IMG/VR virus record: IMGVR_UViG_3300031993_000033
Span: 40,705-104,704 of that record
Length of the DNA stretch: 64,000 bases
Source of the DNA: a virus
Lineage: Duplodnaviria > Caudoviricetes
Reading direction: 5' to 3' (one strand)
Shown here: one piece after another, positions 1 through 64,000 of the stretch
Position numbering within the stretch: position 1 is the first letter of the stretch
How the letters are laid out: each line of letters opens with the position of its first letter
Made by a program: the position numbers and the translations under genes
Notes under the pieces: model-generated
What the model was told of the DNA's origin: nothing
Database searches by the model: none
The model's input: the letters and a program-made list of their open reading frames with translations, nothing else

Positions 1-120
1 TGAAAATATTAGTTGATATCCGCTAAAAGATAACGGTTTTCTAAAGGGTTTTCCGCAAAAAAGCCCTATTCCACATAGGCAAAAAAACAAATCAAATTAA
101 TATTTTAAGGAGGCATTATT

Positions 121-795
121 ATGATGTACACTAATATTTTAAAGTCTTTACAGGCTGAAAACACAAACCGCATAAACAACGCTATAAAGGCTATAAATGA
201 TAATAATATAGCTTTACAGCGTTACGCAACACAGGCAAGATGGAGCGCATACTTCAATCAGAATTTAAGCCGTGAAAAGTGTGTGGAATACACCACAAAC
301 CGCATAAAAAAGGAAGCTGAAAAGAGCTTAAAAGCTGATATAGCAAGCCTTGAAAAGTACGAAAACGCACCTACAATTGAAGCTATTCAGATTAATATTG
401 ATTGGAAGCGTTCAAGTGTATGGGGATATAATCCACACGTTACACTCCGCATATGGTATGAAGGTATATTTGACATTGAAGAATATACAGCAAAAGCAAG
501 CGGCTGTAATTACGACAAAAGATCACACGCTGTAGCAAGCGCACTGAATCAGTGTGCAGCTATAAAGGCTTTACTTTGTAACATGAAGGAAAAAGAAATT
601 GAAAACGGCACGGAAATAAAAAAGACTGTAAGCGGGCTTGACATAAATCCGCATTCTTCAGGCTATGGAGCTATACCCTTTGTTGATGGTTGCGGAATGT
701 CAGCAATTGAAAATTTACTGGACAAATGCGGCTTTAAACTTACAAAAGAGCACGGCACAAAAACGACTGATTATTATTGGTTTGACCGCAAATAA
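121..795 (+). CDS. hypothetical early phage protein
   Basis: 224-aa ORF with AAGGAGG RBS; stop codon overlaps a palindromic boundary site (792-809). Confidence 0.75.
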   Translation: MMYTNILKSLQAENTNRINNAIKAINDNNIALQRYATQARWSAYFNQNLSREKCVEYTTNRIKKEAEKSLKADIASLEKYENAPTIEAIQINIDWKRSSVWGYNPHVTLRIWYEGIFDIEEYTAKASGCNYDKRSHAVASALNQCAAIKALLCNMKEKEIENGTEIKKTVSGLDINPHSSGYGAIPFVDGCGMSAIENLLDKCGFKLTKEHGTKTTDYYWFDRK

Positions 796-902
796 AATTC
801 AAATTTCAATGCAGAGTGACGCGGGATTTTTCCCGCGGTAATGCAGCCGGAGGCGGTCACAAGCCCGCTGAATCTGTAAATATATCTTTTGGAGGTCATA
901 CT

Positions 903-1301
903 ATGAAAAAGTGTAAAATCAGATTGACGGACAACAGCAAAAAGTTAATTTCTATGCTGGAAATTGATGATGTAAAAGCTATGATTCAGGAATTGCAGAA
1001 TCAGGAGCTTGAAACAGATATTTTCAATCTCATTCCCGTTGCTATGGGATGTATTAAAAATTCAACATGGAGCTATTATGACGTAACAATGGAAATATGT
1101 AGAAATGCAAGAGTACCATATAATTACTACACGGAAAATAGTGCATACTATGATGTATGGGTAAATTTCAAGGCATTCAATGATTTTGACGGTTTTTATG
1201 TTGTTGGTATTTGCTTATCGGATATTTACAGCATATCAGAGGACAACAAACAGGAAATAAGACAGCATATGTATGTAAGAGAATACACGGAAAATAAATG
1301 A
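903..1301 (+). CDS. hypothetical protein
   Basis: ORF track starts at 816, but GGAGGT RBS precedes ATG at 903. Confidence 0.7.
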   Translation: MKKCKIRLTDNSKKLISMLEIDDVKAMIQELQNQELETDIFNLIPVAMGCIKNSTWSYYDVTMEICRNARVPYNYYTENSAYYDVWVNFKAFNDFDGFYVVGICLSDIYSISEDNKQEIRQHMYVREYTENK

Positions 1302-1669
1302 AATGGAGGTTTAAAGCTATGGCAAGACAGAAAATTACTATGGAAAAGCAAGTGAGAAATACGGTTATATATAACGATATTCTCAAGGCTATAGGTGGAA
1401 AAGCTAATGATACAATATCCATATACATTGACAGGAAATTTTACGCACATTATTCACGCTATTTAGGGAATGATGTATTTGACGATATTGCAGCACATAG
1501 CAACAAATCAGTTGATTTGATTGACGATCAGACAGGGGAAATTTTACGGCATAAAGCATAATAAAATCAAAGTTTTAACATTTAGGCGGCTATTTGAATA
1601 CGGAAATTTGAATAGCTGTCTATGTGCTAAAACACATAAATCTATTGGAAATTTAAAGGAGGCTATACT

Positions 1670-2014
1670 ATGAAATATCATAAGATACCAAAAATTGAAA
1701 AGTCGGTATGTACCGCGGAGCAGAAAATTGCATATAACTATGCATCCACATATGCGGATAGATACCGCGATACATGGAAAAAGACAGCGGATCAGTATTG
1801 TGAATTTCAGAAGTCAGAATTTATACATGAAGCTGTTGAATGGTGTATGAAGCTGATGCGGAATAATGCGGAAATTCAGCGGAAATATGACATTGACGCT
1901 ATATTTTGCGCGCTTAATGCTGGAATGCGGAATTACTTTGAAGCTAAATATAGTATACTGTCAAGCTATGAAGAAATAGGAAAAATGTTTCCTGCTAACT
2001 ATTTAAATGTATAA
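1670..2014 (+). CDS. hypothetical protein
   Basis: 114 aa, AAGGAGG RBS. Confidence 0.7.
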   Translation: MKYHKIPKIEKSVCTAEQKIAYNYASTYADRYRDTWKKTADQYCEFQKSEFIHEAVEWCMKLMRNNAEIQRKYDIDAIFCALNAGMRNYFEAKYSILSSYEEIGKMFPANYLNV

Positions 2015-2405
2015 AGGAGGTTTAATTATGAATAGACGTGAAATGTTAAACTGGATTAAATCAGAAATTTGTCCTAAACTTGACTTGAGTCAAGAGCTTG
2101 ACATAAAATGTATACTTGACGTTGTGGGAAAATTCCGCATAAATCAGCACTACAAAACAGATACACCAATGACCGCAGCCGTTAATGAATATGGTCATTT
2201 GTTTATCAATGGTATTCACGCCGGACAGATCACAAATAAAATACCTTTTGGAAATTTTGACGAGGAAGGTTATTTCTACGAAGGAAAAATATTAGCAAGA
2301 TCAGAAGTCGAATAAACCTATATACTATGGGCTTGACGGAAATTCAAGCCTATAAATATAAGCTTATTTACCACATAAAACACATATTCTAAAGGAGGAA
2401 AAATT

Positions 2406-2858
2406 ATGAAAACAATGTCAATCTTTTTGGCAATAGCTTTAACGTCAAGTCCTATGCCAGCGGAAAATTATTATTCCTCTACTTCTCCTGAAGTAGCAAC
2501 TGAGATTATAGAGCTTGTTATTAATGGAGAATATAGGGAATATTTAGACTTTAATGGTGACGGAAATTTAAACATTGCCGACGTTGTAGGCGTAAGCAAG
2601 CGTTATTCTGATAACTGTAAATACGGCAATGAGATAACATTAACAAGTGATACAGTGTACGATATTGCAACGGAAAATTATAGCGATGAGCTTATTTACT
2701 GGGAGATTGACCGCGTAAACGGAAATTTAACAAGACAGTACGAGCTTGTAGCAAGTGAGATTATGACAGCGGAAATTTACATGGAATTTGAAAACTATTC
2801 AGAATGTATTACTGTTGAAGTCAATCCCTTTACGGAGACAATAACAGTAATTGATTAA
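2406..2858 (+). CDS. secreted protein with dockerin-like Ca-binding loop
   Basis: N-terminal signal-like segment MKTMSIFLAIAL; motif DFNGDGNLNIADVV matches one dockerin repeat. Confidence 0.6.
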   Translation: MKTMSIFLAIALTSSPMPAENYYSSTSPEVATEIIELVINGEYREYLDFNGDGNLNIADVVGVSKRYSDNCKYGNEITLTSDTVYDIATENYSDELIYWEIDRVNGNLTRQYELVASEIMTAEIYMEFENYSECITVEVNPFTETITVID

Positions 2859-3036
2859 GGAGGCGTGATTATGTATTGCACATTTAATGGAAAAATCTGC
2901 TTAATGATGTGGGATATACAAGCGGAAAAATACGTTTATATTCCTGAGTCAGTGTGGTATAGCTTTACAGAAAAAGCAAGATCACGCTATACAGAAGAAC
3001 GCACAAATTAAATGATTATAATATATCGGAAAGTTG

Positions 3037-3065
3037 TTGACAAAGTAACAAATGTGTGGTATACT
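3037..3065 (+). promoter_or_regulatory. sigma-A type promoter
   Basis: TTGACA-17 bp-TATACT with extended TG. Confidence 0.8.
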
Positions 3066-3147
3066 ATAATCACAGGGAAAATCCCTGAATAGTTATACCC
3101 TAACAAGTAAACAAATGAAAAGTGTATTTTAACAGGAGGTCACGATT

Positions 3148-3633
3148 ATGAAAAGAACGTTTAATTTTGGAAAAATAGCCGCTTATGGTACAAGAAAAAT
3201 CAATGCTGTTGATATTACCATTGAATTAACGGAAAAAGATGGTAAAAAGGTATTTTCAGCAAGCGGAAATGTATGGAATGCAAGGCATACAGATATTATT
3301 AGAGGCGGTCAGTGTTTAGATTATATAGCAACAACAGCAAAAGGGCATAATCCTACATTTAAAAAAATATATAGACTTTGGAAAAATTACCACTTAAATG
3401 ATATGCACGCAGGTACAAGAGAACAGGAAAATGCACTTAATGAGGCTGTAAAAGCTGGAAAAATTCAGAGCCGATCAGCAAATAACTATACCGAGTGTTG
3501 TGAATATCTAAAATCAATTGGATTATATGAAGTTGAGTTTAACGGAAAAATGTATAAATATGGTCATGGTTGGCTGTATTGGGAAATTCCTACAGAGGAT
3601 ATAGCAGCCATTGAAGCGTTAATAAAAGAGTGA
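3148..3633 (+). CDS. hypothetical early protein
   Basis: 161 aa, AGGAGGT RBS, downstream of promoter and boundary site 3115-3132. Confidence 0.75.
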   Translation: MKRTFNFGKIAAYGTRKINAVDITIELTEKDGKKVFSASGNVWNARHTDIIRGGQCLDYIATTAKGHNPTFKKIYRLWKNYHLNDMHAGTREQENALNEAVKAGKIQSRSANNYTECCEYLKSIGLYEVEFNGKMYKYGHGWLYWEIPTEDIAAIEALIKE

Positions 3634-3729
3634 TTCTATCATACGGAAAAAGCTTGACGGGTAGCTTACAATACCCGTCACCATAGACAATAAACCATAA
3701 ACCAACGGAAAATTAAGGAGGTCAAAACT

Positions 3730-5656
3730 ATGAATGAACAGGCTATTATTGACAAGGTAAACAAGATCGTTTCGGAAATTCGCAAAGAATATACCGAGTA
3801 CAAAGGACAGTATTATTTACTTACTCATGTTATCAATCTTGAATTTCTTATGGGCAAATACTTTGCACTCATGGAAATTTTACTGAATAACATCGGAGAA
3901 AATCCGCTGAATCCTTTTGACAATGCGTATTGCACAGAGTACGAAAAGAATAAGGCTTTTATTGAAGCCGTTACAACACATATTGACGGTATGTATAAGA
4001 AGCTGAAGGAGGTTTAATTATGGCAAATCAGATATTTGCAACACTTGACAAGTCGGAAAAATGGCTGGATAAACAGCGTGAAATTGACGGATATTCAGTT
4101 GACGGATTTACAGTTATTCCTTGCTTTAGAGGAAAATCAGTTGAGATCACATTCTTTAGGTTTGTAAAGCCTTTAGGATATGAGAACAAATGCAGCTATG
4201 AGATACCGACGGAAATTCGATCACAGTGCTATATGAAAATCATTAGCAAGTTAAAGAGATGCAGTTTTGTTGACGGAAAAGTTATCATATCAATAAGCGG
4301 TCAGAAATACTGCATAGGAACGTACACAACGGAAATTTAAGGAGGAAGGAAAAATGAAATACTATGAAATTGAATTTGCTCATAGAGCAGAAATTGAGGA
4401 TGAGAGCTTTATCGGTACACCCGATAGATATAGTATCTGTATCTTAGCGGAAAGAGAGCCTTCATATGAAGAAGCGGAAATTTTCTGCAAAGAGGATATG
4501 AACAATTTAGGTTATGACATGGTAAGTGATGTGTTGGAAATTAGCAAGGAAGAAGCCTACAATTTCTTTGATATGGAAAATGCAGACAACTTTCCGATAT
4601 TCAAGTAAATAAAATGACTGTTTAAACGTGAGCCGAAGCGGTCAGAAATGACCGTTTCCACATACGCTTAAACGGAAAATCAAAACAGCCGAAAGGCAAG
4701 GAGGTCAATATGTTAGTATTCAATTTCAATCATACGGAAAAGCAGCTTGAATTAGCTTGCAATGAGTTTTCGGAAATTCAGCTTGTAGCGGACAATGAAG
4801 TATGCAAGGGCTGGGATATGCGACTCGGACACAGTGAGTTGAATATCACAAAGTATGGAGACTTCTACCGTGTAGGTGACTGCTACAATGGAAAAATCCT
4901 GAGATCATTCAAGTGTAGTTTTGACGGAAATATGATAACAATTTATTCCGCTAATGACAACGGCAGAGAGCTTAAAGCGGAAAAATATTTAAAGAAATAT
5001 GCACAGTGTGCAATGAGAGTATTTGCTCTTGTACAGTGTGGAAAAATTAATTGAGGAGGTTTAATCATGTACGAATGCAATATCACTATAAAGCAGCCAA
5101 CAGGGAAAGTCTCACAGAATAGAATAATGTCAAGGTTTGAGACAACACCTGAAATGATAGCGAGATCGGAAATGTGCTGGTATAGCACAGGAACAATAAT
5201 TGAAGTCAATGGAAAAGCCTTTAGGAAAATTCATGTTGATGATGCCGTTAAAGGCTATGCAGAGTTAGAGGAGGTTTAATTATGGGATATGAGAGCAGAA
5301 TAATTGTAGCAAAAAGGACTGTGTGGGAAGGATCAGGTCTTGTATGGTTTGAGAAGCTATCGGAAATGTGGTTAAGCAAAGTCGGTTATAACTTCCCTGA
5401 AATCTTCACTACGGAAATTGAATCCAATATCTATGGTGACGGTTTCAAGGAAAATTCAGAAGAAGAATATGAGCTGACCGAGGACAGATACGGAGACATC
5501 TGCAAGTACACAGACATACAGACGGTCATTGACTGGCTGGAAAATGCAGAAGCAAAAAAGCATTACAGAAGGTTTACTCCTGCTATTGCAATGCTAAAGG
5601 CATATGCAGCGGAGAAATGGGAAGGCGATATAGTGGTGATCCACTATGGATATTAA
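3730..5656 (+). CDS. run of six small hypothetical ORFs (3730-4017, 4020-4340, 4354-4608, 4710-5054, 5067-5279, 5282-5656)
   Basis: closely packed, each with a GGAGG-type RBS; no recognisable domain. Confidence 0.65.
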
Positions 5657-5662
5657 GGAGGT

Positions 5663-5854
5663 TTGATTATGAACTTAGACGAAGCTATCAAATTAGTATT
5701 AAAAGGTAAAGCTATTAGAGCTAAAGAATGGGAAGAAGGTATGTACTTTAAGATTCGATGGCGTATGTTTGAGACTGAGGGCAGCGTAAGAAGTAAACTT
5801 TGGAAATGGAAGGATTCAGAGTTTGAAGAAGTGCTGTTTGATTATACCGAATAA
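5663..5854 (+). CDS. small protein with DUF2829/Tad2-like N-terminus
   Basis: MNLDEAIKLVLKGKAIRAKEW resembles the DUF2829 N-terminal motif; the protein is short. Confidence 0.35.
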   Translation: MIMNLDEAIKLVLKGKAIRAKEWEEGMYFKIRWRMFETEGSVRSKLWKWKDSEFEEVLFDYTE

Positions 5855-5889
5855 AATAACACTTTCATTTAGCAGAGAGGAGTTTTAAT

Positions 5890-6204
5890 ATGCCTTACAA
5901 ATCGGAAAAACAAAAGCTTCCGCCTGAATTAGATCGCAGACGTAAGTTGAATGATGCACAGAAAGACGAGATAAAACATAAATACAGCACTGGACTTTAC
6001 AGTCTTAACAGACTTGCTAAAGAGTATAATGTAAGTAAGAAAACAGTATTGCTTATTGTCAATCCTGAAAGCAAACGGAAAAATGATGAACGTATTAAAG
6101 AACATTGGCGTGATTATGTGCCTACAAAAGAAGAACATAATGCCATTATGAGAGAACACAGGGCATACAAACATAGAGTTTTAAAGGAGAAAAATTATGT
6201 ATAA
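5890..6204 (+). CDS. HTH DNA-binding protein
   Basis: SLNRLAKEYNVSKKTV helix-turn-helix pattern. Confidence 0.6.
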   Translation: MPYKSEKQKLPPELDRRRKLNDAQKDEIKHKYSTGLYSLNRLAKEYNVSKKTVLLIVNPESKRKNDERIKEHWRDYVPTKEEHNAIMREHRAYKHRVLKEKNYV

Positions 6205-6348
6205 AGCAACAATAACTTATATGACAGGCAGAATGAGAGGTATGACGGTATATCGTCTAACTTCTGATAAATTTGAACGTGGAATGATGTATAACGATTC
6301 GCTTACAAACAATCGGTTTTATGTTGATTACGTTACAAAGATAGGAGA

Positions 6349-7134
6349 ATGATTATTATGACAAAGGAAAAATATCTTACACTTATAAACAAGGCTATTG
6401 AAAATCTGAAAGATAATGATGACAACTACGGACAGACACCGATAGACTTCATGAGGAAAAACGGAGTTAAGTCTACAGATAATATGACAATATTCCTTGA
6501 CAGTGTAGGAGCTTACCTTGAGGAAATCAGGTGCGGACTTCTCGCAGACATGGAAGCAGAAGAAGCAAAGAAGAACGGAAAATCAAGCGTGTTATCTACT
6601 ATCAAGAAGTTATGCAACGACAATTACAAGACACAACAAAGTGTAAGACCACAACTTGCATATGCGAATTATGACGAAGCGGAAAAGAAGTATATTACGG
6701 TTAGCGGTTATTGGCTCATTATGTCGGAAAATCCTGCTGGTATGGTGGAGATGCCTGAGAACGTCAAGAAGGATATAAAAGAACCTTTAAAGTATAGACA
6801 GTGGATTCCTAACAAGTATGAGATGCACAAAGTTGAACTGCCGACACGGGCAAAGATCAGCACTTACTTGAAGGCTCGTAAAGCCACAAGGAATAAGCAC
6901 GACAAAACATGGGACAGGCTTGTATTTGAGGACTTTGCCGTTAAGGGAGAATGGCTCGAAGCAGCTATGAAGATAACAGGCTCATCGGAAATTTATGTCA
7001 AGGACAGTATTCACGCTCTGCTTATGGAAGGCAATGGCTACACTATGGTGCTTATGCCCATAAAGAATAAAGAGACAGACAAGAATACTGGCGAGGAAAA
7101 GCATATGCCGATTACAAATTTTGAGGTGGTATAA
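6349..7134 (+). CDS. hypothetical protein
   Basis: 261-aa ORF with AGGAG RBS. Confidence 0.7.
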   Translation: MIIMTKEKYLTLINKAIENLKDNDDNYGQTPIDFMRKNGVKSTDNMTIFLDSVGAYLEEIRCGLLADMEAEEAKKNGKSSVLSTIKKLCNDNYKTQQSVRPQLAYANYDEAEKKYITVSGYWLIMSENPAGMVEMPENVKKDIKEPLKYRQWIPNKYEMHKVELPTRAKISTYLKARKATRNKHDKTWDRLVFEDFAVKGEWLEAAMKITGSSEIYVKDSIHALLMEGNGYTMVLMPIKNKETDKNTGEEKHMPITNFEVV

Positions 7135-7848
7135 TATGAACACTCTTACACTTGCAATTGCACTATCGGAAAAATTATACAAGTCACATATTAAAGTGCT
7201 TAAATACTTTTTGGAAAATCCAATCTTTGAAGGCTCGTACAGAGAGCTTTCAAGTATGCTATACGGCAAACCTAATCTGCAAAGCAACGCTCGGAAATTC
7301 GTCAATGAGCTTGCGGATATGGGAGTGCTTATGGTGGAAATTAATAATGACTGCCCATCAAGAGATCAGAACAGGACGTATATACAGTTAAATCCGAATT
7401 GGTTACAGGCTTTATGAGGAGGGATGATTATGTCTACACCGGAAACTATAGAAGAAATGAGGCGACGCAGAGAGTATGCTGAAAAAGCAAATGAAAATCT
7501 GCGCAGGTGTAAGTGTTGTAATGTTTGTCGCAATGCAGAAACTGGCTTTAGTGACGAGGCAATTCCATATTATCAGGTGATATGCAAGATTACAGGGGAA
7601 AATCGCAAGGGACGTTCAGGATTTATGTGTCCGCATTGGAAGTGAGGAGAAGAAAATGAGAGTTATTATTGATGGAAAAACATATCGCTTAAAAGATGGC
7701 GTTAAGATACGCTTACAGGGTATTGCATTACTGACACTTGGTATGTTATGCCATAAAGTAAATGCAGACGGAGCAGCGGTATTTATGTGGCTTTTAGGTG
7801 TGACAATGCTGTTTGGAAAAATTGATAGTAAACGCTAACAATTTATTC

Positions 7849-7877
7849 TTGACAATTGGAAATTTGCGTGACATAAT
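7849..7877 (+). promoter_or_regulatory. sigma-A type promoter of the recombinase
   Basis: TTGACA-17 bp-CATAAT, extended TG. Confidence 0.65.
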
Positions 7878-7892
7878 ATTAGCATAAGGAGG

Positions 7893-8897
7893 TTGATGAC
7901 CATGTTGGGAAATTTAAAAGAAACTTGTAGAGTAATTGACATCTCACAGAGACAACAGTCGGAAAATTCTTTTGACTTTGATTTTGACAGCCTTATTCCA
8001 GACGTAGAACAACTCACTCCCGAAGAAGAACAGGCGATAGCCGAAGCCGAGTCAAAACTCAAAGAACGTCAGGGCTTTGACTGTATGCCGATTGGAATAT
8101 TGAATGAGCTTCTGAGATATTTTCTTGACAGGCGTGACTTTCGATCTGTATTCTGGATTGTCTTACAGGCAAATACTGGACTGAGATATTCCGATGTTAT
8201 CAAATATCGGCGCATTGATTTGTTGAATGAGCATAATAAATTCAGAGAGTCCATTCTTGAACAAGAACGGAAAACTGGTAAGCAGAGAGTCAACTTTATA
8301 AATGATGCTATCAAAATAGCTACACTAATGCTCATATGGGAAAATCCCAGTATAAAGCCTTTAGACTTGATGATTAGCTCTGAATACAATGATAAGGCTC
8401 ACAACAAAGGCTATGAAAAAGAAACTTATATCAACGCCAATGGCGAAGAACGTTGTTTGAGAGTGAACGGAAAATACGTTTATAAGCTCGATGAAAACGG
8501 AAACAAAATTCCGAAGGCTCTTGGTCGCAGTCGCAGTTGTACTATAATGCGCGATGCTATGGTAGAAGGACTTGGTATATGCCTTAAAAATGATGGTCGC
8601 ACTAAGAACAATGACGGAGCTTATTTGAAGCTGGCAAGTCATTCCATTAGAAAAGCATACTCCGCTGGTGTTGTAGAGCAGTTTGAAAAGATGTTTGACA
8701 GCAATGAGGCTTACGCACACGCAGCGGCAATGGAACAGTTGCAGTACGATCTTAACCATTCAAGCAGATCTATGACTTATCATTATATAGGCGATTATGC
8801 CGAGACAAAACGCAAAACAAACATGAATATGAATCTTGGTTTGGAAATTTTGAAGCCATATTTTGAGGCGGAACGAAAAAGATATTTAGAGAGGTGA
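7893..8897 (+). CDS. tyrosine recombinase (catalytic domain, no obvious arm-binding domain)
   Basis: catalytic set intact: TGLR, KTGK, HSIRK, LNHS, TYHY. Confidence 0.85.
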   Translation: MMTMLGNLKETCRVIDISQRQQSENSFDFDFDSLIPDVEQLTPEEEQAIAEAESKLKERQGFDCMPIGILNELLRYFLDRRDFRSVFWIVLQANTGLRYSDVIKYRRIDLLNEHNKFRESILEQERKTGKQRVNFINDAIKIATLMLIWENPSIKPLDLMISSEYNDKAHNKGYEKETYINANGEERCLRVNGKYVYKLDENGNKIPKALGRSRSCTIMRDAMVEGLGICLKNDGRTKNNDGAYLKLASHSIRKAYSAGVVEQFEKMFDSNEAYAHAAAMEQLQYDLNHSSRSMTYHYIGDYAETKRKTNMNMNLGLEILKPYFEAERKRYLER

Positions 8898-8901
8898 GAA
8901 T

Positions 8902-9411
8902 ATGGGAACTACATCATATAAAAAGGCTCATATGAGCGAAGCGATAACAATTCCGGTATCGGAAATTCAGCTTACAGAAGCGGTGCATATTGCCGGAAAT
9001 CCACACTACACCTGTGTTGGAAAATCCAGCGAGGACTGTTGCGTGATTGTACGCAGAAAGCGCGGCGGCTATGCGCTTGTGAGTGGCTGGGCTGACTATC
9101 GGGAGTGTATTATGCAAGGCTATGGTGCTGTAAAGGCTATCGTGATGAATACGAAACGTGGAAATTTCATGAGGCAGTATGGCGACACATATCTGCCCCT
9201 ATCGGAAATTTATGTGCCGGAGCATTTTGCGAAGTCTACTCCTCGTGATTGGAAAATCCAAAGAGTAAAACACAGACTCGGAGATAAGAAGAAACTGGAT
9301 AAGCCGATAACTATTAATCAGGAACGCTATATCGTAGACGGTTACACACGGTATCTTGTTGCAAGGGAAATCGGTATGCGGTATGTGCCTGTAAGGCGGA
9401 TAAATGATTAA
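8902..9411 (+). CDS. protein with tandem ParB/Srx-like N-terminal domains
   Basis: KPITINQERYIVDGYTRYLVA motif plus a degenerate copy (YALVSGWADY). Confidence 0.6.
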   Translation: MGTTSYKKAHMSEAITIPVSEIQLTEAVHIAGNPHYTCVGKSSEDCCVIVRRKRGGYALVSGWADYRECIMQGYGAVKAIVMNTKRGNFMRQYGDTYLPLSEIYVPEHFAKSTPRDWKIQRVKHRLGDKKKLDKPITINQERYIVDGYTRYLVAREIGMRYVPVRRIND

Positions 9412-9436
9412 AAGATAAAAATATATCGGAAAAGTA

Positions 9437-9465
9437 TTGACAATTGCAATAGGAAGCAGTATAAT
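9437..9465 (+). promoter_or_regulatory. sigma-A promoter of the tRNA cluster
   Basis: TTGACA-17 bp-TATAAT. Confidence 0.85.
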
Positions 9466-9507
9466 AGATAACAGAGGGGAACGGAAAATTCCCTCTGGAA
9501 GAAATAT

Positions 9508-9582
9508 TGGGGATTCGCCAAGTGGTGAAGGCACAGGACTTTGACTCCTGCATCGTGGTTTCGAGTACCACATCCCCAACCA
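9508..9582 (+). tRNA. tRNA-Gln(TTG)
   Basis: acceptor TGGGGAT/ATCCCCA, anticodon arm CAGGA-CTTTGAC-TCCTG, TTCGA T-loop, encoded CCA. Confidence 0.9.
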
Positions 9583-9647
9583 ACGGTTTCATTTCATTTG
9601 TATGTCCTTTCAAGCCCTGTGGCGAGGCTCTAAACCGCCACAAATAT

Positions 9648-9747
9648 GGGAGCAAACCCGATTGATAAGCAGGCGCAATGCTGCTTTTGTTCCACACTTC
9701 GCTTTTAATCATCGTAAGGGTGGTAGCCAGTCCACCCTCTCCCACCA
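9648..9747 (+). ncRNA. tRNA-like RNA ending in ACCA
   Basis: GGGAG...CTCCC-A-CCA; same AATAT leader as the flanking tRNAs; AGGGTGG/CCACCCT hairpin; not a canonical cloverleaf. Confidence 0.4.
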
Positions 9748-9810
9748 AAATCTACGCTATACCTTGTGTATAGTTGACCTCCTAACGCCCGTCATCGTGG
9801 CGGGCAATAT

Positions 9811-9896
9811 GGACTTGTGGCGAAATTGGTAAACGCACTTGGTTCAAACCCAAGCGGTCTTAGACCTTGCAGATTCGAGTTCTGTCAAGTCCACCA
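9811..9896 (+). tRNA. tRNA-Leu(CAA)
   Basis: acceptor GGACTTG/CAAGTCC, anticodon arm CTTGG-TTCAAAC-CCAAG, long variable arm, CCA. Confidence 0.9.
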
Positions 9897-9898
9897 TA

Positions 9899-9984
9899 GG
9901 CAAGGGAGATAAAGTAGGTAAGTATCTATGGGTTTAAGCGTAGCACCTATGGAGATCGGTTCAAATCCGGTATCAACCTTGCCG
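9899..9984 (+). ncRNA. atypical tRNA-like RNA or tRNA pseudogene
   Basis: GGCAAGG/CCTTGCC stem, T-arm ATCGG-TTCAAAT-CCGGT, 11-nt loop in the anticodon-like arm, no CCA. Confidence 0.45.
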
Positions 9985-9989
9985 TTATA

Positions 9990-10085
9990 ATCAAGATATT
10001 GTGTTTTAAAGGCTAAAAATGCGGATAAAGCACAATATCTTGTGTTTTACGGTCTGAAAATGTGTGTAAGATACAAGATATTGTA
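9990..10085. promoter_or_regulatory. three NrdR-box-like palindromes spaced 41 bp
   Basis: ATCAAGATATTGTG (9990), CACAATATCTTGTG (10031), TACAAGATATTGTA (10072). Confidence 0.55.
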
Positions 10086-10493
10086 CGATAGAACTAATAT
10101 TCTATGAGGTGATGATATGGACGTAAAGATTACTGAACGTGGCTGGGCTGGGCATTTTTGTTGTAGTAAGTCTTGCTTGTTTAGACGTAATACATTGTTG
10201 GAGTATGGCGATAAAAAGTGGATTGTGTCTACTGTTGGCAATATGATTGACACACTTACTGGTAAATTAACAACCGTAGGATATGAAAGATGGTACGAAA
10301 CTATGGCGTTTGAAGCAACAGAAAGTGATGGATATATCGAAGCCGATGTTAGTAAGGATATATACTTTAATTCCGAGTGCGGACTATATGCTAAAACAGC
10401 AAGAGAACTGCATGAAAAATATCCTTGTGTAGATAACGTTGCTAATGATATGCACGAGGCTGTTGTGTCTGAGTTAGCTGAAAAAATTAAGGA

Positions 10494-10931
10494 GTGATAA
10501 CAATGCGCTTGTGGAGTTACCAACTTTTGCCTTATCTGCCTCGACAGCAATTATTGTCTCAATGGAGAGAGTGCTGTTGCATAGCAAAGAGCATAGCAGA
10601 AAAGGGTACGCCTAATCACATACTGGTAAATAAGATTATGGATTATTCGATAGATCACTTTGTAGAGTATTGTTACAACGTCTGCATAGAGATGGAATAT
10701 AGAGGCTACAGATGTGACTTCTCACGGCTTGACCGATACCTTGAGACAATGAACAGTGTACCACTGAGAAATGGAGAACAGATATTCCCTGATTGGCATA
10801 ATGACATTTATCTCAGAGAGTGTTTGTATAATTTGGAAGAAAAATTTAGAGCTAATGGTATTCCTGCTGACGAATGGCAGAGGATATACGATAGGTTTAA
10901 GGACTTTACACCGCTATGGGAGGGTAAATAA
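10494..10931 (+). CDS. pyrimidine dimer DNA glycosylase (DenV/Pyr_excise-like)
   Basis: MRLW..LLPYLPRQQLLSQWRECC N-terminal signature. Confidence 0.7.
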   Translation: MITMRLWSYQLLPYLPRQQLLSQWRECCCIAKSIAEKGTPNHILVNKIMDYSIDHFVEYCYNVCIEMEYRGYRCDFSRLDRYLETMNSVPLRNGEQIFPDWHNDIYLRECLYNLEEKFRANGIPADEWQRIYDRFKDFTPLWEGK

Positions 10932-13900
10932 TGTATCAGCAAGTCAAGGAACTCCGAGCCTGTATAGATAAAATGTACGATGCTGCTATGAGGCAGGACG
11001 ATGAGCGTAGAAAAGAGATTGAAACGCTCAAAGCCTATCTTAGTTTTGCGTTGAGTGCATTTGAAAGCATTAGGAGTTGTAAGTATGCTCCATGTGGATT
11101 TTGCAAGCATCGCAACGAAGATGACACTCCGTTTTGTGGTGAAGGTCATAAATGGGAATGGGAATACGCAGAAGAAGTCAAGAAGTTATTGGCTGAATAA
11201 AAGGAGTGATAATATGATTGACGGATTTACGATGTATTATAACAGTGGTGAACGGTGTGAAAACAGCAAGACGAAGTACGAAGAACTATGTGAGCAAATG
11301 AGAATTTTACAAAATAACTTAGATTCCGAAGATGCACATGGCAAAGCAGATGATATTCTGTGTGAAGCTCTTAAAATGTTTGGCTGTAATGAACTTGTTG
11401 AGCTTTATGAACAAATTGAAAAATGGTATTCATGATAAAAGGAGGATTTAAAATGGGTTATGAGCATGAAGAAAAATATATCGAAAAAGTAAAAGAAATA
11501 CAGAGTATGCAAGATGCTGAAAAGTATAGATTATATATGCAATGGTGTAATGAATGTCCGAAAGCTCATGACTTTACCTGTTCAGGAGCAGATGCTAAAA
11601 AATGTGAACAAGAAAAGCAAAAGTTACTGGCTAAATGAAAGGGGAGTTTTATTATGAGTGACTACTGCCACAAAAAAGTCATAAGAATGAAAATATCAGA
11701 AGAAGAAGCCTGTGAGATATTTGGTGTTGATGACGGTTGGGGTATATCAGACTTGCTTGAGAAAACAGAGTTTGAAATCGCTCCTACATCCGATTTCTTT
11801 ATTGACTATGTTCTATTTTCCAGAAATGATGCTGAAGGTGATTGGGGCAGAACAAGACGGTTAGGCAATGCTGAGTATTTAAAGTATGGTAGCAAGTTTA
11901 GAAAACTTCTTAAACGCAGAATCGTTATGCCTAATGAACTAAGACTTGTCGAATACTGTTGGTATGATTGCAGCGAAGCCCCAGATTATTTTGACGAGCC
12001 GACTGATCACGATGACTTTTACGATGAGGTGTAAACTATGAAACGAGTTTGTCCTTATGATGAGATCACGCCTATGAGTCTTACGGGTTGTCACCAGTGT
12101 GGTTTTAGACTGATTTGCTCGGAATACGAAAAGGCTCTTAGATATATGTACAGTTATATTCGTATGGGCAACTCAGCAAGGATATGTGGTAAACGGATAA
12201 TGGCAGAAGATTTGAGAGACATTTATAGAAATAAGTTAGAAATGATTAGTAATAGCTTTTGGCGATGGACTTCTAATGAAGAATTGCTGAAAGATATTGC
12301 CGTACATGAGGTGAGATATTTATGAGAGTAAATGTTAAAAACTATATGTATAGATGGTTTGATGATATGTTGATTTTGCAGACCGAGGATGACAACGTTC
12401 TCTATATTTATTGCCCAAGTGAGTGCATATATAATGATGGGATTTCACGTTATTATTGTTACAAAGAAAATCTTCAAGCAAGAGAGTTGTTGGAAATTGA
12501 TTATGTAGATTATCATACGGAATCAGACTCAGATATTTCTTGTGACGGAATTGCTCACTTTATTCAGTATAGGAATAATAAGAAAATCATTATGCGTGGA
12601 TATAGATGTTGTAAACATAGAAAACTTCCAGATGATATTCTTAATAAAGCTGGTGGATATTGGTATCACCGAAATGATAATGAAACAGTTGAAAATGATA
12701 AAAAGAAGCGTCAGTGGTCAGATTTTATATCTGTTATAAGTGATGCAATAAAATGAAAGTCTTGTTTTATTAAGGAGGTTTATTGTGGATTACGACACGA
12801 TTTACAATGGCACAACAATAGATGGTGTTAAAGCCATTACAGATGCTTTAGAACTATCAGCATATGAACATAAAAAATTAGAAAGGCATCAGAAACTAAG
12901 TCAGCTTGCAGATGAAGATGTAGCTTATACAATCAGAAAGAACGTCAATTATTTATGGGTTGATTATTACTTTGATGATGCAAAAGAATGGCTTGATATA
13001 AGAACTCAAAAATACGATAAGCGTAAAAAGTATAAGGAAAAAGATGCGTATGAATACCTTGTAAATGAAATCAAAGAAATTTTTCAAGTTGATACTTGCG
13101 AGATAATTAGAATGTGCTATGAAGGATATGAACAGTATTCCAGATGGATAGAATTTACAACCGATAGTGATTATATATTTCATATGACTATCCCAGTTGT
13201 GAAAAGAATCACGCCTAAACTTATGTCTTATGTTTATTATGGCAAGGTTACAATTGGATATTATGTAGGCGAAAATTATAGAAGAATATGTGGGGCTTCT
13301 TATAATACAACAGAATTAAAACCAATTATGGATGAAATTCTAACATCTGAAGAATACAAAAAGCATTTGTCAAAGATGAAAGAATAATTTTATCGGTAAA
13401 ATAACGACGTAGAATAGCCAAAAAGTGGCTCTAAAAATTACATGAAATTTCACTTTTATGAGGAGGATGAAGATGAGTGAACTCACATTGGACGAAGCCA
13501 TAAAGCATTGCCTTGAAGTGGCGGAGCAGAATGAAATAGATTCAATAACGTACAAGAACTGCAAAGAAATCAAGACCAATATGTATGAAAAGCTACTCGC
13601 AGAAAAAGTGGAGAATGACTGCTTAGAGTGTGCCGCAGACCATAGACAGCTTGCAGAGTGGCTTAATGAGCTTAAAGAAGCAAGAAAGCTATTGACCGCC
13701 ACAAAGTACAGGGTGAAGCATGAAGAATGGGATATGCACGGAGAGCATTACATAGGCGATTATGCGTTATGTCCTAACTGCAATAAATGTTTTACAAATA
13801 TCTATAACGGCAAAGCAGCTCCAGTTGTTACATTCTGCCCTGACTGCGGTCAGAAGATAGACTGGAATGAATAAAACGTGTCTTAGACGGCAAAGACGAA

Positions 13901-16656
13901 TTTGAAACAAAGGAGAAATGAAAATGGCTGAAAGTTGGAATGATATATTTGGTGGACAATTTGCCAAACCAGATGTTAAACATGATAAACTAATTGCAAA
14001 AGCAGTTGAGTGTTACACCGAAAAGCTTGAAGAAGAAAATAAGGTGTTGAAAGATATTATAAGGCAGATAGATGATGCTTTTATGTCCTTTAACGGTAAG
14101 AGCAAGTCTACTGATGATATAATTAATGAGATTATTGATATTCTGAAAGTTTATAGAGATGCGTTTAGGGAGGAAGCACCATGAAAGAGTACTTAGAGCT
14201 TGAAAGGGTGCTTGATGATAGTCATATCATCACAGTACAAACAAGGGACTATGGCAGTTTAGAGGTTGTGCCTGTTGAATACCTTGCAAATTTACCAACC
14301 GTAGAACTACAAACCATAAAAGATGTAGTTGTACCAAAACTTGAAAAACATAACATAAAACGTGGTTATCCTGATATGACCGAGGGAGAAGTAGCTGCTT
14401 ATATATTAGGATTCAACGAGCATGAGAAGCTTAATATGGGGCATTGCTATATTGATAATGAGGGGTACGAAAGATGTTCTGTATGTAATGAGCATGAAAC
14501 AGGTATGAGATATGCCTCATTCTGCCCGAGATGCGGCGTCAAGCTGAAACACTGAAACAAGGAGAACTAACAATGACGCTTGAACAAACTATAAACGATT
14601 GTGAAAGACTTGCAGATCAGCAAGAAGCAATAATTAAAAATATTAAAAATAATTTGGCGGGTACTCCAATTAAAGAGTATATAGATGAGTGTTCTGAGTG
14701 TTCTGCTTATTCTAGGCAGATTGCAGAATGGCTTACGGAACTTAAAGAGTGGAAGGCAAATCCGTTTAGCCTGATTAAAACAGAGTGCAAAAATAATTAC
14801 TACTGTAATAAGTGTGCTTTTCTCGACCATTGTCCATTTTCAAACGGGAACAGAGTTGCGGCAGAACACCCGATGGACTGGGTTGTATATTAAAGTTGCA
14901 TTTTATTGGAGGTGAACAATGAATGACCAATGATAAACTTGATAAGGCTATTGCTACAAGAAAGAAAATGTCAGAGTACGATGATATAATTAAAATGCTC
15001 AATGACAATCAGTACGACCATTTTAACATACATGGAGTGTGTAGCGATGGTGTGAGCGACTACATAGACCTTTTGCCTGATGATTGTTTAAAGGCTGTAA
15101 AACAATGGTATATAGACGAGTGGATAAAGTTAAAGGAAGAATTTGAAAAGATATGAAAGCTACATTTTATCGGAGGTGAACCATGAGAGACATAAACAGA
15201 CTTGATAAGTTCTACGACGAGCTTAAAGAGATACATAAGAAGAACTTTCCTGATTGGCGTTTCGGTCAGATGATAGTCAATGTGTTGGCTGATTGGCAAG
15301 CTAAGACCAAGAGAGATATTTTCTTTCCCGAAGAAGATGAGATGATACAGATATTCAGGGATTATGTAAACAAAACTTGAAACCTACGTTTTATTGGAGG
15401 TGAACACATGAGTAATCTTGAACATCTAATTGAGAATACGCTGGTAGCTATGGAAGATAATACGTTGTGCTACGAAGATATTTGTAAGCGCATTAAGAAC
15501 GATGTTAACTTTCCCTACACTTCATTGTCAGCAGATGATGTGTTAGAGATATGCACATATTTTCTGTATACATGGTGTGGAACTTGCGAAAAGTGCAATA
15601 GGAGATGATAAGAGATGACAATTAATATTCAAGAACTGCTTGACAAAGGCTATAAAGAGTTCCCACCAACAAGGTTTGATACTGCGGATAAATGCTTTCA
15701 GAAGCGGTTTACGACAGAGAATGGTGATACGCTGTATTTTATCAACGTTAATATGTATTACTCTTGGGGTTCAGTTCCAGAGAATTTTGAAGTTGAAACG
15801 CAGCTCTATCAGAAAGGAACGCATGAGCCTGTAAATCTGAAGTTCTTCTGTGATTGGACTTTGGCAGATGTCGAGGATTATGTGCAACGAATTTACGAAG
15901 TGGGGTTTGAGCCGTATGAAGAATCGTGATTGGTTAAACAATATGGCACTTATTGATATGCTAAATATAATTAACGAGCGATTTGATGGATGTTTTGTTT
16001 ATAGAATGGAAGAACAAGATTTTAATTCCATAGACGGGCGTTGTGAGAAATATAATTGGGACTGTTACAAATGCATCGCAGCGTGGTTAAACGAGGAGAA
16101 TTAATATGACCACATATGAATTATTCAGAACACAAGACAGAGGATTTTTTGAGCCTGTAAATATGATTGATGTCAAGGAAGTCATTGCCAACAATCCTAA
16201 CGGAATGTGCCTGTGGGTTCAAACGCCCGATTACTATATGGAAGTTGACTGCCCTGATAGGTATAACATGAACGCAAGGTTTGATGTTGAGGGCAAGATG
16301 TTGGTCAACAAGCTGTTTCCTTATAGCTTTACAGGCTTCATGGACGCTTGCAATTGGTTTGATGAGCAAAGAGCTACTTACCGCTTCGCTGAACTTATAG
16401 GGAGGAAGAAACCGTGGACATCAGACAGCAGATAGTCGAGCTTTGCAAGGAGCGCATAGCCGCCGCTAAAGACAAAAAGGAACTGCGGTTGTACCTATAT
16501 GATATAATCGCGGCTCTTAATGGCGGCGAGAGAAATCCGCTGAAGATAACCAATAAGGCAGTCGCAGAGAATATCCTGTACACTATCCGGCAGTATGGGA
16601 CTGAGGAACAGGCGAGGAAAGCGACTGAGATAAACAATGTTTGGCAAAATCTGTGA
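10931..16656 (+). CDS. array of about 18 small accessory hypothetical ORFs, several Cys-rich or Zn-ribbon
   Basis: tightly packed ORFs with RBSs; CxxC pairs in 13458-13874, 14181-14555, 14573-14893; many bounded by palindromic sites. Confidence 0.6.
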
Positions 16657-16693
16657 AAACAGTTTGCATATACTATTAGAAAGGAAGTAAACT

Positions 16694-17416
16694 ATGTCAG
16701 AAACAAAGAAGAAGTCGGTGTTTGAAACGCTGGCGAGCATCGACACAACAAATGATGTGGTGTCTAAGGGCGACGGTAAGTATTCTGTTACTTATGTTCC
16801 GTGGGCGCGTTCAATCGAAAAACTGCGTATGTATTATCCTGATGCCATTATTGAGGAGTGTACTTTTAAGACTCAGAAGTTAGTCTCGGTGCTTGCCTCT
16901 AAAACAGCAGAAGGGGAGACATACCATAGTGAGCTTGTCGAGGTTGAACTTCCCTACGGCACAGACGGTAATACCTGTTGGGTTAAGACCTGCGTTAAGA
17001 TACCGTCACAGGGCATTGAGGAATACTGCACCCTGCCTATAATGGACAACCGCAATCAGGCTGTTCCTGCGGCAAACGTAAAGAGCACAGACGTAAACAA
17101 GGCTCTCAGGCGTTGCGTGGCAAAGAATATAGCGTACCTCGGATATGGCTTATCATCATGGTTAAAGGATGACTACACTGATCTTGCAAAGGATAAGAAG
17201 GTGTTGGACGGACTTGACAGACAGGACGCTATTGGCAAGTTTAAGGCTAAGATTAAGGACGGCTATGACCGCGATAAGCTGGCTGCTTGGTTACAGGCAA
17301 ACTTTGGCGGTTGCAAGAACCCGATGAATCTGAGCGATGAGCTTCTTGAAAGGCTTAACGAGGAGCTTGACAAACTGGACATTAAGGACTTTCAGTCCGA
17401 GAAGAAATCTAAGTAA
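16694..17416 (+). CDS. Sak-like single-strand annealing protein (DUF1071/Rad52-like)
   Basis: YVPWA, LPIMDNRN, DVNKALRRCVAKNIA..G.GL motifs; upstream of SSB. Confidence 0.8.
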   Translation: MSETKKKSVFETLASIDTTNDVVSKGDGKYSVTYVPWARSIEKLRMYYPDAIIEECTFKTQKLVSVLASKTAEGETYHSELVEVELPYGTDGNTCWVKTCVKIPSQGIEEYCTLPIMDNRNQAVPAANVKSTDVNKALRRCVAKNIAYLGYGLSSWLKDDYTDLAKDKKVLDGLDRQDAIGKFKAKIKDGYDRDKLAAWLQANFGGCKNPMNLSDELLERLNEELDKLDIKDFQSEKKSK

Positions 17417-17433
17417 TGGAGGTTATTTAAGTA

Positions 17434-17838
17434 ATGAATAAGGTAATTCTTATAGGCAGAATCTCAAGCGATATTGACGTAAGACAGACTCAGGGTGGCA
17501 CTTCCACGGCTACATTTAACATTGCTGTGGATAGAAATATAGGGGCTGGCAAGGATAAGGCAACCGACTTTATCCGTTGCGTAGCTTGGGGCAAGACAAG
17601 CGAATTTCTGGCTAAATATTTCAGCAAGGGCAAGCAGATAGCTCTTGAGGGCAATATCAAAACCGGCTCTTACGAGAAGGACGGCACTAAGCATTTCACA
17701 ACTGATGTGTGGGTAGACAAGGTGGAGTTTGTCGGCTCTAAGGGCGACGGTGGTGCTAAGACTGAGACACAGGCAGCTCCGGCAAAGGCTGAGACACCTG
17801 CCGAAACAGAGACAGCTTCAGAAGATATTCCTTTCTAA
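17434..17838 (+). CDS. ssb: single-stranded DNA-binding protein
   Basis: MNKVILIGR start, OB-fold motifs, acidic DIPF tail. Confidence 0.95.
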   Translation: MNKVILIGRISSDIDVRQTQGGTSTATFNIAVDRNIGAGKDKATDFIRCVAWGKTSEFLAKYFSKGKQIALEGNIKTGSYEKDGTKHFTTDVWVDKVEFVGSKGDGGAKTETQAAPAKAETPAETETASEDIPF

Positions 17839-17844
17839 TGGTAA

Positions 17845-17862
17845 AGCCGCCCTTCGGGGCGG
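17845..17862 (+). terminator. GC-rich hairpin after ssb
   Basis: GCCGCCC-TTCG-GGGCGGC; no T-tract. Confidence 0.45.
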
Positions 17863-17891
17863 CAAGCCTATAATATAAAAGGAGTGGTAAG

Positions 17892-18629
17892 GTGGACTTA
17901 ACTAAAAAAGAGTGGTCGTATAGCTCTCTCAAACTCTACGAGACTTGTCCGTGGGCGTTCTATCTGAAATATGTTGAGGATATAACTGAGGGCGATAATG
18001 CCTTTGCACAACACGGTTCACTGGCTCACAGCATTTTAGAACGCTGGGCGAAGGGTGAGCTTTACGAGTTTGAGCTTGCGGACACATTTGAACAAGAATA
18101 TGATATGTGGGTGACTGAGAAGTTCCCATATTTTAATATGTATAAGGCTTTCTACGACAAGACTCTTGCATACTTCCAGAATTTTGACGGCATTGCCGGT
18201 GAGATAATCGGGGTAGAGCAAGAGCTGAAAGCTGTGATAGGTGGGCATAAGTTTATCGGATTTGCGGACTTAATAGTGCGTGACGAGAACGGAATTGTGC
18301 TCATAGATTACAAGTCGCACGGTGCTTGGAAGTCCAAGAAGGAACGTGCCGACTATATGCGCCAGCTTTATCTGTACGCTTACCGCATAAAGGAAATGTA
18401 CGGCGAGTTTCCGTATAAGTTAGTATTCAATAAGTTCCGGTGCGATGAGCCGTGGGACGAGGAGCTGTTCAAAGAGGGCGACTACACGGCGGCGATAGAC
18501 TGGTTCAAGGTTGGCGTTGATACAATACTGGCTACGACTGACTGGGAGTGCAAGGTTGATAAGTTTTACTGTGAGAGCCTTTGCAGACTGAATTGCGTTT
18601 ATAGTGGGGTGGATGAAGATGATAGATAA
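17892..18629 (+). CDS. PD-(D/E)XK exonuclease (Cas4/RecB-like)
   Basis: SYS...CP, G...H..LE, GFADL, IDYKS, QL.LY, C-terminal Cys cluster. Confidence 0.85.
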   Translation: MDLTKKEWSYSSLKLYETCPWAFYLKYVEDITEGDNAFAQHGSLAHSILERWAKGELYEFELADTFEQEYDMWVTEKFPYFNMYKAFYDKTLAYFQNFDGIAGEIIGVEQELKAVIGGHKFIGFADLIVRDENGIVLIDYKSHGAWKSKKERADYMRQLYLYAYRIKEMYGEFPYKLVFNKFRCDEPWDEELFKEGDYTAAIDWFKVGVDTILATTDWECKVDKFYCESLCRLNCVYSGVDEDDR

Positions 18630-20499
18630 GGAACTTATAGCGGAGGCAAAAGAGAAAATAGGCATAAATGCCGCCGATATAATGGCTGATGTTCTTTCTC
18701 TTGAGCAGTATGACAGCAAGAATAAAAAAGCATTGTGCTGTTGGCACAGCGAGAAAACTCCGAGTCTGATTTTTGACCAAAAGAGACTGAGGTTTCATTG
18801 TTTTTCTTGCGGCAAGAGCGTTGATCTCCTCGATTCCTATATACAAGGCAAAGGAATGACGTTCAACGAAGCTGCTACAAAGGTCTTTGAGCTTGCCGGT
18901 ATGGATATACCAATGCCGGAGGTCGGCGTAAAAAAGGATAAGACTTATCGCTATCCTACCCTTACTCACGCTGATATGACACCCGCTTACGAATATCTGG
19001 CAAAGCGTGGCATCAGCAAGGCTGTTGTTGACTATGCCGGACTTTCATGTGACGGTAACGGCAATATTGAGTTTCCATTCATTGACAGCAATGACGTTCT
19101 CAAGACGGTCAAGCTCCGTCCTGCCCATAAAGTAGAAAAGGGCAAAGGTGCAAAATGTTGGGTTCAAAAAGATACTGACCACGAAAGCGTTCTGTTTTTA
19201 CAGCATCTTGCCAATCCGTCAGAGCCTTTATTGATAACAGAGGGGGCTATTGACTGTCTCGCTGCTATTGAGTCTGGCTACAAGAACTCAGTCAGCATTC
19301 CTTTTGGGTGTGCCGATATGTCTTGGATAGACGCTCAGTGGGACTTCCTTGAACAGTTTGACACCATAGTAGTGGCTGGCGATAACGATGCCGCAGGTCG
19401 CAAATTCAATAAGGCTGTTGTGGCGAGATTGGGACAATGGCGATGCCGCGCGGTTCAATACCCAACTTCATTCAAGAAGCCTGATGGCACAGAGATTAAA
19501 GTCTCAGACACCAACGAAGTTATGTATTGGTACGGCAAAGAAAAGGTGCTGGAATGTGTTTTAGAGGCAATAAATGCGCCTATCCCTACCGTCGTAGACT
19601 TCTCCAACGTCAGAGATTATAACCTCGACGAAGTGGACGGTGTTACCTTTGGACTGAAAGAGCTGGATAAAGTCTTAATGCGTAATTTTTCCGGCTCTCT
19701 AACAACCGTATTTTCTAAAGCAGCGTCAGGTAAAACATCGCTCATGGGACAATTGACTGCGGAAACACTAAATGACGGCAAGTCGTTATTTATGTACTCG
19801 CAGGAACTCTCAAATCAGCTCCAAGCCAACTGGATTATGTACAGCATAGCAGGTCGTCGCAATATCAATTCTTTTATCAGCAAGGAGGGAACTCCGTATT
19901 ATCGTGTTACCCCTGCTGCCCGTAAAGAGATATTGGACTTCTACAAAGGACAGCTTTATCTCTACAAAGACGGAGAAAGCATTGACATAGACGACATTCT
20001 CAAGACTGCCGAGATATGTGTGCGCCGCTACGGTTGCTCCCTTGTGATACTTGATAACTTGACTTGCATATCCTGTAAAGGCTGTGACTCTGACCTTATG
20101 CGCCAGACAGAGATCGTCCGCAAGTGCGTAAGATTTGCCTTGACGTACAACGTGGCAGTATTCCTCGTGGCACACTCAAGAAAGACCAATGAAAGTCTCG
20201 GTATGGACGATGCCTCCGGCTCAATGAATATCGCTAATCTCTCTTGCCGTATGCTTGGTATGGAGCGCAACGCACAGGGCGGTGCTACCGTTAAGATAAT
20301 TAAGGACAGATACCTCGGCAAAAATGGAGTATCGGTTAATCTGAATTTTGACTATCCAAGCCGCAGATTTTTCACTGACGAGGACGAGTTAAATCGCGTG
20401 TATTCTTGGGATAAGGGCAACTGCTTGGCTGAGAACCCACCTGAATGCGTGGTAATGGAGCAAATAAAAGAAACGGAACAAGAAGTGTTTGGAGCGTGA
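18604..20499 (+). CDS. primase-helicase (Zn finger, TOPRIM, SF4 helicase)
   Basis: CCWH...CFSC; EGAID, DNDAAG; SKAASGKT Walker A; ILDNL; VAHSRK. Confidence 0.9.
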   Translation: MGWMKMIDKELIAEAKEKIGINAADIMADVLSLEQYDSKNKKALCCWHSEKTPSLIFDQKRLRFHCFSCGKSVDLLDSYIQGKGMTFNEAATKVFELAGMDIPMPEVGVKKDKTYRYPTLTHADMTPAYEYLAKRGISKAVVDYAGLSCDGNGNIEFPFIDSNDVLKTVKLRPAHKVEKGKGAKCWVQKDTDHESVLFLQHLANPSEPLLITEGAIDCLAAIESGYKNSVSIPFGCADMSWIDAQWDFLEQFDTIVVAGDNDAAGRKFNKAVVARLGQWRCRAVQYPTSFKKPDGTEIKVSDTNEVMYWYGKEKVLECVLEAINAPIPTVVDFSNVRDYNLDEVDGVTFGLKELDKVLMRNFSGSLTTVFSKAASGKTSLMGQLTAETLNDGKSLFMYSQELSNQLQANWIMYSIAGRRNINSFISKEGTPYYRVTPAARKEILDFYKGQLYLYKDGESIDIDDILKTAEICVRRYGCSLVILDNLTCISCKGCDSDLMRQTEIVRKCVRFALTYNVAVFLVAHSRKTNESLGMDDASGSMNIANLSCRMLGMERNAQGGATVKIIKDRYLGKNGVSVNLNFDYPSRRFFTDEDELNRVYSWDKGNCLAENPPECVVMEQIKETEQEVFGA

Positions 20500-21089
20500 T
20501 TAATATGCAGAGAAATGATGTAATTTACGGCAAGAAAACAGATGATTTACAGAAATGCTCATACGTTGAGGTCTGGCTGCGTGACGGTGATAATGGATTT
20601 GGTGTCTGTTATCACCACGCCGGTCACGGCTGTATTTGGCATTACTTGCTCAAAAATGTTGACAAGTACGATGAGGTCGTTAATACAATACTTGAGCTTA
20701 TTTGTGGTGCTGATAGTTTCACAGAGGTCTACGACATACTTGTTGACTATTTCTCGTCGGACGATATATACGAATACTTGGACGATGAGCCGGAGTATGA
20801 AGAACCGCCTATGAGGTCGGAAGAAGAAATCCGCGAATATGAGTCAGAAGCGTTTGATCGCGTGTGGCTTGTGAGAAAGCAAAATATGTTTGTCAATATG
20901 CTTGAGGGTACTGAGAGTGTGCAGGTTGACATTCTCGACGGTTGCATAAAGGCTATTGATAAGGTGTGCGAGAAGTATGGGATAGACTTCAAAGAGCCTG
21001 TAAGCGATTGGGACTACGGTTATTGGAGTGGTATACTGGCTGCGCTGAGATGGGTTATGGGTGACGAAAAGGATTTCTTAGATACATAA
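20445..21089 (+). CDS. hypothetical protein
   Basis: acidic ORF between helicase and polymerase; true start probably near 20500. Confidence 0.6.
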   Translation: MRGNGANKRNGTRSVWSVINMQRNDVIYGKKTDDLQKCSYVEVWLRDGDNGFGVCYHHAGHGCIWHYLLKNVDKYDEVVNTILELICGADSFTEVYDILVDYFSSDDIYEYLDDEPEYEEPPMRSEEEIREYESEAFDRVWLVRKQNMFVNMLEGTESVQVDILDGCIKAIDKVCEKYGIDFKEPVSDWDYGYWSGILAALRWVMGDEKDFLDT

Positions 21090-21091
21090 GG

Positions 21092-24000
21092 ATGATGATT
21101 ATGCGAAAGTATGTTAATTACCACAAACACGATCATATTTCCTCTTTTCTCACCCCCGACACTCATATAAAGGCAGAAGAATATGTTAAACGTGCAGTAG
21201 AGTTGGGCGATACAATGTATTTCACAACTAATCACGGCACAGGCGGTGATATATTTGAGGCAAAAACCTTGTGCGATAAGTATGGTCTGCGCTGTATGTT
21301 TGGCATTGAGGGCTATATAGTCGCCAATCCTTTAGAAAAGGACAAATCTAATTACCACATTATCATCATACCGCGCACCGATGTGGCTCGTAAGAAAGTC
21401 AATTATGTTAGCTCTCATGCTCATATTGACGGTTATTATTACAAGCCCCGTATCTTCATTGATGATTTACTGGCATTGGATAAGGACGACATATATCTGT
21501 CTACAGCCTGTGTCGCCGGTCTTTTAAAGACTGATGATGCTATTGAGAACATATTTCAGCCGTTAGTACGGCACTTTGGTGAGAATATGTTTGTTGAAGT
21601 ACAGGCTCATAATGTAGAAGTGCAGAAACAGCATAATATCAAATGTCTTGAAATAGCACAGCAGTACGGGTTAAAACTTATCGCCGCCACAGATAGCCAC
21701 TATATTTATCCAGAGCAAGCGATTGAACGTAAGGCTTACTTAGAGGGCAAAGGGCTTAATTATGGCGACGAAGATGAGTTCTTGCTTGACTATCCTGACG
21801 GCAACACTCTCTATCAAAGATTTATAGATCAAGGTGTTTTGTCACCACGACAGATAGACGAAGCTATGAACAGCACTTTTGTCTTTGAGAGTTGTGAGGA
21901 TATTCAGCTTGACAAAGAGATTAAAATGCCTACGATATATTCAAATCTTACACCACAAGAGCGAGTTGATGAACTGCGCAAACACGTTTACAAAGCGTGT
22001 GAAAAGACTTGCATAGAAGAAAATATATCCGAAGCCGATAAGCCAAAATATATTGCCGAGATAGAGGATGAGTTAAAAACTGTTGCTGATACAATCTCTA
22101 TCAACACGGCAGACTACTTCTTATTTAATGAGAAGAATACAGACCTTGCGGTTAATAAGTACGGTGGTATTCTTACAAGAACAGGCAGAGGCTCATGTGG
22201 AGCTTATTATTTAAACAAGCTTTTAGGTATGACACAGATTGATATGCTCAAATCACCTGTTAAATTGTACGCGAGCCGCTTCATGTCAACTGCGAGGCTG
22301 TTGGAGAACAGAGCACTCCCAGACATAGATTTTAACGTAGTATCGCAAGAACCGTTTCAGAAAGCCTCTAAAGAGCTACTTGGCGAACACGGTTGTTATC
22401 CTATGATAGCTTACGGCACAATGCAAGAGGGTGAAGCCTTTAGAAATGTTTGCCGATCCCACGGTTTGGCTTTTGATGAGTTCAATGATGTTGCTAAAAA
22501 TATTGAGAAGTATGCCGATAACAATAAGTGGAAACCGATAATCGAGGAAAGTAAGCGATATGTAGGTGCGATAGTATCTGCTTCGGTTCACCCTTGCGCT
22601 CATATTCTCGATAACAAAGACTTGCGTTATGAGTATGGTGTCGTAAGAGTAGGTGACAATTTATGTGTTATGATAACATCGTCCGAAGCAGACGAATACA
22701 AAATTTTGAAAAATGACTACTTGATTGTTTCTGTTTGGAAGTTAATCTCTGAAACCTTTGAGATGATAGGTATGCCTATTATGAGCATACAGCAGCTCAA
22801 TGAAGCTCTTGACGATAAGACATTTGAGCTTTTTAAAAAAGGACTGACCGCTACACTTAATCAAGTCGATGGAGATTGGGCAACTTCACTAATGAAACAA
22901 TATCAAGCAACTAACGTGAGAGAGTGTGCAATGTTCACAGCGGCTCTTAGACCGTCATTTGAATCGTGGCGTGATATGTTCATATCAAGAACCAAGTATG
23001 ACACGGGCTGTCCACAGTTTGATGAAGTCTTAAAAGAGACTGGCTCGTTCATACTTTTCCAAGAAAACCTTATGCAATACTTTGAATGGCTCGGTGTATC
23101 ACCTGCCGAATCAATAGGGCTTATAAAGAAAATCAGCAAGAAGAAAATAAAGCCCGAAGATTTTAGCAAGTTGGAGGATAGGTTGCACGAGAATTGGATT
23201 AAACAGGTCGGCAATGATGATAAGTTCCAAGATATATGGAATCTCGTACAAAGCTGTATGTCATACGGATTTGCCGCGCCTCATGCGGTAGCCACAGCCT
23301 ACGATATGTTGTATGGCGCATATCTCAAATCTCATTATCCATTAGAATATTATACGGTTTGCTTTAATAATTACGGCTCGGACGAAGATAAGACAGCTTC
23401 TCTTACAGGCGAATTGCCGAGTTTCGGTATCATCTTATCTCCTATCAAGTTCCGTCATTCCTCAGACCGCTACACCTGTGACAAGTCCACCAACACGATC
23501 TACAAGTCCGTCAGCTCGGTCAAGTTCCTTAACTCAGCCGTGGCGACTGCGCTCTACGATATGCGAGATCAGCAATTCAGTTCTTTCCTCGACTTTCTCC
23601 GCGTGAACCCTTGCAACACCCGTCAGACTGAAATCCTTATCCGGTTGGACTTCTTCAGCGAATTTGGCGGCAGCGCAAAGCTCCTTGCAATATTCGACCT
23701 ATTCCAAAAGCTGTTCAAACGTGACGGTGGCGAATGGGTAAGCAAGTCGCAGATTAAAAAGACTGCGATAGAACGGTTCACCATAGAGCAACTTAACCGA
23801 CTGGCGACCAAAGAGACAGCAAGCGCGTATCAGTTTGCCGACTTCGGCGTTCTCATAGAGGACTACGCGGCAAGTCTGCCGAATACGGATATACCCGCCG
23901 TGGAGAAGATAGAAGCCCAGCTTGAATACTTGGGCTACATCGCGGCAAGTGGCAAGGAGAGTGAGCGTAGAGTTGGCTACGTCCGCACGGTCTATCCCTG

Positions 24001-24211
24001 CAAGCGCAAGTCTGACGGCAAGCTCTGGGCATACAAAGTCTCAGCGACTTTCCTCGGCAAAGGCAAGGATAGCGACCTCACGGTGATGAAAGCTGTGTAC
24101 GAGAAGTGCAAGCTGCAAAAGGGCGACATATTCTACGCGGAGCAAGTCTCAGCACGAGAGTACAACGGCAGAAAATATTGGTATCTAAATTCTTATAGAA
24201 AGTCTAAATAA
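21092..24211 (+). CDS. dnaE: DNA polymerase III alpha subunit
   Basis: PHP domain (YHKH, TNHG, TDSHY), GRGS, PDIDF, HPCA, SYGFAAPHA, YLKSHYP. Confidence 0.95.
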   Translation: MMIMRKYVNYHKHDHISSFLTPDTHIKAEEYVKRAVELGDTMYFTTNHGTGGDIFEAKTLCDKYGLRCMFGIEGYIVANPLEKDKSNYHIIIIPRTDVARKKVNYVSSHAHIDGYYYKPRIFIDDLLALDKDDIYLSTACVAGLLKTDDAIENIFQPLVRHFGENMFVEVQAHNVEVQKQHNIKCLEIAQQYGLKLIAATDSHYIYPEQAIERKAYLEGKGLNYGDEDEFLLDYPDGNTLYQRFIDQGVLSPRQIDEAMNSTFVFESCEDIQLDKEIKMPTIYSNLTPQERVDELRKHVYKACEKTCIEENISEADKPKYIAEIEDELKTVADTISINTADYFLFNEKNTDLAVNKYGGILTRTGRGSCGAYYLNKLLGMTQIDMLKSPVKLYASRFMSTARLLENRALPDIDFNVVSQEPFQKASKELLGEHGCYPMIAYGTMQEGEAFRNVCRSHGLAFDEFNDVAKNIEKYADNNKWKPIIEESKRYVGAIVSASVHPCAHILDNKDLRYEYGVVRVGDNLCVMITSSEADEYKILKNDYLIVSVWKLISETFEMIGMPIMSIQQLNEALDDKTFELFKKGLTATLNQVDGDWATSLMKQYQATNVRECAMFTAALRPSFESWRDMFISRTKYDTGCPQFDEVLKETGSFILFQENLMQYFEWLGVSPAESIGLIKKISKKKIKPEDFSKLEDRLHENWIKQVGNDDKFQDIWNLVQSCMSYGFAAPHAVATAYDMLYGAYLKSHYPLEYYTVCFNNYGSDEDKTASLTGELPSFGIILSPIKFRHSSDRYTCDKSTNTIYKSVSSVKFLNSAVATALYDMRDQQFSSFLDFLRVNPCNTRQTEILIRLDFFSEFGGSAKLLAIFDLFQKLFKRDGGEWVSKSQIKKTAIERFTIEQLNRLATKETASAYQFADFGVLIEDYAASLPNTDIPAVEKIEAQLEYLGYIAASGKESERRVGYVRTVYPCKRKSDGKLWAYKVSATFLGKGKDSDLTVMKAVYEKCKLQKGDIFYAEQVSAREYNGRKYWYLNSYRKSK

Positions 24212-24215
24212 GGTA

Positions 24216-24244
24216 TTGACATTCTAATATTTATGTGTTATAAT
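24216..24244 (+). promoter_or_regulatory. sigma-A promoter of the DNA-modification region
   Basis: TTGACA-17 bp-TATAAT, followed by a CAGAGGG/CCCTCTG hairpin and T-tract. Confidence 0.85.
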
Positions 24245-24315
24245 AGTAATCAGAGGGTAAGGCAACTCGCCCTCTGGTATTTTTTTACATTTTAAAGTCT
24301 AAAAGGAGTGTTAAT

Positions 24316-25140
24316 ATGGAGTTTAAAGTTGGAGACAGAGTGCGTTATGTAGTTCAAAGAGACATTGATAATGTCGAAGTTGGTGAAGTAGGCATTATTC
24401 GTGGCATTTCTTCAGGTGGTGATTATGCAGTTGATTTTGAAGAAAGTGGTTATAAACATAGCTGCGGTGGTCTTTGCCAAAATAATCATGGTTGGTGGTG
24501 TAGGGGAGATACGCTTGAACCAGTAGCTATTAGATCCGTGTTATTCCCGAATGTGGAGTATGTGTTTAATGAAAAACAAGCCGAAGAATATGCAGAGAGA
24601 TTAAATAAAGAGTTAGCAGAACATTTTAACGCATTTTCAAACGACGGTATATCGGCAAAAAATGGAGGTAAAAATTCAATGAAATTTACATTTTATGTAA
24701 CAGAAGGAACGAGAGTGGATAAGAGTTGCAACGGCACTATCCCGACAATGACAACAAATATTGAGTTGCTTAGTGGCAATGTTTTTGATAAGGTCACTAC
24801 CGTTAAGGGTTCTGCAACTTGTGATAAGGCAGATTATGATGAAAGACAGGGTGTTCTTGAAGCTCTTGCGAATGCAATTTGTGGAGGTAATTTTTACAAA
24901 GCATACGCCGAAGCTGTCAAATTGAATAGATGTGAAGATGAATTATCACGCACTTGTATCTACTGTGGCAAGGTTCTTAATACAGTAGAAGAAAAACAGG
25001 AACACGAAGCATGGCACGTTGAGCGTCGTAAGGCAAGACACGAGCGTTATCTTCTCCGCAAGAGAGCTAAAGAAATTGCCTTTGAAGAAGCAGCTCAGAA
25101 GCTTGCAAAAGAGATAATCGCAGAGGATAACAAGAAGTGA
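24316..25140 (+). CDS. hypothetical protein (SH3-like N-terminus, C2H2-like C-terminus)
   Basis: FKVGDRV start; CIYC...HEAWH; internal RBS and ATG at 24679. Confidence 0.6.
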   Translation: MEFKVGDRVRYVVQRDIDNVEVGEVGIIRGISSGGDYAVDFEESGYKHSCGGLCQNNHGWWCRGDTLEPVAIRSVLFPNVEYVFNEKQAEEYAERLNKELAEHFNAFSNDGISAKNGGKNSMKFTFYVTEGTRVDKSCNGTIPTMTTNIELLSGNVFDKVTTVKGSATCDKADYDERQGVLEALANAICGGNFYKAYAEAVKLNRCEDELSRTCIYCGKVLNTVEEKQEHEAWHVERRKARHERYLLRKRAKEIAFEEAAQKLAKEIIAEDNKK

Positions 25141-25445
25141 TAGTCTTAATATTTTCAATTCTCGGCAGCGTATTCAGCTTGGGCGGTAATGTACTTATCG
25201 CCCATAAGAAACGCTCTGGCTGGTGGATATGGATATTAGGGAACATAGCGTGGTTGGGAGTAAACTTTCTCGGCACTATGAATATTCCTATGGTAGTAAT
25301 GTATATATTCTATCTTATCACAAATATTGCAGGGTATATTGAATGGGGTAGGAAGTCCGATCTACACAAAGCCATTGATGAATGCAACGAGAAATTAAAG
25401 AATAAACCTAAGTTTGACTTTTCTGATGTAAAGACAAGACATTAA
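25137..25445 (+). CDS. PnuC-like small membrane protein
   Basis: three hydrophobic helices, KKRSGWWIWILGN motif. Confidence 0.55.
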   Translation: MIVLIFSILGSVFSLGGNVLIAHKKRSGWWIWILGNIAWLGVNFLGTMNIPMVVMYIFYLITNIAGYIEWGRKSDLHKAIDECNEKLKNKPKFDFSDVKTRH

Positions 25446-25654
25446 AGTTTGATTTTATTCGACTTGTAAGGCGTTATCTCAATGCTTAAATCGTCTGCCA
25501 CCTTGTATTTATACAGCTTGTGAAGTTCACCATCGGCTGTAAATCCGCAGACGAAGTGGTTTTCAAGCCAATACTTGCCTTCCTCTATCAGCAGAGGATA
25601 ACCTAAATCGCTCCACATTTGAATCATCTCTTTGAAGATGGGTTGCATTATCAT
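25442..25654 (-). CDS. inverted 5' part of the PAPS-reductase-family gene
   Basis: own GAAAGGAG RBS; ends NKIKL inside the inverted repeat; joins the 25789 ORF in frame if inverted. Confidence 0.75.
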   Translation of the reverse strand: MIMQPIFKEMIQMWSDLGYPLLIEEGKYWLENHFVCGFTADGELHKLYKYKVADDLSIEITPYKSNKIKL

Positions 25655-25714
25655 TCTCCTTTCACTGGGAAATGCCTATTCTACGTTGCTAAATTGGCAA
25701 TAAAATCAAACTTT
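25444..25714. repeat. 16-bp perfect inverted repeat bounding an invertible segment
   Basis: AAAGTTTGATTTTATT (25444-25459) and AATAAAATCAAACTTT (25699-25714). Confidence 0.9.
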
Positions 25715-25788
25715 CGCAACAATTTGAGACTTGGCAGCAGACCATAGCAAGGCTCAGTGGGGAACTTGATGACAGAATTGCAGACTCA

Positions 25789-26781
25789 ATGAGCGTTATC
25801 AACAAGGCGATACAGGACTATCCGAATCACAAGAAAGTAGTATTTACATCTACAGGTAAAGACAGCATGGTAACTCTTGATTTGGTAACTCGTGTTTTAC
25901 CTGATGTGGGTGTTCACTTCAATAACACTACTCTTGATACAGGCGATACCTATAAAATGGTAAAAGCTCATAAAGACTGGACAATTATCAATCCCGACAT
26001 TGGGTTCTACAAATACATCTTCAAAGAGCATTTCATTCCCACAAGATTCAGCCGTGGTTGCTGTACAGTATTCAAGGAAGGTAAGAGCATAGAATACTTT
26101 GATAGTGAACCACAGATGCTTTTCTTTATGGGCGTGAGAAATGACGAATCAGCGCAGAGAGCAGACCGACAGGATATATCGCACAATCCAAAGTGGGGAG
26201 ATCGTGATTGGTTTAGTTGCTTGCCTATAAGAAAGTGGAGTGAGCTTGACATATGGCTCTATATTCTTAAAAACGGCATTGAAATAAATCCTAAATACCG
26301 TAAGGGATATAGTAGAGTTGGGTGTTCAGTGGCTTGCCCGTATTACACCAAGTACACTTGGGTATTAGATAAGTATTGGTATCGCATGGCGTATGACCGA
26401 TGGCGCAGCATCCTGCGCAAAGTCTTTGCGCAGGAGAATCGCTGGACTAAGCTGAATTGCACTATAGACGAATATGTAAACGGAGCTTGGAATGGTGGTT
26501 TACTTAGACCAGAACCAACAGAAGAAGTTGTGACAGAGTTTATGGAGCACAAAGGACTTGACAACTATGATACGGCTTTGCAATACTTCAACAAGACTTG
26601 CGAAGTGTGCGGTAGGAACGTAAGACAGAATGATGTGCTTGCAATGAATCTGAAACTTCTCGGCAGAGGAACAAGCAAGATTTACTGCAAGAAGCATCTG
26701 AAAGAACTTTGTTGCTTAGATAATGAGGCATGGGATAATGCAGTAGCAGACTTTAAGAGGCAAGGCTGTGCTTTGTTTTAA
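25789..26781 (+). CDS. PAPS reductase / DndC-like family protein (3' part; frame open from 25699)
   Basis: STGKDS PP-loop, RGCCTVFK, GVRNDES..R, YSRVGC..CP. Confidence 0.85.
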   Translation: MSVINKAIQDYPNHKKVVFTSTGKDSMVTLDLVTRVLPDVGVHFNNTTLDTGDTYKMVKAHKDWTIINPDIGFYKYIFKEHFIPTRFSRGCCTVFKEGKSIEYFDSEPQMLFFMGVRNDESAQRADRQDISHNPKWGDRDWFSCLPIRKWSELDIWLYILKNGIEINPKYRKGYSRVGCSVACPYYTKYTWVLDKYWYRMAYDRWRSILRKVFAQENRWTKLNCTIDEYVNGAWNGGLLRPEPTEEVVTEFMEHKGLDNYDTALQYFNKTCEVCGRNVRQNDVLAMNLKLLGRGTSKIYCKKHLKELCCLDNEAWDNAVADFKRQGCALF

Positions 26782-26849
26782 ATTTACAAGACAACAAATT
26801 AGCGGTAATGATTAACCAAATAAAAGTTGAGTTTTAAGGAGGAATAATA

Positions 26850-27986
26850 GTGAGTATTAAAGGCTACAAAGTGTTCAACCCTGACTGGACTTGCAGAGGT
26901 TTTCAGTACGAGGTTGGCAAAACTTTCAAGCACGATGGCAATATTGAGATGTGTGGTGCAGGATTTCACTTCTGCCGGAAGGTCTCAGATTGCTTCAATT
27001 ATTACGGCTTTAACAGCAACAATAAGGTTGCAGAAGTCGAAGCTATCGGTAATGTTGAGACTAAAGGCGATAAATCCGTCACAGATGAAATCGTAATTTT
27101 AAGGGAGCTTACTTGGCACGAGGTTCTTGATTTAGCCAATACAGGAAAGGACTGTACGGGCAATCGCAACAGCGGTAATCGCAACAGCGGTAATTGCAAC
27201 AGCGGTAATCGCAACAGCGGTGATTACAACAGCGGTAATTGCAACAGCGGTAATCGCAACAGCGGTGATTACAACAGCGGTAATTGCAACAGCGGTGATT
27301 ACAACAGCGGTGATTACAACAGCGGTAATTGCAACAGCGGTAATCGCAACAGCGGTGATTACAACAGCGGTAATTGCAACAGCGGTAATTGCAACAGCGG
27401 TGATTACAACAGCGGTAATTGCAACAGCGGTAATTGCAACAGCGGTGATTACAACAGCGGTGATTACAACAGCGGTAATCGCAACAGCGGTGATTACAAC
27501 AGCGGTAATTGCAACAGCGGTGATTACAACAGCGGTGATTACAACAGCGGTAATTGGAACAGCGGCAATCGCAACAGCGGTGATTACAACAGCGGTAATT
27601 GCAACAGCGGCAATTGGAACAGCGGTGATTGGAACAGCGGTGATTTCTCTACTGGCTTTTTTAATTCAATTGAGCAACCGTTATGCGCTTTCAACAAGCC
27701 ATTAGATATTGACAGAAATGCTTTTAATAGCAACTTAGCTGTAAGAGCTATGGATTGGAAGTATGAGAACGACTGGTGGATTTACAGTGAGAATATGACG
27801 GCGGAAGAAAAAGAAGCACATCCTGAACACGAAACAACTGGCGGTTATCTCAAATCGGTTGATTTCAAAACAGCTTGTGGTATTATGTGGGATAATATGA
27901 CAGAAGATGAAAGAGTTGCAGTCAAGGATATTCCTAATTTTGATGCAAGTGTGTTTGAAGAAATTACTGGCATCAAGGTTGTTTGA
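26850..27986 (+). CDS. pentapeptide-repeat (NSGxx) phage protein
   Basis: GYKVFNPDWTCRGFQYEVG N-terminal domain, about 32 NSG-(NR/NC/DY/NW/DW) repeats. Confidence 0.85.
   Translation: MSIKGYKVFNPDWTCRGFQYEVGKTFKHDGNIEMCGAGFHFCRKVSDCFNYYGFNSNNKVAEVEAIGNVETKGDKSVTDEIVILRELTWHEVLDLANTGKDCTGNRNSGNRNSGNCNSGNRNSGDYNSGNCNSGNRNSGDYNSGNCNSGDYNSGDYNSGNCNSGNRNSGDYNSGNCNSGNCNSGDYNSGNCNSGNCNSGDYNSGDYNSGNRNSGDYNSGNCNSGDYNSGDYNSGNWNSGNRNSGDYNSGNCNSGNWNSGDWNSGDFSTGFFNSIEQPLCAFNKPLDIDRNAFNSNLAVRAMDWKYENDWWIYSENMTAEEKEAHPEHETTGGYLKSVDFKTACGIMWDNMTEDERVAVKDIPNFDASVFEEITGIKVV
27160..27645 (+). repeat. 15-bp coding tandem repeat
   Basis: AACAGCGGY followed by AATCGC, AATTGC, GATTAC, AATTGG or GATTGG. Confidence 0.95.
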
Positions 27987-28492
27987 AAGACGAATTTCAA
28001 ACAGTTAGGAGGAAATGAAAATGGCTGAATATCATGTTGGTATAGGCTTTGCGGGTACTATATACGCTGGAACACTCACCAAGGATAAAAAGCGTTGGAT
28101 AAATAAATCTGATGTTACCGATGAAGTTGTTGCCGCTTTTTATGCATGGTTGCAAGAGCAGTATGAAGAAGCCGCAGAAGAAACAGAACTTGAAAGTGGT
28201 CAGAGCTTAGAGAGAACTATTAGTTATCCTAACTCAGAATATGAGATAGTTTTTAGGAAGAAAAGGGACGGTGAACAGAATGACTGATGAAGAAACAAAA
28301 CTAATGGAGAGCATAGTTGATAAGCTGATAGCGGATAAGAAAGACCGCTCAGCACACAGTTATAACGACTATACCGATGATTCGGAAAGGCTAATAATAT
28401 TAACTATTGCAGAAATCAGATTTTTGTATAGCCATTTTACCGATGAAGATATTGACGAGTATTGAACGAATGAAACGTGTCTTTTATGTGAG

Positions 28493-28708
28493 GTGAAAAA
28501 GATGAGAGATATGTGGTATATAGGTTCTCCACCGCCTGAACGTGAACATTATCTTGTTACAGATGACAGTGGCGAAATACAAATTGGGTATTGGACTAAT
28601 TATTCTCCTATTCTCGGAGATGAGTCTGATGTATATCGTTGGGTAGGATTAAAACAATATACTCACGTTGTAGCATGGCGTTTCCTTCCAGAACCATACA
28701 AAACTTGA
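28493..28708 (+). CDS. DUF551-like small protein
   Basis: YLVT...VVAWRFLPEPY. Confidence 0.55.
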   Translation: MKKMRDMWYIGSPPPEREHYLVTDDSGEIQIGYWTNYSPILGDESDVYRWVGLKQYTHVVAWRFLPEPYKT

Positions 28709-28745
28709 AATATGCCTTTTATTAGATTAGAGAGGAGAGATTAAA

Positions 28746-29291
28746 ATGCCTTTAAATGTTGGGTATTTAACTTGTGACCGCACGGCGGCAGGAGATGAAG
28801 TATACACTCCCTACTATGCGGTTGATCCTCTGCTTGAGTTTATCCCAAAAGATAAGACGATTTGGTGTCCGTTTGACGAGGAATGGTCGGCGTTCTACCA
28901 GACATTCAAGCGGGGGGGGTATGACGTAGTTAGAAGTTCTCTTGCTGAAGGTCAAGACTTCTTCAATTATGAACCTGAGAAGTGGGACATAATGATAAGC
29001 AATCCGCCTTTTAGTAAAAAGGACGATGTGTTGCAGAGAGCTTTTGAACTCGGTAAACCTTTTGCAATCCTTCTGCCTTGCAATAGTATACAGGGCAAGA
29101 AGCGGTTTAAAATATTTCAAAACGAGATTCAGATGTTGTGCTTTGATGCAAGAATAGATTATCACACTAATGGCAATATGACTACATACACTAAGGGCAA
29201 CCACTTTGGATCGGCATATTTTTGCAGAGACTTCCTTCCGAGCAAATTGGAGATGCGAGAGCTGCACAAATATGAAAAATCACTAACGTAA
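28746..29291 (+). CDS. DNA adenine methyltransferase (NPPF type)
   Basis: DEVYTP, IWCPFD, GQDFF, SNPPFS; in-frame G8 tract at 28912-28919. Confidence 0.8.
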   Translation: MPLNVGYLTCDRTAAGDEVYTPYYAVDPLLEFIPKDKTIWCPFDEEWSAFYQTFKRGGYDVVRSSLAEGQDFFNYEPEKWDIMISNPPFSKKDDVLQRAFELGKPFAILLPCNSIQGKKRFKIFQNEIQMLCFDARIDYHTNGNMTTYTKGNHFGSAYFCRDFLPSKLEMRELHKYEKSLT

Positions 29292-29354
29292 AATAGCCAA
29301 AAACAGGCTATAAAAACTGGATAAAATAAATCTTTTATGCGAAAGGAAGATGTA

Positions 29355-30092
29355 ATGAGTAATATACAGTTATTTCAAGGCGACTGCTTTGAGCATCTCA
29401 AAGATTTGCCCGACAACAGCGTAGATTTAATCCTTTGTGACCTCCCCTATAAGGAGACAGGCAATAAATGGGATAGGTCATTCGATTTAGAAAGAGTGTG
29501 CCACGAGTTTGAACGTCTGATTAGAGAGGACGGTTGTATTGCTCTTACAGGCACGTTCAGGTTTGGAGTACAGTTGTTCAATCTTATGCCACACCTCTAC
29601 AAATATGATTGGGTATGGGAGAAAGACAATGGAACAAATGCTCCTAATGTGAATCTTCAACCATTCAGAATACACGAGTTCGTGTTCATCTTTGGCAAGG
29701 GCAGAGTAACAAATGGCACAAGAACACCTATGAAGTATTTTCCTCAAAAGACAGATGGTACACCGTATTGCCAGAAGTCGGGCAGAATGAGCGACAACTG
29801 GAAAGGCGGTTTAGGAACTATTGTAACAGACAATAAGGACGGCAAGCGTCACCCTAAGACAATACAGAAGTTCACAAGAGATAAAGGCGGATTTCACCCC
29901 ACACAGAAGCCAGTAGCCTTACTTGAATATCTTATTAAAACTTACACAAGAGAAGGTGACTTGGTTTTGGATTGCGTTATGGGAAGTGGTTCAACTGGTG
30001 TGGCGGCTAAAAGTCTTAACAGAGACTTCATCGGTATGGAGCTTAATGAAAAATATTTTGAGATTGCAAAAAACAGAATCGAAGCAGTCTGA
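29355..30092 (+). CDS. N6/N4 DNA methyltransferase (beta class)
   Basis: DLPY, HPTQKP, DCVMGSGSTG. Confidence 0.9.
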   Translation: MSNIQLFQGDCFEHLKDLPDNSVDLILCDLPYKETGNKWDRSFDLERVCHEFERLIREDGCIALTGTFRFGVQLFNLMPHLYKYDWVWEKDNGTNAPNVNLQPFRIHEFVFIFGKGRVTNGTRTPMKYFPQKTDGTPYCQKSGRMSDNWKGGLGTIVTDNKDGKRHPKTIQKFTRDKGGFHPTQKPVALLEYLIKTYTREGDLVLDCVMGSGSTGVAAKSLNRDFIGMELNEKYFEIAKNRIEAV

Positions 30093-30179
30093 ATTTGCCT
30101 ATTCTACGTAGGTCAAAACTGAATAAAACGGTTCTTTTATGTGATTGCAAAATAATAAATTAGTGATAAGGAGAGAAAA

Positions 30180-31043
30180 ATGAAAGTATTAAGTCTTTTT
30201 GACGGCATAAGTTGTGGAATGGTGGCACTTGAAAGGGCGGGCATTCCAGTAGAAAAATATGTTGCATATGAAATTGAGCCAAACGCTATAAAAGTAAGCG
30301 AAAAAAATTATCCTCAGATTGAGCACAAAGGAGATGTTACAACAGCGGATTTTAGAGAGTACGCAAATTTTGATTTACTTATTGGCGGTAGTCCGTGTCA
30401 GTCTTTGAGCATCGTACAGAGTAAGACAAGACAGAATCTTGATGGTAAAAGCAAATTATTTTTTGAGTTTGTAAGGGCTTTTGAAGAAATGAAGCCAAGA
30501 TATTTCTTGTTTGAAAATGTGGCAAGTATGAAGGATGAATGCAAACAGGTTATATCTGAATGTTTAGGCTGTGAGCCAATCTTCATAGATAGTGCAGATT
30601 TCTCTGCTCAAAGTAGACCTCGCTATTATTGGACAAATATACCTGTAGATATGATGTATGAGAAATCTAATAAGGTTCTTGCAGATATTATGGAAACGAA
30701 TGTTGACGAAAATTTTTTCTACAATTATCCGTTGACGAATATTGATATGAGTAAACAAGTGTGTGCGATAATGGATTTTAAAAATCACGATATTCACAAA
30801 AGAATTTTTAATCCTGCTTTTAAGTGCCATACTCTTACAACTTGTGGCGGTGGTAATACTCAAAAGAAAGTAATGGATAATGGCAGAGCAAGAAAACTCA
30901 CACCTCTTGAATATGAAAGATTACAAACGCTGCCAGATGAGTATACGAGCTGCGTTTCAAACACAGCAAGATACACAGCCATAGGTAATGGTTGGACAGT
31001 TGATGTAATCGCTCATATTTTAAAGGGATTGGGTAACGTATAA
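30180..31043 (+). CDS. C5 cytosine DNA methyltransferase
   Basis: LFDGISCG, GGSPCQ, ENV, Q.RPR, GNGW. Confidence 0.9.
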   Translation: MKVLSLFDGISCGMVALERAGIPVEKYVAYEIEPNAIKVSEKNYPQIEHKGDVTTADFREYANFDLLIGGSPCQSLSIVQSKTRQNLDGKSKLFFEFVRAFEEMKPRYFLFENVASMKDECKQVISECLGCEPIFIDSADFSAQSRPRYYWTNIPVDMMYEKSNKVLADIMETNVDENFFYNYPLTNIDMSKQVCAIMDFKNHDIHKRIFNPAFKCHTLTTCGGGNTQKKVMDNGRARKLTPLEYERLQTLPDEYTSCVSNTARYTAIGNGWTVDVIAHILKGLGNV

Positions 31044-31129
31044 TAGCCGAAAAGTGGCTCTATTTATCCAATAAAACTTTACTTTTATTGACTGACAGAG
31101 TAACAAATTAGAAACAAGGAGGAATTTAA

Positions 31130-32095
31130 TTGAAGTTGACAATGATTGAATTATTTTCTGGCATAGGTGCTCAGATCAGAGGATTTAAAAACTCTGGTTT
31201 ATTTGACACTGAGGTAATAGCAACATCAGAGATTGACAAAGATGCAATCGTGAGCTACGCTGCCGTTCACTGTGGACTTACACCAGAACTTATTGAGAAC
31301 TATGATTATCCGCCCGTAGATGAAATGGTGGAGTACCTTGAAAGTCGTAACATTGGCTATGTCTTTGAGAAGAACAAGGCTTATGACTGGCAGAAGAAAC
31401 GCAACAGTGCAGACTTAAAGAAGTATTATCTGGCATCAGTTCTTTCTAAGAATATGGGAGACATATCAAAGATAGAAGAATTGCCTTATGCAGACTTTGT
31501 AACATACTCGTTCCCATGCACCGACATCAGCATCGCTGGTCAGATTCAGGGCATTGAACGTGGTAAGACACGAAGCGGTTTGCTTTATGAAGTAGAACGC
31601 TTACTCGCAAAGGCTAAAGAGACAGACACTCTGCCGAAGTTCTTACTTCTTGAAAATGTAAAGAATCTTGTATCACAGAGATTTAAGCCACAGTTTAATG
31701 AGTGGTGCGATTATCTCAGTGAGATTGGTTATAACACTTATTGGCAGATAGTCAATGCAAAGGATTGTGGCATACCTCAGAACCGGGAACGCGTATTTGC
31801 TGTAAGTATACGCAAGGATGTAGACACTGGTAAGTTTGAGTTTCCACAGGCATTTGATACGGGCATACGTTTATTCCATGTTCTTGACTTTGATGTGAAT
31901 GAGAAGTATATTCTCACATCTGATGCTGCTGGTAAGGCACTTGATGAGATGGCTAATAACGGCACACTCTCAGAGGAAGAAGAACTATGGAATGAGCTGT
32001 ATGAGACACGCAATGACTTCCCTAATTACGGCATTATTTGCAATCAGCCTATCTATACATCTAACGATGTCACTATAGGGGGGCAGTTCCGATGA
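31130..32095 (+). CDS. C5 methyltransferase large subunit (motifs I-VIII)
   Basis: LFSGIG, SFPCTD, ENV, PQNRER; lacks motifs IX-X; ends just after a G6 tract. Confidence 0.9.
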   Translation: MKLTMIELFSGIGAQIRGFKNSGLFDTEVIATSEIDKDAIVSYAAVHCGLTPELIENYDYPPVDEMVEYLESRNIGYVFEKNKAYDWQKKRNSADLKKYYLASVLSKNMGDISKIEELPYADFVTYSFPCTDISIAGQIQGIERGKTRSGLLYEVERLLAKAKETDTLPKFLLLENVKNLVSQRFKPQFNEWCDYLSEIGYNTYWQIVNAKDCGIPQNRERVFAVSIRKDVDTGKFEFPQAFDTGIRLFHVLDFDVNEKYILTSDAAGKALDEMANNGTLSEEEELWNELYETRNDFPNYGIICNQPIYTSNDVTIGGQFR

Positions 32096-32191
32096 ATGAC
32101 CAGAACGGATATTGTCGCACACTTAAACAGCAGTATGCTAAAACAGCTATTCAGAATTTAAAGGCACATTTGGTGCAACAGGAGTAGTTCA

Positions 32192-32335
32192 ATGGAAATA
32201 AAATATGTGGGACGAGTCCTTCCCTCTACTGGTAAGCAACATCAAAATCAAGAAGTAGCCAGTGGGGGGGGTGCAATGTGGTCACTCAAATCAACAGACT
32301 ACAAAGGAGTTCCGAAAGTGTTGGTGAAAAAATGA
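32192..32335 (+). CDS. TRD mini-gene 1 (G8, in frame)
   Basis: MEIKYVGRVLPSTGKQHQNQEVASGGGAMWSLKSTDYKGVPKVLVKK. Confidence 0.65.
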   Translation: MEIKYVGRVLPSTGKQHQNQEVASGGGAMWSLKSTDYKGVPKVLVKK

Positions 32336-32521
32336 ACGTAAAACTGCTAATGACAATGCCTAATATGTATGAACATAATGGGCGGTTGTATTCCGTAGGG
32401 GGGTATGTGTACTCTATCCACGAGAGAACACAAAGATCCCTGTAAGATACTAATAAGAAAGGTAAGTAAAGATGAAAAATCAGATAAGAGTGGCGGTGGC
32501 ATTGCCAACCAATTACAGTGA
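32332..32521 (+). pseudogene. TRD mini-gene 2 (G6, out of frame)
   Basis: MNVKLL...RLYSVGG; G5 or G8 restores MCTLSTREHKDPCKILI. Confidence 0.6.
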
Positions 32522-32637
32522 GCAAGGCATTGTCGTAAGCGGGGGGGGGTATTTCTAAGACAATACTTTCCAGAGATTACAAAGATGCCAAGAAGATATT
32601 GATAAAGAGGGTTAAGAAATGCCAGACAAATACATAA
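32472..32637 (+). pseudogene. TRD mini-gene 3 (G9, out of frame)
   Basis: MKNQIRVAV...VSGGG; G8 restores ISKTILSRDYKDAKKILI. Confidence 0.65.
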
Positions 32638-32792
32638 CCATAGGGGGGGTGGACATGACTGTGAATAAACCTTGCCCTATGCAGTATGCAAGTTGTATTT
32701 TAACAAGATATGACAACGGAGTTAGCAATCAACAGAAAGCAAGAACTGGGGTGCTTCTAAAGAAAGTCAGAAAGGAAGATAAAAATGAGTGA
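32619..32792 (+). CDS. TRD mini-gene 4 (G7, in frame)
   Basis: MPDKYITIGGVDM...ASCILTRYDNGVSNQQKARTGVLL. Confidence 0.6.
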   Translation: MPDKYITIGGVDMTVNKPCPMQYASCILTRYDNGVSNQQKARTGVLLKKVRKEDKNE

Positions 32793-33277
32793 TGTGCACG
32801 ATCTCTTATCTCCCGATGAAAGTAAAGATTACATAAGGGTAAAACAAGCTACGAAGCAAGGATATATCCTTTGTGAGAATGGTGGAGTGGCTGACCTATC
32901 CTATCCAAATTCAAAGCTGCGTCGTGGCAGAGTTCAGAGGGGGGGGGCAAACCTGCCCTACTCTCACCGCAGGTAATTGCAATATATACAGAATTGAAAG
33001 GAATGATAGTATGAACGTTGAAGATTGGGCTATCCGCAAATTAACTCCTACCGAATGTTGGAGACTGATGGGTTTTACTAATGAAGATGTAGAAAAGTGC
33101 AAGGCGGTAGGTATGAGTGATACTCAGCTCTACCGACAGGCTGGCAACAGCATCGTAACAAACTGCATTGAACTGTTAGCAGAACACCTTTATAAAGCAC
33201 AGTATGATAATGACTATGAGTGTTATGACGAGAAGTTCTCCAATGTAGACAGACAGCTTGAATTTTCTTTTCAGTAA
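32785..33277 (+). CDS. TRD 5 plus C5 MTase small subunit (motifs IX-X), split by a G9 frameshift; small subunit has its own RBS and ATG at 33011
   Basis: KQATKQGY...SKLRRGRVQRGG then QTCPTLTAG; IRKLTPTECWRLMGF, QAGNSIV. Confidence 0.8.
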
Positions 33278-33291
33278 CCCCTTTCACTTCC

Positions 33292-33450
33292 TTGCCAAAA
33301 CTGGTGGGGGGGGTAGGAGAGAAGAATTATGGCACTCAATACCATCAGCAGCATAGAATATATAGTGGCTGTTGTGTAGGTATGTGTCATTGTTCAAATA
33401 TCAGTGGAGGTAGTTATCACTACGCCTTTAAGGAGATAAAAAGTGAATGA
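33292..33450 (+). CDS. TRD mini-gene 6 (G8, in frame; start uncertain)
   Basis: PKLVGGVGEKNYGTQYHQQHRIYS...GGSYHYAF; TTG start with no clear RBS. Confidence 0.5.
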   Translation: MPKLVGGVGEKNYGTQYHQQHRIYSGCCVGMCHCSNISGGSYHYAFKEIKSE

Positions 33451-33634
33451 ATTAAAACAAATAGCCGAACTCAAAATTCCACAGTGGACGGAGTGTCGGC
33501 GCAGAATATACACTACGGGGGGGGTATCTCCCACATTGAATGGCATAGGCAGAGGTGGCAACACTGAGCCTAAAATGCTTATAAGGAGCAAACATGAAGA
33601 ACGAGATAAAAGTGATAGTAAATCTGCCGATTAA
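33443..33634 (+). CDS. TRD mini-gene 7 (G8, in frame)
   Basis: AAGGAG RBS; RRIYTTGGVSPTLNGIGRGGNTEPK. Confidence 0.7.
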   Translation: MNELKQIAELKIPQWTECRRRIYTTGGVSPTLNGIGRGGNTEPKMLIRSKHEERDKSDSKSAD

Positions 33635-33752
33635 AGGCATGGATGTTATCAAGCGTTGTTACAGTGGGGGGGGTATTTCTCCTTCACTCACTACAATGCA
33701 AGGTGGGCAGCGAGAACCCAAAATTTTACAACGTAGAATAGCCAAAAAGTAG
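33594..33752 (+). CDS. TRD mini-gene 8 (G8, in frame)
   Basis: AAGGAG RBS; KRCYSGGGISPSLTTMQGGQREPKIL. Confidence 0.7.
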   Translation: MKNEIKVIVNLPIKGMDVIKRCYSGGGISPSLTTMQGGQREPKILQRRIAKK

Positions 33753-33788
33753 CCCTAAAAAAGCAATAAAAGATTCGTTTTAAGTGAG

Positions 33789-34697
33789 GTGAGTAATGTG
33801 ATTTTCTTTCGAGAACGAGAAGATTACAACAAGGTTATCTCTGTTAAATTGGTGATTCCTTGTGGCTGTAATGCGAAGTGCCCGTTCTGCTACAACAAAG
33901 ATAAGCCTGTAGTACAATATGATATAAAAGGTTTTTTAGATAACTTTATCCCGTCTTTAGAACATCTCTTAAATGAAATAGGAGACAAGAATCCAGTATC
34001 TCTTGATATTACAGGTGGTGAGCCTACACTTGATGTCGATTTGTTATCACTTGTATTGATTAAGCTAAGAGAGTTCCACATAAAGGATAAAGTGTTGAGA
34101 GTTACTATGACAACTAATGGCACTAACCTTTATCAGATACCGATTGAGTTAATGAGAGATGTTGTGGATTATGTAAACATCTCAGTTCACGATTATAGAC
34201 AAGCAGAGCGAGAGAACATAATGCAAATTCATACGCCAGCTTTAGCCTATAAAAGAATTATCTCTCGATTAAACTCTGTTGGTATTACTGTATCGGCGGT
34301 AGCTGTTATTTTTCGTCCGATTGAAAACTTTAATCGGTGGCGAGATAATTTTATCAATTGGGCGCAGCAACAAGGTTTTATTTCAGTAAGGTTTAGATGC
34401 GATGTATTTTGGCGTTATAAAGGTTATTTCACCAACTATATGTTTGATAGCAAAAAGGAAGATCAATTTGATATTATCAATTACGAGCATACATCTGATT
34501 CATGGTGGTGCAGATTAAGACGTAAAGACAGAATGAGAGTGTTCTTTCTGCAAGGAGTAGCAGATACCACGAAGTATACCAAAGGCATTGAATATGTCAT
34601 TCACGATGACGGCAAATGTTATTGTGATTTTTACAAGAGAACGCCTATTGACAAATATGAATATGAGATAGGTAAAATTTATGATGCGATTAATTGA
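33789..34697 (+). CDS. radical SAM protein
   Basis: CNAKCPFC, ITGGEP, TTNG. Confidence 0.85.
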   Translation: MSNVIFFREREDYNKVISVKLVIPCGCNAKCPFCYNKDKPVVQYDIKGFLDNFIPSLEHLLNEIGDKNPVSLDITGGEPTLDVDLLSLVLIKLREFHIKDKVLRVTMTTNGTNLYQIPIELMRDVVDYVNISVHDYRQAERENIMQIHTPALAYKRIISRLNSVGITVSAVAVIFRPIENFNRWRDNFINWAQQQGFISVRFRCDVFWRYKGYFTNYMFDSKKEDQFDIINYEHTSDSWWCRLRRKDRMRVFFLQGVADTTKYTKGIEYVIHDDGKCYCDFYKRTPIDKYEYEIGKIYDAIN

Positions 34698-34725
34698 TTA
34701 AACCTGTGTTTTATGAGGTGAAATA

Positions 34726-35100
34726 ATGAAAGATTTTTATGAAAGAGAAATCCAAGTGGGAGATATATGTGCTTTTTGGGACGGCGATCATCTTGATAGT
34801 AGACGAATTTGGGGATATGAAGGCGACTCTGTTGAGATTTCAGACTATCACAAGACTTTAATTAAGAAAGCTAAAGAAGTTATAGACATTACTGCTATCG
34901 AGAGACAGATACACTCAGAGACTTTTATCAATTCTGTAAAGACTCTTGATGTAAAACCTGATAGTACAGTGGTGGCGTCAATTATACCTAATCAAATATC
35001 TTACACGGAAGCAACCAAAATGTTTGATGGTTTAAAGGCAATGTTTCCAAACAATGAGGTATCAATGGTTATGGGAGTTGATGTTACGGTTGAAAATTAA
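34726..35100 (+). CDS. hypothetical protein (YopX-like N-terminal motif)
   Basis: KDFYEREIQVGD; flanked by boundary sites. Confidence 0.5.
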   Translation: MKDFYEREIQVGDICAFWDGDHLDSRRIWGYEGDSVEISDYHKTLIKKAKEVIDITAIERQIHSETFINSVKTLDVKPDSTVVASIIPNQISYTEATKMFDGLKAMFPNNEVSMVMGVDVTVEN

Positions 35101-35128
35101 ATTCTGCTTTTATGTGAAAGGAGACTGA

Positions 35129-35875
35129 ATGAGCAATATAGAATTATGGCAAGGCGACTGCCTTGAATTAATGGGCGGTATTCCAGATAAGAGTGTAGAC
35201 TTGATTCTTTGCGATCTTCCTTATGGTACTACTAAGAATAAATGGGATAGCACCATTAATCTTGAATCTCTATGGGGGGCGTACAAACGCATCATAAAAG
35301 ACAATGGTTGTATAGCACTCTTTGCTCAAACGCCATTTGATAAGGTATTAGGGGCAAGCAATCTTGATATGCTGAAGTATGAATGGATATGGGAGAAACC
35401 TATGGCTACTGGCAGATTGAATTGCAACTTTGCTCCTATGAAAGCACACGAGAATATATTAATCTTTTCCAAGAGTGCAGCTTGCTATGTCAAAGACAAA
35501 TCTCACGCAATGAAGTATTATCCTCAGATGACAGAGGGCAAACCTTATACGGCAATATCAGGTAGAGCCAGCACCAATTATGACACGAAATGGTCAAAGG
35601 AACAGTTGACAGTCAATCATGGCACACGTTATCCGAGAGATGTACAGAAGTTCACCCATGATAAAGATAAGTTCCACCCCACACAAAAGCCTGTTGCTCT
35701 GCTTGAATATCTCATTAAGACCTATACAGACGAAGGAGACTTAGTGCTTGACAATTGCATGGGTAGCGGTTCAACAGGCGTGGCAGCAAAGAACACCAAC
35801 AGAGATTTTATAGGCATAGAGCTTGATGAGAACTACTTTGAGATAGCTAAAAAGAGGATTGATGGTGAAAATTAA
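35129..35875 (+). CDS. N6/N4 DNA methyltransferase (paralog of 29355)
   Basis: DLPY, HPTQKPVALLEYLIKTYT, DNCMGSGSTG; G6 tract at 35274-35279. Confidence 0.9.
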   Translation: MSNIELWQGDCLELMGGIPDKSVDLILCDLPYGTTKNKWDSTINLESLWGAYKRIIKDNGCIALFAQTPFDKVLGASNLDMLKYEWIWEKPMATGRLNCNFAPMKAHENILIFSKSAACYVKDKSHAMKYYPQMTEGKPYTAISGRASTNYDTKWSKEQLTVNHGTRYPRDVQKFTHDKDKFHPTQKPVALLEYLIKTYTDEGDLVLDNCMGSGSTGVAAKNTNRDFIGIELDENYFEIAKKRIDGEN

Positions 35876-35930
35876 CAGCCCGTTTTTGGCTATTTTACGT
35901 AGGGGTAAATAAAAGGAGATGGTGTAATAT

Positions 35931-37136
35931 ATGATTGCGAACAGAGTAGAACAACAGATTATCCGCAGGACGCATTCGTTGTGGGGTGTCATTGACGAAA
36001 TGTGCTTTAATGCGAAGAATCTTTATAATTATGCTAATTATATTATTAGGCAGGAATATATTAATAACAAACGATATGTCTCATACAAAGAAATGAACAT
36101 CAATCTCAAAACACATCAGCAATATAAAGATTGTATGAGCCAACCTGCGAATTGTGTTCTGCGTTTGCTTGATAAGAATTGGAAGTCATTTTTTAAAGGT
36201 TTGAAAGAGTATGAAAAGAACCCAAAGAAATTTCTCGGCAGACCTCAAATGCCAAAATATCTCAAGAAAGATGGTAGATTCAATTGGATGATACCAAACA
36301 ACGCTTGCTATTTTGAGAATGGGGAACTGAAATTTAGAGTGCTCAAATTGCAATCCGTTAGGTGGAAATGCAGATGTGTCGGCAGGTTAATTCAAGTGAG
36401 ATTTGTCCCAAAGGGTTGTGTATACGTCATGGAGATAGTATCTCAGATTGAAGTTCCTGATGCTATGTCCGATAACAAGCGTATTGTAGGAATTGATTTA
36501 GGTGTTAATAATCTTGCTACAACTTCAAATAATATTGGTGAGCAGCCATTTATTATTAACGGTAGAGGATTAAAGAGCATAAACCAATTCTATAATAAAC
36601 GCAGATCTGAACTACAATCTAAATTACCCAAAGGTCAGTTTTGGAGTAAACAACTTGAACAAATAACTTTCAAGCGGTTCAACAGAGTCAAGAATTATAT
36701 GCACCACGCAAGCCATTACATAGTCAAATGGTGTGTACAACATCAGATAGATACTTTAGTTGTAGGACATAACGACGAGTGGAAACAGAACCTTAGAATG
36801 GATAAAGTAAATTCGCAGAACTTTGTTTTTATTCCTTATAAAATGTTGATACAACAGCTTAAATATAAATGTGAAGATGTAGGCATTGAGTTTGTTGAAA
36901 CTGAAGAAAGTTATACAAGTGGAACAAGTTTTTTAGATGGAGAACTACCGTGTAAAGAAAATTACAATAAAAGACGGAGAGTTAAAAGAGGGTTGTTTCA
37001 AGCAAATAATACTCTAATCAATTCAGACGTAAACGGCAGTTTGCAGATAATTAGAAAGGTATTTCCAGATGCTTTTAGCTATGGGATAGAGGTGTGTCTA
37101 ACACCTACTATAATTAATGTAGTGAATGGGTGCTAA
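35931..37136 (+). mobile_element. tnpB: solo TnpB-family RNA-guided nuclease (IS1341-like, no TnpA)
   Basis: KNLYNYANY, GIDLGVNN, EESYTS, NSDVNG. Confidence 0.85.
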
Positions 37137-37170
37137 CCCAATAGAAGAAACATTTAATGCGAGGTGACTT

Positions 37171-37353
37171 ATGACCGACGAAACCAAGAAAGCCTTTAAT
37201 AACGCCATCGCAAGTGCAAAAATGGAAGGCTTTAATTTTACAGATGAGCAACTTAACGAATTAGCATACTTCATTGAACGAGTATATGATGATAAAATGA
37301 CTTGGCAAGAAGCCGTAGATTCGCTTGTTAAAAAGTTTAGGAGGAATAATTAA
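37171..37353 (+). CDS. VbhA-like antitoxin
   Basis: NAIASAKMEG fits the (S/T)xxxE(G/N) Fic-inhibitory motif; 60 aa. Confidence 0.6.
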   Translation: MTDETKKAFNNAIASAKMEGFNFTDEQLNELAYFIERVYDDKMTWQEAVDSLVKKFRRNN

Positions 37354-37582
37354 TGCTTGCAAGAAAAGAAAAGCCCATAACCGAAGCTCAGTACAAACGA
37401 GCAATAGCCCGTGGTGGTTATCTCGACCCTGCGGATATGGATGAAATTTTTACTGACGTAGAGCAGTATGACTATGGGATATATGACGTAATGGTATATC
37501 CTAAACACAATAACGAAACAAAGGAAGTCGCTTATATTGTGCAATATGTAACTTCCACAAACTGCGATTAAGGAGATAACTA

Positions 37583-38014
37583 ATGAGGATAATTGAGAAC
37601 AACTATCAGGATAAGGAACAGGAATATGAGATTACTTGCCCACATTGTGAGTCAAAACTTGCCTACAAGTTTGATGATATTGTAAGTGATAGATTTGAGG
37701 GAGAATATCTGCATTGCGGTGCTTGCGATAAAGAGATTTATCTCGATGATGAAAACCCAACAGCCGATACCATACAATACCCAAAAGACTTCTTCTTGTA
37801 TGCGGACGGTGTGCCAATAAAGGATGCCGAGATTAACAAATGGGTGAAAGAGTGCATAAATAATCTCGATAAAGAGACTGATTTCTCTTACAGGGCAAGT
37901 GGTAATACCATAGTTTTCGCCTATAAATCCGACGAGAACTTGCCCGCCGCTACAGTCATAGTGGCAAAGAATTACCAAGAAACAGACGTGAAAATTTCTC
38001 AAAAAAAATTTTGA
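37583..38014 (+). CDS. Zn-ribbon protein
   Basis: CPHC...CGAC. Confidence 0.6.
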   Translation: MRIIENNYQDKEQEYEITCPHCESKLAYKFDDIVSDRFEGEYLHCGACDKEIYLDDENPTADTIQYPKDFFLYADGVPIKDAEINKWVKECINNLDKETDFSYRASGNTIVFAYKSDENLPAATVIVAKNYQETDVKISQKKF

Positions 38015-38021
38015 AAAACAC

Positions 38022-38050
38022 TTGACAAATGCAAGTCGGTGCGGTATAAT
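38022..38050 (+). promoter_or_regulatory. sigma-A promoter
   Basis: TTGACA-17 bp-TATAAT. Confidence 0.85.
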
Positions 38051-38119
38051 AGTATATAAAGGAGCGGTACGGCTTCTCGTAAACCCAGAGAAGTATATCC
38101 CTCGTATTTCTCGCAACAA

Positions 38120-38851
38120 ATGAAAGGAATGGTGATAGAAATGAAGTATCGAAAGACTTCACGCTACCGATGTCTCCTCTTAGGAGGAGTCAGAGCATTA
38201 GCTATCTCACTTCTATTGGCTATTGGAATAGGTTGCCGTGGCAGTAGAAGCACAGACACAGAAGTTATACAACCTATGACCACGGAGGTGACAAGTACAG
38301 AATGTACTACAACATCCTCTCAGACTACTACTGGTTTGAAATCAACAACGTCGTCTACGACCACAACAAGCACGATAATGACGGAATTGATGACGGTGGC
38401 AACGACAACGACCGAGAAGATTGTTTATCCGACTACTCCTGAGATTGAAACTCAGCCTTATGTGGTTGAGCCACAGACAGAAGCAGAGGTGCAGTCGGCA
38501 GGGGATTTGCCAATAAGCGATAGAGAGTATGAGCTTCTTTGTAAGATCGTTGCGTCTGAATATGGTGGTATGAGCGACGTTGGCGAACGAGCTAAAATCG
38601 TTGCATCGGTCATGAACCAATCATATCGCACAGGGCAGTCTATCGAAAACTGCTTGTATACATCCTGTGTTCCATGGGGTTTCTGCCCTGACAACACTTG
38701 GTATTGTAACGGTTCTGTTTATTATGGCGATATGGCAGATGCGGTTGATTATTACTTTGCAAATCAAAACACTATATTTGGTGATTGGCAAGCTGATTCG
38801 TGGTATGCTTCTGGGTATGGAACTAACGTGTTCCATAGGCAATTATGGTAA
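38120..38851 (+). CDS. membrane-anchored SleB/Hydrolase_2-like cell wall hydrolase
   Basis: hydrophobic anchor with GIGC, Thr-rich linker, ELLCKIVASEYG...VASVMN. Confidence 0.55.
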   Translation: MKGMVIEMKYRKTSRYRCLLLGGVRALAISLLLAIGIGCRGSRSTDTEVIQPMTTEVTSTECTTTSSQTTTGLKSTTSSTTTTSTIMTELMTVATTTTEKIVYPTTPEIETQPYVVEPQTEAEVQSAGDLPISDREYELLCKIVASEYGGMSDVGERAKIVASVMNQSYRTGQSIENCLYTSCVPWGFCPDNTWYCNGSVYYGDMADAVDYYFANQNTIFGDWQADSWYASGYGTNVFHRQLW

Positions 38852-39070
38852 AAAGGAGAAGATTAATGTGTATGACAACGACAGTTAGTTACACAGCTCG
38901 GTGCTATGCCGAGTTACACAAAAATATAAAAGAAATGAACCGGCGAAACTCGCAACAGCCAGTATGGGTCAGAACACTGACCGCCGAAGAATTACAGGCG
39001 ATTCGTGAGGATGATGAATACATAAAACATATTGGTCGAGCAATCGACGGCAAAGAATGGAGGCTTTTAA

Positions 39071-39298
39071 GTGACGAAAAGAATCCAGATTGACGACATC
39101 GGCAAGGTCAAAGAGTTTGTGACCTACGCCATGAAGTGTCGCGGAGACGTTACGGCAGTCAGCGGCAAGTACAGAGTTGACGGGCGTAGCATAATGGGTT
39201 TGCTTAGTCTGAATCTCAGTGAGCCTATAGTGATTGAATACGATGAAGAAGATAGCGAGTTGCTTAATGCGCTCGTGGGCAAGTTCTACGTGAGGTAA
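39071..39298 (+). CDS. HPr-like phosphocarrier protein
   Basis: VDGRSIMGLLSL Ser46 motif; no His15. Confidence 0.75.
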   Translation: MTKRIQIDDIGKVKEFVTYAMKCRGDVTAVSGKYRVDGRSIMGLLSLNLSEPIVIEYDEEDSELLNALVGKFYVR

Positions 39299-39301
39299 GA
39301 T

Positions 39302-39829
39302 ATGAAGATAACAGTTTTAAGACATCCCACAGAAGAAGATTGGGTAGAAGTAAAACAGAGGGCATTGGTTACTGTCGGGCTGAATGTTAAGAATCCGCCG
39401 ACAGAAGAATGGAAGAAGGCAATTTTGAAAGCAAGACATTCACCGATAAGATGTTTGCGGTTCTCCTTCTTGTTAGAGGATATACCCTATTGTGTGGTAG
39501 GTCACTTAGTACGCCACGTTCATTCTCAGCCCTATGTCAGATCGCAAAGAAATGACAGACAGAACGAGTATGATAGAAACAAAGCTCCGCAGGACGCACC
39601 AGTAACGATGATTTGGGACGTTAATGGAGAAGAATTAATGGTTATTGCCAACAAGAGACTGTGTAATCAAGCTGCGGAAGAAACGAGAGCGTGGGTGCGA
39701 GGAATATGCGATAAGGTGTTGGAGACAAATCCTGAGTTTGCAGAGTTTCTTGTCCCAATGTGTGTTTATACTGGCGAGTGCAAAGAGATGTACCCATGTG
39801 GAGAGAGGGGAGAAAATGATATTAGATAA
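39302..39829 (+). CDS. thyX: flavin-dependent thymidylate synthase
   Basis: RHSP, HLVRH...SQR, RLC..A..ETR. Confidence 0.8.
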   Translation: MKITVLRHPTEEDWVEVKQRALVTVGLNVKNPPTEEWKKAILKARHSPIRCLRFSFLLEDIPYCVVGHLVRHVHSQPYVRSQRNDRQNEYDRNKAPQDAPVTMIWDVNGEELMVIANKRLCNQAAEETRAWVRGICDKVLETNPEFAEFLVPMCVYTGECKEMYPCGERGENDIR

Positions 39830-40679
39830 TGACTTTATTGAAAATGAAAAGAAAAAGTTTACAGACATAAAAGCCAAACCAAAGGAAGATTTCACGGGGA
39901 TGAAATTTGGGAGATTAACAGTTATATGCAGAGCCAATGACTATCATTATTCTAATGGGCGTGATGTATCGGCAAAATGGCATTGTATATGCGATTGCGA
40001 TGAACACAATTTGGTAGACGTAAAACATAGTCACTTAAAAGATGGCACATCAAAATCATGTGGTTGTTGTAGGAGAGAATGTGGTATCAAAATGATTAAA
40101 AATGCACAAGAAGCCTGCAAAAAGCCACTAAAAGATAATCCGACATTAGAATTAAATCTTACAGATGACAAGCACGAGCCTTTCGGGAAGTTTCGTTGCG
40201 ACAACGATGACTCGGTAGAAGTATATTTTTCTATGAGTGATTTTGACACAATTAAAGATGTCTGTTGGCATATCGAACATACGCACAATGGATATGTTAG
40301 GGTTAGAGACAAAAAATCTCAATCAATGCATCAATTGTTTGGGATGAAAGACGCAGATCATATAAGCCGCAATGCGTTAGACAATAGGCGAGAAAATTTA
40401 GACGATAAAGCAACAAGAATAGATCAATCCCATAACCAAAAATTAAGAGCCGATAATACTTCTGGTGTTAAGGGCGTTGGTTATATAAAAAATTATCCTA
40501 CCAAACCGTGGAAAGCAGAGTTAAAACATTACGGTGAAAGGGTTTTGTTTTGTTATTACGAAACCAAACAAGAAGCAATAATCGCCAGACTCAATGCAGA
40601 AATGCAATACCTCGATGAAAGAGCGTGGCAAAAAGAACTTATGGTACAATACGGGTTAATACAGGAGGAGGGAGCTTAA
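39816..40679 (+). CDS. HNH/AP2 homing endonuclease
   Basis: FGRLTV, WHCICDC, SCGC, DHISRNALDNRRENL, NTSGVKGV AP2 domain. Confidence 0.8.
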   Translation: MILDNDFIENEKKKFTDIKAKPKEDFTGMKFGRLTVICRANDYHYSNGRDVSAKWHCICDCDEHNLVDVKHSHLKDGTSKSCGCCRRECGIKMIKNAQEACKKPLKDNPTLELNLTDDKHEPFGKFRCDNDDSVEVYFSMSDFDTIKDVCWHIEHTHNGYVRVRDKKSQSMHQLFGMKDADHISRNALDNRRENLDDKATRIDQSHNQKLRADNTSGVKGVGYIKNYPTKPWKAELKHYGERVLFCYYETKQEAIIARLNAEMQYLDERAWQKELMVQYGLIQEEGA

Positions 40680-41228
40680 ATGAAACCATTGATTGCGTGT
40701 TTGGGAGTCTCAGGCTCTGGCAAAACAACCTTAGCTAATAAACTCGCTAAAAAGTATAGCTATTCTGTTTTGAAATCTTATACAACAAGACCACCGAGGG
40801 AGAATGATGAAGCCGATCTGACTTCGCATACATTTTGCTCAATAGAAGAAGCTGCATTTTTTGCCGACCAAAAGCAGATAGTGTGCTCGACTTGGTTTGC
40901 TGGGAACTTCTACTTCAGCACTCAGAGCCAGCTCGACAGTTCCGACCTTTATGTGTGCGACGTGAACGGATTGAAGGACTTATATCGCAACTATCGTAAT
41001 CGCCCGATATTGAGTATCTATCTCGACGTTGATAGTTCTATCGTGGCTGACCGTATGAACAAGCGTGGCGACAGTGACGAAGAAATTTTCAAGCGTTTAC
41101 AGCACGACGCAGAAGCCTTTAAGGATGCAAGAGATTATGTGGATTTTGTGTGTGACAATAGCACTCAAGACAAGTGCAACGAAATCTGTGAATTTATAGA
41201 TATGTTATTCAGATATTACAGAGGGTAA
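40680..41228 (+). CDS. guanylate kinase-like dNMP kinase
   Basis: GVSGSGKT, SYTTRPPR. Confidence 0.8.
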   Translation: MKPLIACLGVSGSGKTTLANKLAKKYSYSVLKSYTTRPPRENDEADLTSHTFCSIEEAAFFADQKQIVCSTWFAGNFYFSTQSQLDSSDLYVCDVNGLKDLYRNYRNRPILSIYLDVDSSIVADRMNKRGDSDEEIFKRLQHDAEAFKDARDYVDFVCDNSTQDKCNEICEFIDMLFRYYRG

Positions 41229-41311
41229 AAGAATGATTAGGATTATATTAGGCAGCGTTATTATTGCAAACGCTTCTATGTTTTGGGCTTGCGCTCGTGA
41301 GGGAGGCAAGT

Positions 41312-41521
41312 ATGAACGTTAAAGTTTATGTAAGCGAAATATTAAACAGTAAAGCCGTTGAACTCTTAAATTTCTTAGATGAAAGAGATATTTCATACGA
41401 GGTCGAGAGAGTTGGAACTGAGTGGGTAGGAGCAAATAAAGTGAAGTCTCTGCCTGTAGTCGAGATAGACGGTGAATTAATGGTGGCAAAGAAAGCAATG
41501 AAGAAGTTAAAGAGAGGGTGA
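41312..41521 (+). CDS. glutaredoxin-fold protein lacking CxxC
   Basis: SLPVVEIDG; resembles the next gene. Confidence 0.45.
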   Translation: MNVKVYVSEILNSKAVELLNFLDERDISYEVERVGTEWVGANKVKSLPVVEIDGELMVAKKAMKKLKRG

Positions 41522-41525
41522 GAGA

Positions 41526-41726
41526 ATGATAACGTTGTACAGTACATACTGCCCGAAGTGCAAGATTCTGGAGAAAAAATTAGACAACGCTAAGATTGAA
41601 TATACAATCTGTGACGACAAGGAACTTATGATACAAAAGGGGTTTGACTTTATGCCTGTATTAGATGTAGACGGACAGGTTATGAACTTCGGTGAAGCAG
41701 TTAAGTGGGTTAATGAAAGGGGTTAA
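41526..41726 (+). CDS. glutaredoxin/NrdH-like redoxin
   Basis: CPKC, MPVLDVDG; directly upstream of nrdD. Confidence 0.75.
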   Translation: MITLYSTYCPKCKILEKKLDNAKIEYTICDDKELMIQKGFDFMPVLDVDGQVMNFGEAVKWVNERG

Positions 41727-41728
41727 TC

Positions 41729-44692
41729 ATGGACGTAAATATCAAAACTGGCAAAAATTTTACTACTGCATTTAATAAAGTAGTAGACAAATACGGCGAA
41801 GAATTTGAAATATTAAACGGTTTTCATAACTCTCAAATGAATTTTTCTGATTTTATAGAAGGCTTTATTGACAAAAATATGGCTGATGTTACAATAGATG
41901 CCAACGCTAACGCAAGCCACAAAGACATAGCAAGTTTGCTTGCAGAGAAAGGCAAGAGCCATGATAAACTCTTTGCTTTTAACAAAATCTTCTATGAAAT
42001 GAACAAGAAGTATGGTCTTGCGGACGCAAGAGAATGGCTTGAAGATGAATATTCAGGCGCATATTATCTCCACGATGCTCCATCAGCTACATATAAGCCC
42101 TATTGTTACGCCTACGATTTAACTCGTTTAGCAAAAGAAGGATTGTTCTTCTTAAATAATTATAACTCAGAAGCCCCTAAACATCTTACTACGTTCCTTG
42201 ATGATGTAATAGAGTTTGTTTCATACATGTGCAATCGTTCTTCAGGTGCGGTAGGACTCCCAAATGTCCTTGTATGGAGTTTCTACTTTTGGAAGAAGGA
42301 TTGCGAGACGGGCTACTACATTAAAGATAAAGATTACTATTTAAAACAGAGCTTTCAAAAGTTAATCTATCGTCTTAATCAACCATTTCTCAGAGTAGAT
42401 CAGAGTTCATTTACAAATGTTTCTATTTTTGATCGTAATTATATTGAAGAACTTTTTGGCGGAGTTGAGTTCCCAGATGGTACAATGGCAATTGATTATG
42501 TAGAGGAAATCATAGAGATTGAAAAGGTCTTTATGCAGGTTGTGTCCGAAATAAGAGAAGCAAATATGTTCACATTTCCCGTACTGACATATTCTCTGCT
42601 TTACAAGAACGGTAAATTTGTTGACGAGAGTTTTGCGAGGTGGTGTTCAGACCATAATGTTAAGTGGAACGACAGCAACTTCTTTATCAGCGACAACGTA
42701 GGGGTACTCAGTAATTGTTGCTTTTCAGGAGAACAGATGTGTCTTACCAAGTCGTCCGATGGTGTAAATTATATGACGTTTGAAGAACTATATAATGCTC
42801 CGTACCACGAAAAGAAACGCAACTTTACCATTTTTCATAATGGAAGTTGGGTTAGTGGTAAGGTGATTAGGCTACCAAAGAGAAAAATGTTTAAGGTTGT
42901 GACTGCAAATAAGAAAGAGTTATATGTCACGGACAATCACATATTCCCCACTTTAAAAGGAGATAGAAAAGTAATTGACCTAACCACAGACGACTATTTA
43001 ATGGTTAATTGCAGGGTGCTTGATGCAGTTCCAGAACAAGACAGACATCTCACCTATGAGCAAGGTTTTTTAGTAGGAATGTACTTAGGCGACGGCAGTA
43101 CATATCAGAAGAAAGAAAATCATAAGCCATTCGTTGATCTCTCCCTTAATCAAAGCAAGTATCAGTCAACGCTTGGTACTGTTGAAAGAGCTGTAAAGAG
43201 CCTTGATCCCAATGCGGAGTATAAATTGAGCACTCCTTATAACAATGTTTATCCCACAAAAATTGCAAGTTGGGGAGTATACGGTTTTATTAAAGAATGG
43301 GTTTTAGGCAATTATTGTTATGAAAAAGAACTTAATCTCAATTGTCTACTTCAAAATAGAGACTTCCGCAAGGGTATTTTAGATGGATTCTACGCTACGG
43401 ATGGCGGCAATTCAAACAGAATTTATACAACGTCTGCAAAGTTAGTTCAGCAAATTGAGTGTCTGATTACTTCTCTTGGCATGAATAGTATCATTGATAT
43501 TAGCGACAGAACAGATGAAGCGGTTGTTATTAGAGGTGAAAACTTTAAAAGAAATTATCCTCTGTATTGTATACGTTGGTATAGCCCAATGAACAAAAGA
43601 AAGCATAAAACATCTGGCTTTAAATTTGTTAATAATAGCGAGTATTATAAAATTGCTTCTATTGAGCCTGTTGACTACGATAATGAATATGTGTATTGTT
43701 TTGAGATGAAGTCTGAAGATGAACCATACTTCACCTTACCCAATGGAGTAATATCTCATAATTGTCGTTTACTCTCAGATACGTCTAAACTCGATGCTTT
43801 CATTAATTCTATAGGTGGAACAGCATTATCAATTGGTTCTGTAAAGGTTAATACTATTAATCTTATGCGTATCTTTTATGAAGTAGGCAAAGACGAAGAA
43901 TCTTATCTTAAAAAATTGAAGCATAGAGTAGAACTTTGTTGTAAAACCTTAGATTGTGTACGTCACATAATACAGAGAAACATTGAAAAGGGACTACTTC
44001 CAAATTACCAAGACGGAGCTATGGAGCTTGCCAAGCAATATTGTACCGTGGGCATTTTAGGTCTTTATGAAGTTGTTAAGGCAATGGGTTACACTGAGAC
44101 AGACAACTTCGGTTATATTTCTTACACGAAAAGTGGTATAGAGTTTGCCAAAAAGGTCTTTGATGTTATTAACAGTGTTAAGGATAACTTCACAACAGAG
44201 TATTCTATAAACGTGGAATCAGTACCCGCAGAACGCTGCGCTGTTATCCTTTGTCAAAAAGATAATGCTCTTTATCATCCAAAGACCGACACCTTTATAT
44301 ATTCAAATCAGTGGATTCCGCTTACAGCAAAATGCACTATCTCTGAAAAACTTCACCTATCATCGATTCTTGATAAACTTTGCGGAGGTGGCGCGATCGC
44401 TCACATCAACCTCGAAAACAATTTCCCTAATACGGATGTAGCATGGGATATGCTCAATCATATAGCTGCTTCGGGGGTTATATACTTTGCCTTTAATACA
44501 AAAATCAATGCTTGCAAACATCATCACGGTTTTGTCGGTACTGATATATGTCCAGTTTGTGGCGAACCTGTATATGACACATATCAACGAATAGTTGGAT
44601 TCATCGTTGGAAGTAAATCATATTCAAAGGATCGGTTCAAGGAGTTTTCAGCAAGACAATGGTATTCTTATGCAGAACTTAAAGGAGACTAA
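41729..44692 (+). CDS. nrdD: anaerobic ribonucleotide reductase (class III) with intein
   Basis: YLHD, PYC, TFPV, SNC|CRL, ESVPAE, QRIVGF glycyl loop. Confidence 0.92.
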   Translation: MDVNIKTGKNFTTAFNKVVDKYGEEFEILNGFHNSQMNFSDFIEGFIDKNMADVTIDANANASHKDIASLLAEKGKSHDKLFAFNKIFYEMNKKYGLADAREWLEDEYSGAYYLHDAPSATYKPYCYAYDLTRLAKEGLFFLNNYNSEAPKHLTTFLDDVIEFVSYMCNRSSGAVGLPNVLVWSFYFWKKDCETGYYIKDKDYYLKQSFQKLIYRLNQPFLRVDQSSFTNVSIFDRNYIEELFGGVEFPDGTMAIDYVEEIIEIEKVFMQVVSEIREANMFTFPVLTYSLLYKNGKFVDESFARWCSDHNVKWNDSNFFISDNVGVLSNCCFSGEQMCLTKSSDGVNYMTFEELYNAPYHEKKRNFTIFHNGSWVSGKVIRLPKRKMFKVVTANKKELYVTDNHIFPTLKGDRKVIDLTTDDYLMVNCRVLDAVPEQDRHLTYEQGFLVGMYLGDGSTYQKKENHKPFVDLSLNQSKYQSTLGTVERAVKSLDPNAEYKLSTPYNNVYPTKIASWGVYGFIKEWVLGNYCYEKELNLNCLLQNRDFRKGILDGFYATDGGNSNRIYTTSAKLVQQIECLITSLGMNSIIDISDRTDEAVVIRGENFKRNYPLYCIRWYSPMNKRKHKTSGFKFVNNSEYYKIASIEPVDYDNEYVYCFEMKSEDEPYFTLPNGVISHNCRLLSDTSKLDAFINSIGGTALSIGSVKVNTINLMRIFYEVGKDEESYLKKLKHRVELCCKTLDCVRHIIQRNIEKGLLPNYQDGAMELAKQYCTVGILGLYEVVKAMGYTETDNFGYISYTKSGIEFAKKVFDVINSVKDNFTTEYSINVESVPAERCAVILCQKDNALYHPKTDTFIYSNQWIPLTAKCTISEKLHLSSILDKLCGGGAIAHINLENNFPNTDVAWDMLNHIAASGVIYFAFNTKINACKHHHGFVGTDICPVCGEPVYDTYQRIVGFIVGSKSYSKDRFKEFSARQWYSYAELKGD
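42719..43762 (+). mobile_element. LAGLIDADG intein, 348 aa
   Basis: starts CFSGE, ends ISHN before C; LVGMYLGDG and ILDGFYATDG motifs. Confidence 0.9.
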
Positions 44693-44695
44693 TCG

Positions 44696-45172
44696 ATGAA
44701 AATTAAAGACTTGATAGACGAGGATCTTGTCAACTACAAGCTACCATCTATGTTTATTGCTACGTCAAAATGTAGTTTCAAATGTGACGCAGAATGTGGC
44801 AAAGCGGTATGTCAAAACTTACCGCTTGCTACTGCGCCAGTAATAGAGATTAGTTGCAAAGAACTTGTTGATAGATATGTGAGCAACGATATATCTCAGG
44901 CTGTTTGTCTCGGAGGCTTAGAACCATTTGATGATATTGAAGAGTTGATGGCGTTTATCTGTGAATTTCGCAACCGATGCAATGATGATATAGTTATCTA
45001 TACTGGCTATTATGAGGACGAGATACAGCCATACATCAACAAACTAAAGGCAGACTTCAAAAATATAATCGTTAAATTTGGGCGATATATCCCCGACCAA
45101 CAGTCACATTACGATGAAGTGCTTGGTGTAAACTTGGCAAGTGATAATCAAAAAGGAGTGAGAATATGTTGA
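44696..45172 (+). CDS. nrdG: anaerobic RNR activating radical SAM protein
   Basis: CSFKC...CQN, GGLEP, IYTGY; follows nrdD. Confidence 0.8.
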   Translation: MKIKDLIDEDLVNYKLPSMFIATSKCSFKCDAECGKAVCQNLPLATAPVIEISCKELVDRYVSNDISQAVCLGGLEPFDDIEELMAFICEFRNRCNDDIVIYTGYYEDEIQPYINKLKADFKNIIVKFGRYIPDQQSHYDEVLGVNLASDNQKGVRIC

Positions 45173-45360
45173 AGATAATTCCCAACCCAGATAAAGAGAT
45201 GTATGAAGCAGTTACTAAGGAAGTCAAAGCAAATGACGGTTACTGTTGTTGTAGACTTGTACGAGATAATCATACTCGCTGTATGTGCAAGGATTTCAAA
45301 GAACAGCAGACCGAGGGGTTGTGCTATTGTGAACGCTTTATGAAAGTGGAGGAGGACTAA
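45166..45360 (+). CDS. ferredoxin-thioredoxin reductase catalytic subunit-like
   Basis: GYCCCR...CMCK...GLCYC pattern. Confidence 0.6.
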   Translation: MLKIIPNPDKEMYEAVTKEVKANDGYCCCRLVRDNHTRCMCKDFKEQQTEGLCYCERFMKVEED

Positions 45361-46363
45361 TATGTGTGAAGAATGTAGACACCACCCCTGTATTTCAAGC
45401 TGCCCTAACTATGAACCAGCGGTTGCTTTCAAATGCGACGGCTGCGGAGGGGACATATATATTGGCGATACGGTGTATGTATTAGGTAAAGATCATTATT
45501 GTGAGGAGTGTTGCTACAAAACAGAAGCAGAAATTCCAGAACCAGACGAGGACTACAAGTACGACCTTTGGAGAGATCGGCAGCTTATGGCTGAGTGGGA
45601 GCGCGACAACAATGTTTGATTCAGTCATTTACAACGTGTTTCCGTATGATGAAACCATGCTTTTATGGGTGACTGTTATTGGCGAGAGTGGAACTACATA
45701 TTATATAGTAAGCGACACTCTCCGCCAAGAGTATTACTTATATAAAGGCAAAAAGAAAACAGCCAAGAAGTCTACAATCCCAACAGACCTGTACAAATAT
45801 GTCAAGTAAGGAGTGCTTATGCAATACAATTCATTTGGCGAGTATCTTGCCACACTTCCGTCTGATACAATCTTCCGTATGTGGGAGTATAAGCGTATGT
45901 TTACCCCCTATGAACAAGACGAGAAGTTTATAGACGAGAGCCAGTATGTAAATGACGAGTGCGACCACATTCGCATACTTGATGTTATCACGCTTCCAGA
46001 CGGCGATCTGCTCTTGGCGACCACATACGCCTATGGTGATGGCAAGTATATCAGCTATTATAAACTCAGTGAAATCTCACTTGGTAAAAGTGAAAAAGAT
46101 ATGGAGGAAGAATAATGGAAACAACAGCAGAACAGATTAAGAGACTTGAACAGGAACTTGCAACCCTTAAAGAAAAGGAACGCGCTGAAAAAGAAGAAGC
46201 TCAGAAGAGGGCAGATGCCGAGCGCGATGCAGACCTTTTAGCCATTATGGATAGCCTCAAGAAGTTCAATGAAAAGCATGGCGTGCGTATTACACTCAAT
46301 ACCGACTCTAAGACAGGCGAAGCATTATACAACCTTTTCTTTCCGTGGCTGTGAGGTGTTTTA

Positions 46364-46960
46364 ATGGCTCTTACGATTGGCTTTGATCTCGATGGCGTGG
46401 TAGTAGACAGCCCACAGCAAGTTGTAAACTATGTGAATGAGAGATTAGGACTTAATCTATGCATGGACGATTTTAAAACGTACAGCATGGAGGACGCTCT
46501 GCCTGACCAGTACAAATGGATTATAGATATGGCGTTTAAAGATCCTGTTATGTGGAAGAAGGTAGGGTTGATAGGCGGCGCATACGAAGTTATCAAAAAA
46601 CTTTGGGATGAAGGGCATGATATATACTTTGTCACAAGCAGCTTGCCTCAAAATCTTAAAAAGAAGATAGGTCACTTAGCCCGTAATCTCGATTTTTTTC
46701 CAAAGGATTATGTATGGAGACATACCATTAATACTCAGTGTAAGCAATTAATTAGGCTTGATGTATTGGTAGATGATGCACTTTTTAATCTCATTGGAGA
46801 TAAAGAATATGTAAGCATCTGCATGGATATGCCATATAATCAAACAAACAAACCTATTCCTATGTTTTCACGAGTTTATAATTGGAGCGACGTTTACAAC
46901 AAGGTTCATATGATAGCAAATCTCATAAAGGAGAACGAAAACGATGATGTTGCACCCTGA
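46364..46960 (+). CDS. HAD 5'(3')-deoxyribonucleotidase
   Basis: DLDGV, VTS, LVDD, PYN. Confidence 0.8.
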   Translation: MALTIGFDLDGVVVDSPQQVVNYVNERLGLNLCMDDFKTYSMEDALPDQYKWIIDMAFKDPVMWKKVGLIGGAYEVIKKLWDEGHDIYFVTSSLPQNLKKKIGHLARNLDFFPKDYVWRHTINTQCKQLIRLDVLVDDALFNLIGDKEYVSICMDMPYNQTNKPIPMFSRVYNWSDVYNKVHMIANLIKENENDDVAP

Positions 46961-47205
46961 TTTACTCCCAGAAACCGCAGACCCACAAGGCTCAGTGCGC
47001 TATGAGAACGTAAACATTGTGAGACTATTAATTCCTTGTAGAGAAGAAGGAACGCTCACACAGTTCTACAAGAATGATAACTATTTTGTGGTTTATGACT
47101 GTTCACCAGAATACGGCAACCAAGCCGTAGAGAGTTTTACAGGCACAGTTCTTGAAGAAGCCAACGGAACGCATAGTTGGTGGAGGTCAATAGACCAGAG
47201 AGGAA

Positions 47206-47724
47206 ATGATGAGAATGAATAAATTTGAGAAGATAAGTGAAAGACAGTTTTTCGCTGACTTTGCCGAGTATCTTGATGACGAGTGTTTAGATGCAAGGGA
47301 TAGTAGGGCAATCTATAATATGATTAAGTTACCCAAGAGAGCAACAACAGGCTCGGCAGGTCATGATTTCTTCGCTCCATACAATATCGCAATCCCACCT
47401 AAAGGCACTGTTAAAGTACCTACTGGCATAAGAGTTCTCCTTGACGATGACAAGTTCCTTGCAATCTATCCGAGATCGGGGCTTGGTTTTAAGTACAAGA
47501 TGCAGTTATGGAACTCGGTTGCCGTAATAGACGCAGACTATAGTAATTCTGATAATGAGGGTCATATATGGGTTAAATTCTACAACGACAGCCCAGACGG
47601 TAAAACAATCAGCATTAGGCAGGGCGAGGCTATGTGTCAGGGAGTCATACAACAGTATTTTAAAACTATAAACGATGAAACAGACGGCATAAGAAATGGT
47701 GGCATAGGCAGCACCACGAGGTAA
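47206..47724 (+). CDS. dut: dUTPase
   Basis: SAGHD, PRSGLG, VIDADY, RNGGIGST. Confidence 0.92.
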   Translation: MMRMNKFEKISERQFFADFAEYLDDECLDARDSRAIYNMIKLPKRATTGSAGHDFFAPYNIAIPPKGTVKVPTGIRVLLDDDKFLAIYPRSGLGFKYKMQLWNSVAVIDADYSNSDNEGHIWVKFYNDSPDGKTISIRQGEAMCQGVIQQYFKTINDETDGIRNGGIGSTTR

Positions 47725-47727
47725 AAA

Positions 47728-47773
47728 ATAAGGGTATGTACCAAGTCAATTAAGACCTAATACATACCCTTAT
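47728..47773. terminator. bidirectional terminator at the convergence of the two gene blocks
   Basis: ATAAGGGTATGTA...TACATACCCTTAT inverted repeat. Confidence 0.8.
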
Positions 47774-47775
47774 AA

Positions 47776-48156
47776 TTATTTAGCCAAAGCTACGATTATC
47801 GCACCTGCAACGCCTGTGGCTATCATTGTTGTAACTGCTGTAATGGCAGCTATTTTTATTTTTTTAATATTATCCAAAGTTTCTTTTGCGGGAGCGTTTT
47901 CTAAGGTAGATACCTTATTACTAAGTTCCTTTTGATTTTCCTTTACCTCTCCAACGTCACCCTCAACTTGCTTAAGAGATTGTGCGATAAGTGCGATATT
48001 ACTATTCATTTCGTAAAGCATTTCCTGCTTCTTTTCCACATCGCTAACTCTTGACTGCAAATTGCTAATTGCCTGTGCATTAGACTGAGAATTTGCCTTC
48101 AGTTCATAAAATTCCTTATCCGATATTGCCATGTCAAACCTCACTTTTGCAACCAC
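47776..48156 (-). CDS. XhlA-like holin or lysis accessory protein
   Basis: coiled coil plus C-terminal TM helix; next to the endolysin. Confidence 0.55.
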   Translation of the reverse strand: MVAKVRFDMAISDKEFYELKANSQSNAQAISNLQSRVSDVEKKQEMLYEMNSNIALIAQSLKQVEGDVGEVKENQKELSNKVSTLENAPAKETLDNIKKIKIAAITAVTTMIATGVAGAIIVALAK

Positions 48157-48995
48157 ATTTCACAAAGAGCCTGAAACATGGCATTTTGAGTATGCGCCCC
48201 CATAACACCATCCGCGCTACCGCAATTGAACCCCTTTGCATTAAGGGCGTTCTGAAGCTCTTTTACATCGTCTGAATTATTTATGTTAAATGTCCTTTTC
48301 AGTTTTTCAATCTCAACCCAACCTGCGCCAGATTTGAGTTTGCCGTACTTGACATAATTTACTATCTTTTCCTCCACGATTGTATATTTAGTAGCCACAG
48401 TGATTTTGCCAGTTGCGGGTTTCCCAATCTCTTTATAAATGGGTGTTCCACTTGTGAGAGTCTTGGTGTAAAGACCAATGACTTCGTTGAGCTGTGCATT
48501 TACCTTGTCGCAAATCTCCTGCGTATGTCCCTTTATCCAAGTTGCGGGACACTGAGTTGCTTGGAACATATAGTGATAGGTCAAAGAGCCATTTTTATCG
48601 CCTGTAAATTCAAGTTTCTTAATGCCGTTGCGCTTGCAAATATCCACGCAAAGTTTGATTAACGAAGCGTAAACAGTTTGCGAAATAGACCACGGCTCGC
48701 CATAAACATCATTTGAAACCTCGATGGTGATAGAGCGATTGTCATTCCAAGCACTACCACTACACCACGATCTGTCGCTTTCGGGGCAGAATAAACCTAT
48801 ACGTCCATCTGAGCCTATACAGTAATTAGCGGACATTTGCCTTGCAGGATTCGCCACAAGATTGCCAAATTGTTCTACAGACATAATACCTGCCATATGA
48901 TGTATTGTGATTTTAGTAATGGGCTGATTTCTTGGTGAGTTTCTATTTGGTGATATTTGAGTATAAGACACCAAAGATGAATTTGTAAAAGCCAT
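48141..48995 (-). CDS. endolysin (N-acetylmuramoyl-L-alanine amidase with cell-wall binding domains)
   Basis: ITIHHMAG, SANY, TIEVSN, HYMF.AT.CP; GKLKSGAGW; PG_binding_1 motif LQNALN..G...G.ADG. Confidence 0.9.
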   Translation of the reverse strand: MAFTNSSLVSYTQISPNRNSPRNQPITKITIHHMAGIMSVEQFGNLVANPARQMSANYCIGSDGRIGLFCPESDRSWCSGSAWNDNRSITIEVSNDVYGEPWSISQTVYASLIKLCVDICKRNGIKKLEFTGDKNGSLTYHYMFQATQCPATWIKGHTQEICDKVNAQLNEVIGLYTKTLTSGTPIYKEIGKPATGKITVATKYTIVEEKIVNYVKYGKLKSGAGWVEIEKLKRTFNINNSDDVKELQNALNAKGFNCGSADGVMGAHTQNAMFQALCEMWLQK

Positions 48996-48997
48996 AT

Positions 48998-49078
48998 TCA
49001 CACCTCCTCGTCATTTCCTTTTCCATTTGAGAGTTCTTCATCGGCTTCTGCGCTGAGTAAAATATCTTTATCGTCCAT
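48998..49078 (-). CDS. 26-aa acidic peptide
   Basis: MDDKDILLSAEADEELSNGKGNDEEV with GGAGG RBS; contains the endolysin RBS. Confidence 0.5.
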   Translation of the reverse strand: MDDKDILLSAEADEELSNGKGNDEEV

Positions 49079-49081
49079 TGC

Positions 49082-49282
49082 TTACTCCTCCTTGTCCGTG
49101 TTTGTCTTTTTATTATTCTGATAACTAAAGAAAAACGTAAACGCCATAGTGCAAACCGTAAGATAATCCTTTACATCTACATCTCCGTTCAAAAAGGCTA
49201 TCGATAGGCACACCGCAAACAAGAGGCTGATAAGACTTTTAACATCAATTAATTTTGCAATTTTCTTAAATATTTCTCTCAT
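49082..49282 (-). CDS. holin
   Basis: 66 aa, two TM helices, charged C-terminus. Confidence 0.7.
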   Translation of the reverse strand: MREIFKKIAKLIDVKSLISLLFAVCLSIAFLNGDVDVKDYLTVCTMAFTFFFSYQNNKKTNTDKEE

Positions 49283-49344
49283 AAAACCACCCCTCTCGTA
49301 AAAAAGAAGTGGGGCGATAGCGGTGAACTACCGCCCCTTGTTAG

Positions 49345-49785
49345 TTATCTCATCTCCATCATGAGCTTCTCGAATTTCTTACGAGTTGCTTCATCTGGAG
49401 CTTCGTCCATAAGTTCCTCGAATCTATCCATGAAATCATCGCGGGACTCCATGCGTCCATAGCTTCTACGATTGCTACGTCCACGCTCATATGAGCCTCT
49501 ACGAGTATATCCACCACGATTTGATCTGCCACCACGACCACCTCTTGCCATAGACATATCGTCATCGTAGTAGTTGCCAGAATAGCCTTCTTCCTCATCT
49601 TCCATCATGCCGATAACACATTTGATGTCTTTCAGCACTTCTGTGAGATCTTTGAGGTATTCAACGTGCTGCTCGCCAAGCTGACCGCCAGCGTTTTCAA
49701 GTTCTCTCTTTGTGGACTCCAATTCCTTAAAGGTCATCTCACAAAGGTCATAAAGAGTATCAATCTTCTTATCCATGTTTGCCAC
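49345..49785 (-). CDS. hypothetical late protein with RGG-rich segment
   Basis: 146 aa, ARGGRGGRSNRGG. Confidence 0.7.
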   Translation of the reverse strand: MANMDKKIDTLYDLCEMTFKELESTKRELENAGGQLGEQHVEYLKDLTEVLKDIKCVIGMMEDEEEGYSGNYYDDDMSMARGGRGGRSNRGGYTRRGSYERGRSNRRSYGRMESRDDFMDRFEELMDEAPDEATRKKFEKLMMEMR

Positions 49786-49790
49786 CTTTC

Positions 49791-50279
49791 TTATCTAACT
49801 CTGCGATAGCCAATATAGTTAAACAAGATATTGGCATTCATTACGTTAATTGCCTGTGTGCTGATATTTCTTACCGAAACACTCTGACAGCCATAAATGC
49901 TGGGAATTGCCACTATAATAGAAGCACCAACATTATCGCCAAAAGTATCAGATACCAGAGGTACTGTGACAGTCATAATACTGCTTGGGTCAGTTTCGCC
50001 ATTAATTGCAATAGCAAGACTTATAGGCTCAACTGTGCCAGCAGGATCGGTAGGAACAGAAATATTTCCGTGGAACTCTACCTGATAAAGTGTTTCGTAG
50101 ATTTTTCTGCAACCGCAACTACAAGTGTTAGTAGAAGGCGCATTATTTGCGAGAAGAAAGATACCGCTTTCTTCTCTATGGAATACAAGTCCTCTGTTGC
50201 AAGGAACAGGAGATTCAGTGAATATTACAGGCTGATTTATCTGTACAACCTGCGTTGCATTTGATGAGTATTCGCTCAA
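49791..50279 (-). CDS. BclA C-terminal-like beta-sandwich protein
   Basis: beta-rich, CSCGC, YQVEFHGN. Confidence 0.45.
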   Translation of the reverse strand: MSEYSSNATQVVQINQPVIFTESPVPCNRGLVFHREESGIFLLANNAPSTNTCSCGCRKIYETLYQVEFHGNISVPTDPAGTVEPISLAIAINGETDPSSIMTVTVPLVSDTFGDNVGASIIVAIPSIYGCQSVSVRNISTQAINVMNANILFNYIGYRRVR

Positions 50280-50285
50280 AATTAA

Positions 50286-50909
50286 TCACTCCTTTCGAGA
50301 TTGCTCGACAGGAATTTTAATAGCCTCCTCAAAAGTCATCTTATTTCTATACATTCTCGTATAGATTTTAGGATAACTTAACTTTAATTCTTTACACCAT
50401 TGCATAAGATTTTGAGTTTTATCTTGGTAAGTTATCATAATGCAGCTTCGCCTATTGTTTGCCTGTTCGCTCAAAGGAATCCATGTACAATTCTCAGGAC
50501 AATAATCCCCATTATAGTCTTTGCGTTCGCAGGTTAAAGACTCATCTGCTCTTGTAAGAAGCGTCCAAGTCTTAAAGACTTCGTAGTTGTGCCATTCTTT
50601 GCACACTTCGATGCCTCTTGCACCATAATACTTATAAGAATGATAATTCTCATCATAACACCTGCGCATCATACATACCCAATGTCTATATAATTTAGTA
50701 TTAGATTCTCCATGAGTTTTGTTCCATGGGGTGTGTTTTAAACAACCACAACTCTTAACAAGCCCGTTCTTTAAATTACTTGATTCGACAGATGTAGTTT
50801 TGCCACAATCACATTGGCATATCCAATATGTTTTCTTCTTTGTAAAATCTCGTTCTTTTACGGTAAGCATATTAAATTTTAATCCTGTCAAGTCTATGAA
50901 TTTAGACAT
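50286..50909 (-). CDS. HNH-type homing endonuclease
   Basis: DLTG.KF, CQCDCG, SCGC, YGARGI.VC, ERKD...DY.PENC.W...QANN. Confidence 0.8.
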   Translation of the reverse strand: MSKFIDLTGLKFNMLTVKERDFTKKKTYWICQCDCGKTTSVESSNLKNGLVKSCGCLKHTPWNKTHGESNTKLYRHWVCMMRRCYDENYHSYKYYGARGIEVCKEWHNYEVFKTWTLLTRADESLTCERKDYNGDYCPENCTWIPLSEQANNRRSCIMITYQDKTQNLMQWCKELKLSYPKIYTRMYRNKMTFEEAIKIPVEQSRKE

Positions 50910-50965
50910 AATGAACTCCTTTCAGTTATTAATTTGGAAGTCGCTCATTATACGTTTTGTAAAAC

Positions 50966-51859
50966 TTAGAATGAGCTGTTGCAACCGCAACCATTGTTGT
51001 TAGGGCAGGTGAAGATTGCCTGATTTCCATATACAGGCTGTGCGGGTATCGGGCATGAGCGAAGTTCATTCAGGAGGGCTGTGTTAGCTGCAAGCTGAGA
51101 AGCTCTAAGCTGTGTTGTCTGGTCAACCTGTGAAGCCTGACCTCTTGCATACATAAGTTCACTTCTGAGGTTTGCGTTCTCTCTGCGCTCTGCGTCAAGT
51201 CTGTCCTGACAGAGGTCGTCCTTTATAGACTGGATTCCTGCTGTAAGAGCAGTTATGATGTTCTGAGTGTTCTGAGCTGCCTCATATCTGTCCTGACAGT
51301 TCTCCTGTGCTACTGTGTAGCGGACATCTGAAAGACCTGCCTGTACGCCGTTGAATCCCTGTGCATTTGCTGTCTGCTCTGCAAAAGAGCGATTAAGGCT
51401 TGCAATTTCGTTTGCGTTCATCTGCTGTGCAAGAGCTGTCTGTGCTCCGAAAATAGAATTATTGACACCGTTGAAACCGTTACACATATCATATCTCATA
51501 TCGCCGCAGCACTGACATAACTGAGTTGCGAGAGCCGAGATTGCACTCTGTACAGAGGTAATGCTGTCGTGGAGCTGTGCATCACGGAAACCGTTATTCA
51601 TATTGTTTCCGAGATTGTTCTGACCGTTAAGAAGCCACGGGAAGTCATAGCCAAGCATCATATTGCCATAGCCTCCGCCGAAGCCACCGCCAAAACCGAA
51701 TCCGCCATTACAGAGAGCGATAAGAAACAGTATTCCGAGCCAGCTATCTCCACCGCCGAAAAGACCGTTTCCACCACCGTAACCGCCACCAAACGGCATA
51801 CCATAAGAAGGTGTTACGAGCATTGTTGTGTCTGTTCCATTTCCATTGTTAAGAGCCAT
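50966..51859 (-). CDS. Gly-rich membrane/coiled-coil late protein
   Basis: GGG-rich N-terminus with TM, CQCC, Q/N-rich coil, GCGC tail. Confidence 0.7.
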   Translation of the reverse strand: MALNNGNGTDTTMLVTPSYGMPFGGGYGGGNGLFGGGDSWLGILFLIALCNGGFGFGGGFGGGYGNMMLGYDFPWLLNGQNNLGNNMNNGFRDAQLHDSITSVQSAISALATQLCQCCGDMRYDMCNGFNGVNNSIFGAQTALAQQMNANEIASLNRSFAEQTANAQGFNGVQAGLSDVRYTVAQENCQDRYEAAQNTQNIITALTAGIQSIKDDLCQDRLDAERRENANLRSELMYARGQASQVDQTTQLRASQLAANTALLNELRSCPIPAQPVYGNQAIFTCPNNNGCGCNSSF

Positions 51860-51974
51860 AATAACTCTCCTTTCTCCCCAAAATTGTTAATGGGGTGAGC
51901 GATTGCATCCATTATGTGCAATCGGTGTGTAAAATGAATGAATTTATATCAAGGCTATTGCCCTAATACCGAAA

Positions 51975-52567
51975 TTACCTCCTATTTAGCATTGAATAAA
52001 CTTGCCTCTGAATAAGTGGAGGTATTTGTCCGTTCTGTGCAAAATACCTAACCGCCTGTTCTGGCGTTTGTATATCTTCCGGTAAATTCTTAAAATACTG
52101 TCGCCAATTAGGAGCAAACTGCTGATAAGCCTGACCAAAATCTGGCTGTTGCATCTGCCCTTGCATTGGTTGATTTTGTGACACAAAAGGATTAGCCATT
52201 AACCTTTCAACTCCTCTACAATTTTCTTCATGTCATCAATCGTTTGTTTATAGGTTTCAAACTCAGACTTCGTTATATAGTCAGACAAATCTATATTTGA
52301 TGTGTTTTGCACTTGTTCCTCATTCTTAGGATTGTTGTCTCCTACTTTTTCAAGGCGATAAACTTCAAACAAAAAGGGTTCAAGAATAGACATTCCAACA
52401 GATTTTTTATAAACAAACCCCTCGTTTTCATTAATGAAATTAACAGAAGTATTAGGGTCAACTCTCCACTTATATGCGACTTCCTCAGAAGGCACATTTA
52501 TAAATGTGGTCATTTGAGGTTGTTGCATACCATAACCATATTGATTCCCCCAAGCCGTTTTAATCAC
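51975..52567 (-). CDS. two small Gln-rich hypothetical proteins (51975-52199, 52199-52567)
   Basis: translationally coupled ORFs. Confidence 0.6.
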
Positions 52568-52943
52568 CTTCCTTCGTATAATAATATATTGGTGTTACTA
52601 AGCCACTGTCCCAAGAATCATACCAGTCTCCATTTATAAGTCCAATGGCATGACTGCCAGTAGCGAGGATATACGAGCCATTGGGGTGCTCATTTGCAAA
52701 ATCTACAACTGAATAACAATAAGGGCAGTCGTTAGAGCAAATATATCTCTTGAAGCCTCTACGTCTAAGATAAGCATCCCATACCGCATTATTGTTTCCC
52801 CAATCACCCATAAAATATCCTTCGCCACACAGTTCTATATATATCTTTTCCCACGGTTCACCTGTCACAACAGAGATTGCTCTTATAACACAATCCCCTG
52901 CACGATAATTTTCTCGTGGGTTGTTACAGTAATATATATACAT
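52560..52943 (-). CDS. putative papain-like cysteine peptidase-fold protein
   Basis: GDCVIRAI...SH...YDSWDS, a possible Cys-His-Asp triad. Confidence 0.45.
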   Translation of the reverse strand: MYIYYCNNPRENYRAGDCVIRAISVVTGEPWEKIYIELCGEGYFMGDWGNNNAVWDAYLRRRGFKRYICSNDCPYCYSVVDFANEHPNGSYILATGSHAIGLINGDWYDSWDSGLVTPIYYYTKEGD

Positions 52944-53473
52944 TACCTCTTACCAAATCTTGCCTGTTTGTCATAAATCGTGTCAAGATTCCAATTAATG
53001 CCTTTTCTCACTCTGTAAATCCTCTCTGCTTCTTTAAGTTCAAGGTCTACATCTCTGACAAAACGCGTTATAAATTCTGCTGACGCTACTTCTGAAATAT
53101 CCACAAGGTTGCGGTAGGAGTCCTCATACAATATTTTAGATTGTTTCTCCCATTTAATCCATTCGTTCATACCATATTGTATAAGTCTCATTTTATCTTC
53201 TGATGTAAGATCATCGGTAGACTTATCTAATAATGGCATATCAAGAATGTCAATCTGTGGTGGGTTATTTGCGACTAAAATATCGTGATGATGTTGAATG
53301 TAGTATTTGCACAACTCAGAATATCCATGAGTTTCTTCTTGTAACTGATTTTCCTGTTTTCTCATATCAGGGAGTAAATCAACGAAGGCAAATATCTGAA
53401 TAAGCTGAGAGTGTATCATCATTGCTCCGACCATTCTGTTGCCAAGTGCTGTGTAAATTTCATGTAATGTCAT
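52943..53473 (-). CDS. ferritin-like fold protein
   Basis: helical; EETH, WEK...LYE, DVD.ELK. Confidence 0.45.
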   Translation of the reverse strand: MTLHEIYTALGNRMVGAMMIHSQLIQIFAFVDLLPDMRKQENQLQEETHGYSELCKYYIQHHHDILVANNPPQIDILDMPLLDKSTDDLTSEDKMRLIQYGMNEWIKWEKQSKILYEDSYRNLVDISEVASAEFITRFVRDVDLELKEAERIYRVRKGINWNLDTIYDKQARFGKR

Positions 53474-53552
53474 TAAATTTATCCTTTCCTTAGTTTTAAC
53501 GTCTTTTCAGACAAGATTTAGGTTTGTTGCGTATGTTAAAATTACCTTTTTA

Positions 53553-55718
53553 TTAGGACTGTAAAGCCTGTATCATAGCGTACAGTTCTGCGTTAGACGG
53601 CGCATACTGCTGATATGTTCTATCCATAGTCGATAAACATATCATAGGATAAATCGTCATATCAACATTTACACCTACGCCTTCATTAATTCCGTACCAA
53701 ATGCCGACAGGTGCAGATAAGTCGGACTGTGATACGTCGAATGTTGCGGTTGCGCCTTCATCTGCGCCGTATCTCACACCACTACCACTCACAGTACGGT
53801 TTGCCGCTAACATTCCTTTACCGCTTTGTACCTTACCGTCAATGCGATAATTGCCAACCTCTTTAAATATCGTTTTACCGTCAGTACGTCGCAAGATGTT
53901 GAATTCTACTGATTGTGATGTTGTTGTGCCACTAACTGTAATTGATAAATCTGGATTCACAGTAAACGATAAACCGCCGTGATTCGATACTGTATAATCT
54001 GTCCATATCAAGTTAGGATTTGCCGCTTTTATACTATCACGGGTTACATTTATCAGATTTTTATAGCTGTAATTGTTAGCCCATGAAATATTGTTTTCAT
54101 TCGTTTGCTCTTTCGCAGTCAACTCGGCGTTGCTGAGAGCGTAGGGCTGATAATCGGTGAAACCAGCTTCATAGATTTCTGCTGGTACTATCATAAAGTT
54201 GGAAACAGTAACGGTTGCGTTTGAGCTATGATATGAGTTATAACCTTTTGCGGTTTTACCAGTAGGTATTGTTACTTTTGCCGTTTTATGTCCTGATGTT
54301 GTACCCTCTGTTGTATACGCTGCTGTACCAGAGATTATCTGACCATTTTCATCAGTAAGCTGTATGCTATACTGACCAGCCGTTACTGTATAATCAAATA
54401 CTAAATACACGGACGTTCCTGCTGATATATCAATACAATTAGTGTGCTGAAACCAATACGAAGCATTACCAGTATGTTCGCCGCTATTATATGGTGCAAG
54501 ATTCTTCGCACCGTTCATTTCTTCTAAAACGGTGGTTTGCTGAGTAAGTGTGGAATTTGGTAAAGCGTAGGGTTCATAGGTGGAGTCTGCATCGTAGAGA
54601 GATTTGGGGGTTATCATAAAATCAGTTACAGTCGCACCGCCGTTTGTATAAAACTGGTATGCCGTTAAGCTCGTATTTGCTGTAATTTCATGTGTAATTA
54701 ATGTATTGTTATACGGAGGTGATGTAGAATTTTTCGCAATAGCGCTTCCGTCGACTGTAACACCTAAACCAAAACTACCTGTTGTTGTTAGCCTATAAGA
54801 TATAACATATGTGCCAGCGGGTAAGTTTACCGATGTGTTGGCAAAATAACCCGTGTTTGGTGTTGTTGCCGCATTTAACGGTGCTAAATTCTTCACACCA
54901 TTGTTTGTGTTCCAGTTTGCTTGTGTCTTGACGTTGCCCAAATCTGTCTTATCCTGTGCGCTCATAAGTCCAGCAGTTGTTGTGGTTGCTGCGCTGTATG
55001 TGGTATCAGTCCACGGTACATTACAAGCTAAGTCACCGTTGCTATCAACATTAACAGCATACGACTTACCAGAAGTTGTGGAGTTTGTAGCCGCTTCTGC
55101 AAGAGCTGTTGATGATTTGAGCTTTGCTTTAATAGTGCCAGTTGTTGTAATAGGACTACCGCTTGCAGTTGTAAGACCTGTACCAGCGGACACCTGTGTT
55201 ACGTCAGTGTCATCACCAGACGGTACATAGCTCCATGTATTTGAGCTTGTTGCCTTTGTGAGACAGATAAACATATCGCCAACCTTTGCCGCCTGTGAAG
55301 CGTATGTGCCAGCGGTAATTACCTTGTAAGTGTCGCCAACTTCCGCTGTACCGTCAACAGGCAGAGTTGTTATTGTGCCGCCTGTTCCGAGCGTTCCTTT
55401 GTAAACCATAGGCGAGGGAAGTAAATCAACAACATCGTGTACAAATGCAGTTGTTGCAAGTTTGGTGCTATCGTCAGAAGTTGTTTGCGTTGTTGCTGTC
55501 ATGCCATTTGCCAGTGCGCCAGCGGACACAATACTTGCTGGAATAGCTGTGATGTCAACCGCTTGGTTTGCATCGGGAGTAAGAGCTGTGCCATTGACCT
55601 TTACTGATTGTACCGCCGTGTCAGCTACGCCCCTTGCTGTGCTATCCTCAATATCATACACAGTGCCTTTATAATCTATTTGATTTAAAGTATTATTTGC
55701 CATTTTCTCACCTCTCAT
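53553..55718 (-). CDS. tail fibre / receptor-binding protein
   Basis: Thr/Gly/Ala-rich, TKLATTAFV and AGLMSAQDK motifs, three C-terminal KNL...Y.PYA repeats. Confidence 0.7.
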   Translation of the reverse strand: MRGEKMANNTLNQIDYKGTVYDIEDSTARGVADTAVQSVKVNGTALTPDANQAVDITAIPASIVSAGALANGMTATTQTTSDDSTKLATTAFVHDVVDLLPSPMVYKGTLGTGGTITTLPVDGTAEVGDTYKVITAGTYASQAAKVGDMFICLTKATSSNTWSYVPSGDDTDVTQVSAGTGLTTASGSPITTTGTIKAKLKSSTALAEAATNSTTSGKSYAVNVDSNGDLACNVPWTDTTYSAATTTTAGLMSAQDKTDLGNVKTQANWNTNNGVKNLAPLNAATTPNTGYFANTSVNLPAGTYVISYRLTTTGSFGLGVTVDGSAIAKNSTSPPYNNTLITHEITANTSLTAYQFYTNGGATVTDFMITPKSLYDADSTYEPYALPNSTLTQQTTVLEEMNGAKNLAPYNSGEHTGNASYWFQHTNCIDISAGTSVYLVFDYTVTAGQYSIQLTDENGQIISGTAAYTTEGTTSGHKTAKVTIPTGKTAKGYNSYHSSNATVTVSNFMIVPAEIYEAGFTDYQPYALSNAELTAKEQTNENNISWANNYSYKNLINVTRDSIKAANPNLIWTDYTVSNHGGLSFTVNPDLSITVSGTTTSQSVEFNILRRTDGKTIFKEVGNYRIDGKVQSGKGMLAANRTVSGSGVRYGADEGATATFDVSQSDLSAPVGIWYGINEGVGVNVDMTIYPMICLSTMDRTYQQYAPSNAELYAMIQALQS

Positions 55719-56680
55719 TCTATAACGAGCTTTTTACTATTAATAGTAACCTTTGCTTTATCATTCCAATTATATTTGTCGCCAGTGGTAACGAGCGAAT
55801 CATCTGTACCGCCACTTGCCGCAGCCTTGTTTTCAATGCCAATTTGTGTGGCAGTAACCTCATGTGGATTATTCTTGTCGGCTTCATGGTCTACAATTTC
55901 GCCACGAGCTACCGTATCAACAGCACTAATATCGCCAGTAGCAGAGATGGTTTGCGTACCGTCTAAGTTGTCGGTAATCTCAATATTCTCACCCTTGACA
56001 AAATGTGTCATCAAGAGATTATCAGTCTCAGTCTTAGTATAAGTAGTTGCCTGATTAGCCTTTGCGTTTAAGAGCGTATCAACTTCGCCCTTTGTGTAAC
56101 TGTCTTTAGAAAAAGGAATCCACGCATTTTCACCAGCACCAGAATCATATCCCCAAGTGTATCTCAGTCCGCTAACCTCTGAGCCAGAAGAACCCTGATA
56201 CTTGACCGTATAAGAATCGCCAATCTCGGCATCGTCTGGGAGGTCAGCGTAGTAATCTACGCTACCCTTATAAACCACGCCTTCCTCAAACGCTTCTGTC
56301 TTAGTGTCTGTATAATCCTTTGCGCCTTTCAGCGCAGCACCTAATGTTACAACATCCATATATTAATCGCCTCCTTATGCAAGAACCGTAGCCCATACAT
56401 TAGTGAATCCGCTTGCGTTTGAAACGGATATCGAGTACAGACCGCTTGCGTCAGCGGCGTAAATCTCATTATCAGTAATAGTGTCCACAACAGCAAAATC
56501 ACTGAGTCTTACCAGTGAAAGTGTCTTGTAGTCACCGTTAGCGGTCAGCTTACCAACCACCTTACATGAGCCTGTACCCGAAGCCTTAATTCTGATGTCA
56601 GAACCAGTTGAAACTTTCATTTCATTTACGACACCATTTACATATAAGTCTCCGTTAATAACAGAATATCTGTTTGCCAT
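55715..56680 (-). CDS. two tail-associated structural proteins (55715-56359, 56375-56680)
   Basis: YTK.E.D repeats and NPH.VT..QIG motif; tail module context. Confidence 0.6.
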
Positions 56681-56697
56681 AACTCATCTTCCTTTCT

Positions 56698-57447
56698 TTA
56701 ATCTGGATAAAAACTTACTACGCACCCGTCTGGGAACGAAGTGTCTGAATAAACGCAGTCGCTTGCAATAGTGACTGAACGCAGTTGTGTATTGCGAAAA
56801 GCCTCATTCCCAATAAACTTAACGCTTCTGGGTATAGAGACTGAATCTAAATTAGGACAATTTGCAAATGCACCGAAAACTACATTGTCTGGGGTCAAAC
56901 CTGTTTTAAGAGCACTATTGCTCGTCCGCCACATTGTCAGCGGCGAGTCGCCCACGAATGGCTTGTCTGGCATATCTATAAATTCCGAATTTGCGAGCTG
57001 CCCGTCTTGGTCTATATACCAGCCGAATGGGATAGTAGGTGCTTCGTAAGGCTGTATGGTACTGCCCTCATTGAGCATTACCCTTGTGGTGTATTCGCTG
57101 TTATTGGTGTAATAAACGCACAAGTGTATTGCTGTATCTGTCGTTGTAAAGGTTATAGCGTTAGAACTATCAGCACGATAGCCCCAAGCCCATAAAGATT
57201 GGTCTACAGTCGTTTCTGACGTTGCCGATAAATACTTAATGTCCTGTGATGTGAGTCCAAGCCTGAACCGTGATGATGCATCTACTCTTTGAATGGTATA
57301 TGTTGTGTTTGGCTTTAAATCGGCATAGTAGGAAGCTAAATTTGAACCGAAACCGTAACAGTAAGCGCCGGGTTCATAATCGCCAGCACTACTACTCCAA
57401 CCAACATAACAGCCTGTGTTATAGTTCTTATAAAGCAGATTTGCCAT
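56698..57447 (-). CDS. tail protein with C-terminal BspA-type LRR
   Basis: GAFANCPNLDSVSIPRSVKFIGNEAF. Confidence 0.65.
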   Translation of the reverse strand: MANLLYKNYNTGCYVGWSSSAGDYEPGAYCYGFGSNLASYYADLKPNTTYTIQRVDASSRFRLGLTSQDIKYLSATSETTVDQSLWAWGYRADSSNAITFTTTDTAIHLCVYYTNNSEYTTRVMLNEGSTIQPYEAPTIPFGWYIDQDGQLANSEFIDMPDKPFVGDSPLTMWRTSNSALKTGLTPDNVVFGAFANCPNLDSVSIPRSVKFIGNEAFRNTQLRSVTIASDCVYSDTSFPDGCVVSFYPD

Positions 57448-57459
57448 AGCTCCACCGCC

Positions 57460-58287
57460 TTACGTTTGAATCGGGAATCCGATACTGTTAAGATACTCGG
57501 CAGATGTTAGTTGTGCTGATGTTACAGAAGTCAAATACTGCCCTATACTACTGCATTTTTCGCTGTTGGCAAGCACAAGATTTGTGGCTGAATTTGCCGA
57601 AACAGCCGCTGCACTAATATCCAGCACTGAATATACGCTCACCTGACCGTCTGGGTATCGGGTAGCTGATATTGTGGCATTTGCCAGATTGCCCTTGATA
57701 TACGAGTTTACAAGTACAATATTAAGGGTTATGTCTGTTTCTCCGGAGAAATTAACGTTGCAGTATTCCATAGTACAGCAATTTCGCCAGTCTCCAGACA
57801 TATCAACTGTCGAGGTATTAGCCGTCATCTGAAAGTTAATTGAGCTGCGATAAAACTTTATTCGTCCAGAAGCCGCCAAGAATGATGTATTATCACCAGA
57901 GCCGCCATTAAGCCTGCCGGAGATCTTGCACTGACTAAAGGTGTATGTGCCAGAGGTACTGCCATTAGCAGTAATACTTGCCGCACTACTTCCGTCGCCA
58001 ATCACCCAATTGAGAAGCTGGGCGTTCTTCCATGTGCTATTTCTCCCAGCGCACGTAATCAACGCACCTGATTTCAGAAAAAGGTTCTTTACAGTTTTAC
58101 CGTCACCGTCTATCTGAGCGCAGTTCACCGTCAAGCCGGATGTTAGTCCCTCTGGGTACTCGGTATTCATATCAATGTTGCTGCCGAGCTTGATATATAC
58201 GCCGGTTTCACTTGTTTTAGAGGCAAGCTCCGCCCACGTGGTTACTACATATGGGTCTTGCTGCGTTCCTGTTCCTGTAATTGCCAT
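57460..58287 (-). CDS. beta-helix-like tail protein
   Basis: GTGTQQDPYVV start, DGDGKTVKNL. Confidence 0.55.
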   Translation of the reverse strand: MAITGTGTQQDPYVVTTWAELASKTSETGVYIKLGSNIDMNTEYPEGLTSGLTVNCAQIDGDGKTVKNLFLKSGALITCAGRNSTWKNAQLLNWVIGDGSSAASITANGSTSGTYTFSQCKISGRLNGGSGDNTSFLAASGRIKFYRSSINFQMTANTSTVDMSGDWRNCCTMEYCNVNFSGETDITLNIVLVNSYIKGNLANATISATRYPDGQVSVYSVLDISAAAVSANSATNLVLANSEKCSSIGQYLTSVTSAQLTSAEYLNSIGFPIQT

Positions 58288-58299
58288 GTCATCGCCTCC

Positions 58300-59130
58300 T
58301 TATTCTATTTTTTCAATGCCGTCCGGAATATAAACAGAAGTAACGTTTGTATAGTTAAAAGCTGTTGCTTCTAAGGTTGTAACTGGATTACCGTTATGTG
58401 TGTCAGGTACAATAGGATTTGTAACATCTCCAATATAATATAAAACGCTCGCCTCGCCATTTGAAGTATTCCAAATGTAATCACTGTCCTCTGTTGGAGT
58501 ATATGGAGGCTCGTAGGTTTCTACCGCGCCATATACATAGCACATCATAGCAGTTAGATTTGCATACTCCCCAATAACGCCAATTGTGATTTTGTGACTT
58601 CCTAAATCAAGTTCATAGGGGAGAGTAAAAGCTACTGTCTCATAGCCGTTTCCGATTACACTAAATCGCACAATATAATCCTGCAAGACATTATCTATAT
58701 ATATCTTAAAGTTGCCACTTCCGTTACTTGAGTTGTTACCTTGCACACAAGCATTGCATATCAGCAAAAGCTTAGACGAATAGTTGCTAAAGTAAATAGT
58801 CGCCACTTCTCGCTCGGTAGATAATAACTCCCCAAGTTTGTTAGTAGATACCACATAATTAGTTGTCAATCTTGTGGGGGCTGCTCCCACGTATGCGGTC
58901 GACTCCGAGAACGTGCTGCCTCTAAAGAAAAGATGAGCATTTTCGCCCACTCTCAATGCAGAGCCAGACCAGTTAGGTACTGTATAAATCGCCCCGTCCG
59001 AAAACAGTTGCACTTTTACCATGTTGTTATCAAGCACTTCTGTAACCTCGCAAGGCAGAGAGGATATAAATGGCATTTTCTTCGCCATATAAGCGATACG
59101 CTCGTCTATGAGCTGAAATAACTTATCCAT
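58300..59130 (-). CDS. baseplate/spike-like protein with C-terminal LRR start
   Basis: OB-fold-like N-terminus; AFNYTNVTSVYIPDGI. Confidence 0.5.
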   Translation of the reverse strand: MDKLFQLIDERIAYMAKKMPFISSLPCEVTEVLDNNMVKVQLFSDGAIYTVPNWSGSALRVGENAHLFFRGSTFSESTAYVGAAPTRLTTNYVVSTNKLGELLSTEREVATIYFSNYSSKLLLICNACVQGNNSSNGSGNFKIYIDNVLQDYIVRFSVIGNGYETVAFTLPYELDLGSHKITIGVIGEYANLTAMMCYVYGAVETYEPPYTPTEDSDYIWNTSNGEASVLYYIGDVTNPIVPDTHNGNPVTTLEATAFNYTNVTSVYIPDGIEKIE

Positions 59131-60391
59131 TACCTATTCCCTCCACTCCGTATACATTAGGCAGCCAGCCCAGATTTGTTGCCGTTATGCTCATAGAGCC
59201 AGCGGACAACGGCATAGAGATTGACTGTATTATAAATGTCTCATTAATAAATTTCTGTGTCTTATCCGTAATGCCGATAGTACGGTTTACATCCAAATGC
59301 GGTATGAGAGGGGAGTCAAAGGTAACATTCATACCCTTCATCGCTTCTACTATAAGCAAGTAGTTGGCGTACCGTTTGCAACGCTCCAGAACCTCATTAG
59401 CGTTTACGTCCAGATACGGCATTTCCACATCCTCCATGCGGCGTGTGCCAACCAAGCCCACACGTAGGGGAGAAGTAGGATTGTAGTTAAAGGCAGTATA
59501 CGACACGTTCTCAAACTGAGAGCTGTTAGTGAACACGGTCACACAGTTCTTGCCCTCGAAATTATATTGAAAGTTAGCAAGCCCATAGAAAGCGTTATCA
59601 CAGTTGTATTCCCACTGATGAGCCATGTACTTATAACCGTCCACTCGCGTTCCGTCTGTCAGTTCCGCAAACTGCAAATGTCCGTTTATGTCATAGTAAA
59701 CATCTGCACCATAGCCATTTGAAAGCTGAGTGAATATTTCACCTATACTGTTGTTGGAGTCTATGCTAATTTCGGATTGTGTTTTTATATTGCGATATTT
59801 AAGGTCGATTATAGGCACAACGGGGTCAACAGGCTTATCGCCACCACGATAAATTGTATACTCGTATGCGTTTTCATCGTCATGCAAATTAAGCATAAGT
59901 GCGCTGCGTATCAGCTCGTCAATCGTAGAGCCTACCTCTATCTTGTGCTGAACTCCTGCTTGGTTCATGCCGAGTGTGCCGTCCAACGCTCCACCTTTAT
60001 CAACAGCCTCTATGTTAACGGTCTTGCCGTCATAATTTGCGGATTGGGTGTAGAATACGCCTTGCGCCCACCAATAGGTGTTACCCGTAAGACGGTCTAC
60101 CACGCCAATCCACAACTTGAATTTACGCTCAAACCAAAATGTATTGTTGGCGGAGGGGATATACTGCTCGTCCACGTTAATCATGCTGAGACTAACCGAC
60201 CTACGAGTAAGCGGCTGATAGTTGATATTGAGCTGACCTTGCGCTGTTGTAGACACATCTTTTGTGATATTGCCTATAACACTCTCAAAGTAAGACAACA
60301 GTTCCAGCTTTATTTTATAGGTGTTGTGCTGATTATTGATTGCTCTTATATAGCCACTATCATACGTATTGTAGTATTCCAATCCTCTCAC
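59123..60391 (-). CDS. tail/baseplate hub protein
   Basis: 422 aa; YYDINGHL, IPHLDVN; tail module position. Confidence 0.6.
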   Translation of the reverse strand: MRGLEYYNTYDSGYIRAINNQHNTYKIKLELLSYFESVIGNITKDVSTTAQGQLNINYQPLTRRSVSLSMINVDEQYIPSANNTFWFERKFKLWIGVVDRLTGNTYWWAQGVFYTQSANYDGKTVNIEAVDKGGALDGTLGMNQAGVQHKIEVGSTIDELIRSALMLNLHDDENAYEYTIYRGGDKPVDPVVPIIDLKYRNIKTQSEISIDSNNSIGEIFTQLSNGYGADVYYDINGHLQFAELTDGTRVDGYKYMAHQWEYNCDNAFYGLANFQYNFEGKNCVTVFTNSSQFENVSYTAFNYNPTSPLRVGLVGTRRMEDVEMPYLDVNANEVLERCKRYANYLLIVEAMKGMNVTFDSPLIPHLDVNRTIGITDKTQKFINETFIIQSISMPLSAGSMSITATNLGWLPNVYGVEGIGNG

Positions 60392-60395
60392 CTCC

Positions 60396-62246
60396 TCAGA
60401 AACTCATGTAAATGTTTATATCACTTATGTCGCAGCACTCAGCCCACGTAAACGTAAAGGTTGTCGGTCTTGCTGTGTTGCTTTCATCGTATGTAGTTGT
60501 GGGAGCCTCAGTGATATTAACTACCCACACATCGCCTTTAGGGGATTTAAGCATGAATATAGCGTTCTGCGTGATAAAATTGCGCCATGCCCTTACCATA
60601 TCTACCGTGTCCACAAACTTCTTGCTCACGCAGTCCACATAGCCCATCATCGCTGAAATCGTTCCAGACGAATAATTAGGATTGCCAGAAGATACTGTCG
60701 AGTATTTGCCGTGACCTACGTGCGAAACTCTGTCTATATTCTGTGTCACGGTTGTGTCCTGTATTTCGCCCACAAACTTCCAACAATCACCTATATCGTA
60801 AAACTGAATGTCGTATGGGTGAGAACCGTAGTTCTGGTCGTAATGTGGAACAAGAGCCGTTATGGAATATCCCTCCATAGCAGTTGCATAATCAGCGTGA
60901 GCCATGCAGTTGACATACGGCGTTCCGTTTTTCTGCCTTGCCACATAGATATATTCAAAGTCACCCTTGCAAGGAACAAAATAATCAGTGAACTTTTCAA
61001 GTCTTGCGCCCTGTCTGTGCCACGCACTCTGTACAAATGCGACCTCGCCTGTCTCTTTGTTGCGCCGATAAAGAGTGTGAATAATGTCTGATGAGTTGTC
61101 TGGAACGTCAGCACTAAAAGCGACATTGATTTGTAAAGCATGGTGAGTCGCTAAACCCGTTTCAGGTTTGCAATCGGGAGTGTCTGCGTTTAACTCCTCA
61201 AACGTTATGCCACTTGGCGATACGATTTCGGTAGTGTTTTGGCTGAGATTTATCTTTGCGTAACTTTCAAGCTCTACGCCGTCTTGTGTGACAACCACGC
61301 ACTTAACTCTGTAATATTGGTGAGATAAGCTGTATGTCTTGTCTACCGTGTTATAACCCATAAAGGGATTGTAGAACTTCCAAGATATTCGCTGTGAGTA
61401 TATCTCAGGCGTAGTTTCAAGCAACCTCCAACCGTCGCTATCAACGGCAATATCATTCCTAAACCACGAAAGTTCCATGCGCCAACTCTTTATCATTACG
61501 CCCTCAATCTGAAAATAACTGCCGTCTACGTCTATGGATGCAAGTACGTTGTAATGAGCATTAGCCATAGTCAACTCGTTTTCAGGGGTTGTCCTGCACA
61601 TGAAATAATACTGTGGCGTTACCAGATAGTTGCTGTATATGACATATCTATAACCAGCAAGTGGGGGATAACTAAACGCCGTTGCAACCGTTACCTCTCC
61701 TGTGTTGTAGTTATAACTTGCAATCTTTCGTGACTCTGTGATAATCTCACCATTGTTTTCTATCGCAACCTCTATATTCATCTGTGAAAAATCAAGGTCG
61801 TTATATCTTGTAGGCGTTTTCACGTTATCACTATCCCACTCGTATATGTTGGGGATTTTGTCCGCTATATAAAAAGAGGTAGATGTGTTATGTGCTTTGA
61901 CTGTGCCACGCACAACAGGCATATCACACACGTTCTCTGAGCCGTTTGTTGTGCTTTGCGTGAACATCATCTGCATCACATAGTCATGCCCCACCTCTAA
62001 ATTTTCTCCGAAAGTGCCATGCTGAATATAGCCCATATAATCGCCGTTATAACCCAAAGGAAGTCTTGCGCCATTTACCTTATGGGCGTTTTCCACTTCC
62101 TCACCTGTGGCATAGTCGCATATCTTCCAACTAATGGACGTTAGTATGTCGCCATTAAATACGAATTTTAAGTCATTATTATCATCCGCAACCGTAGGAT
62201 CAAATGCCACATTCTGCGGATATACATTTGTTGGGAATTGAAGCAT
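60396..62246 (-). CDS. tail-associated structural protein
   Basis: 616 aa immediately downstream of the putative tape measure gene. Confidence 0.6.
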   Translation of the reverse strand: MLQFPTNVYPQNVAFDPTVADDNNDLKFVFNGDILTSISWKICDYATGEEVENAHKVNGARLPLGYNGDYMGYIQHGTFGENLEVGHDYVMQMMFTQSTTNGSENVCDMPVVRGTVKAHNTSTSFYIADKIPNIYEWDSDNVKTPTRYNDLDFSQMNIEVAIENNGEIITESRKIASYNYNTGEVTVATAFSYPPLAGYRYVIYSNYLVTPQYYFMCRTTPENELTMANAHYNVLASIDVDGSYFQIEGVMIKSWRMELSWFRNDIAVDSDGWRLLETTPEIYSQRISWKFYNPFMGYNTVDKTYSLSHQYYRVKCVVVTQDGVELESYAKINLSQNTTEIVSPSGITFEELNADTPDCKPETGLATHHALQINVAFSADVPDNSSDIIHTLYRRNKETGEVAFVQSAWHRQGARLEKFTDYFVPCKGDFEYIYVARQKNGTPYVNCMAHADYATAMEGYSITALVPHYDQNYGSHPYDIQFYDIGDCWKFVGEIQDTTVTQNIDRVSHVGHGKYSTVSSGNPNYSSGTISAMMGYVDCVSKKFVDTVDMVRAWRNFITQNAIFMLKSPKGDVWVVNITEAPTTTYDESNTARPTTFTFTWAECCDISDINIYMSF

Positions 62247-62268
62247 TATCTCCCTCCTTATAAAGTTA

Positions 62269-62293
62269 GAGAGCCACCCCGAAAGATGGCTCT
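62269..62293 (-). terminator. hairpin between tail genes
   Basis: GAGAGCCA...TGGCTCTC. Confidence 0.4.
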
Positions 62294-62300
62294 CACTATG

Positions 62301-64000
62301 TTATTGATATACCTTGTTCTCTGTCAGTTTTGTCTGCCAGTAGCGATTGATTTGAGTCTCAAACGCTTGTGCAAACTCAACTGGATTTTGCACTCCGTTT
62401 ATCTCTATATTGGAGATATTGAAGTTGGTAGTTGCCGCCAAATTCTTATTAACGGCATTTGCAAGATAGCCTTGCGGTGAACTCAAAGCGGTAGGCGTTG
62501 TGTAAGCTACGTCTGGGATAGACATATCTCTTGCACCATGCAATACACTTTTCCAAGAAAGCCCAGTATTCTTGGCGGTTTCATCACTCAACTTGCCCGT
62601 AATAGCAAACTGAGCAATTGCCTTTAAGTAATCAAATGCACCGCCTTTTTTCTCAAAGAGGTCTAAAAGCTTGCCTATCTTGGAGGCTGTTGCACTTATT
62701 CCGCTTGCTAAATCGCTGAGAGAACTTGCGCCGCTTGATATGCCACTCGCAACAGATGTACTGCCGGTCATTCCAGCCGCCGCACTTGATAAGTTGTTTA
62801 TCTTTGCAGTTGTAGCGTCTATGTCTTTTTGTGTATCTACAATTTGAGATACCACTTTTTTGTAGTTAGCCACAAAAGTGTTGAGATTGTTTATGCGAGT
62901 CTCTTGCGTAGAGTTCTCGTCAATCTGTATGGTATTGAGATATTTGCTATAATCCTCATTGGCGTTCTTCAGTGCAGTTGCCGCATCCTGAATAGAGGTC
63001 TTATAATCCTTCCAAGAGTTTATTTCTTTTTGCTTTGCCTTTATACTCTTGTCCAAATCAGTCATCTCTATCTTGGTGAGCCTACTCAGGCTGCTCTCGT
63101 AATTCTGGTAAGCCTTTTGGAACTGCTGTACAGTCTCAGTGTCCTTGTTCTTGATTTTGTCTCGCCAGTCAGAGCCGAGAATTTCTTGTGCAAGCTGTTC
63201 TTCCTCAGCCTCAGTGATTTCGTCCGTAGACTTCTTCCACAGTTTGGCATAGTCCTCATAACTCTTAATACGCTCGTCAAAGCCCTCAGTTGCCTTTTCT
63301 TTTTCAGCCTCTAAAGCCTTGATTTTCTCGCTGTTTTCAAAACTGTCAAGCTCATTCTGCGCTTTCTTTAAAGCATCTTGGTCTACAACGTATTCAAAAC
63401 CACGCTCCTCGCTGTAAACACGCACCTTGTTATTCTTGGCGTTGGCGAGGTTAGCAAGCTTTTGCTCACGCTCTATCGCAGTTTCACGCTCGTCATTCTG
63501 AGCCTTGAGTTGTTTGATTTGCTCGTCGTAGTATTCTTCAATCGCCTTGCGTTCTTCCTCTATCGCCTCTATCTGCTTGTCAATAGTGGAAGTTACAACG
63601 TCTTGAACGGTTTTGTAGTGGTCGAGGATTTCTTCAAGGTTTTCTTTTTGCTCCTCTAAAGCCTCTTTCTGCTTTTCAAGAACGTCAAGTTCTGCCTCTC
63701 GCTTGGAGATAATGTTGTCAATGGTAGATGTCTGCGCTTTGAGCAAGCCGTCAGCTTCTTTGTTGAGAGCGTCGAGTTCAGCATTAAGCCGCTTGAGGAT
63801 TGCCTCTTGCATAGCTTGGGTGTTGATTAGGTCGCCGGTTTTAGATGTAAGCTCGGCAATATACAAAGACTCATTTTTGATGGTGTAGTTATAAGCCTCC
63901 ATTGCTGCATTATCACCTTCAATAGCAGTCTCCAAAGCCTCAATTTTTGCAATGAGTTCCCTATAATACTTTTCGTCAGCAGCCGAGTTTATGCCGTTTG
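62301..64000 (-). CDS. tape measure protein, C-terminal part (probably runs off the window)
   Basis: long coiled coil; FNISNIEINGVQNP C-terminus. Confidence 0.65.
   Translation of the reverse strand, partial: NGINSAADEKYYRELIAKIEALETAIEGDNAAMEAYNYTIKNESLYIAELTSKTGDLINTQAMQEAILKRLNAELDALNKEADGLLKAQTSTIDNIISKREAELDVLEKQKEALEEQKENLEEILDHYKTVQDVVTSTIDKQIEAIEEERKAIEEYYDEQIKQLKAQNDERETAIEREQKLANLANAKNNKVRVYSEERGFEYVVDQDALKKAQNELDSFENSEKIKALEAEKEKATEGFDERIKSYEDYAKLWKKSTDEITEAEEEQLAQEILGSDWRDKIKNKDTETVQQFQKAYQNYESSLSRLTKIEMTDLDKSIKAKQKEINSWKDYKTSIQDAATALKNANEDYSKYLNTIQIDENSTQETRINNLNTFVANYKKVVSQIVDTQKDIDATTAKINNLSSAAAGMTGSTSVASGISSGASSLSDLASGISATASKIGKLLDLFEKKGGAFDYLKAIAQFAITGKLSDETAKNTGLSWKSVLHGARDMSIPDVAYTTPTALSSPQGYLANAVNKNLAATTNFNISNIEINGVQNPVEFAQAFETQINRYWQTKLTENKVYQ

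Follow-up and report, generated by a model that had tools for sequence, protein, structure and literature searches.

Palindromic 18-bp sites at the accessory-gene junctions of an uncultured phage look like labelled crossover points for gene swapping

A palindrome with junction-specific centres

Why would a phage carry one palindrome, each time around a different centre, at the junctions of its accessory genes? The question is raised by a 104.7-kb (105-kb) uncultured phage, here called W, in which a sequence-only reading had described about 25 palindromic 6-6-6 sites at gene boundaries between positions 792 and 35113. Coordinates are those of the window, the 64-kb stretch of W that was analysed, unless stated otherwise.

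The consensus WTDAAA-N6-TTTHAW matched 35 times in the window, as compared with 1.05 matches expected from dinucleotide shuffles of the window (largest shuffle, 5), a roughly 30-fold enrichment. Genome-wide (104.7 kb) there were 37 matches, 28 of them within 792-35113, and 25 of these 28 lay at gene junctions (Table 1), including the three examples originally quoted (12753, 30123 and 34697), which were exact. The other three were at a start codon (3148) or within genes (24679 and 27085), and seven more, beyond 35113, were intragenic or unassigned. Enrichment was restricted to the N6 spacing (37 versus about 2 in the genome), with 0-4 matches versus about 2 for each of the arm spacings N3-N5 and N7-N10 and no enrichment of half-sites on their own, as expected of a site bound by a dimer. 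These results confirm that the 18-base palindromes are a real, non-chance feature of accessory-gene junctions.

The remaining anatomy also agreed with the first description. The replication module, from 15394 to 24679, contains no site; at 17 junctions the upstream stop codon falls inside the left arm or a few bases away (in the variants A-TGA-AA, A-TAA-AA and AT-TAA-A); and the right arm is directly followed by GGAGG and, after 0-41 nt, mostly 11-16 nt, by the next start codon. The centres, said to differ nearly always, are all distinct within W, the sole exception being the inverted partner copy at 25699-25714.

Table 1. Sites, repeats and relevant genes of phage W (G and L handles denote related phage genomes or fragments; sites are named by their centres)
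Feature	Position	Strand	Context
Junction site ttcaaa	792-809	+	Contains stop of gene 121-795; twister ribozyme next; centre also in G14
Junction site tggagg	1298-1315	+	Contains stop of 903-1301; following start 1319; centre also in G1, G14
Junction site tcaaag	1561-1578	+	Stop of 1319-1561; centre also in G1, G14
Junction site agtgta	3115-3132	+	Start 3148 lies 15 nt downstream; 18-mer identical in G1, G14 (twice), L082 (twice), L085, flanks unrelated
Junction site tgactg	4609-4626	+	Directly after stop of 4354-4608; centre also in G1
Junction site taacac	5851-5868	+	Stop of 5669-5854; centre also in G1, G14
Junction site ggagga	11435-11452	+	Centre is also the ribosome-binding site; stop of 11085-11435; following start 11453; no counterpart in the relatives searched, hence a weaker member
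Junction site ggggag	11635-11652	+	Stop of 11453-11638; G1 homology block begins 2 nt past site
Junction site gtcttg	12753-12770	+	Stop of 12322-12756; centre also in G1, flanks unrelated
Junction site gaataa	13376-13393	+	Stop of 12785-13387 within centre; second motif 14 nt downstream; centre also in G14, L028, flanks unrelated
Second motif CGTA[GAT]AATAG[CG]C + hairpin AGCCAaaaagTGGCT	13408-13441	+	Repeated copies in W
Junction site tttcac	13442-13459	+	34 nt past second motif; start 13473 13 nt on; centre also in G1, L028, flanks unrelated
Junction site gttgca	14889-14906	+	Stop of 14573-14893; centre also in G1, G14, L028, every flank unrelated
Junction site gctaca	15153-15170	+	Stop of 14923-15156; centre also in G1, G2, G14; four different left arms
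Junction site cctacg	15377-15394	+	Stop of 15183-15380; L028 and G2 homology starts within left arm at 15380
Junction site gtttga	25441-25458	+	Left end of inverted segment; contains stop of 25137-25445; pairs with 25699-25714 as a perfect 16-bp inverted repeat
271-bp segment, orientation inverted among close relatives	25444-25714	.	Bounded by two inverted same-centre copies
Inverted partner copy tcaaac	25699-25714	-	Right end of inverted segment; repeat partner of 25441-25458
Junction site gttgag	26820-26837	+	Start 26850 12 nt on; centre also in G1 (orthologous), L028 (flanks unrelated)
Junction site gacgaa	27983-28000	+	Stop of 26850-27986; 3.3-kb, 91% block common with G1 ends exactly at 28000
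Junction site cgtgtc	28470-28487	+	Same downstream gene has centre gaaaac before it in L029
Junction site tatgcc	28705-28722	+	Stop of 28502-28708; L029: left flank homologous, right not
Junction site taaatc	29321-29338	+	34 nt past second motif; block common with G1 ends at 29339
Junction site cggttc	30123-30140	+	Centre also in G1, L028, L029; both flanks unrelated in 6/6 pairs
Junction site ctttac	31071-31088	+	34 nt past second motif; centre also in G14, L029
Junction site gattcg	33766-33783	+	34 nt past second motif; centre also in G1, G14, G13
Junction site cctgtg	34697-34714	+	Stop of 33798-34697; centre also in G1, flanks unrelated
Junction site ttctgc	35096-35113	+	Stop of 34726-35100; centre also in G3, L029
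Int1, divergent tyrosine recombinase, 333 aa	7896-8897	+	phrog_216 integrase, E 3e-13
Int2, Xer-like recombinase, 342 aa	genome 22663-23691, outside window	-	Likeliest candidate enzyme, ahead of Int1
Sak-like single-strand annealing protein (Rad52-type)	16694-17416	+	phrog_659, E 9e-26
Exonuclease, presumed partner of annealing protein	17892-18629	+	phrog_69, E 1e-25

Centres, flanks and breakpoints in related phages

We compared W with eight related phage genomes or fragments carrying the same sites. Between genomes, 93 pairs of sites had the same 6-base centre, 80-fold more than the 1.15 expected; 17 centres were present in at least three genomes, and their order was collinear in W, G1, G14 and L028. 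Gene content changes at the sites: judged over 120 nt on each side, neither flank was homologous in 52 of the 93 pairs, only the right flank in 19 and only the left in 10, and the proteins encoded beside same-centre sites were unrelated. In the 52 pairs with both flanks replaced, the identical tract had a median length of 16 nt (minimum 12), per-column identity falling to background level directly beyond the 18 bp. The right arm was identical in 16 of the 19 right-only pairs and the left arm in 9, while in the 10 left-only pairs the left arm was identical in 8 and the right arm in 6; each arm therefore tracks its own flank, which places the breakpoints between the arms. The ends of high-identity blocks at 11654, 15380, 24680, 25444, 28000, 28481, 28724, 29339 and 35096 are all 0-2 nt away from a site, and overall 14 of 136 block ends lay at most 12 nt from a site, as compared with 3.7 expected. 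In G14 and L082 the agtgta site is duplicated in direct orientation with its centre unchanged, the two copies bracketing segments of 1.4-2.9 kb.

On the segment 25444-25714 lie the first 70 codons of a PAPS-reductase-like gene, along with a ribosome-binding site and a promoter-like element. The segment is oriented one way in W and G1 and the opposite way in G2 (95% identical) and L028; a 46-nt match in L026 is oriented as in G2. The PAPS-reductase-like gene is whole (425-432 aa) in the G2 and L028 orientation. Both orientations are thus found in nature, and the repeats are kept in each.

Together, the same centres in collinear order, the replaced flanks and the inversion indicate that the sites are recombination joints, and the 18-bp copies look, from these alignments, like labelled crossover points for gene swapping between phages. 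Centres kept junction by junction in collinear order are consistent with the proposed selection of partners by spacer identity, but some events ignore the address. The gene 28502-28708 follows cgtgtc in W and gaaaac in L029, a counter-example to strict addressing; the gene 28015-28287 stands at differing addresses in W and G1; and a methyltransferase module in G3 has a different centre amid otherwise homologous DNA. Nor do all breakpoints fall at a site: L027 homology, for example, stops 39 nt before 25441.

Candidate recombinases and a proposed mechanism

W encodes two tyrosine recombinases, both catalytically complete by their residues. The sequence-only reading had named the product of 7893-8897 (Int1) as the enzyme. 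It is a genuine tyrosine recombinase: 17 of the 33 members of its family match PF00589, R97, H249-x-x-R252, H288 and Y297 are conserved, and its top fold matches are all tyrosine recombinases. However, homologues 42-55% identical occur in four complete motif-free phages, and the version in motif-rich relatives is only 36% identical. Int2 correlates better. Its best PDB sequence match is XerH and its best fold matches are XerA, XerH and IntI, with R175, K213, H277-x-x-R280, W303 and Y312 invariant in homologues with as little as 32% identity. Versions of Int2 89-90% identical occur in two motif-rich relatives, G1 and G14, and in the fragments G13 and G15; motif-rich SPbeta has a homologue (yomM; YomM, 31% identical), and Int2 was not present in five genomes without the motif; in G004-G006, whose Int2 homologues are 33% identical, motif enrichment was just 3-5-fold. 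Int2 thus appears to track the motif better than Int1, although the genomes are few and mostly from one clade, so that this link is confounded by shared descent. The enzyme that cuts and rejoins the sites is probably a phage recombinase of the Xer type, most likely Int2, with Int1 as the second candidate, and we infer that exchange is conservative, site-specific and dependent on a matching centre.

We assign a probability of about one half to the sites being address-coded Xer/Cre-type recombination sites that reassort accessory cassettes, with Int2 as the likeliest enzyme. The 18-bp element would be a duplex core site in which a 6-bp central region separates two inverted arms of 5-6 bp, (A)T[GA]AAA and TTT[TC]A(T). 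Since the arms are common to all junctions, one protein dimer could bind every site, whereas the junction-specific central region would serve as the address. In a mixed infection, strand exchange would go to completion only where two related genomes meet at corresponding junctions, and a single crossover would then leave the left part of one phage joined in register to the right part of its partner. With a stop codon in the left arm and the right arm placed before the ribosome-binding site, genes would stay intact after each exchange. Repeated exchange would reassort the accessory cassettes, about 25 in number and carrying methyltransferases, a radical-SAM gene and small unknowns, on a fixed scaffold, and inverted same-centre copies would produce inversions such as that of 25444-25714.

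Known systems and alternative explanations

The label 'integron-like' does not hold, because W has no attI/Pc platform, its 18-bp palindromes are of duplex type and not attC hairpins, and the sites flanking its cassettes are not interchangeable. The arms are similar to those of Helicobacter difH, the XerH site (TGAAAA-6 bp-TTTTCA), which no longer recombines once its G or its A run is mutated (PMC3325230). The two differ in geometry, with a G-to-C distance of 13 bp in W and 15 bp in difH, and the W arms are short, with 5-6 bp conserved and nothing conserved beyond them, as compared with the 11-13 bp bound by Xer or Cre. Bacillus phage SPbeta, whose DNA polymerase is 25% identical to that of W, carries the same junction palindrome; with the same arms in phages so distant, the explanation could also lie in a host factor or in some general format of linker.

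Cassette swapping, as first proposed, is partly borne out, by alignment and by the inversion, but the site-specific chemistry has a live rival, rather unlikely in our estimate, in homologous exchange at linkers. The 18-mer and ribosome-binding site would then form a conserved 'stop plus start' linker, as in the PeSL cassettes of T4-type phages and Botstein's linker model, used for homologous or short-homology recombination by the Sak annealing protein and exonuclease, or by host RecA, without a site-specific enzyme. The Sak-like protein and exonuclease of W could use short homologies, some exchanges that ignore the centre look like crossovers within the right arm and ribosome-binding site, and a 75-bp composite of second motif, site and ribosome-binding site is common to different contexts. 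Against it, tracts of 16 nt are well under the length that RecA or Red-type systems use efficiently, and such fine-scale mosaicism at almost every site would need crossovers in such tracts to compete with kilobases of core genes 80-90% identical. Palindromic arms at strict 6-bp spacing in all junctions are also left unexplained. PeSL-mediated shuffling is an established precedent in T4-type phages (PMC2839356, PMC4122927), but PeSLs are sigma-70 promoters or terminators and the W sites are neither.

A mainly regulatory role is unlikely. The site would be an operator or roadblock for a dimeric regulator, perhaps of recombinase fold like MrpR on SPBRE, or a translational operator beside the ribosome-binding site, and swapping a by-product or only apparent. 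Its placement relative to the ribosome-binding site is indeed stereotyped, in support of the regulator-operator alternative raised at the outset; it occupies the -35 position of a -10-like hexamer in three places (TTTTAT-N16-TAGAAT) and lies 34 nt downstream of one in four; and in SPbeta the recombinase-fold protein MrpR is a repressor that binds SPBRE, an element repeated between genes (PMC10516654). However, junction-specific centres kept in order despite replacement of both flanks, and the inversion of 25444-25714, would be unexplained. The SPbeta palindrome junctions mostly lie away from the ten MrpR ChAP-seq targets, with two possible overlaps (PMC10516654), and Int1 and Int2, unlike MrpR, retain every catalytic residue. 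Close relatives L030 and L031 have accessory genes in common with W and no motif, and the homologous genes are expressed in L031, indicating that the motif is dispensable for their expression. The arms were unpaired in 8/8 predicted RNA folds (z-scores -1.3 to +1.0, none significant) and sigma-70-like promoters were not enriched; no support was found for reading the site as an MrpR/SPBRE-type operator, as an RNA hairpin or as a sigma-70 promoter.

It is very improbable that a homodimeric endonuclease cuts in the 6-bp centre to leave junction-specific sticky ends, religated between co-infecting genomes as in BstXI or SfiI cloning. Such an enzyme would fit the palindromic arms, fixed N6 and matching centres, and several HNH endonucleases are encoded in the genome, but this analysis identified no such enzyme or ligase, self-cutting at 25 places would be hazardous to the phage, and the encoded tyrosine recombinases already supply such chemistry. 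Hardly credible is a functionless by-product of composition, an AT-rich genome placing a stop codon and A run ahead of a T run that precedes the ribosome-binding site. Every left-arm variant does hold a stop codon, and the right arm does adjoin the ribosome-binding site, but this reading is contradicted by the roughly 30-fold enrichment at one spacing only and by the shared centres, 80-fold above chance, and the motif is missing from relatives whose genes are packed in the same way.

The second motif recurs on the + strand from 29287, 31037 and 33732, each copy exactly 34 nt before a junction site, and on the - strand from 25685, 30108 and 35899; its inverted pairs enclose the methyltransferase modules 29337-30092 and 33789-35875.

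Palindromic sites at accessory gene junctions

The 18-bp palindrome WTDAAA-N6-TTTHAW, whose six inner bases we call the centre or address, occurs 35 times in the window, against 1.05 matches expected from a shuffled background, which bears out the excess proposed in the sequence-only reading; the whole genome contains 37 matches, 28 of them at 792-35113. Only the 6-base spacing was enriched (37 matches vs about 2), spacings of 3-5 and 7-10 being at background, and the hexamer half-sites alone showed no enrichment. The proposed position at gene boundaries was likewise confirmed for 25 of the 28 matches at 792-35113, hereafter junction sites, as was the lack of junction sites in the replication module (15394-24679). 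Matches beyond 35113 fall inside genes or are unassigned.

A stop codon is part of every left-arm variant, and at 17 junctions this arm or the few bases beside it hold the stop of the upstream gene. The ribosome-binding site follows directly on the right arm, which mostly ends 11-16 nt ahead of the next start codon, and the element is directional relative to the genes. All centres differ within the genome so that, the inverted copy at 25699-25714 apart, other sites cannot pair intragenomically. Site 24679, which lies inside the reading frame 24316-25140, comes with a GGAGG and an ATG of its own, the start codon being supplied by the left arm. Because homologues of this gene elsewhere share only the part after the site (e.g. 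96% identity over 55% of the length), its N-terminal part appears to have been swapped there.

The record comprises 104,704 bp with terminal repeats, the window being bases 40705-104704. Genes run on the + strand to about 47.7 kb, and those after 47.8 kb, encoding tail and other late functions, are on the - strand (see table). Strong GGAGG ribosome-binding sites suggest a Firmicute host. The twister-P5 ribozyme is placed directly 3' of junction site 792-809, ahead of gene 903-1301, and the clustered inverted repeats lie just 3' of the tRNA genes, ahead of gene 10117.

Table. Features of the phage genome, in window coordinates except where stated
Feature	Position	Strand	Remarks
Small early genes	before about 47.7 kb	+	
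Twister-P5 self-cleaving ribozyme	810-868	+	Rfam RF02684, 64 bits, E 5e-11, full length
Tyrosine recombinase Int1	7896-8897	+	
Two tRNA genes	9508-9579 and 9811-9893	+	Rfam RF00005, 61 and 57 bits; early region
Clustered inverted repeats	9982-10084		27 nt and 19 nt
Sak-type annealing protein and exonuclease		+	
Primase-helicase		+	
DnaE-type polymerase	21092-24211	+	
Perfect sigma-70-type promoter	24216-24244	+	TTGACA, 17 nt, TATAAT, with TG; heads accessory block starting at 24316
Block of methyltransferase, PAPS-reductase-like, pentapeptide-repeat, radical-SAM and TnpB genes		+	
Pentapeptide-repeat gene	26850-27986		DUF7666 and pentapeptide repeats; about 30 tandem 15-nt coding repeats at 27160-27600
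TnpB-type gene	35931-37136	+	OrfB_IS605 and Cas12f-like TNB domain
Anaerobic ribonucleotide reductase		+	
Second motif, + copies	13408, 29287, 31037, 33732	+	CGTA[GAT]AATAG[CG]C, then hairpin AGCCAaaaagTGGCT
Second motif, - copies	25685, 30108, 35899	-	
Recombinase Int2	22663-23691 of the genome (G000), 17 kb outside the window	-	342 aa

Same-centre sites in related phages

We compared the genome (W) with four metagenome contigs whose polymerase is 88-90% identical (L026-L029), with three IMG/VR records found by a composite motif (G001, 99 kb and complete; G002; G003), and with two genomes or fragments found via the recombinase Int2 (G014, 106 kb and complete; G013). The related contigs come, according to their record names, from gut metagenomes. 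Junction sites were present at gene junctions in all of them, and the nucleotide identity of core genes between W and G001 is only 66-85%.

Between genomes, 93 pairs of sites agreed in all six bases of the centre, where chance would give 1.15. Homology in the 120-nt flanks was found on neither side in 52 of these pairs, on the right only in 19, on the left only in 10 and on both sides in 12, and the proteins flanking same-centre sites were also unrelated. Seventeen centres recur in at least three genomes; one of them, cggttc, is found in four, and none of its six pairs has a related flank on either side. W, G001, G014 and L028 carry the centres in collinear order.

In the 52 flank-replaced pairs the identical tract had a median of 16 nt, and per-column identity was at background from the first positions beyond the 18 bases. 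Since assembler k-mers are longer than these tracts, chimeric assembly is an unlikely source of such identity islands. The arms tend to accompany their own flank, which places the breakpoints between the arms. The sequence-only reading had proposed to check whether breakpoints between aligned relatives fall within the sites, and at nine positions the edge of a high-identity block was indeed 0-2 nt away from one; block ends were 3.8-fold enriched at sites, and site-bearing junctions held 1.8 times the block ends of site-free junctions. Genes and sites assort independently: a gene that has a site in one genome may lack it, or carry a different centre, in another.

The one - strand gene of this region lies between site 25441 and the partner copy at 25699-25714, which together make up a perfect 16-bp inverted repeat. 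The 271-bp segment 25444-25714 is reversed in G002 (95% identical) and in L028, where the PAPS-reductase-like gene is whole (425-432 aa), and a 46-nt inverted match in L026 has the same direction. W and G001 share the flipped state, in which the gene is split by the inversion, and the repeats are kept in both orientations. Shufflons and other invertible-segment systems invert DNA between inverted copies of a recombinase site within one locus; the phage sites offer this single case, with both states among relatives. In W, the remainder of the PAPS-reductase-like gene (25789-26781, 330 aa) is without a ribosome-binding site of its own, and the flipped 70-codon head keeps a promoter-like element, now aimed at the upstream gene.

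The 18-mer with centre agtgta (W 3115) is found twice in direct orientation around segments of 1.4-2.9 kb, in the sequence L082 (positions 186 and 3073) and in G014 (1.44 kb apart). Such direct duplicates would be the expected product of inserting a circle with one site. The same address is present in L085, a locus whose Int1 homologue is only 42% identical.

The pattern extends to SPbeta, from which W is remote (polymerase 25% identical). SPBc2 contains 38 matches, vs 5 for a reversed control, with the same architecture of a stop codon in the left arm. SPbeta and phi3T have 17 common centres in collinear order; at seven of these, at least one flank has been replaced. The addresses gatagt and tattta enclose only yoqT in SPbeta; in phi3T (83281-84650) they enclose phi3T_121 and nip (phi3T_120), an NADase inhibitor and counter-defence gene against SpbK (PMC11984713); nip lies directly left of a flank-replaced shared-centre site. 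Papers on phi3T-SPbeta hybrids do not describe the breakpoints.

Candidate recombinases

The sequence-only reading had named Int1 as the enzyme. It is indeed a genuine tyrosine recombinase with its catalytic residues, but its family also occurs in complete phages devoid of the motif. Int1 belongs to phrog_216 (E 3e-13), PF00589 is matched by 17 of 33 relatives, residues R97, H249-x-x-R252, H288 and Y297 are conserved, and fold matches include Tn1549 Int, IntI, XerH and Cre. The gene sits inside the site array with its own promoter. Homologues 42-55% identical, at eight IMG/VR loci, were accompanied by 0-3 sites vs 0.3-1.3 expected, and the four complete genomes of this set had no sites above control. 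In G001 and G002 the Int1 version is only 36% identical, yet the arms are the same as in W. The Int1 profile matched nothing in SPbeta and, by sequence, nothing in the PDB. We gave Int1 less weight as the acting enzyme on account of its homologues in motif-free phages and the missing SPbeta match.

The second candidate, the Xer-like Int2, was first read as a frame of 392-395 aa; comparison with relatives moved the start 50 codons further, to M51 (MEGRSTVYNK...), which a good ribosome-binding site precedes. It matches PF00589 (E 1e-18), and R175, K213, H277-x-x-R280, W303 and Y312 are invariant in eight homologues. The best match among solved sequences is XerH, weak at E 1e-4, and the best fold matches of the predicted model (pLDDT 67) are XerA, XerH and IntI. 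Two motif-rich genomes, G001 and G014, and the fragments G013 and G015 encode Int2 at 89-90% identity, and five motif-free genomes lack it. A 33%-identical version occurs in three genomes with only mild motif enrichment, and yomM of SPbeta is a homologue with 31% identity. The correlation of Int2 with the motif is suggestive, being confounded by shared descent. The genome encodes no serine recombinase.

Proposed site-specific exchange and its alternatives

One of the closest known sites is difH of Helicobacter and Campylobacter, TGAAAA-6 bp-TTTTCA, on which the single Xer-type tyrosine recombinase XerH acts (structures 5JK0, 5JJV) and in which mutation of the G or of the A run abolishes recombination (PMC3325230). 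The phage arms, T[GA]AAA/TTT[TC]A, are also inverted around 6 bp and have the core TGAAA/TTTCA in common with difH, and XerH is the best, if weak, solved sequence match of Int2. A two-domain recombinase with the residues R-K-H-R-H/W-Y is required in XerH-type systems; Int2 has this set, and Int1 keeps R, HxxR, H and Y. The phage arms are, however, one A:T pair shorter per side, and nothing is conserved outside the 6 bp, whereas difH arms span about 11 bp. Moreover, difH is present once per chromosome for FtsK-dependent dimer resolution, unlike the 25-38 phage sites per genome, with different centres, at gene junctions.

A second parallel is provided by Acinetobacter plasmids, in which Xer-type pdif sites with a 6-bp centre bound accessory-gene modules shuffled among related replicons; these are 28-bp XerC/XerD sites in alternating orientation, served by the XerC and XerD of the host, and their modules presumably travel from plasmid to plasmid (PMC6449649, PMC13141974). 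Same-centre phage sites with replaced flanks in eight related genomes or fragments resemble this arrangement, but are 18 bp long, with near-symmetric arms, a phage-encoded candidate enzyme and junction-specific centres in fixed map order.

The integron-like label of the sequence-only reading did not hold. Co-oriented accessory genes are separated by site-like elements overlapping gene ends, a tyrosine recombinase is present in the same element, and fold comparison ranked IntI (2a3v) near the top for Int1 as well as for Int2. However, attC sites are 57-141-nt single-strand hairpins recognised by structure, any of which can recombine with attI, and intI adjoins attI and the Pc promoter where the array begins. 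Here there is no attI/Pc platform or attI-like common site, all centres differ, exchange is apparently in register between genomes, and the sites are 18-bp palindromes of the duplex type. RNA folding of eight junctions never paired the arms in the minimum-energy fold, with energies equal to those of shuffles (z-scores -1.3 to +1.0), and no Rfam family covers the junction sites.

We consider it probable, at roughly 0.8, that the sites are recombination joints. How they are used is a more evenly balanced matter: these comparisons make conservative site-specific exchange, in register between co-infecting relatives, about an even prospect. It is favoured by the dimer-type geometry, the junction-specific centres, the 16-nt islands, the inversion and the Xer-like enzyme. 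The main alternative is homologous exchange at short linkers through the Sak-type system, in the manner of the promoter-early stem-loop (PeSL) cassettes of T4-type phages, which consist of a sigma-70 promoter and a terminator hairpin, are all alike and recombine by homology (PMC2839356, PMC4122927). Exchange events that ignore the centre speak for it, and PeSL elements are also short repeated intergenic motifs of hyperplastic regions, at the ends of indels or replacements between relatives. The phage junction sites are not promoters or stable hairpins, and have only 18 bp with junction-specific centres; we regard homologous exchange as rather unlikely.

A primarily regulatory role was also considered. 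Counts of sigma-70-like promoters and terminators at 24000-38000 were at shuffle level, with none at junction sites, and the sole perfect promoter in that range, heading the accessory block, is away from any of them. Two contigs with polymerases 80% identical (L030 and L031) share several accessory genes, packed without the motif, indicating that it is not needed to express those genes. A hint of regulation comes from the second motif, found also in L026, L028, L029, G002 and G014, whose hexamer TA[GAT]AAT varies only at the third base, as in a -10 box, and lies at fixed spacing to the sites, 16 nt after three of them and 34 nt before four. The methyltransferase module 29337-30092 and the radical-SAM/methyltransferase module 33789-35875 each lie between two inverted copies of this motif. 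A precedent is MrpR (YopR) of SPbeta, a repressor of tyrosine-recombinase fold that no longer has the catalytic residues and occupies some ten promoter regions through SPBRE (PMC10516654), likewise a repeated intergenic element of a large Firmicute phage. Int1 and Int2, by contrast, keep the catalytic set, and the SPbeta palindromes lie mostly at junctions other than the ten MrpR targets, compared by gene position since the papers do not print the SPBRE sequence. Such a role seems improbable.

If site-specific exchange operates, the 6-bp centres would label each gene junction, a candidate Xer-like phage recombinase would act on 25-40 heterospecific core sites, and co-infecting relatives would exchange accessory and counter-defence cassettes strictly in register. 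More tentatively, large Firmicute phages, both a rumen/gut clade and, independently, SPbeta-like Bacillus phages, might run a programmed, addressable recombination of this kind, by which a contiguous dsDNA genome would in effect be segmented and reassort. How phage genomes come to have mosaic joints exactly between genes has been an open question since Botstein proposed his linker model. It is commonly explained either by rare illegitimate recombination and subsequent selection or by homologous crossovers in conserved stretches. In these phages the joints can be recognised as a defined 18-bp site in which the protein-binding format is common to all junctions and the 6-bp label is particular to each, and this label is kept across phages as divergent in their core genes as W and G001. 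Should a recombinase act on the sites, they would constitute a dedicated phage device for in-register swapping of anti-defence cargo. Among such cargo in W are methyltransferases and a radical-SAM enzyme. SPbeta and phi3T, which have the motif in the same architecture and are tractable in Bacillus subtilis, make the idea directly testable, and naturally heterospecific sites might offer a set of tools for exchanging several cassettes in order.

No nucleotide match to the window was found among GenBank phages, and no other palindromic junction motif rose above shuffle level in 36 more distant relatives. The TnpB-type gene is inserted between a methyltransferase gene and gene 37171, closely preceded by the second motif on the - strand and closely followed by a degenerate junction site (ATAGAA gaaaca TTTAAT); at this locus L029 has an intact junction site and no TnpB. 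A candidate second palindrome, ATTAC-N7-GTAAT, was rejected, as it corresponds to the 15-nt coding repeat of the pentapeptide gene, whose repeats also produce many staggered BLAST matches against G001.

Follow-up and report, generated by a model that had tools for sequence, protein, structure and literature searches.

A probable inversion switch at the start of a PAPS-reductase-family gene in a large phage, found in the OFF orientation

The window analyzed here is a stretch of 64,000 nucleotides (positions 40,705 to 104,704 of IMG/VR record IMGVR_UViG_3300031993_000033) from the 104.7-kb genome of a rumen phage (Caudoviricetes). It contains a PAPS-reductase-family gene whose 5' end lies reversed in front of the remainder (Table 1). 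The first ATG of the gene body as found, at 25789, has no Shine-Dalgarno (SD) sequence and gives a 330-aa open reading frame (ORF). The plus frame is open from 25693, reading NKIKLSQQFETWQQ... into this ATG, and is closed upstream by a stop at 25690 to 25692. The minus-strand ORF in front of the gene body ends in ...YKSNKIKL, with its TAA stop supplied by the left flank. A preliminary description had reported this as an isolated minus-strand ORF of 70 aa with a strong ribosome-binding site, and this held, with the SD sequence AAAGGAG (approximately 25656 to 25662) placed 7 nt ahead of the second ATG. The 102-aa ORF upstream resembles PnuC-type NMN transporters over their C-terminal third only. 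No match was found in the GenBank phage collection, either by megablast with 24300 to 27900 or by tblastn with the 70-aa ORF, and there is no cultured relative in that collection.

Table 1. Features of the inverted segment and its surroundings (positions in the window)
Feature	Position	Strand	Description
Upstream neighbor	25137..25445	+	102-aa ORF; stop codon inside left site
Left recombination site (putative)	25441..25459	.	Full palindromic ATTAAA-GTTTGA-TTTTAT (25441-25458); holds the 16-nt left arm; overlaps TAA stop codon of upstream ORF
Stand-alone 70-aa ORF	25442..25654	-	N-terminal domain plus NKIKL; 68 aa from second ATG (25648)
Invertible interior	25460..25698	-	239 nt, OFF orientation; leader, SD, and codons 1-63 of the PAPS-reductase-family gene
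Right arm	25699..25714	.	Within coding sequence; codons N-K-I-K-L, residues 64-68 of intact protein
Gene body	25715..26781	+	Residues 69-423 of intact protein

The interior is bounded by a perfect 16-nt inverted repeat with the arms AAAGTTTGATTTTATT (25444 to 25459) and AATAAAATCAAACTTT (25699 to 25714), which is the longest inverted repeat within 3 kb across the whole genome. The longest inverted repeats in five Markov-shuffled control genomes were 13 to 15 nt, and the length of the repeat by itself is therefore only marginally beyond chance. No further switch with similar arms was found elsewhere in the 104.7-kb genome, and its other repeats of at least 13 nt were within the range of the shuffled controls. 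The core site of a tyrosine recombinase consists of two inverted binding arms around a 6- to 8-bp spacer, which is identical in the two partners. The left and right sites have AAA, the spacer, and TTTTAT in common, which fits this architecture with an identical spacer. The right arm is a partial site only, ATAAAA-TCAAAC-TTTCGC, consisting of the spacer and one half-site. Occurrences of the site motif in the window numbered 35, versus 1.05 expected. The preliminary description had reported the 16-bp repeat, which was found again, and had read its arms as two copies of a boundary site with the same spacer; this held for the left arm but only in part for the right arm.

Inverting 25460 to 25698 in silico produced the in-frame 425-aa fusion that had been claimed, or 423 aa from the better-placed second ATG. 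The flipped ORF was identical to the full-length homolog P0001 at 402 of 423 residues (95%). Taken separately, the minus ORF aligned to P0001 residues 1 to 68 (96%) and the plus frame to residues 64 to 423 (95%), indicating that NKIKL is encoded by both arms. Most of the 120 best homologs are approximately 410 to 430 aa long. The homology check on the fused protein suggested in the preliminary description was thus positive, with contiguous, ungapped full-length homologs that include the N terminus. In the window sequence, no alternative N terminus is joined to the gene body in the OFF state. A shufflon or cassette-swap type of system was rejected, as there is no alternative homologous cassette, the tails of OFF-state fragments in relatives are unrelated, and the plus frame is closed immediately ahead of its open stretch. 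A scan of 25000 to 27000 for consensus promoters and terminators gave counts at or below shuffle expectation and identified no promoter; the scan was therefore uninformative.

The gene product matched PF01507 (PAPS_reduct) with 92.4 bits against a cutoff of 22.5, as well as phrog_424. The PP-loop motif STGKDS is nearly invariant in the family. The gene product also contains a C-terminal Cys-rich region and four invariant Cys residues; the latter would be compatible with an Fe-S enzyme. The best fold matches in the PDB were CysH and APS reductases. The PAPS/APS-reductase, FAD-synthase, and TtuA matches in this search were generic and restricted to the core, and nothing in it pointed to a role for the N-terminal domain, which comprises approximately 60 residues and is extra relative to CysH. 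In the AlphaFold model, the in-gene arm falls within the sole low-confidence linker (residues 61 to 74), between a confidently predicted N-terminal domain and the PP-loop core. Assimilatory CysH was rejected as an equivalog on the NCBIfam scores (TIGR00434, 50.9 versus 165; TIGR02057, 39.1 versus 254), and it is also disfavored by the extra N-terminal domain and the C-terminal Cys-rich region. The label "DndC-like" given in the preliminary description held only at the superfamily level (PF01507), and the NCBIfam matches at an E value of ≤1e-3 included no DndC model. The enzyme is a PAPS-reductase-family protein that probably modifies DNA or nucleotides, although the substrate is inferred. A literature search returned nothing on the function of the phage PAPS-reductase family.

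The segment occurs naturally in both orientations, and the breakpoints coincide with the repeats. The ON orientation is present in seven close loci (L004/L059, L054, L057, L058, L060, L062, and L063), and both repeat arms are kept perfect in these ON relatives. The OFF orientation is present in the window, in L005/L056 (two names for one contig), and in a contig of the public run X2. Contigs across the ON junction were found in runs X3 and X4. An exact two-arm pattern scan of viral contigs recovered L056 alone; the other relatives came from protein-based scans. The runs X1 to X4 were available as assembled Logan contigs, which drop minor variants, and the coexistence of orientations within a sample could not be judged. 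The preliminary description had proposed read mapping across the junctions. The evidence here is from contigs only, and the source run, X1, yielded a single contig, in the OFF orientation, so that there is no evidence for both orientations within one population.

The preliminary description had also raised the possibility of a misassembly, in which the segment was placed in the wrong orientation by the assembler. In favor of such an artifact, the genome is metagenome derived and is represented by one contig from its source run. However, the 16-nt arms are below the usual k-mer length of assemblers, the OFF orientation was seen again in independent assemblies (L005 and X2) and the ON orientation in at least seven others, and OFF-state ORFs occur in many unrelated assemblies. 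An assembly artifact is thereby all but excluded.

The backward-N-terminus state was found in at least five lineages of the phage gene family, that of the window included. The N terminus lies reversed just upstream of the gene in L079, L082, L083, L130, L131, and L043/L134, and a flip between the local arms restores ORFs of 411 to 437 aa in all of them. The arms themselves differ between lineages. In L007/L064/L065 and in L092 they are perfect, 16 to 18 nt long, and of different sequence; in the L011 clade the in-gene arm lies at codon 93 and in another reading frame; and in L043 both arms are within the gene. The noncoding upstream arm covaries with the coding arm between lineages. We additionally found 22 clusters of stand-alone proteins of 50 to 117 aa, some of them on contigs of 48 to 100 kb. 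All of the clusters that were read (13 of 22) start with the N-terminal domain of the gene. In the nine closest clusters, homology stops right after NKIKL (NEIKL in two) and is followed by eight different unrelated tails. The gene-body tree requires four orientation changes, three of which are forced by well-supported branches, and the OFF locus L079 is separated from ON loci by a branch length of 0 to 0.001, their bodies being almost identical. In the clade of the window, the OFF genomes (the window and L005) are sisters in this tree, and one inherited event is therefore enough for that clade.

This last result bears on a one-off, unprogrammed inversion at a chance repeat in an ancestor shared by the window, L005, and the X2 strain, which would have left a pseudogene and no switch. 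In addition to the sister relationship, such an event would be consistent with the OFF orientation alone being found in contigs of X1 and with a repeat that barely exceeds the lengths found in shuffled genomes. However, the arms are perfect in ON relatives, and the segment and the gene body are undecayed, with 95 to 96% identity, open frames, and a full ORF upon flipping. Four or more other lineages show similar events whose arms and positions differ, and there are many OFF-state fragments with differing flanks. We consider a one-off inversion very unlikely. Since equivalent pieces are found in one or the other orientation in related phages, the locus is best read as a recurrent on/off inversion switch, set to off in the window. 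The preliminary description had left a choice between a phase switch and an accident at a cryptic site; the switch is favored by the full-length homologs, by the two orientations with conserved arms, and by the recurrence with differing arms.

The arms of all switches except those of L130 and L131 (AATCCAATCTTTCA) follow the plan [xTxAAA][6 nt][TTTTAT], with identity over AAA, the spacer, and TTTTAT. The site plan of the window recurs in four further switches, giving five independent switches. A switch of the same design, with a 17-nt inverted repeat, lies inside a gene for a C5 DNA methyltransferase in the L007 clade, a sister lineage. This gene is broken in L007, and L079 reads through the left methyltransferase junction in the unbroken orientation, with the contig ending inside the flipped segment. 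Genomes of the L007 clade carry more than one switch. An integron-like cassette model was also considered for a 1-kb indel beside the left arm (L011 versus L082), and it gained no support because the insert lacks a second flanking site.

The genome of the window encodes an Xer-like tyrosine recombinase, located at approximately 22.66 to 23.69 kb in G000, which matched PF00589 with 62.8 bits against a cutoff of 27.1. As read from the sequence, its translation contains SGMRKAE, HALRH, GW, and IQIY, fitting the catalytic R...HxxR...(H/W)...Y; it matched models of FimB/E-type invertases only marginally (E value of approximately 1e-3). Homologs with 62 to 89% identity were present in five of the eight other repeat-bearing relatives tested, and none of six genomes without the repeat had a close homolog (best match, 46%). 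The three remaining repeat-bearing genomes, all of the L011 clade, gave only partial matches of 22 to 24% identity. This co-occurrence is confounded by relatedness. A second, divergent tyrosine-recombinase-like ORF of 334 aa (7893 to 8897) was found in all relatives tested. Because G005 carries this ORF but no repeat, the ORF does not track the switch and was rejected as the invertase. A serine invertase of the Hin/Gin/Cin type was likewise rejected, as PF00239 was unmatched in the 104.7-kb genome while control genomes did match. The phage Xer-like recombinase is the likely invertase, but this is inferred from partial co-occurrence only, and its recombination activity is itself an inference.

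It remains possible that the switch is real but is driven otherwise, by a host recombinase, by the 7893-8897 protein, or by short-homology recombination or template switching between the repeats. The three repeat-bearing genomes without a close Xer-like homolog, the arms of L130 and L131 that deviate from the site plan, and the presence of the 334-aa ORF in every relative tested are in line with another driver, and the AT-rich palindromes may instead be regulatory sites. However, xTxAAA-N6-TTTTAT is common to the five independent switches with identity centered on the spacer, close Xer-like homologs are absent from the repeat-less genomes, and the 334-aa protein is present in the repeat-less G005. 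Repeats of 13 to 18 nt are short for efficient homologous recombination, which counts against homology-driven flipping.

The statement in the preliminary description that the gene is switched off rests on inference from the missing SD sequence at ATG 25789, without expression data. Since the 330-aa ORF retains an intact catalytic domain, loss of the enzyme in the OFF state is likewise only inferred. Alternatively, the inverted state could be a second state that is functional in its own right, yielding the 68-aa domain and the 330-aa body as two proteins whose activity or regulation is altered. In support of this, the 68-aa ORF has a strong SD sequence in both orientations and is predicted to fold as a confident separate domain, and the 330-aa ORF retains the whole PAPS_reduct domain with an ATG start. 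In contrast, this ATG lacks an SD sequence and the Met is not conserved in other clades, OFF fragments elsewhere run into unrelated tails of varied length, and for L043 and the methyltransferase switch the break caused by flipping lies inside the gene. A second functional state is therefore unlikely.

We prefer to read the locus as a "partial intergenic inverton," a programmed inversion switch acting on a phage PAPS-reductase-family gene. We consider this likely; its anatomy, the exact in-frame restoration, the two orientations in close relatives, and the independent recurrence in other lineages are shown. In the proposed mechanism, one site would lie at the stop of the preceding ORF, immediately in front of the gene, and its inverted partner in the flexible linker that follows the N-terminal domain of 60 residues. 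Recombination between the two sites would turn 271 bp comprising the leader, the SD sequence, and codons 1 to 63. The 423-aa enzyme would be made in the ON state; in the OFF state the gene start would be reversed, leaving a 68-aa minus-strand N-terminal fragment and a 330-aa catalytic body without a ribosome-binding site. That crossover takes place in the 6-nt spacer of the xTxAAA-N6-TTTTAT sites, by the phage's own Xer-like recombinase, is an inference that could as well prove wrong as right. Bet-hedging over a DNA- or nucleotide-modification function beside the phage methyltransferase island is an inferred purpose, which we offer tentatively and lean slightly against.

Bacterial partial intergenic or gene-altering invertons (Milman et al. 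2023, PMC9881135; Chanin et al., PMC10028968) resemble this locus in their short repeats, one arm of which is in the gene, in a flip that alters the gene product, and in the occurrence of both orientations among genomes. Those surveys covered bacterial and a few archaeal genomes, and the majority of the loci found exchange alternative homologous domains, in the manner of shufflons and hsdS. In contrast, the phage switch has no alternative cassette, is a plain on/off device for the 5' end of an enzyme gene, and has been reinvented at different codons across lineages. RecV of Clostridioides difficile and FimB/FimE at fimS of E. coli represent multi-locus switches in which one tyrosine recombinase flips promoters or leaders in bacterial chromosomes. 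The phage locus is similar to these systems in its short inverted repeats, a putative tyrosine recombinase encoded away from the switch, a gene-start inversion for on/off control, and, in the L007 clade, more than one switch per genome. It differs in that the inverted piece includes coding sequence and in that the recombinase, whose role is inferred, is Xer-like.

Phage Mu Gin and P1 Cin (Van de Putte and Goosen 1992, cited in PMC13501310) likewise represent phage-encoded, programmed inversion producing two phage subpopulations. These are serine invertases acting with an enhancer and Fis on 3- to 4-kb segments with alternative tail fiber genes that set host range. The present genome, in contrast, has no serine recombinase, and the segment is 271 bp and belongs to an enzyme gene beside a DNA methyltransferase island. 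Bacterial phase-variable restriction-modification and methyltransferase systems (epigenetic invertons, PMC7672463) are similar in their inversion-driven heterogeneity of modification functions; however, they shuffle specificity subunits and serve host defense or regulation, whereas here a virus would vary its own modification genes. The putative viral invertons of TPMM (PMC13501310) are likewise inverted stretches of viral contigs, in some cases inside coding sequences, and unlike ours they are read supported. Of these 16 viral candidates, one is illustrated, in a Microviridae capsid gene, and no conserved family, recombinase, or link to modification genes was reported there. Our literature search found no paper on invertons controlling phage modification genes.

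Phase variation by inversion is a classic bet-hedging device of bacteria, and in phages it is, to our knowledge, essentially not known beyond serine-invertase switches of tail fiber host range. The present design differs from those in that the coding start of an enzyme gene is flipped, probably by a tyrosine recombinase, which has hardly been described in phages. The switch is conserved and has been repeatedly reinvented over several lineages of gut and rumen phages of approximately 100 to 170 kb, and its target genes sit with DNA methyltransferases. A bolder reading, which we regard as no more than possible, is that a group of large gut and rumen phages phase-vary their own DNA modification genes one at a time and that the same sites double as crossover points. 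An Xer-like recombinase and spacer-addressed xTxAAA-N6-TTTTAT sites would act on the PAPS-reductase-like enzyme and on C5 methyltransferases, and each burst would contain differently modified genomes as a hedge against classical or modification-dependent restriction in hosts. The approximately 35 gene-junction sites would also serve as addressed crossover points for cassette exchange between coinfecting relatives. In practice, a sizeable fraction of assemblies will have such genes listed by gene callers as truncated or as short orphan ORFs. If the target is DNA modification, the virus side of the restriction arms race would also switch stochastically, and this would change the reading of phage epigenomes, of host range, and of metagenomic "pseudogenes."

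The window spans positions 40705-104704 of a 104,704-bp viral genome record with direct terminal repeats, and the runs that contain this genome come from bovine gut or rumen. Inverted-repeat arms enclose a stand-alone minus-strand ORF of 70 aa next to a 330-aa plus-strand ORF (coordinates are in the table). The 70-aa ORF has AAAGGAG 7 nt ahead of its second ATG. On the plus strand, a frame that is open from 25693 crosses the right arm and continues into the 330-aa ORF. At spans of up to 3 kb, the genome has no inverted repeat longer than this 16-nt pair. Taken alone it is weak evidence, as shuffled genomes already give repeats of 13 to 15 nt. The stop codon of the 102-aa ORF falls within the left recombination site. 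Similarity of this ORF to PnuC-type NMN transporters is confined to their final third (profile positions 113-174 of 175), and it may be a piece of a gene or a minimal PnuC with three helices.

The best 120 homologs are mostly about 410 to 430 aa long. The 70-aa ORF corresponds to residues 1-68 of P0001, the closest full-length homolog (423 aa), with 96% identity, and the plus frame from 25699 corresponds to residues 64-423 with 95% identity. These ranges overlap, and therefore the codons for N-K-I-K-L are encoded in both arms. Flipping 25460-25698 in silico yielded a single ORF of 425 aa (423 aa when started at the second ATG, which has the better spacing), and its product was identical to P0001 at 402 of 423 positions without a gap. 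The preliminary description had proposed this repeat, the minus-strand ORF and an in-frame 425-aa fusion with contiguous full-length homologs, and these claims held; homologs without the 70-aa N terminus, which would have refuted it, were not the case for P0001. Its "DndC-like" label is supported only at superfamily level (PF01507), with no DndC model among the NCBIfam matches; the protein also falls short of the CysH equivalog cutoffs.

We refer to the orientation with the 5' segment forward and the gene intact as ON and to the reversed orientation, that of the window, as OFF. Among close relatives (90 to 96% DNA identity in the gene body), both arms were present in every locus reaching both arm positions; the L054 contig stops before the in-gene arm. 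The orientation was ON in L004/L059, L054, L057, L058, L060, L062, and L063 and OFF in L005/L056, a 99-kb genome. A run from a second bovine study (X2) contained a contig of an OFF relative, and ON junctions were present in contigs of runs X3 and X4 (bovine and goat, in the order listed); in X4, a joint between 25444 and 25715 is explicitly marked "opposite strands." Both orientations exist among related phages, as differences between genomes in contig data. An apparent inversion produced by misassembly, a worry of the preliminary description, is all but excluded, because the 16-nt arms are shorter than assembler k-mers and both states recur in independent assemblies; the support from L005/L056 and X2 comes from contigs, not reads.

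Among about 130 related loci scanned, four further lineages had the N-terminal piece directly upstream of the gene body but on the other strand: L079 (L007 clade; its protein is 56% identical to P0001), L082 and L083 (L011 clade), L130 and L131 (two human-gut contigs), and L043/L134 (the second gene copy of a 173-kb phage). In every one, a flip between local inverted repeats gave a 411- to 437-aa ORF with the canonical N terminus. On the maximum-likelihood gene-body tree, the OFF state requires four changes, and well-supported branches force three of these. L079 is separated from ON loci by a branch length of only 0 to 0.001, indicating that its flip was very recent. The protein database also contained 22 clusters of stand-alone 50- to 117-aa proteins, and all 13 inspected start with the N-terminal domain of the gene. 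The nine nearest to the window share sequence only as far as NKIKL (NEIKL in two), after which eight different unrelated tails follow; several fragments lie on 48- to 100-kb contigs. Judged by sequence, these fragments represent genes called in the OFF state, and their genomic backgrounds are many and varied. One of them, P0127, is deposited at NCBI under a "Chitinophagales bacterium" MAG as a hypothetical protein; its 48-kb contig probably comes from a phage and was binned together with bacterial sequence. L036 and L043 belong to the same 172,909-bp virus record, which has two copies of the gene, one of them intact.

The upstream arm is noncoding, yet it tracks the coding arm across clades, with the in-gene arm at different codons; shuffled controls gave repeats of about 7 nt (maximum, 13). 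More distant relatives (e.g., L006 and L061) had no repeat at the gene, which may have been lost or never present. Read from outer to inner, the arms fit the plan xTxAAA, 6-nt spacer, TTTTAT, with L130/L131 as the sole exceptions, which may point to a recombinase of different specificity or to an isolated event. Identity between partner arms spans AAA, the spacer, and TTTTAT. The outer half-sites of the L011 clade, which are mismatched, remain with their flanks in both states, and the crossover is therefore inside the common 13-nt core. This layout is what a tyrosine-recombinase core site would be expected to show; for comparison, the central region of Xer dif sites is 6 bp long. Also in the L011 clade, a 1-kb indel with a 280-aa ORF abuts the left arm, and no second site was found flanking this indel, the one beside a switch that was examined.

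Features of the switch loci and associated genes (window coordinates unless a locus or genome is named)
Feature	Position	Strand or codon	Arm sequence	Remarks
Boundary motif sites	792-62171, e.g., 12753, 24679, 26820, 30123, 34697			Mostly at gene junctions
334-aa ORF	7893-8897	plus		phrog_216 "integrase" match
102-aa ORF	25137-25445	plus		PnuC-type match
70-aa ORF	25442-25654	minus		Between arms; all neighboring genes plus-strand
Inverted-repeat arms	25444-25459 / 25699-25714		AAAGTTTGATTTTATT / AATAAAATCAAACTTT	Perfect 16 nt, 239 nt apart
330-aa ORF	25789-26781	plus		PAPS_reduct (PF01507), phage family phrog_424; domain and phrog match
DUF7666 protein	26850-27986	plus		15-nt repeat array, 27084-27500
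TnpB-type protein	35931-37136	plus		Ends methyltransferase island
PF00589 recombinase	G000 (whole genome), about 22.66-23.69 kb			Outside window
Window clade arm		codon 64	AATAAAATCAAACTTT	
L007 clade arm		codon 66	CACAATAAAATCAAGTTT	
L092 arm		codon 62	CAATAAAATAAAGTTTT	
L011 clade arm		codon 93	AATAAAATCAACT	Different reading frame (I-K-S-T-L)
L043 arms		about codons 20 and 75		Both within gene; inverted segment fully intragenic
L130 / L131 arms	L130:2150-2453, L131:152-461		AATCCAATCTTTCA	Off the ATAAAA-type plan; OFF-state gene
L011-clade indel	L011:1964-2962 vs L082/L083:2178-2184			
Second switch, L007	6048-6064 / 6334-6350		AAAACTCAATTTTATTT	17-nt inverted repeat, same plan; inside C5 DNA methyltransferase gene, between motifs I and IV
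Second switch, L079	3590-3873			

A complete palindromic site, ATTAAA-GTTTGA-TTTTAT, includes the left arm. Against an expectation of 1.05, the window has 35 occurrences of the degenerate motif WTDAAA-N6-TTTHAW. Whole-genome counts were 37 in G000 and 29, 15, 12, and 4 in the relatives G001, G002, G003, and G005 (controls, 1 to 5), dropping in step with the presence of an Xer-like recombinase; G005 has neither that recombinase nor the repeat at the gene. Many sites have the same spacer in G000 and G001. Apart from the inversion pair, no two sites in G000 share a spacer; with 35 sites, however, unique spacers are already expected by chance. The switches show that sites of the xTxAAA-N6-TTTTAT plan recombine when their spacers match. 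The earlier view of the pair as the best direct evidence for recombination holds for such pairs and is not extended to the other junction sites, which may be recombination or regulatory sites.

No serine recombinase was found in the whole genome. The single PF00589 tyrosine recombinase has SAM-like N-terminal domains, the R / HxxR / W / Y residues, and weak Xer-type NCBIfam matches well under equivalog cutoffs. Of eight genomes tested from other relatives with the repeat, five had homologs with 62 to 89% identity, and of six genomes without the repeat, none did (best match, 46%); three L011-clade genomes had at most a 22 to 24% partial match. We infer that this Xer-like enzyme is the best invertase candidate, with the caveat that co-occurrence is confounded by relatedness. 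A second, divergent tyrosine-recombinase-like ORF of 334 aa (motifs TGLR, HSIRK, and HSS...Y; no Pfam match) was found in all relatives tested, including one without the repeat, and its distribution therefore does not follow that of the switch.

In the L007 clade, a C5 DNA methyltransferase gene contains a second switch built on the xTxAAA-N6-TTTTAT plan. In L007 this gene is broken and the PAPS gene is ON; L079 is the reverse at both switches, with only the left junction of the unbroken methyltransferase orientation visible, as its contig ends inside the segment. In the window, a methyltransferase island 2 kb downstream of the PAPS gene encodes an EcoRI-type adenine methyltransferase, two N6/N4 and two C5 methyltransferases, and a radical-SAM protein. 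The island ends with a TnpB-type protein (OrfB_IS605 plus a Cas12f1-like TNB domain). The long array in the DUF7666 gene encodes the pentapeptide NSGN/NSGD and aligns with that of L005 in many overlapping registers.

The AlphaFold model of P0001 (pLDDT, 90.6) predicts a confident N-terminal domain of one helix and four strands (residues 1-60), a low-confidence linker containing the in-gene arm (residues 61-74), and then a long helix and a PP-loop core from residue 108. Its fold matches were PAPS and APS reductases, FAD synthase, and TtuA, and STGKDS and four cysteines (184, 185, 272, and 276) are invariant or nearly so. A role in nucleic acid or nucleotide modification is suggested solely by the neighborhood and the parallel methyltransferase switch; the substrate is unknown.

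The analysis shows the anatomy, exact gene restoration, both orientations, recurrence, and arm covariation; mixed orientations inside a single population are not among these results. Of the proposal that inversion switches the gene off, the inversion held. That the OFF state would make no enzyme is inferred from sequence alone: no Shine-Dalgarno sequence precedes the ATG at 25789, other clades do not conserve this Met, and the tails of OFF fragments are unrelated to one another. Recurrence, both orientations, and covarying arms fit a switch rather than an accidental event; reversibility within one population is inferred. The Xer-like recombinase may exchange strands in the 6-nt spacer, a step that we can neither favor nor discount.

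Among described systems, bacterial partial intergenic or gene-altering invertons come nearest (PMC9881135, PMC10028968). RecV and FimB/E, single tyrosine recombinases that flip sets of small switches, are the closest working analogy. In contrast to these systems, the switch described here sits in a phage genome, has no alternative cassette, targets an enzyme gene beside methyltransferases, and has been rebuilt at different codons across lineages. The classical phage inversions (Gin and Cin) differ in using serine invertases, absent from this genome, and in switching tail fibers. A 2026 methods paper mentions "potential viral invertons" and no more (PMC13501310), and our literature searches turned up no description of this system. 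For the phage, the switch might serve as bet-hedging over a modification function, a purpose that we infer only tentatively and would sooner doubt than assert.

What the first reader, a model, noticed from the sequence alone, without database searches (positions are those of the whole stretch)
32078..33752. Split C5 methyltransferase with nine TRD modules, each under its own poly-G switch
Seen: the MTase is in pieces. Motifs I-VIII lie at 31130-32095 and motifs IX-X have their own RBS and ATG at 33011. Between and after them lie nine ~45-60 aa modules carrying (T/S)L-type TRD motifs (CRTLKQQY, SLKSTDYK, TLSTREHKDP, TILSRDYKD, CILTRYD, CPTLTAG, SPTLNG, SPSLTTMQGG). Most are separate, translationally coupled mini-ORFs missed by the ORF track. 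Every module has one G tract: G6 32078 (off), G8 32264 (on), G6 32398 (off), G9 32541 (off), G7 32643 (on), G9 32939 (off), G8 33306 (on), G8 33517 (on), G8 33666 (on). A 1-nt change in each off tract restores the TRD motif. Known: Bacillus phage multispecific MTases (SPR, phi3T) carry tandem TRDs within one polypeptide, and M.AquI is a two-subunit enzyme. Inference: TRDs are supplied in trans as exchangeable peptides, giving up to 2^9 methylation states as combinatorial anti-restriction bet-hedging. I do not know of a description of this arrangement.
Basis: partly seen in the sequence, partly recalled or inferred. Interest (0 to 1): 0.93.

Follow-up and report, generated by a model that had tools for sequence, protein, structure and literature searches.

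The report
Poly-G-switched recognition modules of phage methyltransferase
A 105-kb rumen-type phage has a DNA cytosine methyltransferase split into a catalytic core and nine small DNA-recognition modules, each with a slippery run of G whose length differs between near-identical phages, so each methylation specificity is probably switched on or off separately.

Summary
All nine G tracts are at the stated coordinates and lengths. All 11 G runs of 6 or more in the 104.7-kb circular phage genome lie in its methyltransferase island, and there is no C run that long. The core is split into alpha (motifs I-VIII, 31130-32095) and beta (IX-X, ATG 33011).

The modules match internal TRDs of single-chain multispecific C5-MTases (510-768 aa, no poly-G) in related phages. 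In about a dozen related loci the tracts range from G5 to G10 between conserved flanks. Small homologues of module 8 imply G5 to G11. Against runs from other samples, every listed indel lies in a tract, except one 7-nt indel. The ON frame after the tracts shows far more synonymous than non-synonymous changes, even in modules that are OFF here. Tracts sit at different Gly-Gly positions in relatives, which points to selection for a tract in each module.

A complex model places free module 8 between alpha and beta (0.92; best control 0.01). This may only reflect likeness to intact enzymes. Switching within one population and action in trans were not tested, because no raw reads were available. 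I found no paper on this arrangement. This scan has noted the same arrangement in at least 19 other phage genomes.

The parts
31130..32095 (+). alpha subunit: C5-MTase motifs I-VIII (FSGIG, FPC, ENV, QNRER), TTG start with an AGGAGG Shine-Dalgarno site; ends in the first half of TRD0
   Evidence: Pfam PF00145 E 3.9e-48; 96-100% identical in 9 related loci
32078..32083 (+). T1, G6, OFF. G7 fuses TRD0 (CRTLKQQY) to alpha
   Evidence: G5-G8 in 11 relatives; L024 with G7 reads through
32084..32187 (+). TRD0 second half, in the frame reached when T1 is G7. An ATG at 32092 overlaps the alpha stop (ATGA)
   Evidence: 20 synonymous against 4 non-synonymous differences summed over 7 relatives
32192..32335 (+). 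Module 1 mini-ORF (47 aa, SLKSTDYK) with T2 at 32264-32271, G8, ON
   Evidence: AGGAG 7 nt before the ATG; G6 in L031 and L020
32332..32521 (+). Module 2 (TLSTREHKD) with T3 at 32398-32403, G6, OFF (stop at 32445). ON at G5 or G8
   Evidence: G6-G9 in relatives; matches an internal TRD of L016 at E 2e-7
32472..32637 (+). Module 3 (TILSRDYKD) with T4 at 32541-32549, G9, OFF (stop at 32558). ON at G8
   Evidence: G7 in L031 and in runs X2-X4
32619..32792 (+). Module 4 mini-ORF (57 aa, CILTRYD) with T5 at 32643-32649, G7, ON
   Evidence: matches TRDs of L009, L013, L014; 30 synonymous against 2 non-synonymous; interrupted to GGTGGGG in L020 and apparently in L022
32785..32976 (+). Module 5 first half with T6 at 32939-32947, G9, OFF. 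G8 fuses it through CPTLTAG to beta
   Evidence: The G8 reading aligns over 146 aa (62% identity) with the C-terminus of the single-chain enzyme in L013
33011..33277 (+). beta subunit: motifs IX (RKLTPTECWRLMGF) and X (AGNS), own ATG with AGGA 8 nt upstream
   Evidence: Pfam positions 261-323
33292..33450 (+). Module 6 (RIYS...SGGSYHY, no TL motif) with T7 at 33306-33313, G8, read as ON. Start uncertain (TTG 33292 or GTG 33304, no Shine-Dalgarno site)
   Evidence: the frame is kept as protein in L001, L020 and L027
33443..33634 (+). Module 7 mini-ORF (63 aa, SPTLNG) with T8 at 33517-33524, G8, ON
   Evidence: AGGAG; in L020 the tract lies at the second Gly-Gly instead
33594..33752 (+). Module 8 mini-ORF (52 aa, SPSLTTMQGG) with T9 at 33666-33673, G8, ON
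   Evidence: homologues imply G5-G11; complex model
28746..29291 (+). Small N6-adenine MTase (NPPF) with a G8 at 28912-28919, ON here
   Evidence: G9, which is OFF, in L026 and L030
35129..35875 (+). N6_N4 MTase with an in-frame G6 at 35274-35279
   Evidence: no variation examined

Best explanation
This is a phage multispecific C5-cytosine methyltransferase rebuilt as a set of contingency loci. The catalytic core is always made, as alpha (motifs I-VIII) plus beta (motifs IX-X, from its own start at 33011). The target-recognition domains, which sit in tandem in one chain in related phages, are here nine separate translation units. Seven are free mini-proteins of about 47-63 aa. One joins the alpha C-terminus and one joins the beta N-terminus when in frame. 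Each carries one poly-G tract coding Gly-Gly(-Gly). Slipped-strand mispairing during replication changes the tract by 1 nt or more and puts that module in or out of frame without touching the core or the other modules. Each in-frame TRD is inferred to dock between motif VIII of alpha and motifs IX/X of beta and to direct methylation of its own target. A phage population would then carry many methylation patterns. That hedges against hosts with Type II restriction, where methylation helps, and hosts with methylation-dependent restriction, where it hurts. Shown here: the architecture, the homology of the modules to TRDs, tract variability between relatives, and selection on the ON frames and on tract presence. 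Inferred: switching within one population, assembly in trans, and separate specificities.
For: The tracts are real and confined to MTase genes. GGG is the rarest Gly codon (8%), and none of 98 Gly-Gly pairs outside the island is written GGGGGG. Single-chain homologues of 510-768 aa with several TRDs and no poly-G occur in L002, L009 and L011-L016. ON-state modules 2, 3, 4, 5, 7 and 8 match their internal TRDs. Tract lengths differ between conserved flanks in L001 and L020-L031; for example T1 is 5, 6, 7 or 8 and T3 is 6, 7, 8 or 9. L031 is 96% identical to the window over 1.8 kb, yet 8 of its 9 tracts differ. Against runs from other samples, all 12 listed indels lie at tracts except one 7-nt indel; 2 more were not shown. 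Twenty small homologues of module 8 imply G5 to G11. Synonymous changes far exceed non-synonymous ones in the ON frame after the tracts, including OFF modules. In a relative with 75% alpha identity (L027), and in L020, tracts sit at other Gly-Gly positions of the same modules while the mini-ORF starts are kept. Six of eight starts have a Shine-Dalgarno core, against 12% of all ATGs in the window. Modules 6-8 lie after the natural C-terminus of the enzyme, so they cannot be part of its chain. Free TRD mini-proteins without poly-G exist in other representative clusters. Complex model of alpha + beta + module 8: score 0.92, best of 3 controls 0.01. That mark was reached by 58 of 80 solved complexes and 2 of 110 mismatched pairs. 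Runs agree in at least 96% of contacts, and partner pLDDT is at least 83. Contacts fall on alpha 216-220 (motif VIII) and 243-249, and on beta 4-11, 16, 19-20 and 38-46.
Against: No raw reads were available, so heterogeneity within one population is not shown. The contig variants seen within a run belong to different strains. Consensus tract lengths in assemblies can be wrong. About one third of the orthologous tracts are ON (T1 4 of 12, T3 3 of 8, T6 0 of 5), which is what random lengths would give. The complex pass may come from likeness to solved single-chain C5-MTases. No C5-MTase is known to me to use a free TRD of about 50 aa. Module 6 lacks a clear start and a TL motif. No RNA or protein evidence exists for the mini-ORFs.
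Confidence: 0.6

Rival explanations
1. Cassette reservoir. The modules are mostly silent spare TRDs. Active enzymes arise when recombination or deletion, often between G tracts or similar module ends, places a TRD in frame with alpha or beta. The G tracts serve mainly as breakpoints.
For: L024 has a deletion that joins the T5 upstream flank to the T6 downstream flank at a merged tract, GGGGCGG. P0020 is a hybrid of two modules fused at GGGG. L022 lacks module 3. Modules 1, 3, 6 and 7 are swapped between the window and L001 while their neighbours are nearly identical.
Against: Most modules have their own Shine-Dalgarno site and start codon, also in L027. Free TRD mini-ORFs without any tract exist elsewhere. 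An 8-nt homology is too short for regular homologous recombination. The L024 fusion is out of frame. Recombination and frameshift switching can both occur.
Confidence: 0.15
2. Slippage during expression. The RNA polymerase or the ribosome slips on G7-G9, so every module is made at some level whatever the DNA tract length. The tracts then tune dosage instead of acting as heritable switches.
For: Long homopolymers can cause transcriptional slippage. The paper I read covers only A/T runs (PMC6260861). ON frames are conserved even where no sampled genome is ON, as at T6 (0 of 5).
Against: Length differences at the DNA level are seen directly at nearly every tract. I know of no data on G-run slippage for this host or phage, and no RNA run held the locus.
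Confidence: 0.1
3. A decaying multispecific MTase gene whose frameshifts are homopolymer sequencing or assembly errors or neutral damage, with no function for the pieces.
For: Homopolymer lengths are error-prone. L001 reads G7 at most tracts, which would leave nearly everything OFF.
Against: Synonymous changes far exceed non-synonymous ones in the ON frames. The architecture is kept at 75% alpha identity. Tracts arose at new Gly-Gly positions. GGGGGG is used nowhere else for Gly-Gly. The stops, starts and Shine-Dalgarno sites between modules are not at homopolymers. Modules 6-8 lie after the beta stop.
Confidence: 0.05

Closest known systems
Multispecific C5-MTases of Bacillus phages (M.SPRI, M.Phi3TI, M.Rho11sI, M.H2I; from my own knowledge of the Trautner laboratory work), and the uncharacterised single-chain homologues found here (L002, L009, L011-L016)
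   Same: One catalytic core serves several tandem TRDs of about 40-60 aa placed between motifs VIII and IX. The window's modules are sequence homologues of such TRDs.
   Different: Those enzymes are one polypeptide with no homopolymer tracts. Here the TRDs are separate translation units, three of them lie after the enzyme's C-terminus, and each has a poly-G tract.
M.AquI, a two-subunit C5-MTase, and split M.BspRI fragments that complement each other (own knowledge)
   Same: Motifs I-VIII and IX-X are on two polypeptides, with the break in the variable region.
   Different: Those have two pieces and one specificity. Here there are up to nine further TRD pieces, and the break is used for switching.
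Phase-variable MTases with simple-sequence repeats (phasevarions: Type III mod genes, Type I hsdS and hsdM, Helicobacter and Neisseria poly-G/C tracts; for example PMC4209511 and PMC5953494, listed)
   Same: A homopolymer inside the coding sequence shifts the frame, and its length is polymorphic among close relatives.
   Different: Those are bacterial genes with one switch per enzyme or specificity subunit, used for regulation or defence. Here a phage has nine independent switches on the specificity modules of one C5 enzyme.
Type I restriction-modification HsdS specificity subunits
   Same: A separate DNA-recognition protein is combined with a constant catalytic part. Variation in it changes the methylation target.
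   Different: An unrelated fold and enzyme class. No C5-MTase is known to me with a free specificity subunit.

Membership tests
C5 cytosine DNA methyltransferase (Pfam PF00145) | Motifs I (FxGxG), IV (PC), VI (ENV) and VIII (QxRxR) | tested here: met
   alpha matches at E 3.9e-48; FSGIG, FPC, ENV and QNRER are visible in the translation
C5 cytosine DNA methyltransferase (Pfam PF00145) | Motifs IX and X | tested here: met
   the beta ORF matches profile positions 261-323 at E 3.7e-9; RKLTPxE..LMGF and AGNS are present
Multispecific phage C5-MTase (SPR/phi3T type) | Several tandem TRDs serving one core | tested here: met
   nine TRD-like modules; six match internal TRDs of single-chain relatives
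Multispecific phage C5-MTase (SPR/phi3T type) | All TRDs and the core in one polypeptide | tested here: not met
   stops and new starts lie between modules; three modules lie after the beta stop
Multispecific phage C5-MTase (SPR/phi3T type) | Each TRD confers its own target sequence | not testable with these tools
   needs methylome mapping
Two-subunit C5-MTase (M.AquI type) | Separate ORFs for motifs I-VIII and IX-X, broken in the variable region | tested here: met
   alpha 31130-32095; beta from ATG 33011 with its own Shine-Dalgarno site
Two-subunit C5-MTase (M.AquI type) | Both subunits are needed and assemble into an active enzyme | tested here: inconclusive
   the model places the pieces as in an intact enzyme; no biochemistry
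Simple-sequence contingency locus (phase variation) | A homopolymer inside the ORF whose length sets the frame | tested here: met
Simple-sequence contingency locus (phase variation) | Length polymorphism among close relatives with conserved flanks | tested here: met
Simple-sequence contingency locus (phase variation) | Reversible switching within a clonal population | not testable with these tools
   only Logan contigs were served and no raw reads

The most novel reading that the evidence does not exclude
C5-cytosine methyltransferases can work with free, exchangeable specificity subunits of about 50 aa, much as Type I enzymes use HsdS. This phage lineage gates each subunit with its own mutational poly-G switch. 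One core enzyme could then write up to several hundred heritable, reversible methylation patterns as counter-defence bet-hedging.
Probability: 0.5. Interest if true: 0.9.

Novelty: new variant of a known kind. Interest (0 to 1): 0.8.

Why it matters
If the mini-TRDs act in trans, C5-MTases gain a mode of specificity control known so far only for Type I and Type III systems. It would also be a clear case of contingency loci used by a virus, not a bacterium, for counter-defence. The split into mini-ORFs has a simple rationale: a frameshift in one TRD of a single-chain enzyme would destroy the whole enzyme, so independent switching needs independent translation. Per-specificity ON/OFF switching makes sense if hosts carry either methylation-sensitive or methylation-dependent restriction. 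The system would also offer a natural kit of small portable TRDs for engineering methylation specificity. The arrangement recurs in rumen and gut phages, so it may shape phage host range in those communities.

Tried and rejected
The genomic context of P0007, P0008, P0015 and P0020 could not be fetched.
- blastn against GenBank phages found no close relative; only the neighbouring MTase gave weak hits.
- The look-up of sequencing runs listed no RNA holder, and every run was served as Logan contigs. Read laying therefore could not measure tract heterogeneity within one sample. The two T1 variants in run X3 belong to different strains.
- A viral-contig search with P0007, a mini-TRD without poly-G, returned mainly TRD-core matches in contigs of about 22-42 kb, whose ORFs I did not inspect, plus the far end of the L001 contig. 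It gave no new array.
- Four literature searches found no description of this arrangement. Subscription journals are not covered.
- The transcriptional-slippage paper covers only A/T runs.
- I considered G-quadruplex-driven recombination of the Neisseria pilE type and dropped it, because the tracts are 100-370 nt apart.
- Only one complex job was allowed, so no OFF-frame peptide or other module could be run as a further control.
Full report
**Observation**

The window belongs to a 104.7-kb contig with a 127-bp end overlap and 39% GC. It encodes its own DNA polymerase, a primase-helicase and an anaerobic ribonucleotide reductase, so it is a complete circularly assembled phage genome. Public runs that hold the locus are labelled bovine and goat gut metagenomes.

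All 11 G runs of 6 or more in the genome lie in a 7-kb island of DNA methyltransferase genes. Nine of them fall within 1.6 kb. There is no C run of 6 or more anywhere. Outside the island about 4.5 G runs and 4.5 C runs of that length would be expected and none occurs. Inside the array 0.3 are expected and 9 occur (P about 5e-11).

**Anatomy**

- alpha (31130-32095) carries motifs I-VIII (Pfam E 3.9e-48).
- The ORF that ends at 33277 carries motifs IX-X. An internal ATG at 33011 has its own Shine-Dalgarno core.

The nine modules lie between alpha and beta and after beta:

| Module | Coordinates | Tract | State here | Note |
|---|---|---|---|---|
| 0 | continues alpha | T1, G6 | OFF | ON at G7, fused to alpha |
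| 1 | 32192-32335 | T2, G8 | ON | free mini-ORF |
| 2 | from 32332 | T3, G6 | OFF | ON at G5 or G8 |
| 3 | from 32472 | T4, G9 | OFF | ON at G8 |
| 4 | 32619-32792 | T5, G7 | ON | free mini-ORF |
| 5 | from 32785 | T6, G9 | OFF | ON at G8, fused to beta |
| 6 | 33292-33450 | T7, G8 | read as ON | atypical, see below |
| 7 | 33443-33634 | T8, G8 | ON | free mini-ORF |
| 8 | 33594-33752 | T9, G8 | ON | free mini-ORF |

Neighbouring units overlap or abut at stop/start pairs in different frames. Six of the eight ATG/GTG starts of modules 1-5, 7, 8 and beta have a Shine-Dalgarno core of 4 nt or more at 5-8 nt. Only 12% of all ATGs in the window do. Module 6 is the exception: it has no TL motif and no Shine-Dalgarno site, and its tract comes directly after a GTG.

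**What the modules are**

Related phage contigs encode single-chain C5-MTases of 510-768 aa. These have the same N-terminal core and the same C-terminus, with several TRD-like segments in between and no poly-G (L002, L009, L011-L016).

Read in their ON frames, modules 2, 3, 4, 7 and 8 match those internal segments. Module 5 plus beta, read with G8, aligns over 146 aa at 62% identity with the last TRD and motifs IX-X of L013. Modules 6-8 lie beyond the natural C-terminus of the enzyme, so no frameshift could make them part of its chain.

**Are the tracts switches?**

About a dozen related loci from IMG/VR and JGI metagenomes carry the same array. Between flanks that match within 3 of 18 nt, the lengths vary:

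- T1 reads 5, 6, 7 or 8.
- T3 reads 6, 7, 8 or 9.
- T6 reads 6, 7 or 9.
- T9 reads 7 or 8.

L031 is 96% identical to the window over 1.8 kb, yet 8 of its 9 tracts differ. All 19 gap letters in that alignment can be accounted for by the tracts plus one 7-nt indel. When contigs from other samples' sequencing runs were laid on the window, all 12 listed indels fell in tracts, apart from that same 7-nt indel (2 more were not shown). Some contigs have no substitutions but a changed tract. Twenty small predicted proteins homologous to module 8, from public assemblies, imply tract states from G5 to G11, both in and out of frame.

**Selection**

- GGG is the rarest glycine codon (8%). None of 98 Gly-Gly pairs outside the island is written GGGGGG.
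- In the ON frame after the tracts, synonymous differences far outnumber non-synonymous ones. This holds even for modules that are OFF in the window. Examples are module 0 (20 against 4, summed over relatives), module 4 (30 against 2), and, by my reading of the alignment, the 21 codons between T6 and the beta ATG (six against none).
- In L027 (75% alpha identity) the mini-ORF layout and its starts are kept, but the module 5 tract sits at an earlier Gly-Gly. In L020 the module 7 tract sits at the second Gly-Gly, and T5 is interrupted to GGTGGGG. Tracts have therefore been gained at new positions, which argues for selection to keep one tract per module.

The small N6-adenine MTase at 28746 also has a tract. 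It is G8 and ON here, and G9 and OFF in L026 and L030.

About one third of the sampled orthologous tracts are ON (T1 4 of 12, T3 3 of 8, T6 0 of 5). That fits fast unbiased switching. It would also fit noisy consensus lengths.

**Mechanism**

The break-up has a clear logic. In a single chain, a frameshift in one TRD would remove motifs IX-X and kill the enzyme. Independent switching needs independent translation, plus a beta start that does not depend on T6. Both are present.

Whether a free TRD of about 50 aa can serve the core is the open step. One complex job (alpha, beta and module 8, each with an alignment) scored 0.92 against 0.01 for the best of three controls. That mark was reached by 58 of 80 solved complexes and 2 of 110 mismatched pairs. 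The runs agreed in at least 96% of contacts, and the partner's pLDDT was at least 83. Module 8 touched alpha 216-220 (motif VIII) and 243-249, and beta 4-11, 16, 19-20 and 38-46. That is the position a TRD has in an intact enzyme, so the pass may reflect likeness to solved single-chain MTases. It shows the pieces are compatible with the fold, not that they bind.

Independent support comes from a profile search. It found many free TRD-only proteins of 48-67 aa in other clusters, with normal Gly codon contexts (for example YSDKGVAPT). It also found two-TRD mini-proteins, and TRD plus IX-X proteins of 117 aa.

**Rivals**

Recombination also shapes the array:

- L024 joins the T5 upstream flank to the T6 downstream flank at a merged tract.
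- P0020 fuses two modules at GGGG.
- L022 lacks module 3.
- Several modules are swapped between the window and L001 while their neighbours are nearly identical.

A pure silent-cassette model fits poorly with the per-module starts. Slippage during expression cannot be excluded. Decay or sequencing artefact is largely excluded by the selection evidence.

**Novelty**

Four full-text searches found no paper on this arrangement. Earlier notes of this scan describe the same arrangement in at least 19 other phage genomes. I did not test those notes. The locus combines three known ideas: multispecific TRD arrays, split C5-MTases, and simple-sequence phase variation. The new claim is free, individually switched TRD subunits in a phage.

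**Limits**

Switching within one population, translation of the mini-ORFs, assembly in trans and the target sequences all remain to be shown.

Noticed in passing
window 28746-29291 (tract 28912-28919): A small N6-adenine MTase (NPPF motif, weak EcoRI_methylase hit) has a G8 inside FKRGGY and is in frame here. The homologues in L026 and L030 have G9, which breaks the frame. This looks like a tenth switch in the same island.
   Followed up: partly
window 35129-35875 (tract 35274-35279): An N6_N4 MTase has an in-frame G6 (LWGAY). It is the only other G run of 6 or more in the genome. I did not examine variation in relatives.
   Followed up: no
L024:2270-2330: A deletion joins the first half of module 4 to the second half of module 5 at a merged, interrupted tract (GGGGCGG). 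G tracts may also act as deletion breakpoints. The product is out of frame.
   Followed up: partly
P0020 (ENA contig of 968 bp): A hybrid mini-protein: the first half of an L001-type module 3, up to TMGGGG, is fused to the second half of module 8 (ISPSLTTMQGG).
   Followed up: no
L029:555-1579: The alpha gene of this relative is interrupted at about residue 130 by roughly 1 kb of other DNA, possibly a mobile element or an intron-like insert.
   Followed up: no
L010:3196 and 3813: A more distant relative has its alpha homologue split in frame at a C7 run, and a G7 directly before the TRD plus beta ORF. Homopolymer switches may also occur in the core in other lineages.
   Followed up: no
window 32158: A 7-nt indel (TACAGTC, present in L001, L024, X2 and X4) changes the C-terminal tail of TRD0. 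With the insert the tail reads QSKGTFGATGVVQWK; in the window it reads KAHLVQQE.
   Followed up: partly
window 33789-34697 and 35931-37136: A radical SAM gene follows the array directly. A transposase-like gene (phrog_506, 401 aa) lies at the far side of the island. In L020 the array has different neighbours, so the island is rearranged between relatives.
   Followed up: no
whole genome (G000): Outside the MTase island there are no G or C runs of 6 or more, although about 9 are expected. The phage seems to avoid such runs elsewhere.
   Followed up: partly
L001:4586: The close relative has an in-frame G7 (RRGGK) in a 380-aa gene with an SGGADS motif (PP-loop/PAPS-reductase-like by my reading, not searched against any family library). 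The window has no such tract in its own gene at 25789-26781, which an earlier scan note (e1-5961291) calls PAPS-reductase-like.
   Followed up: no
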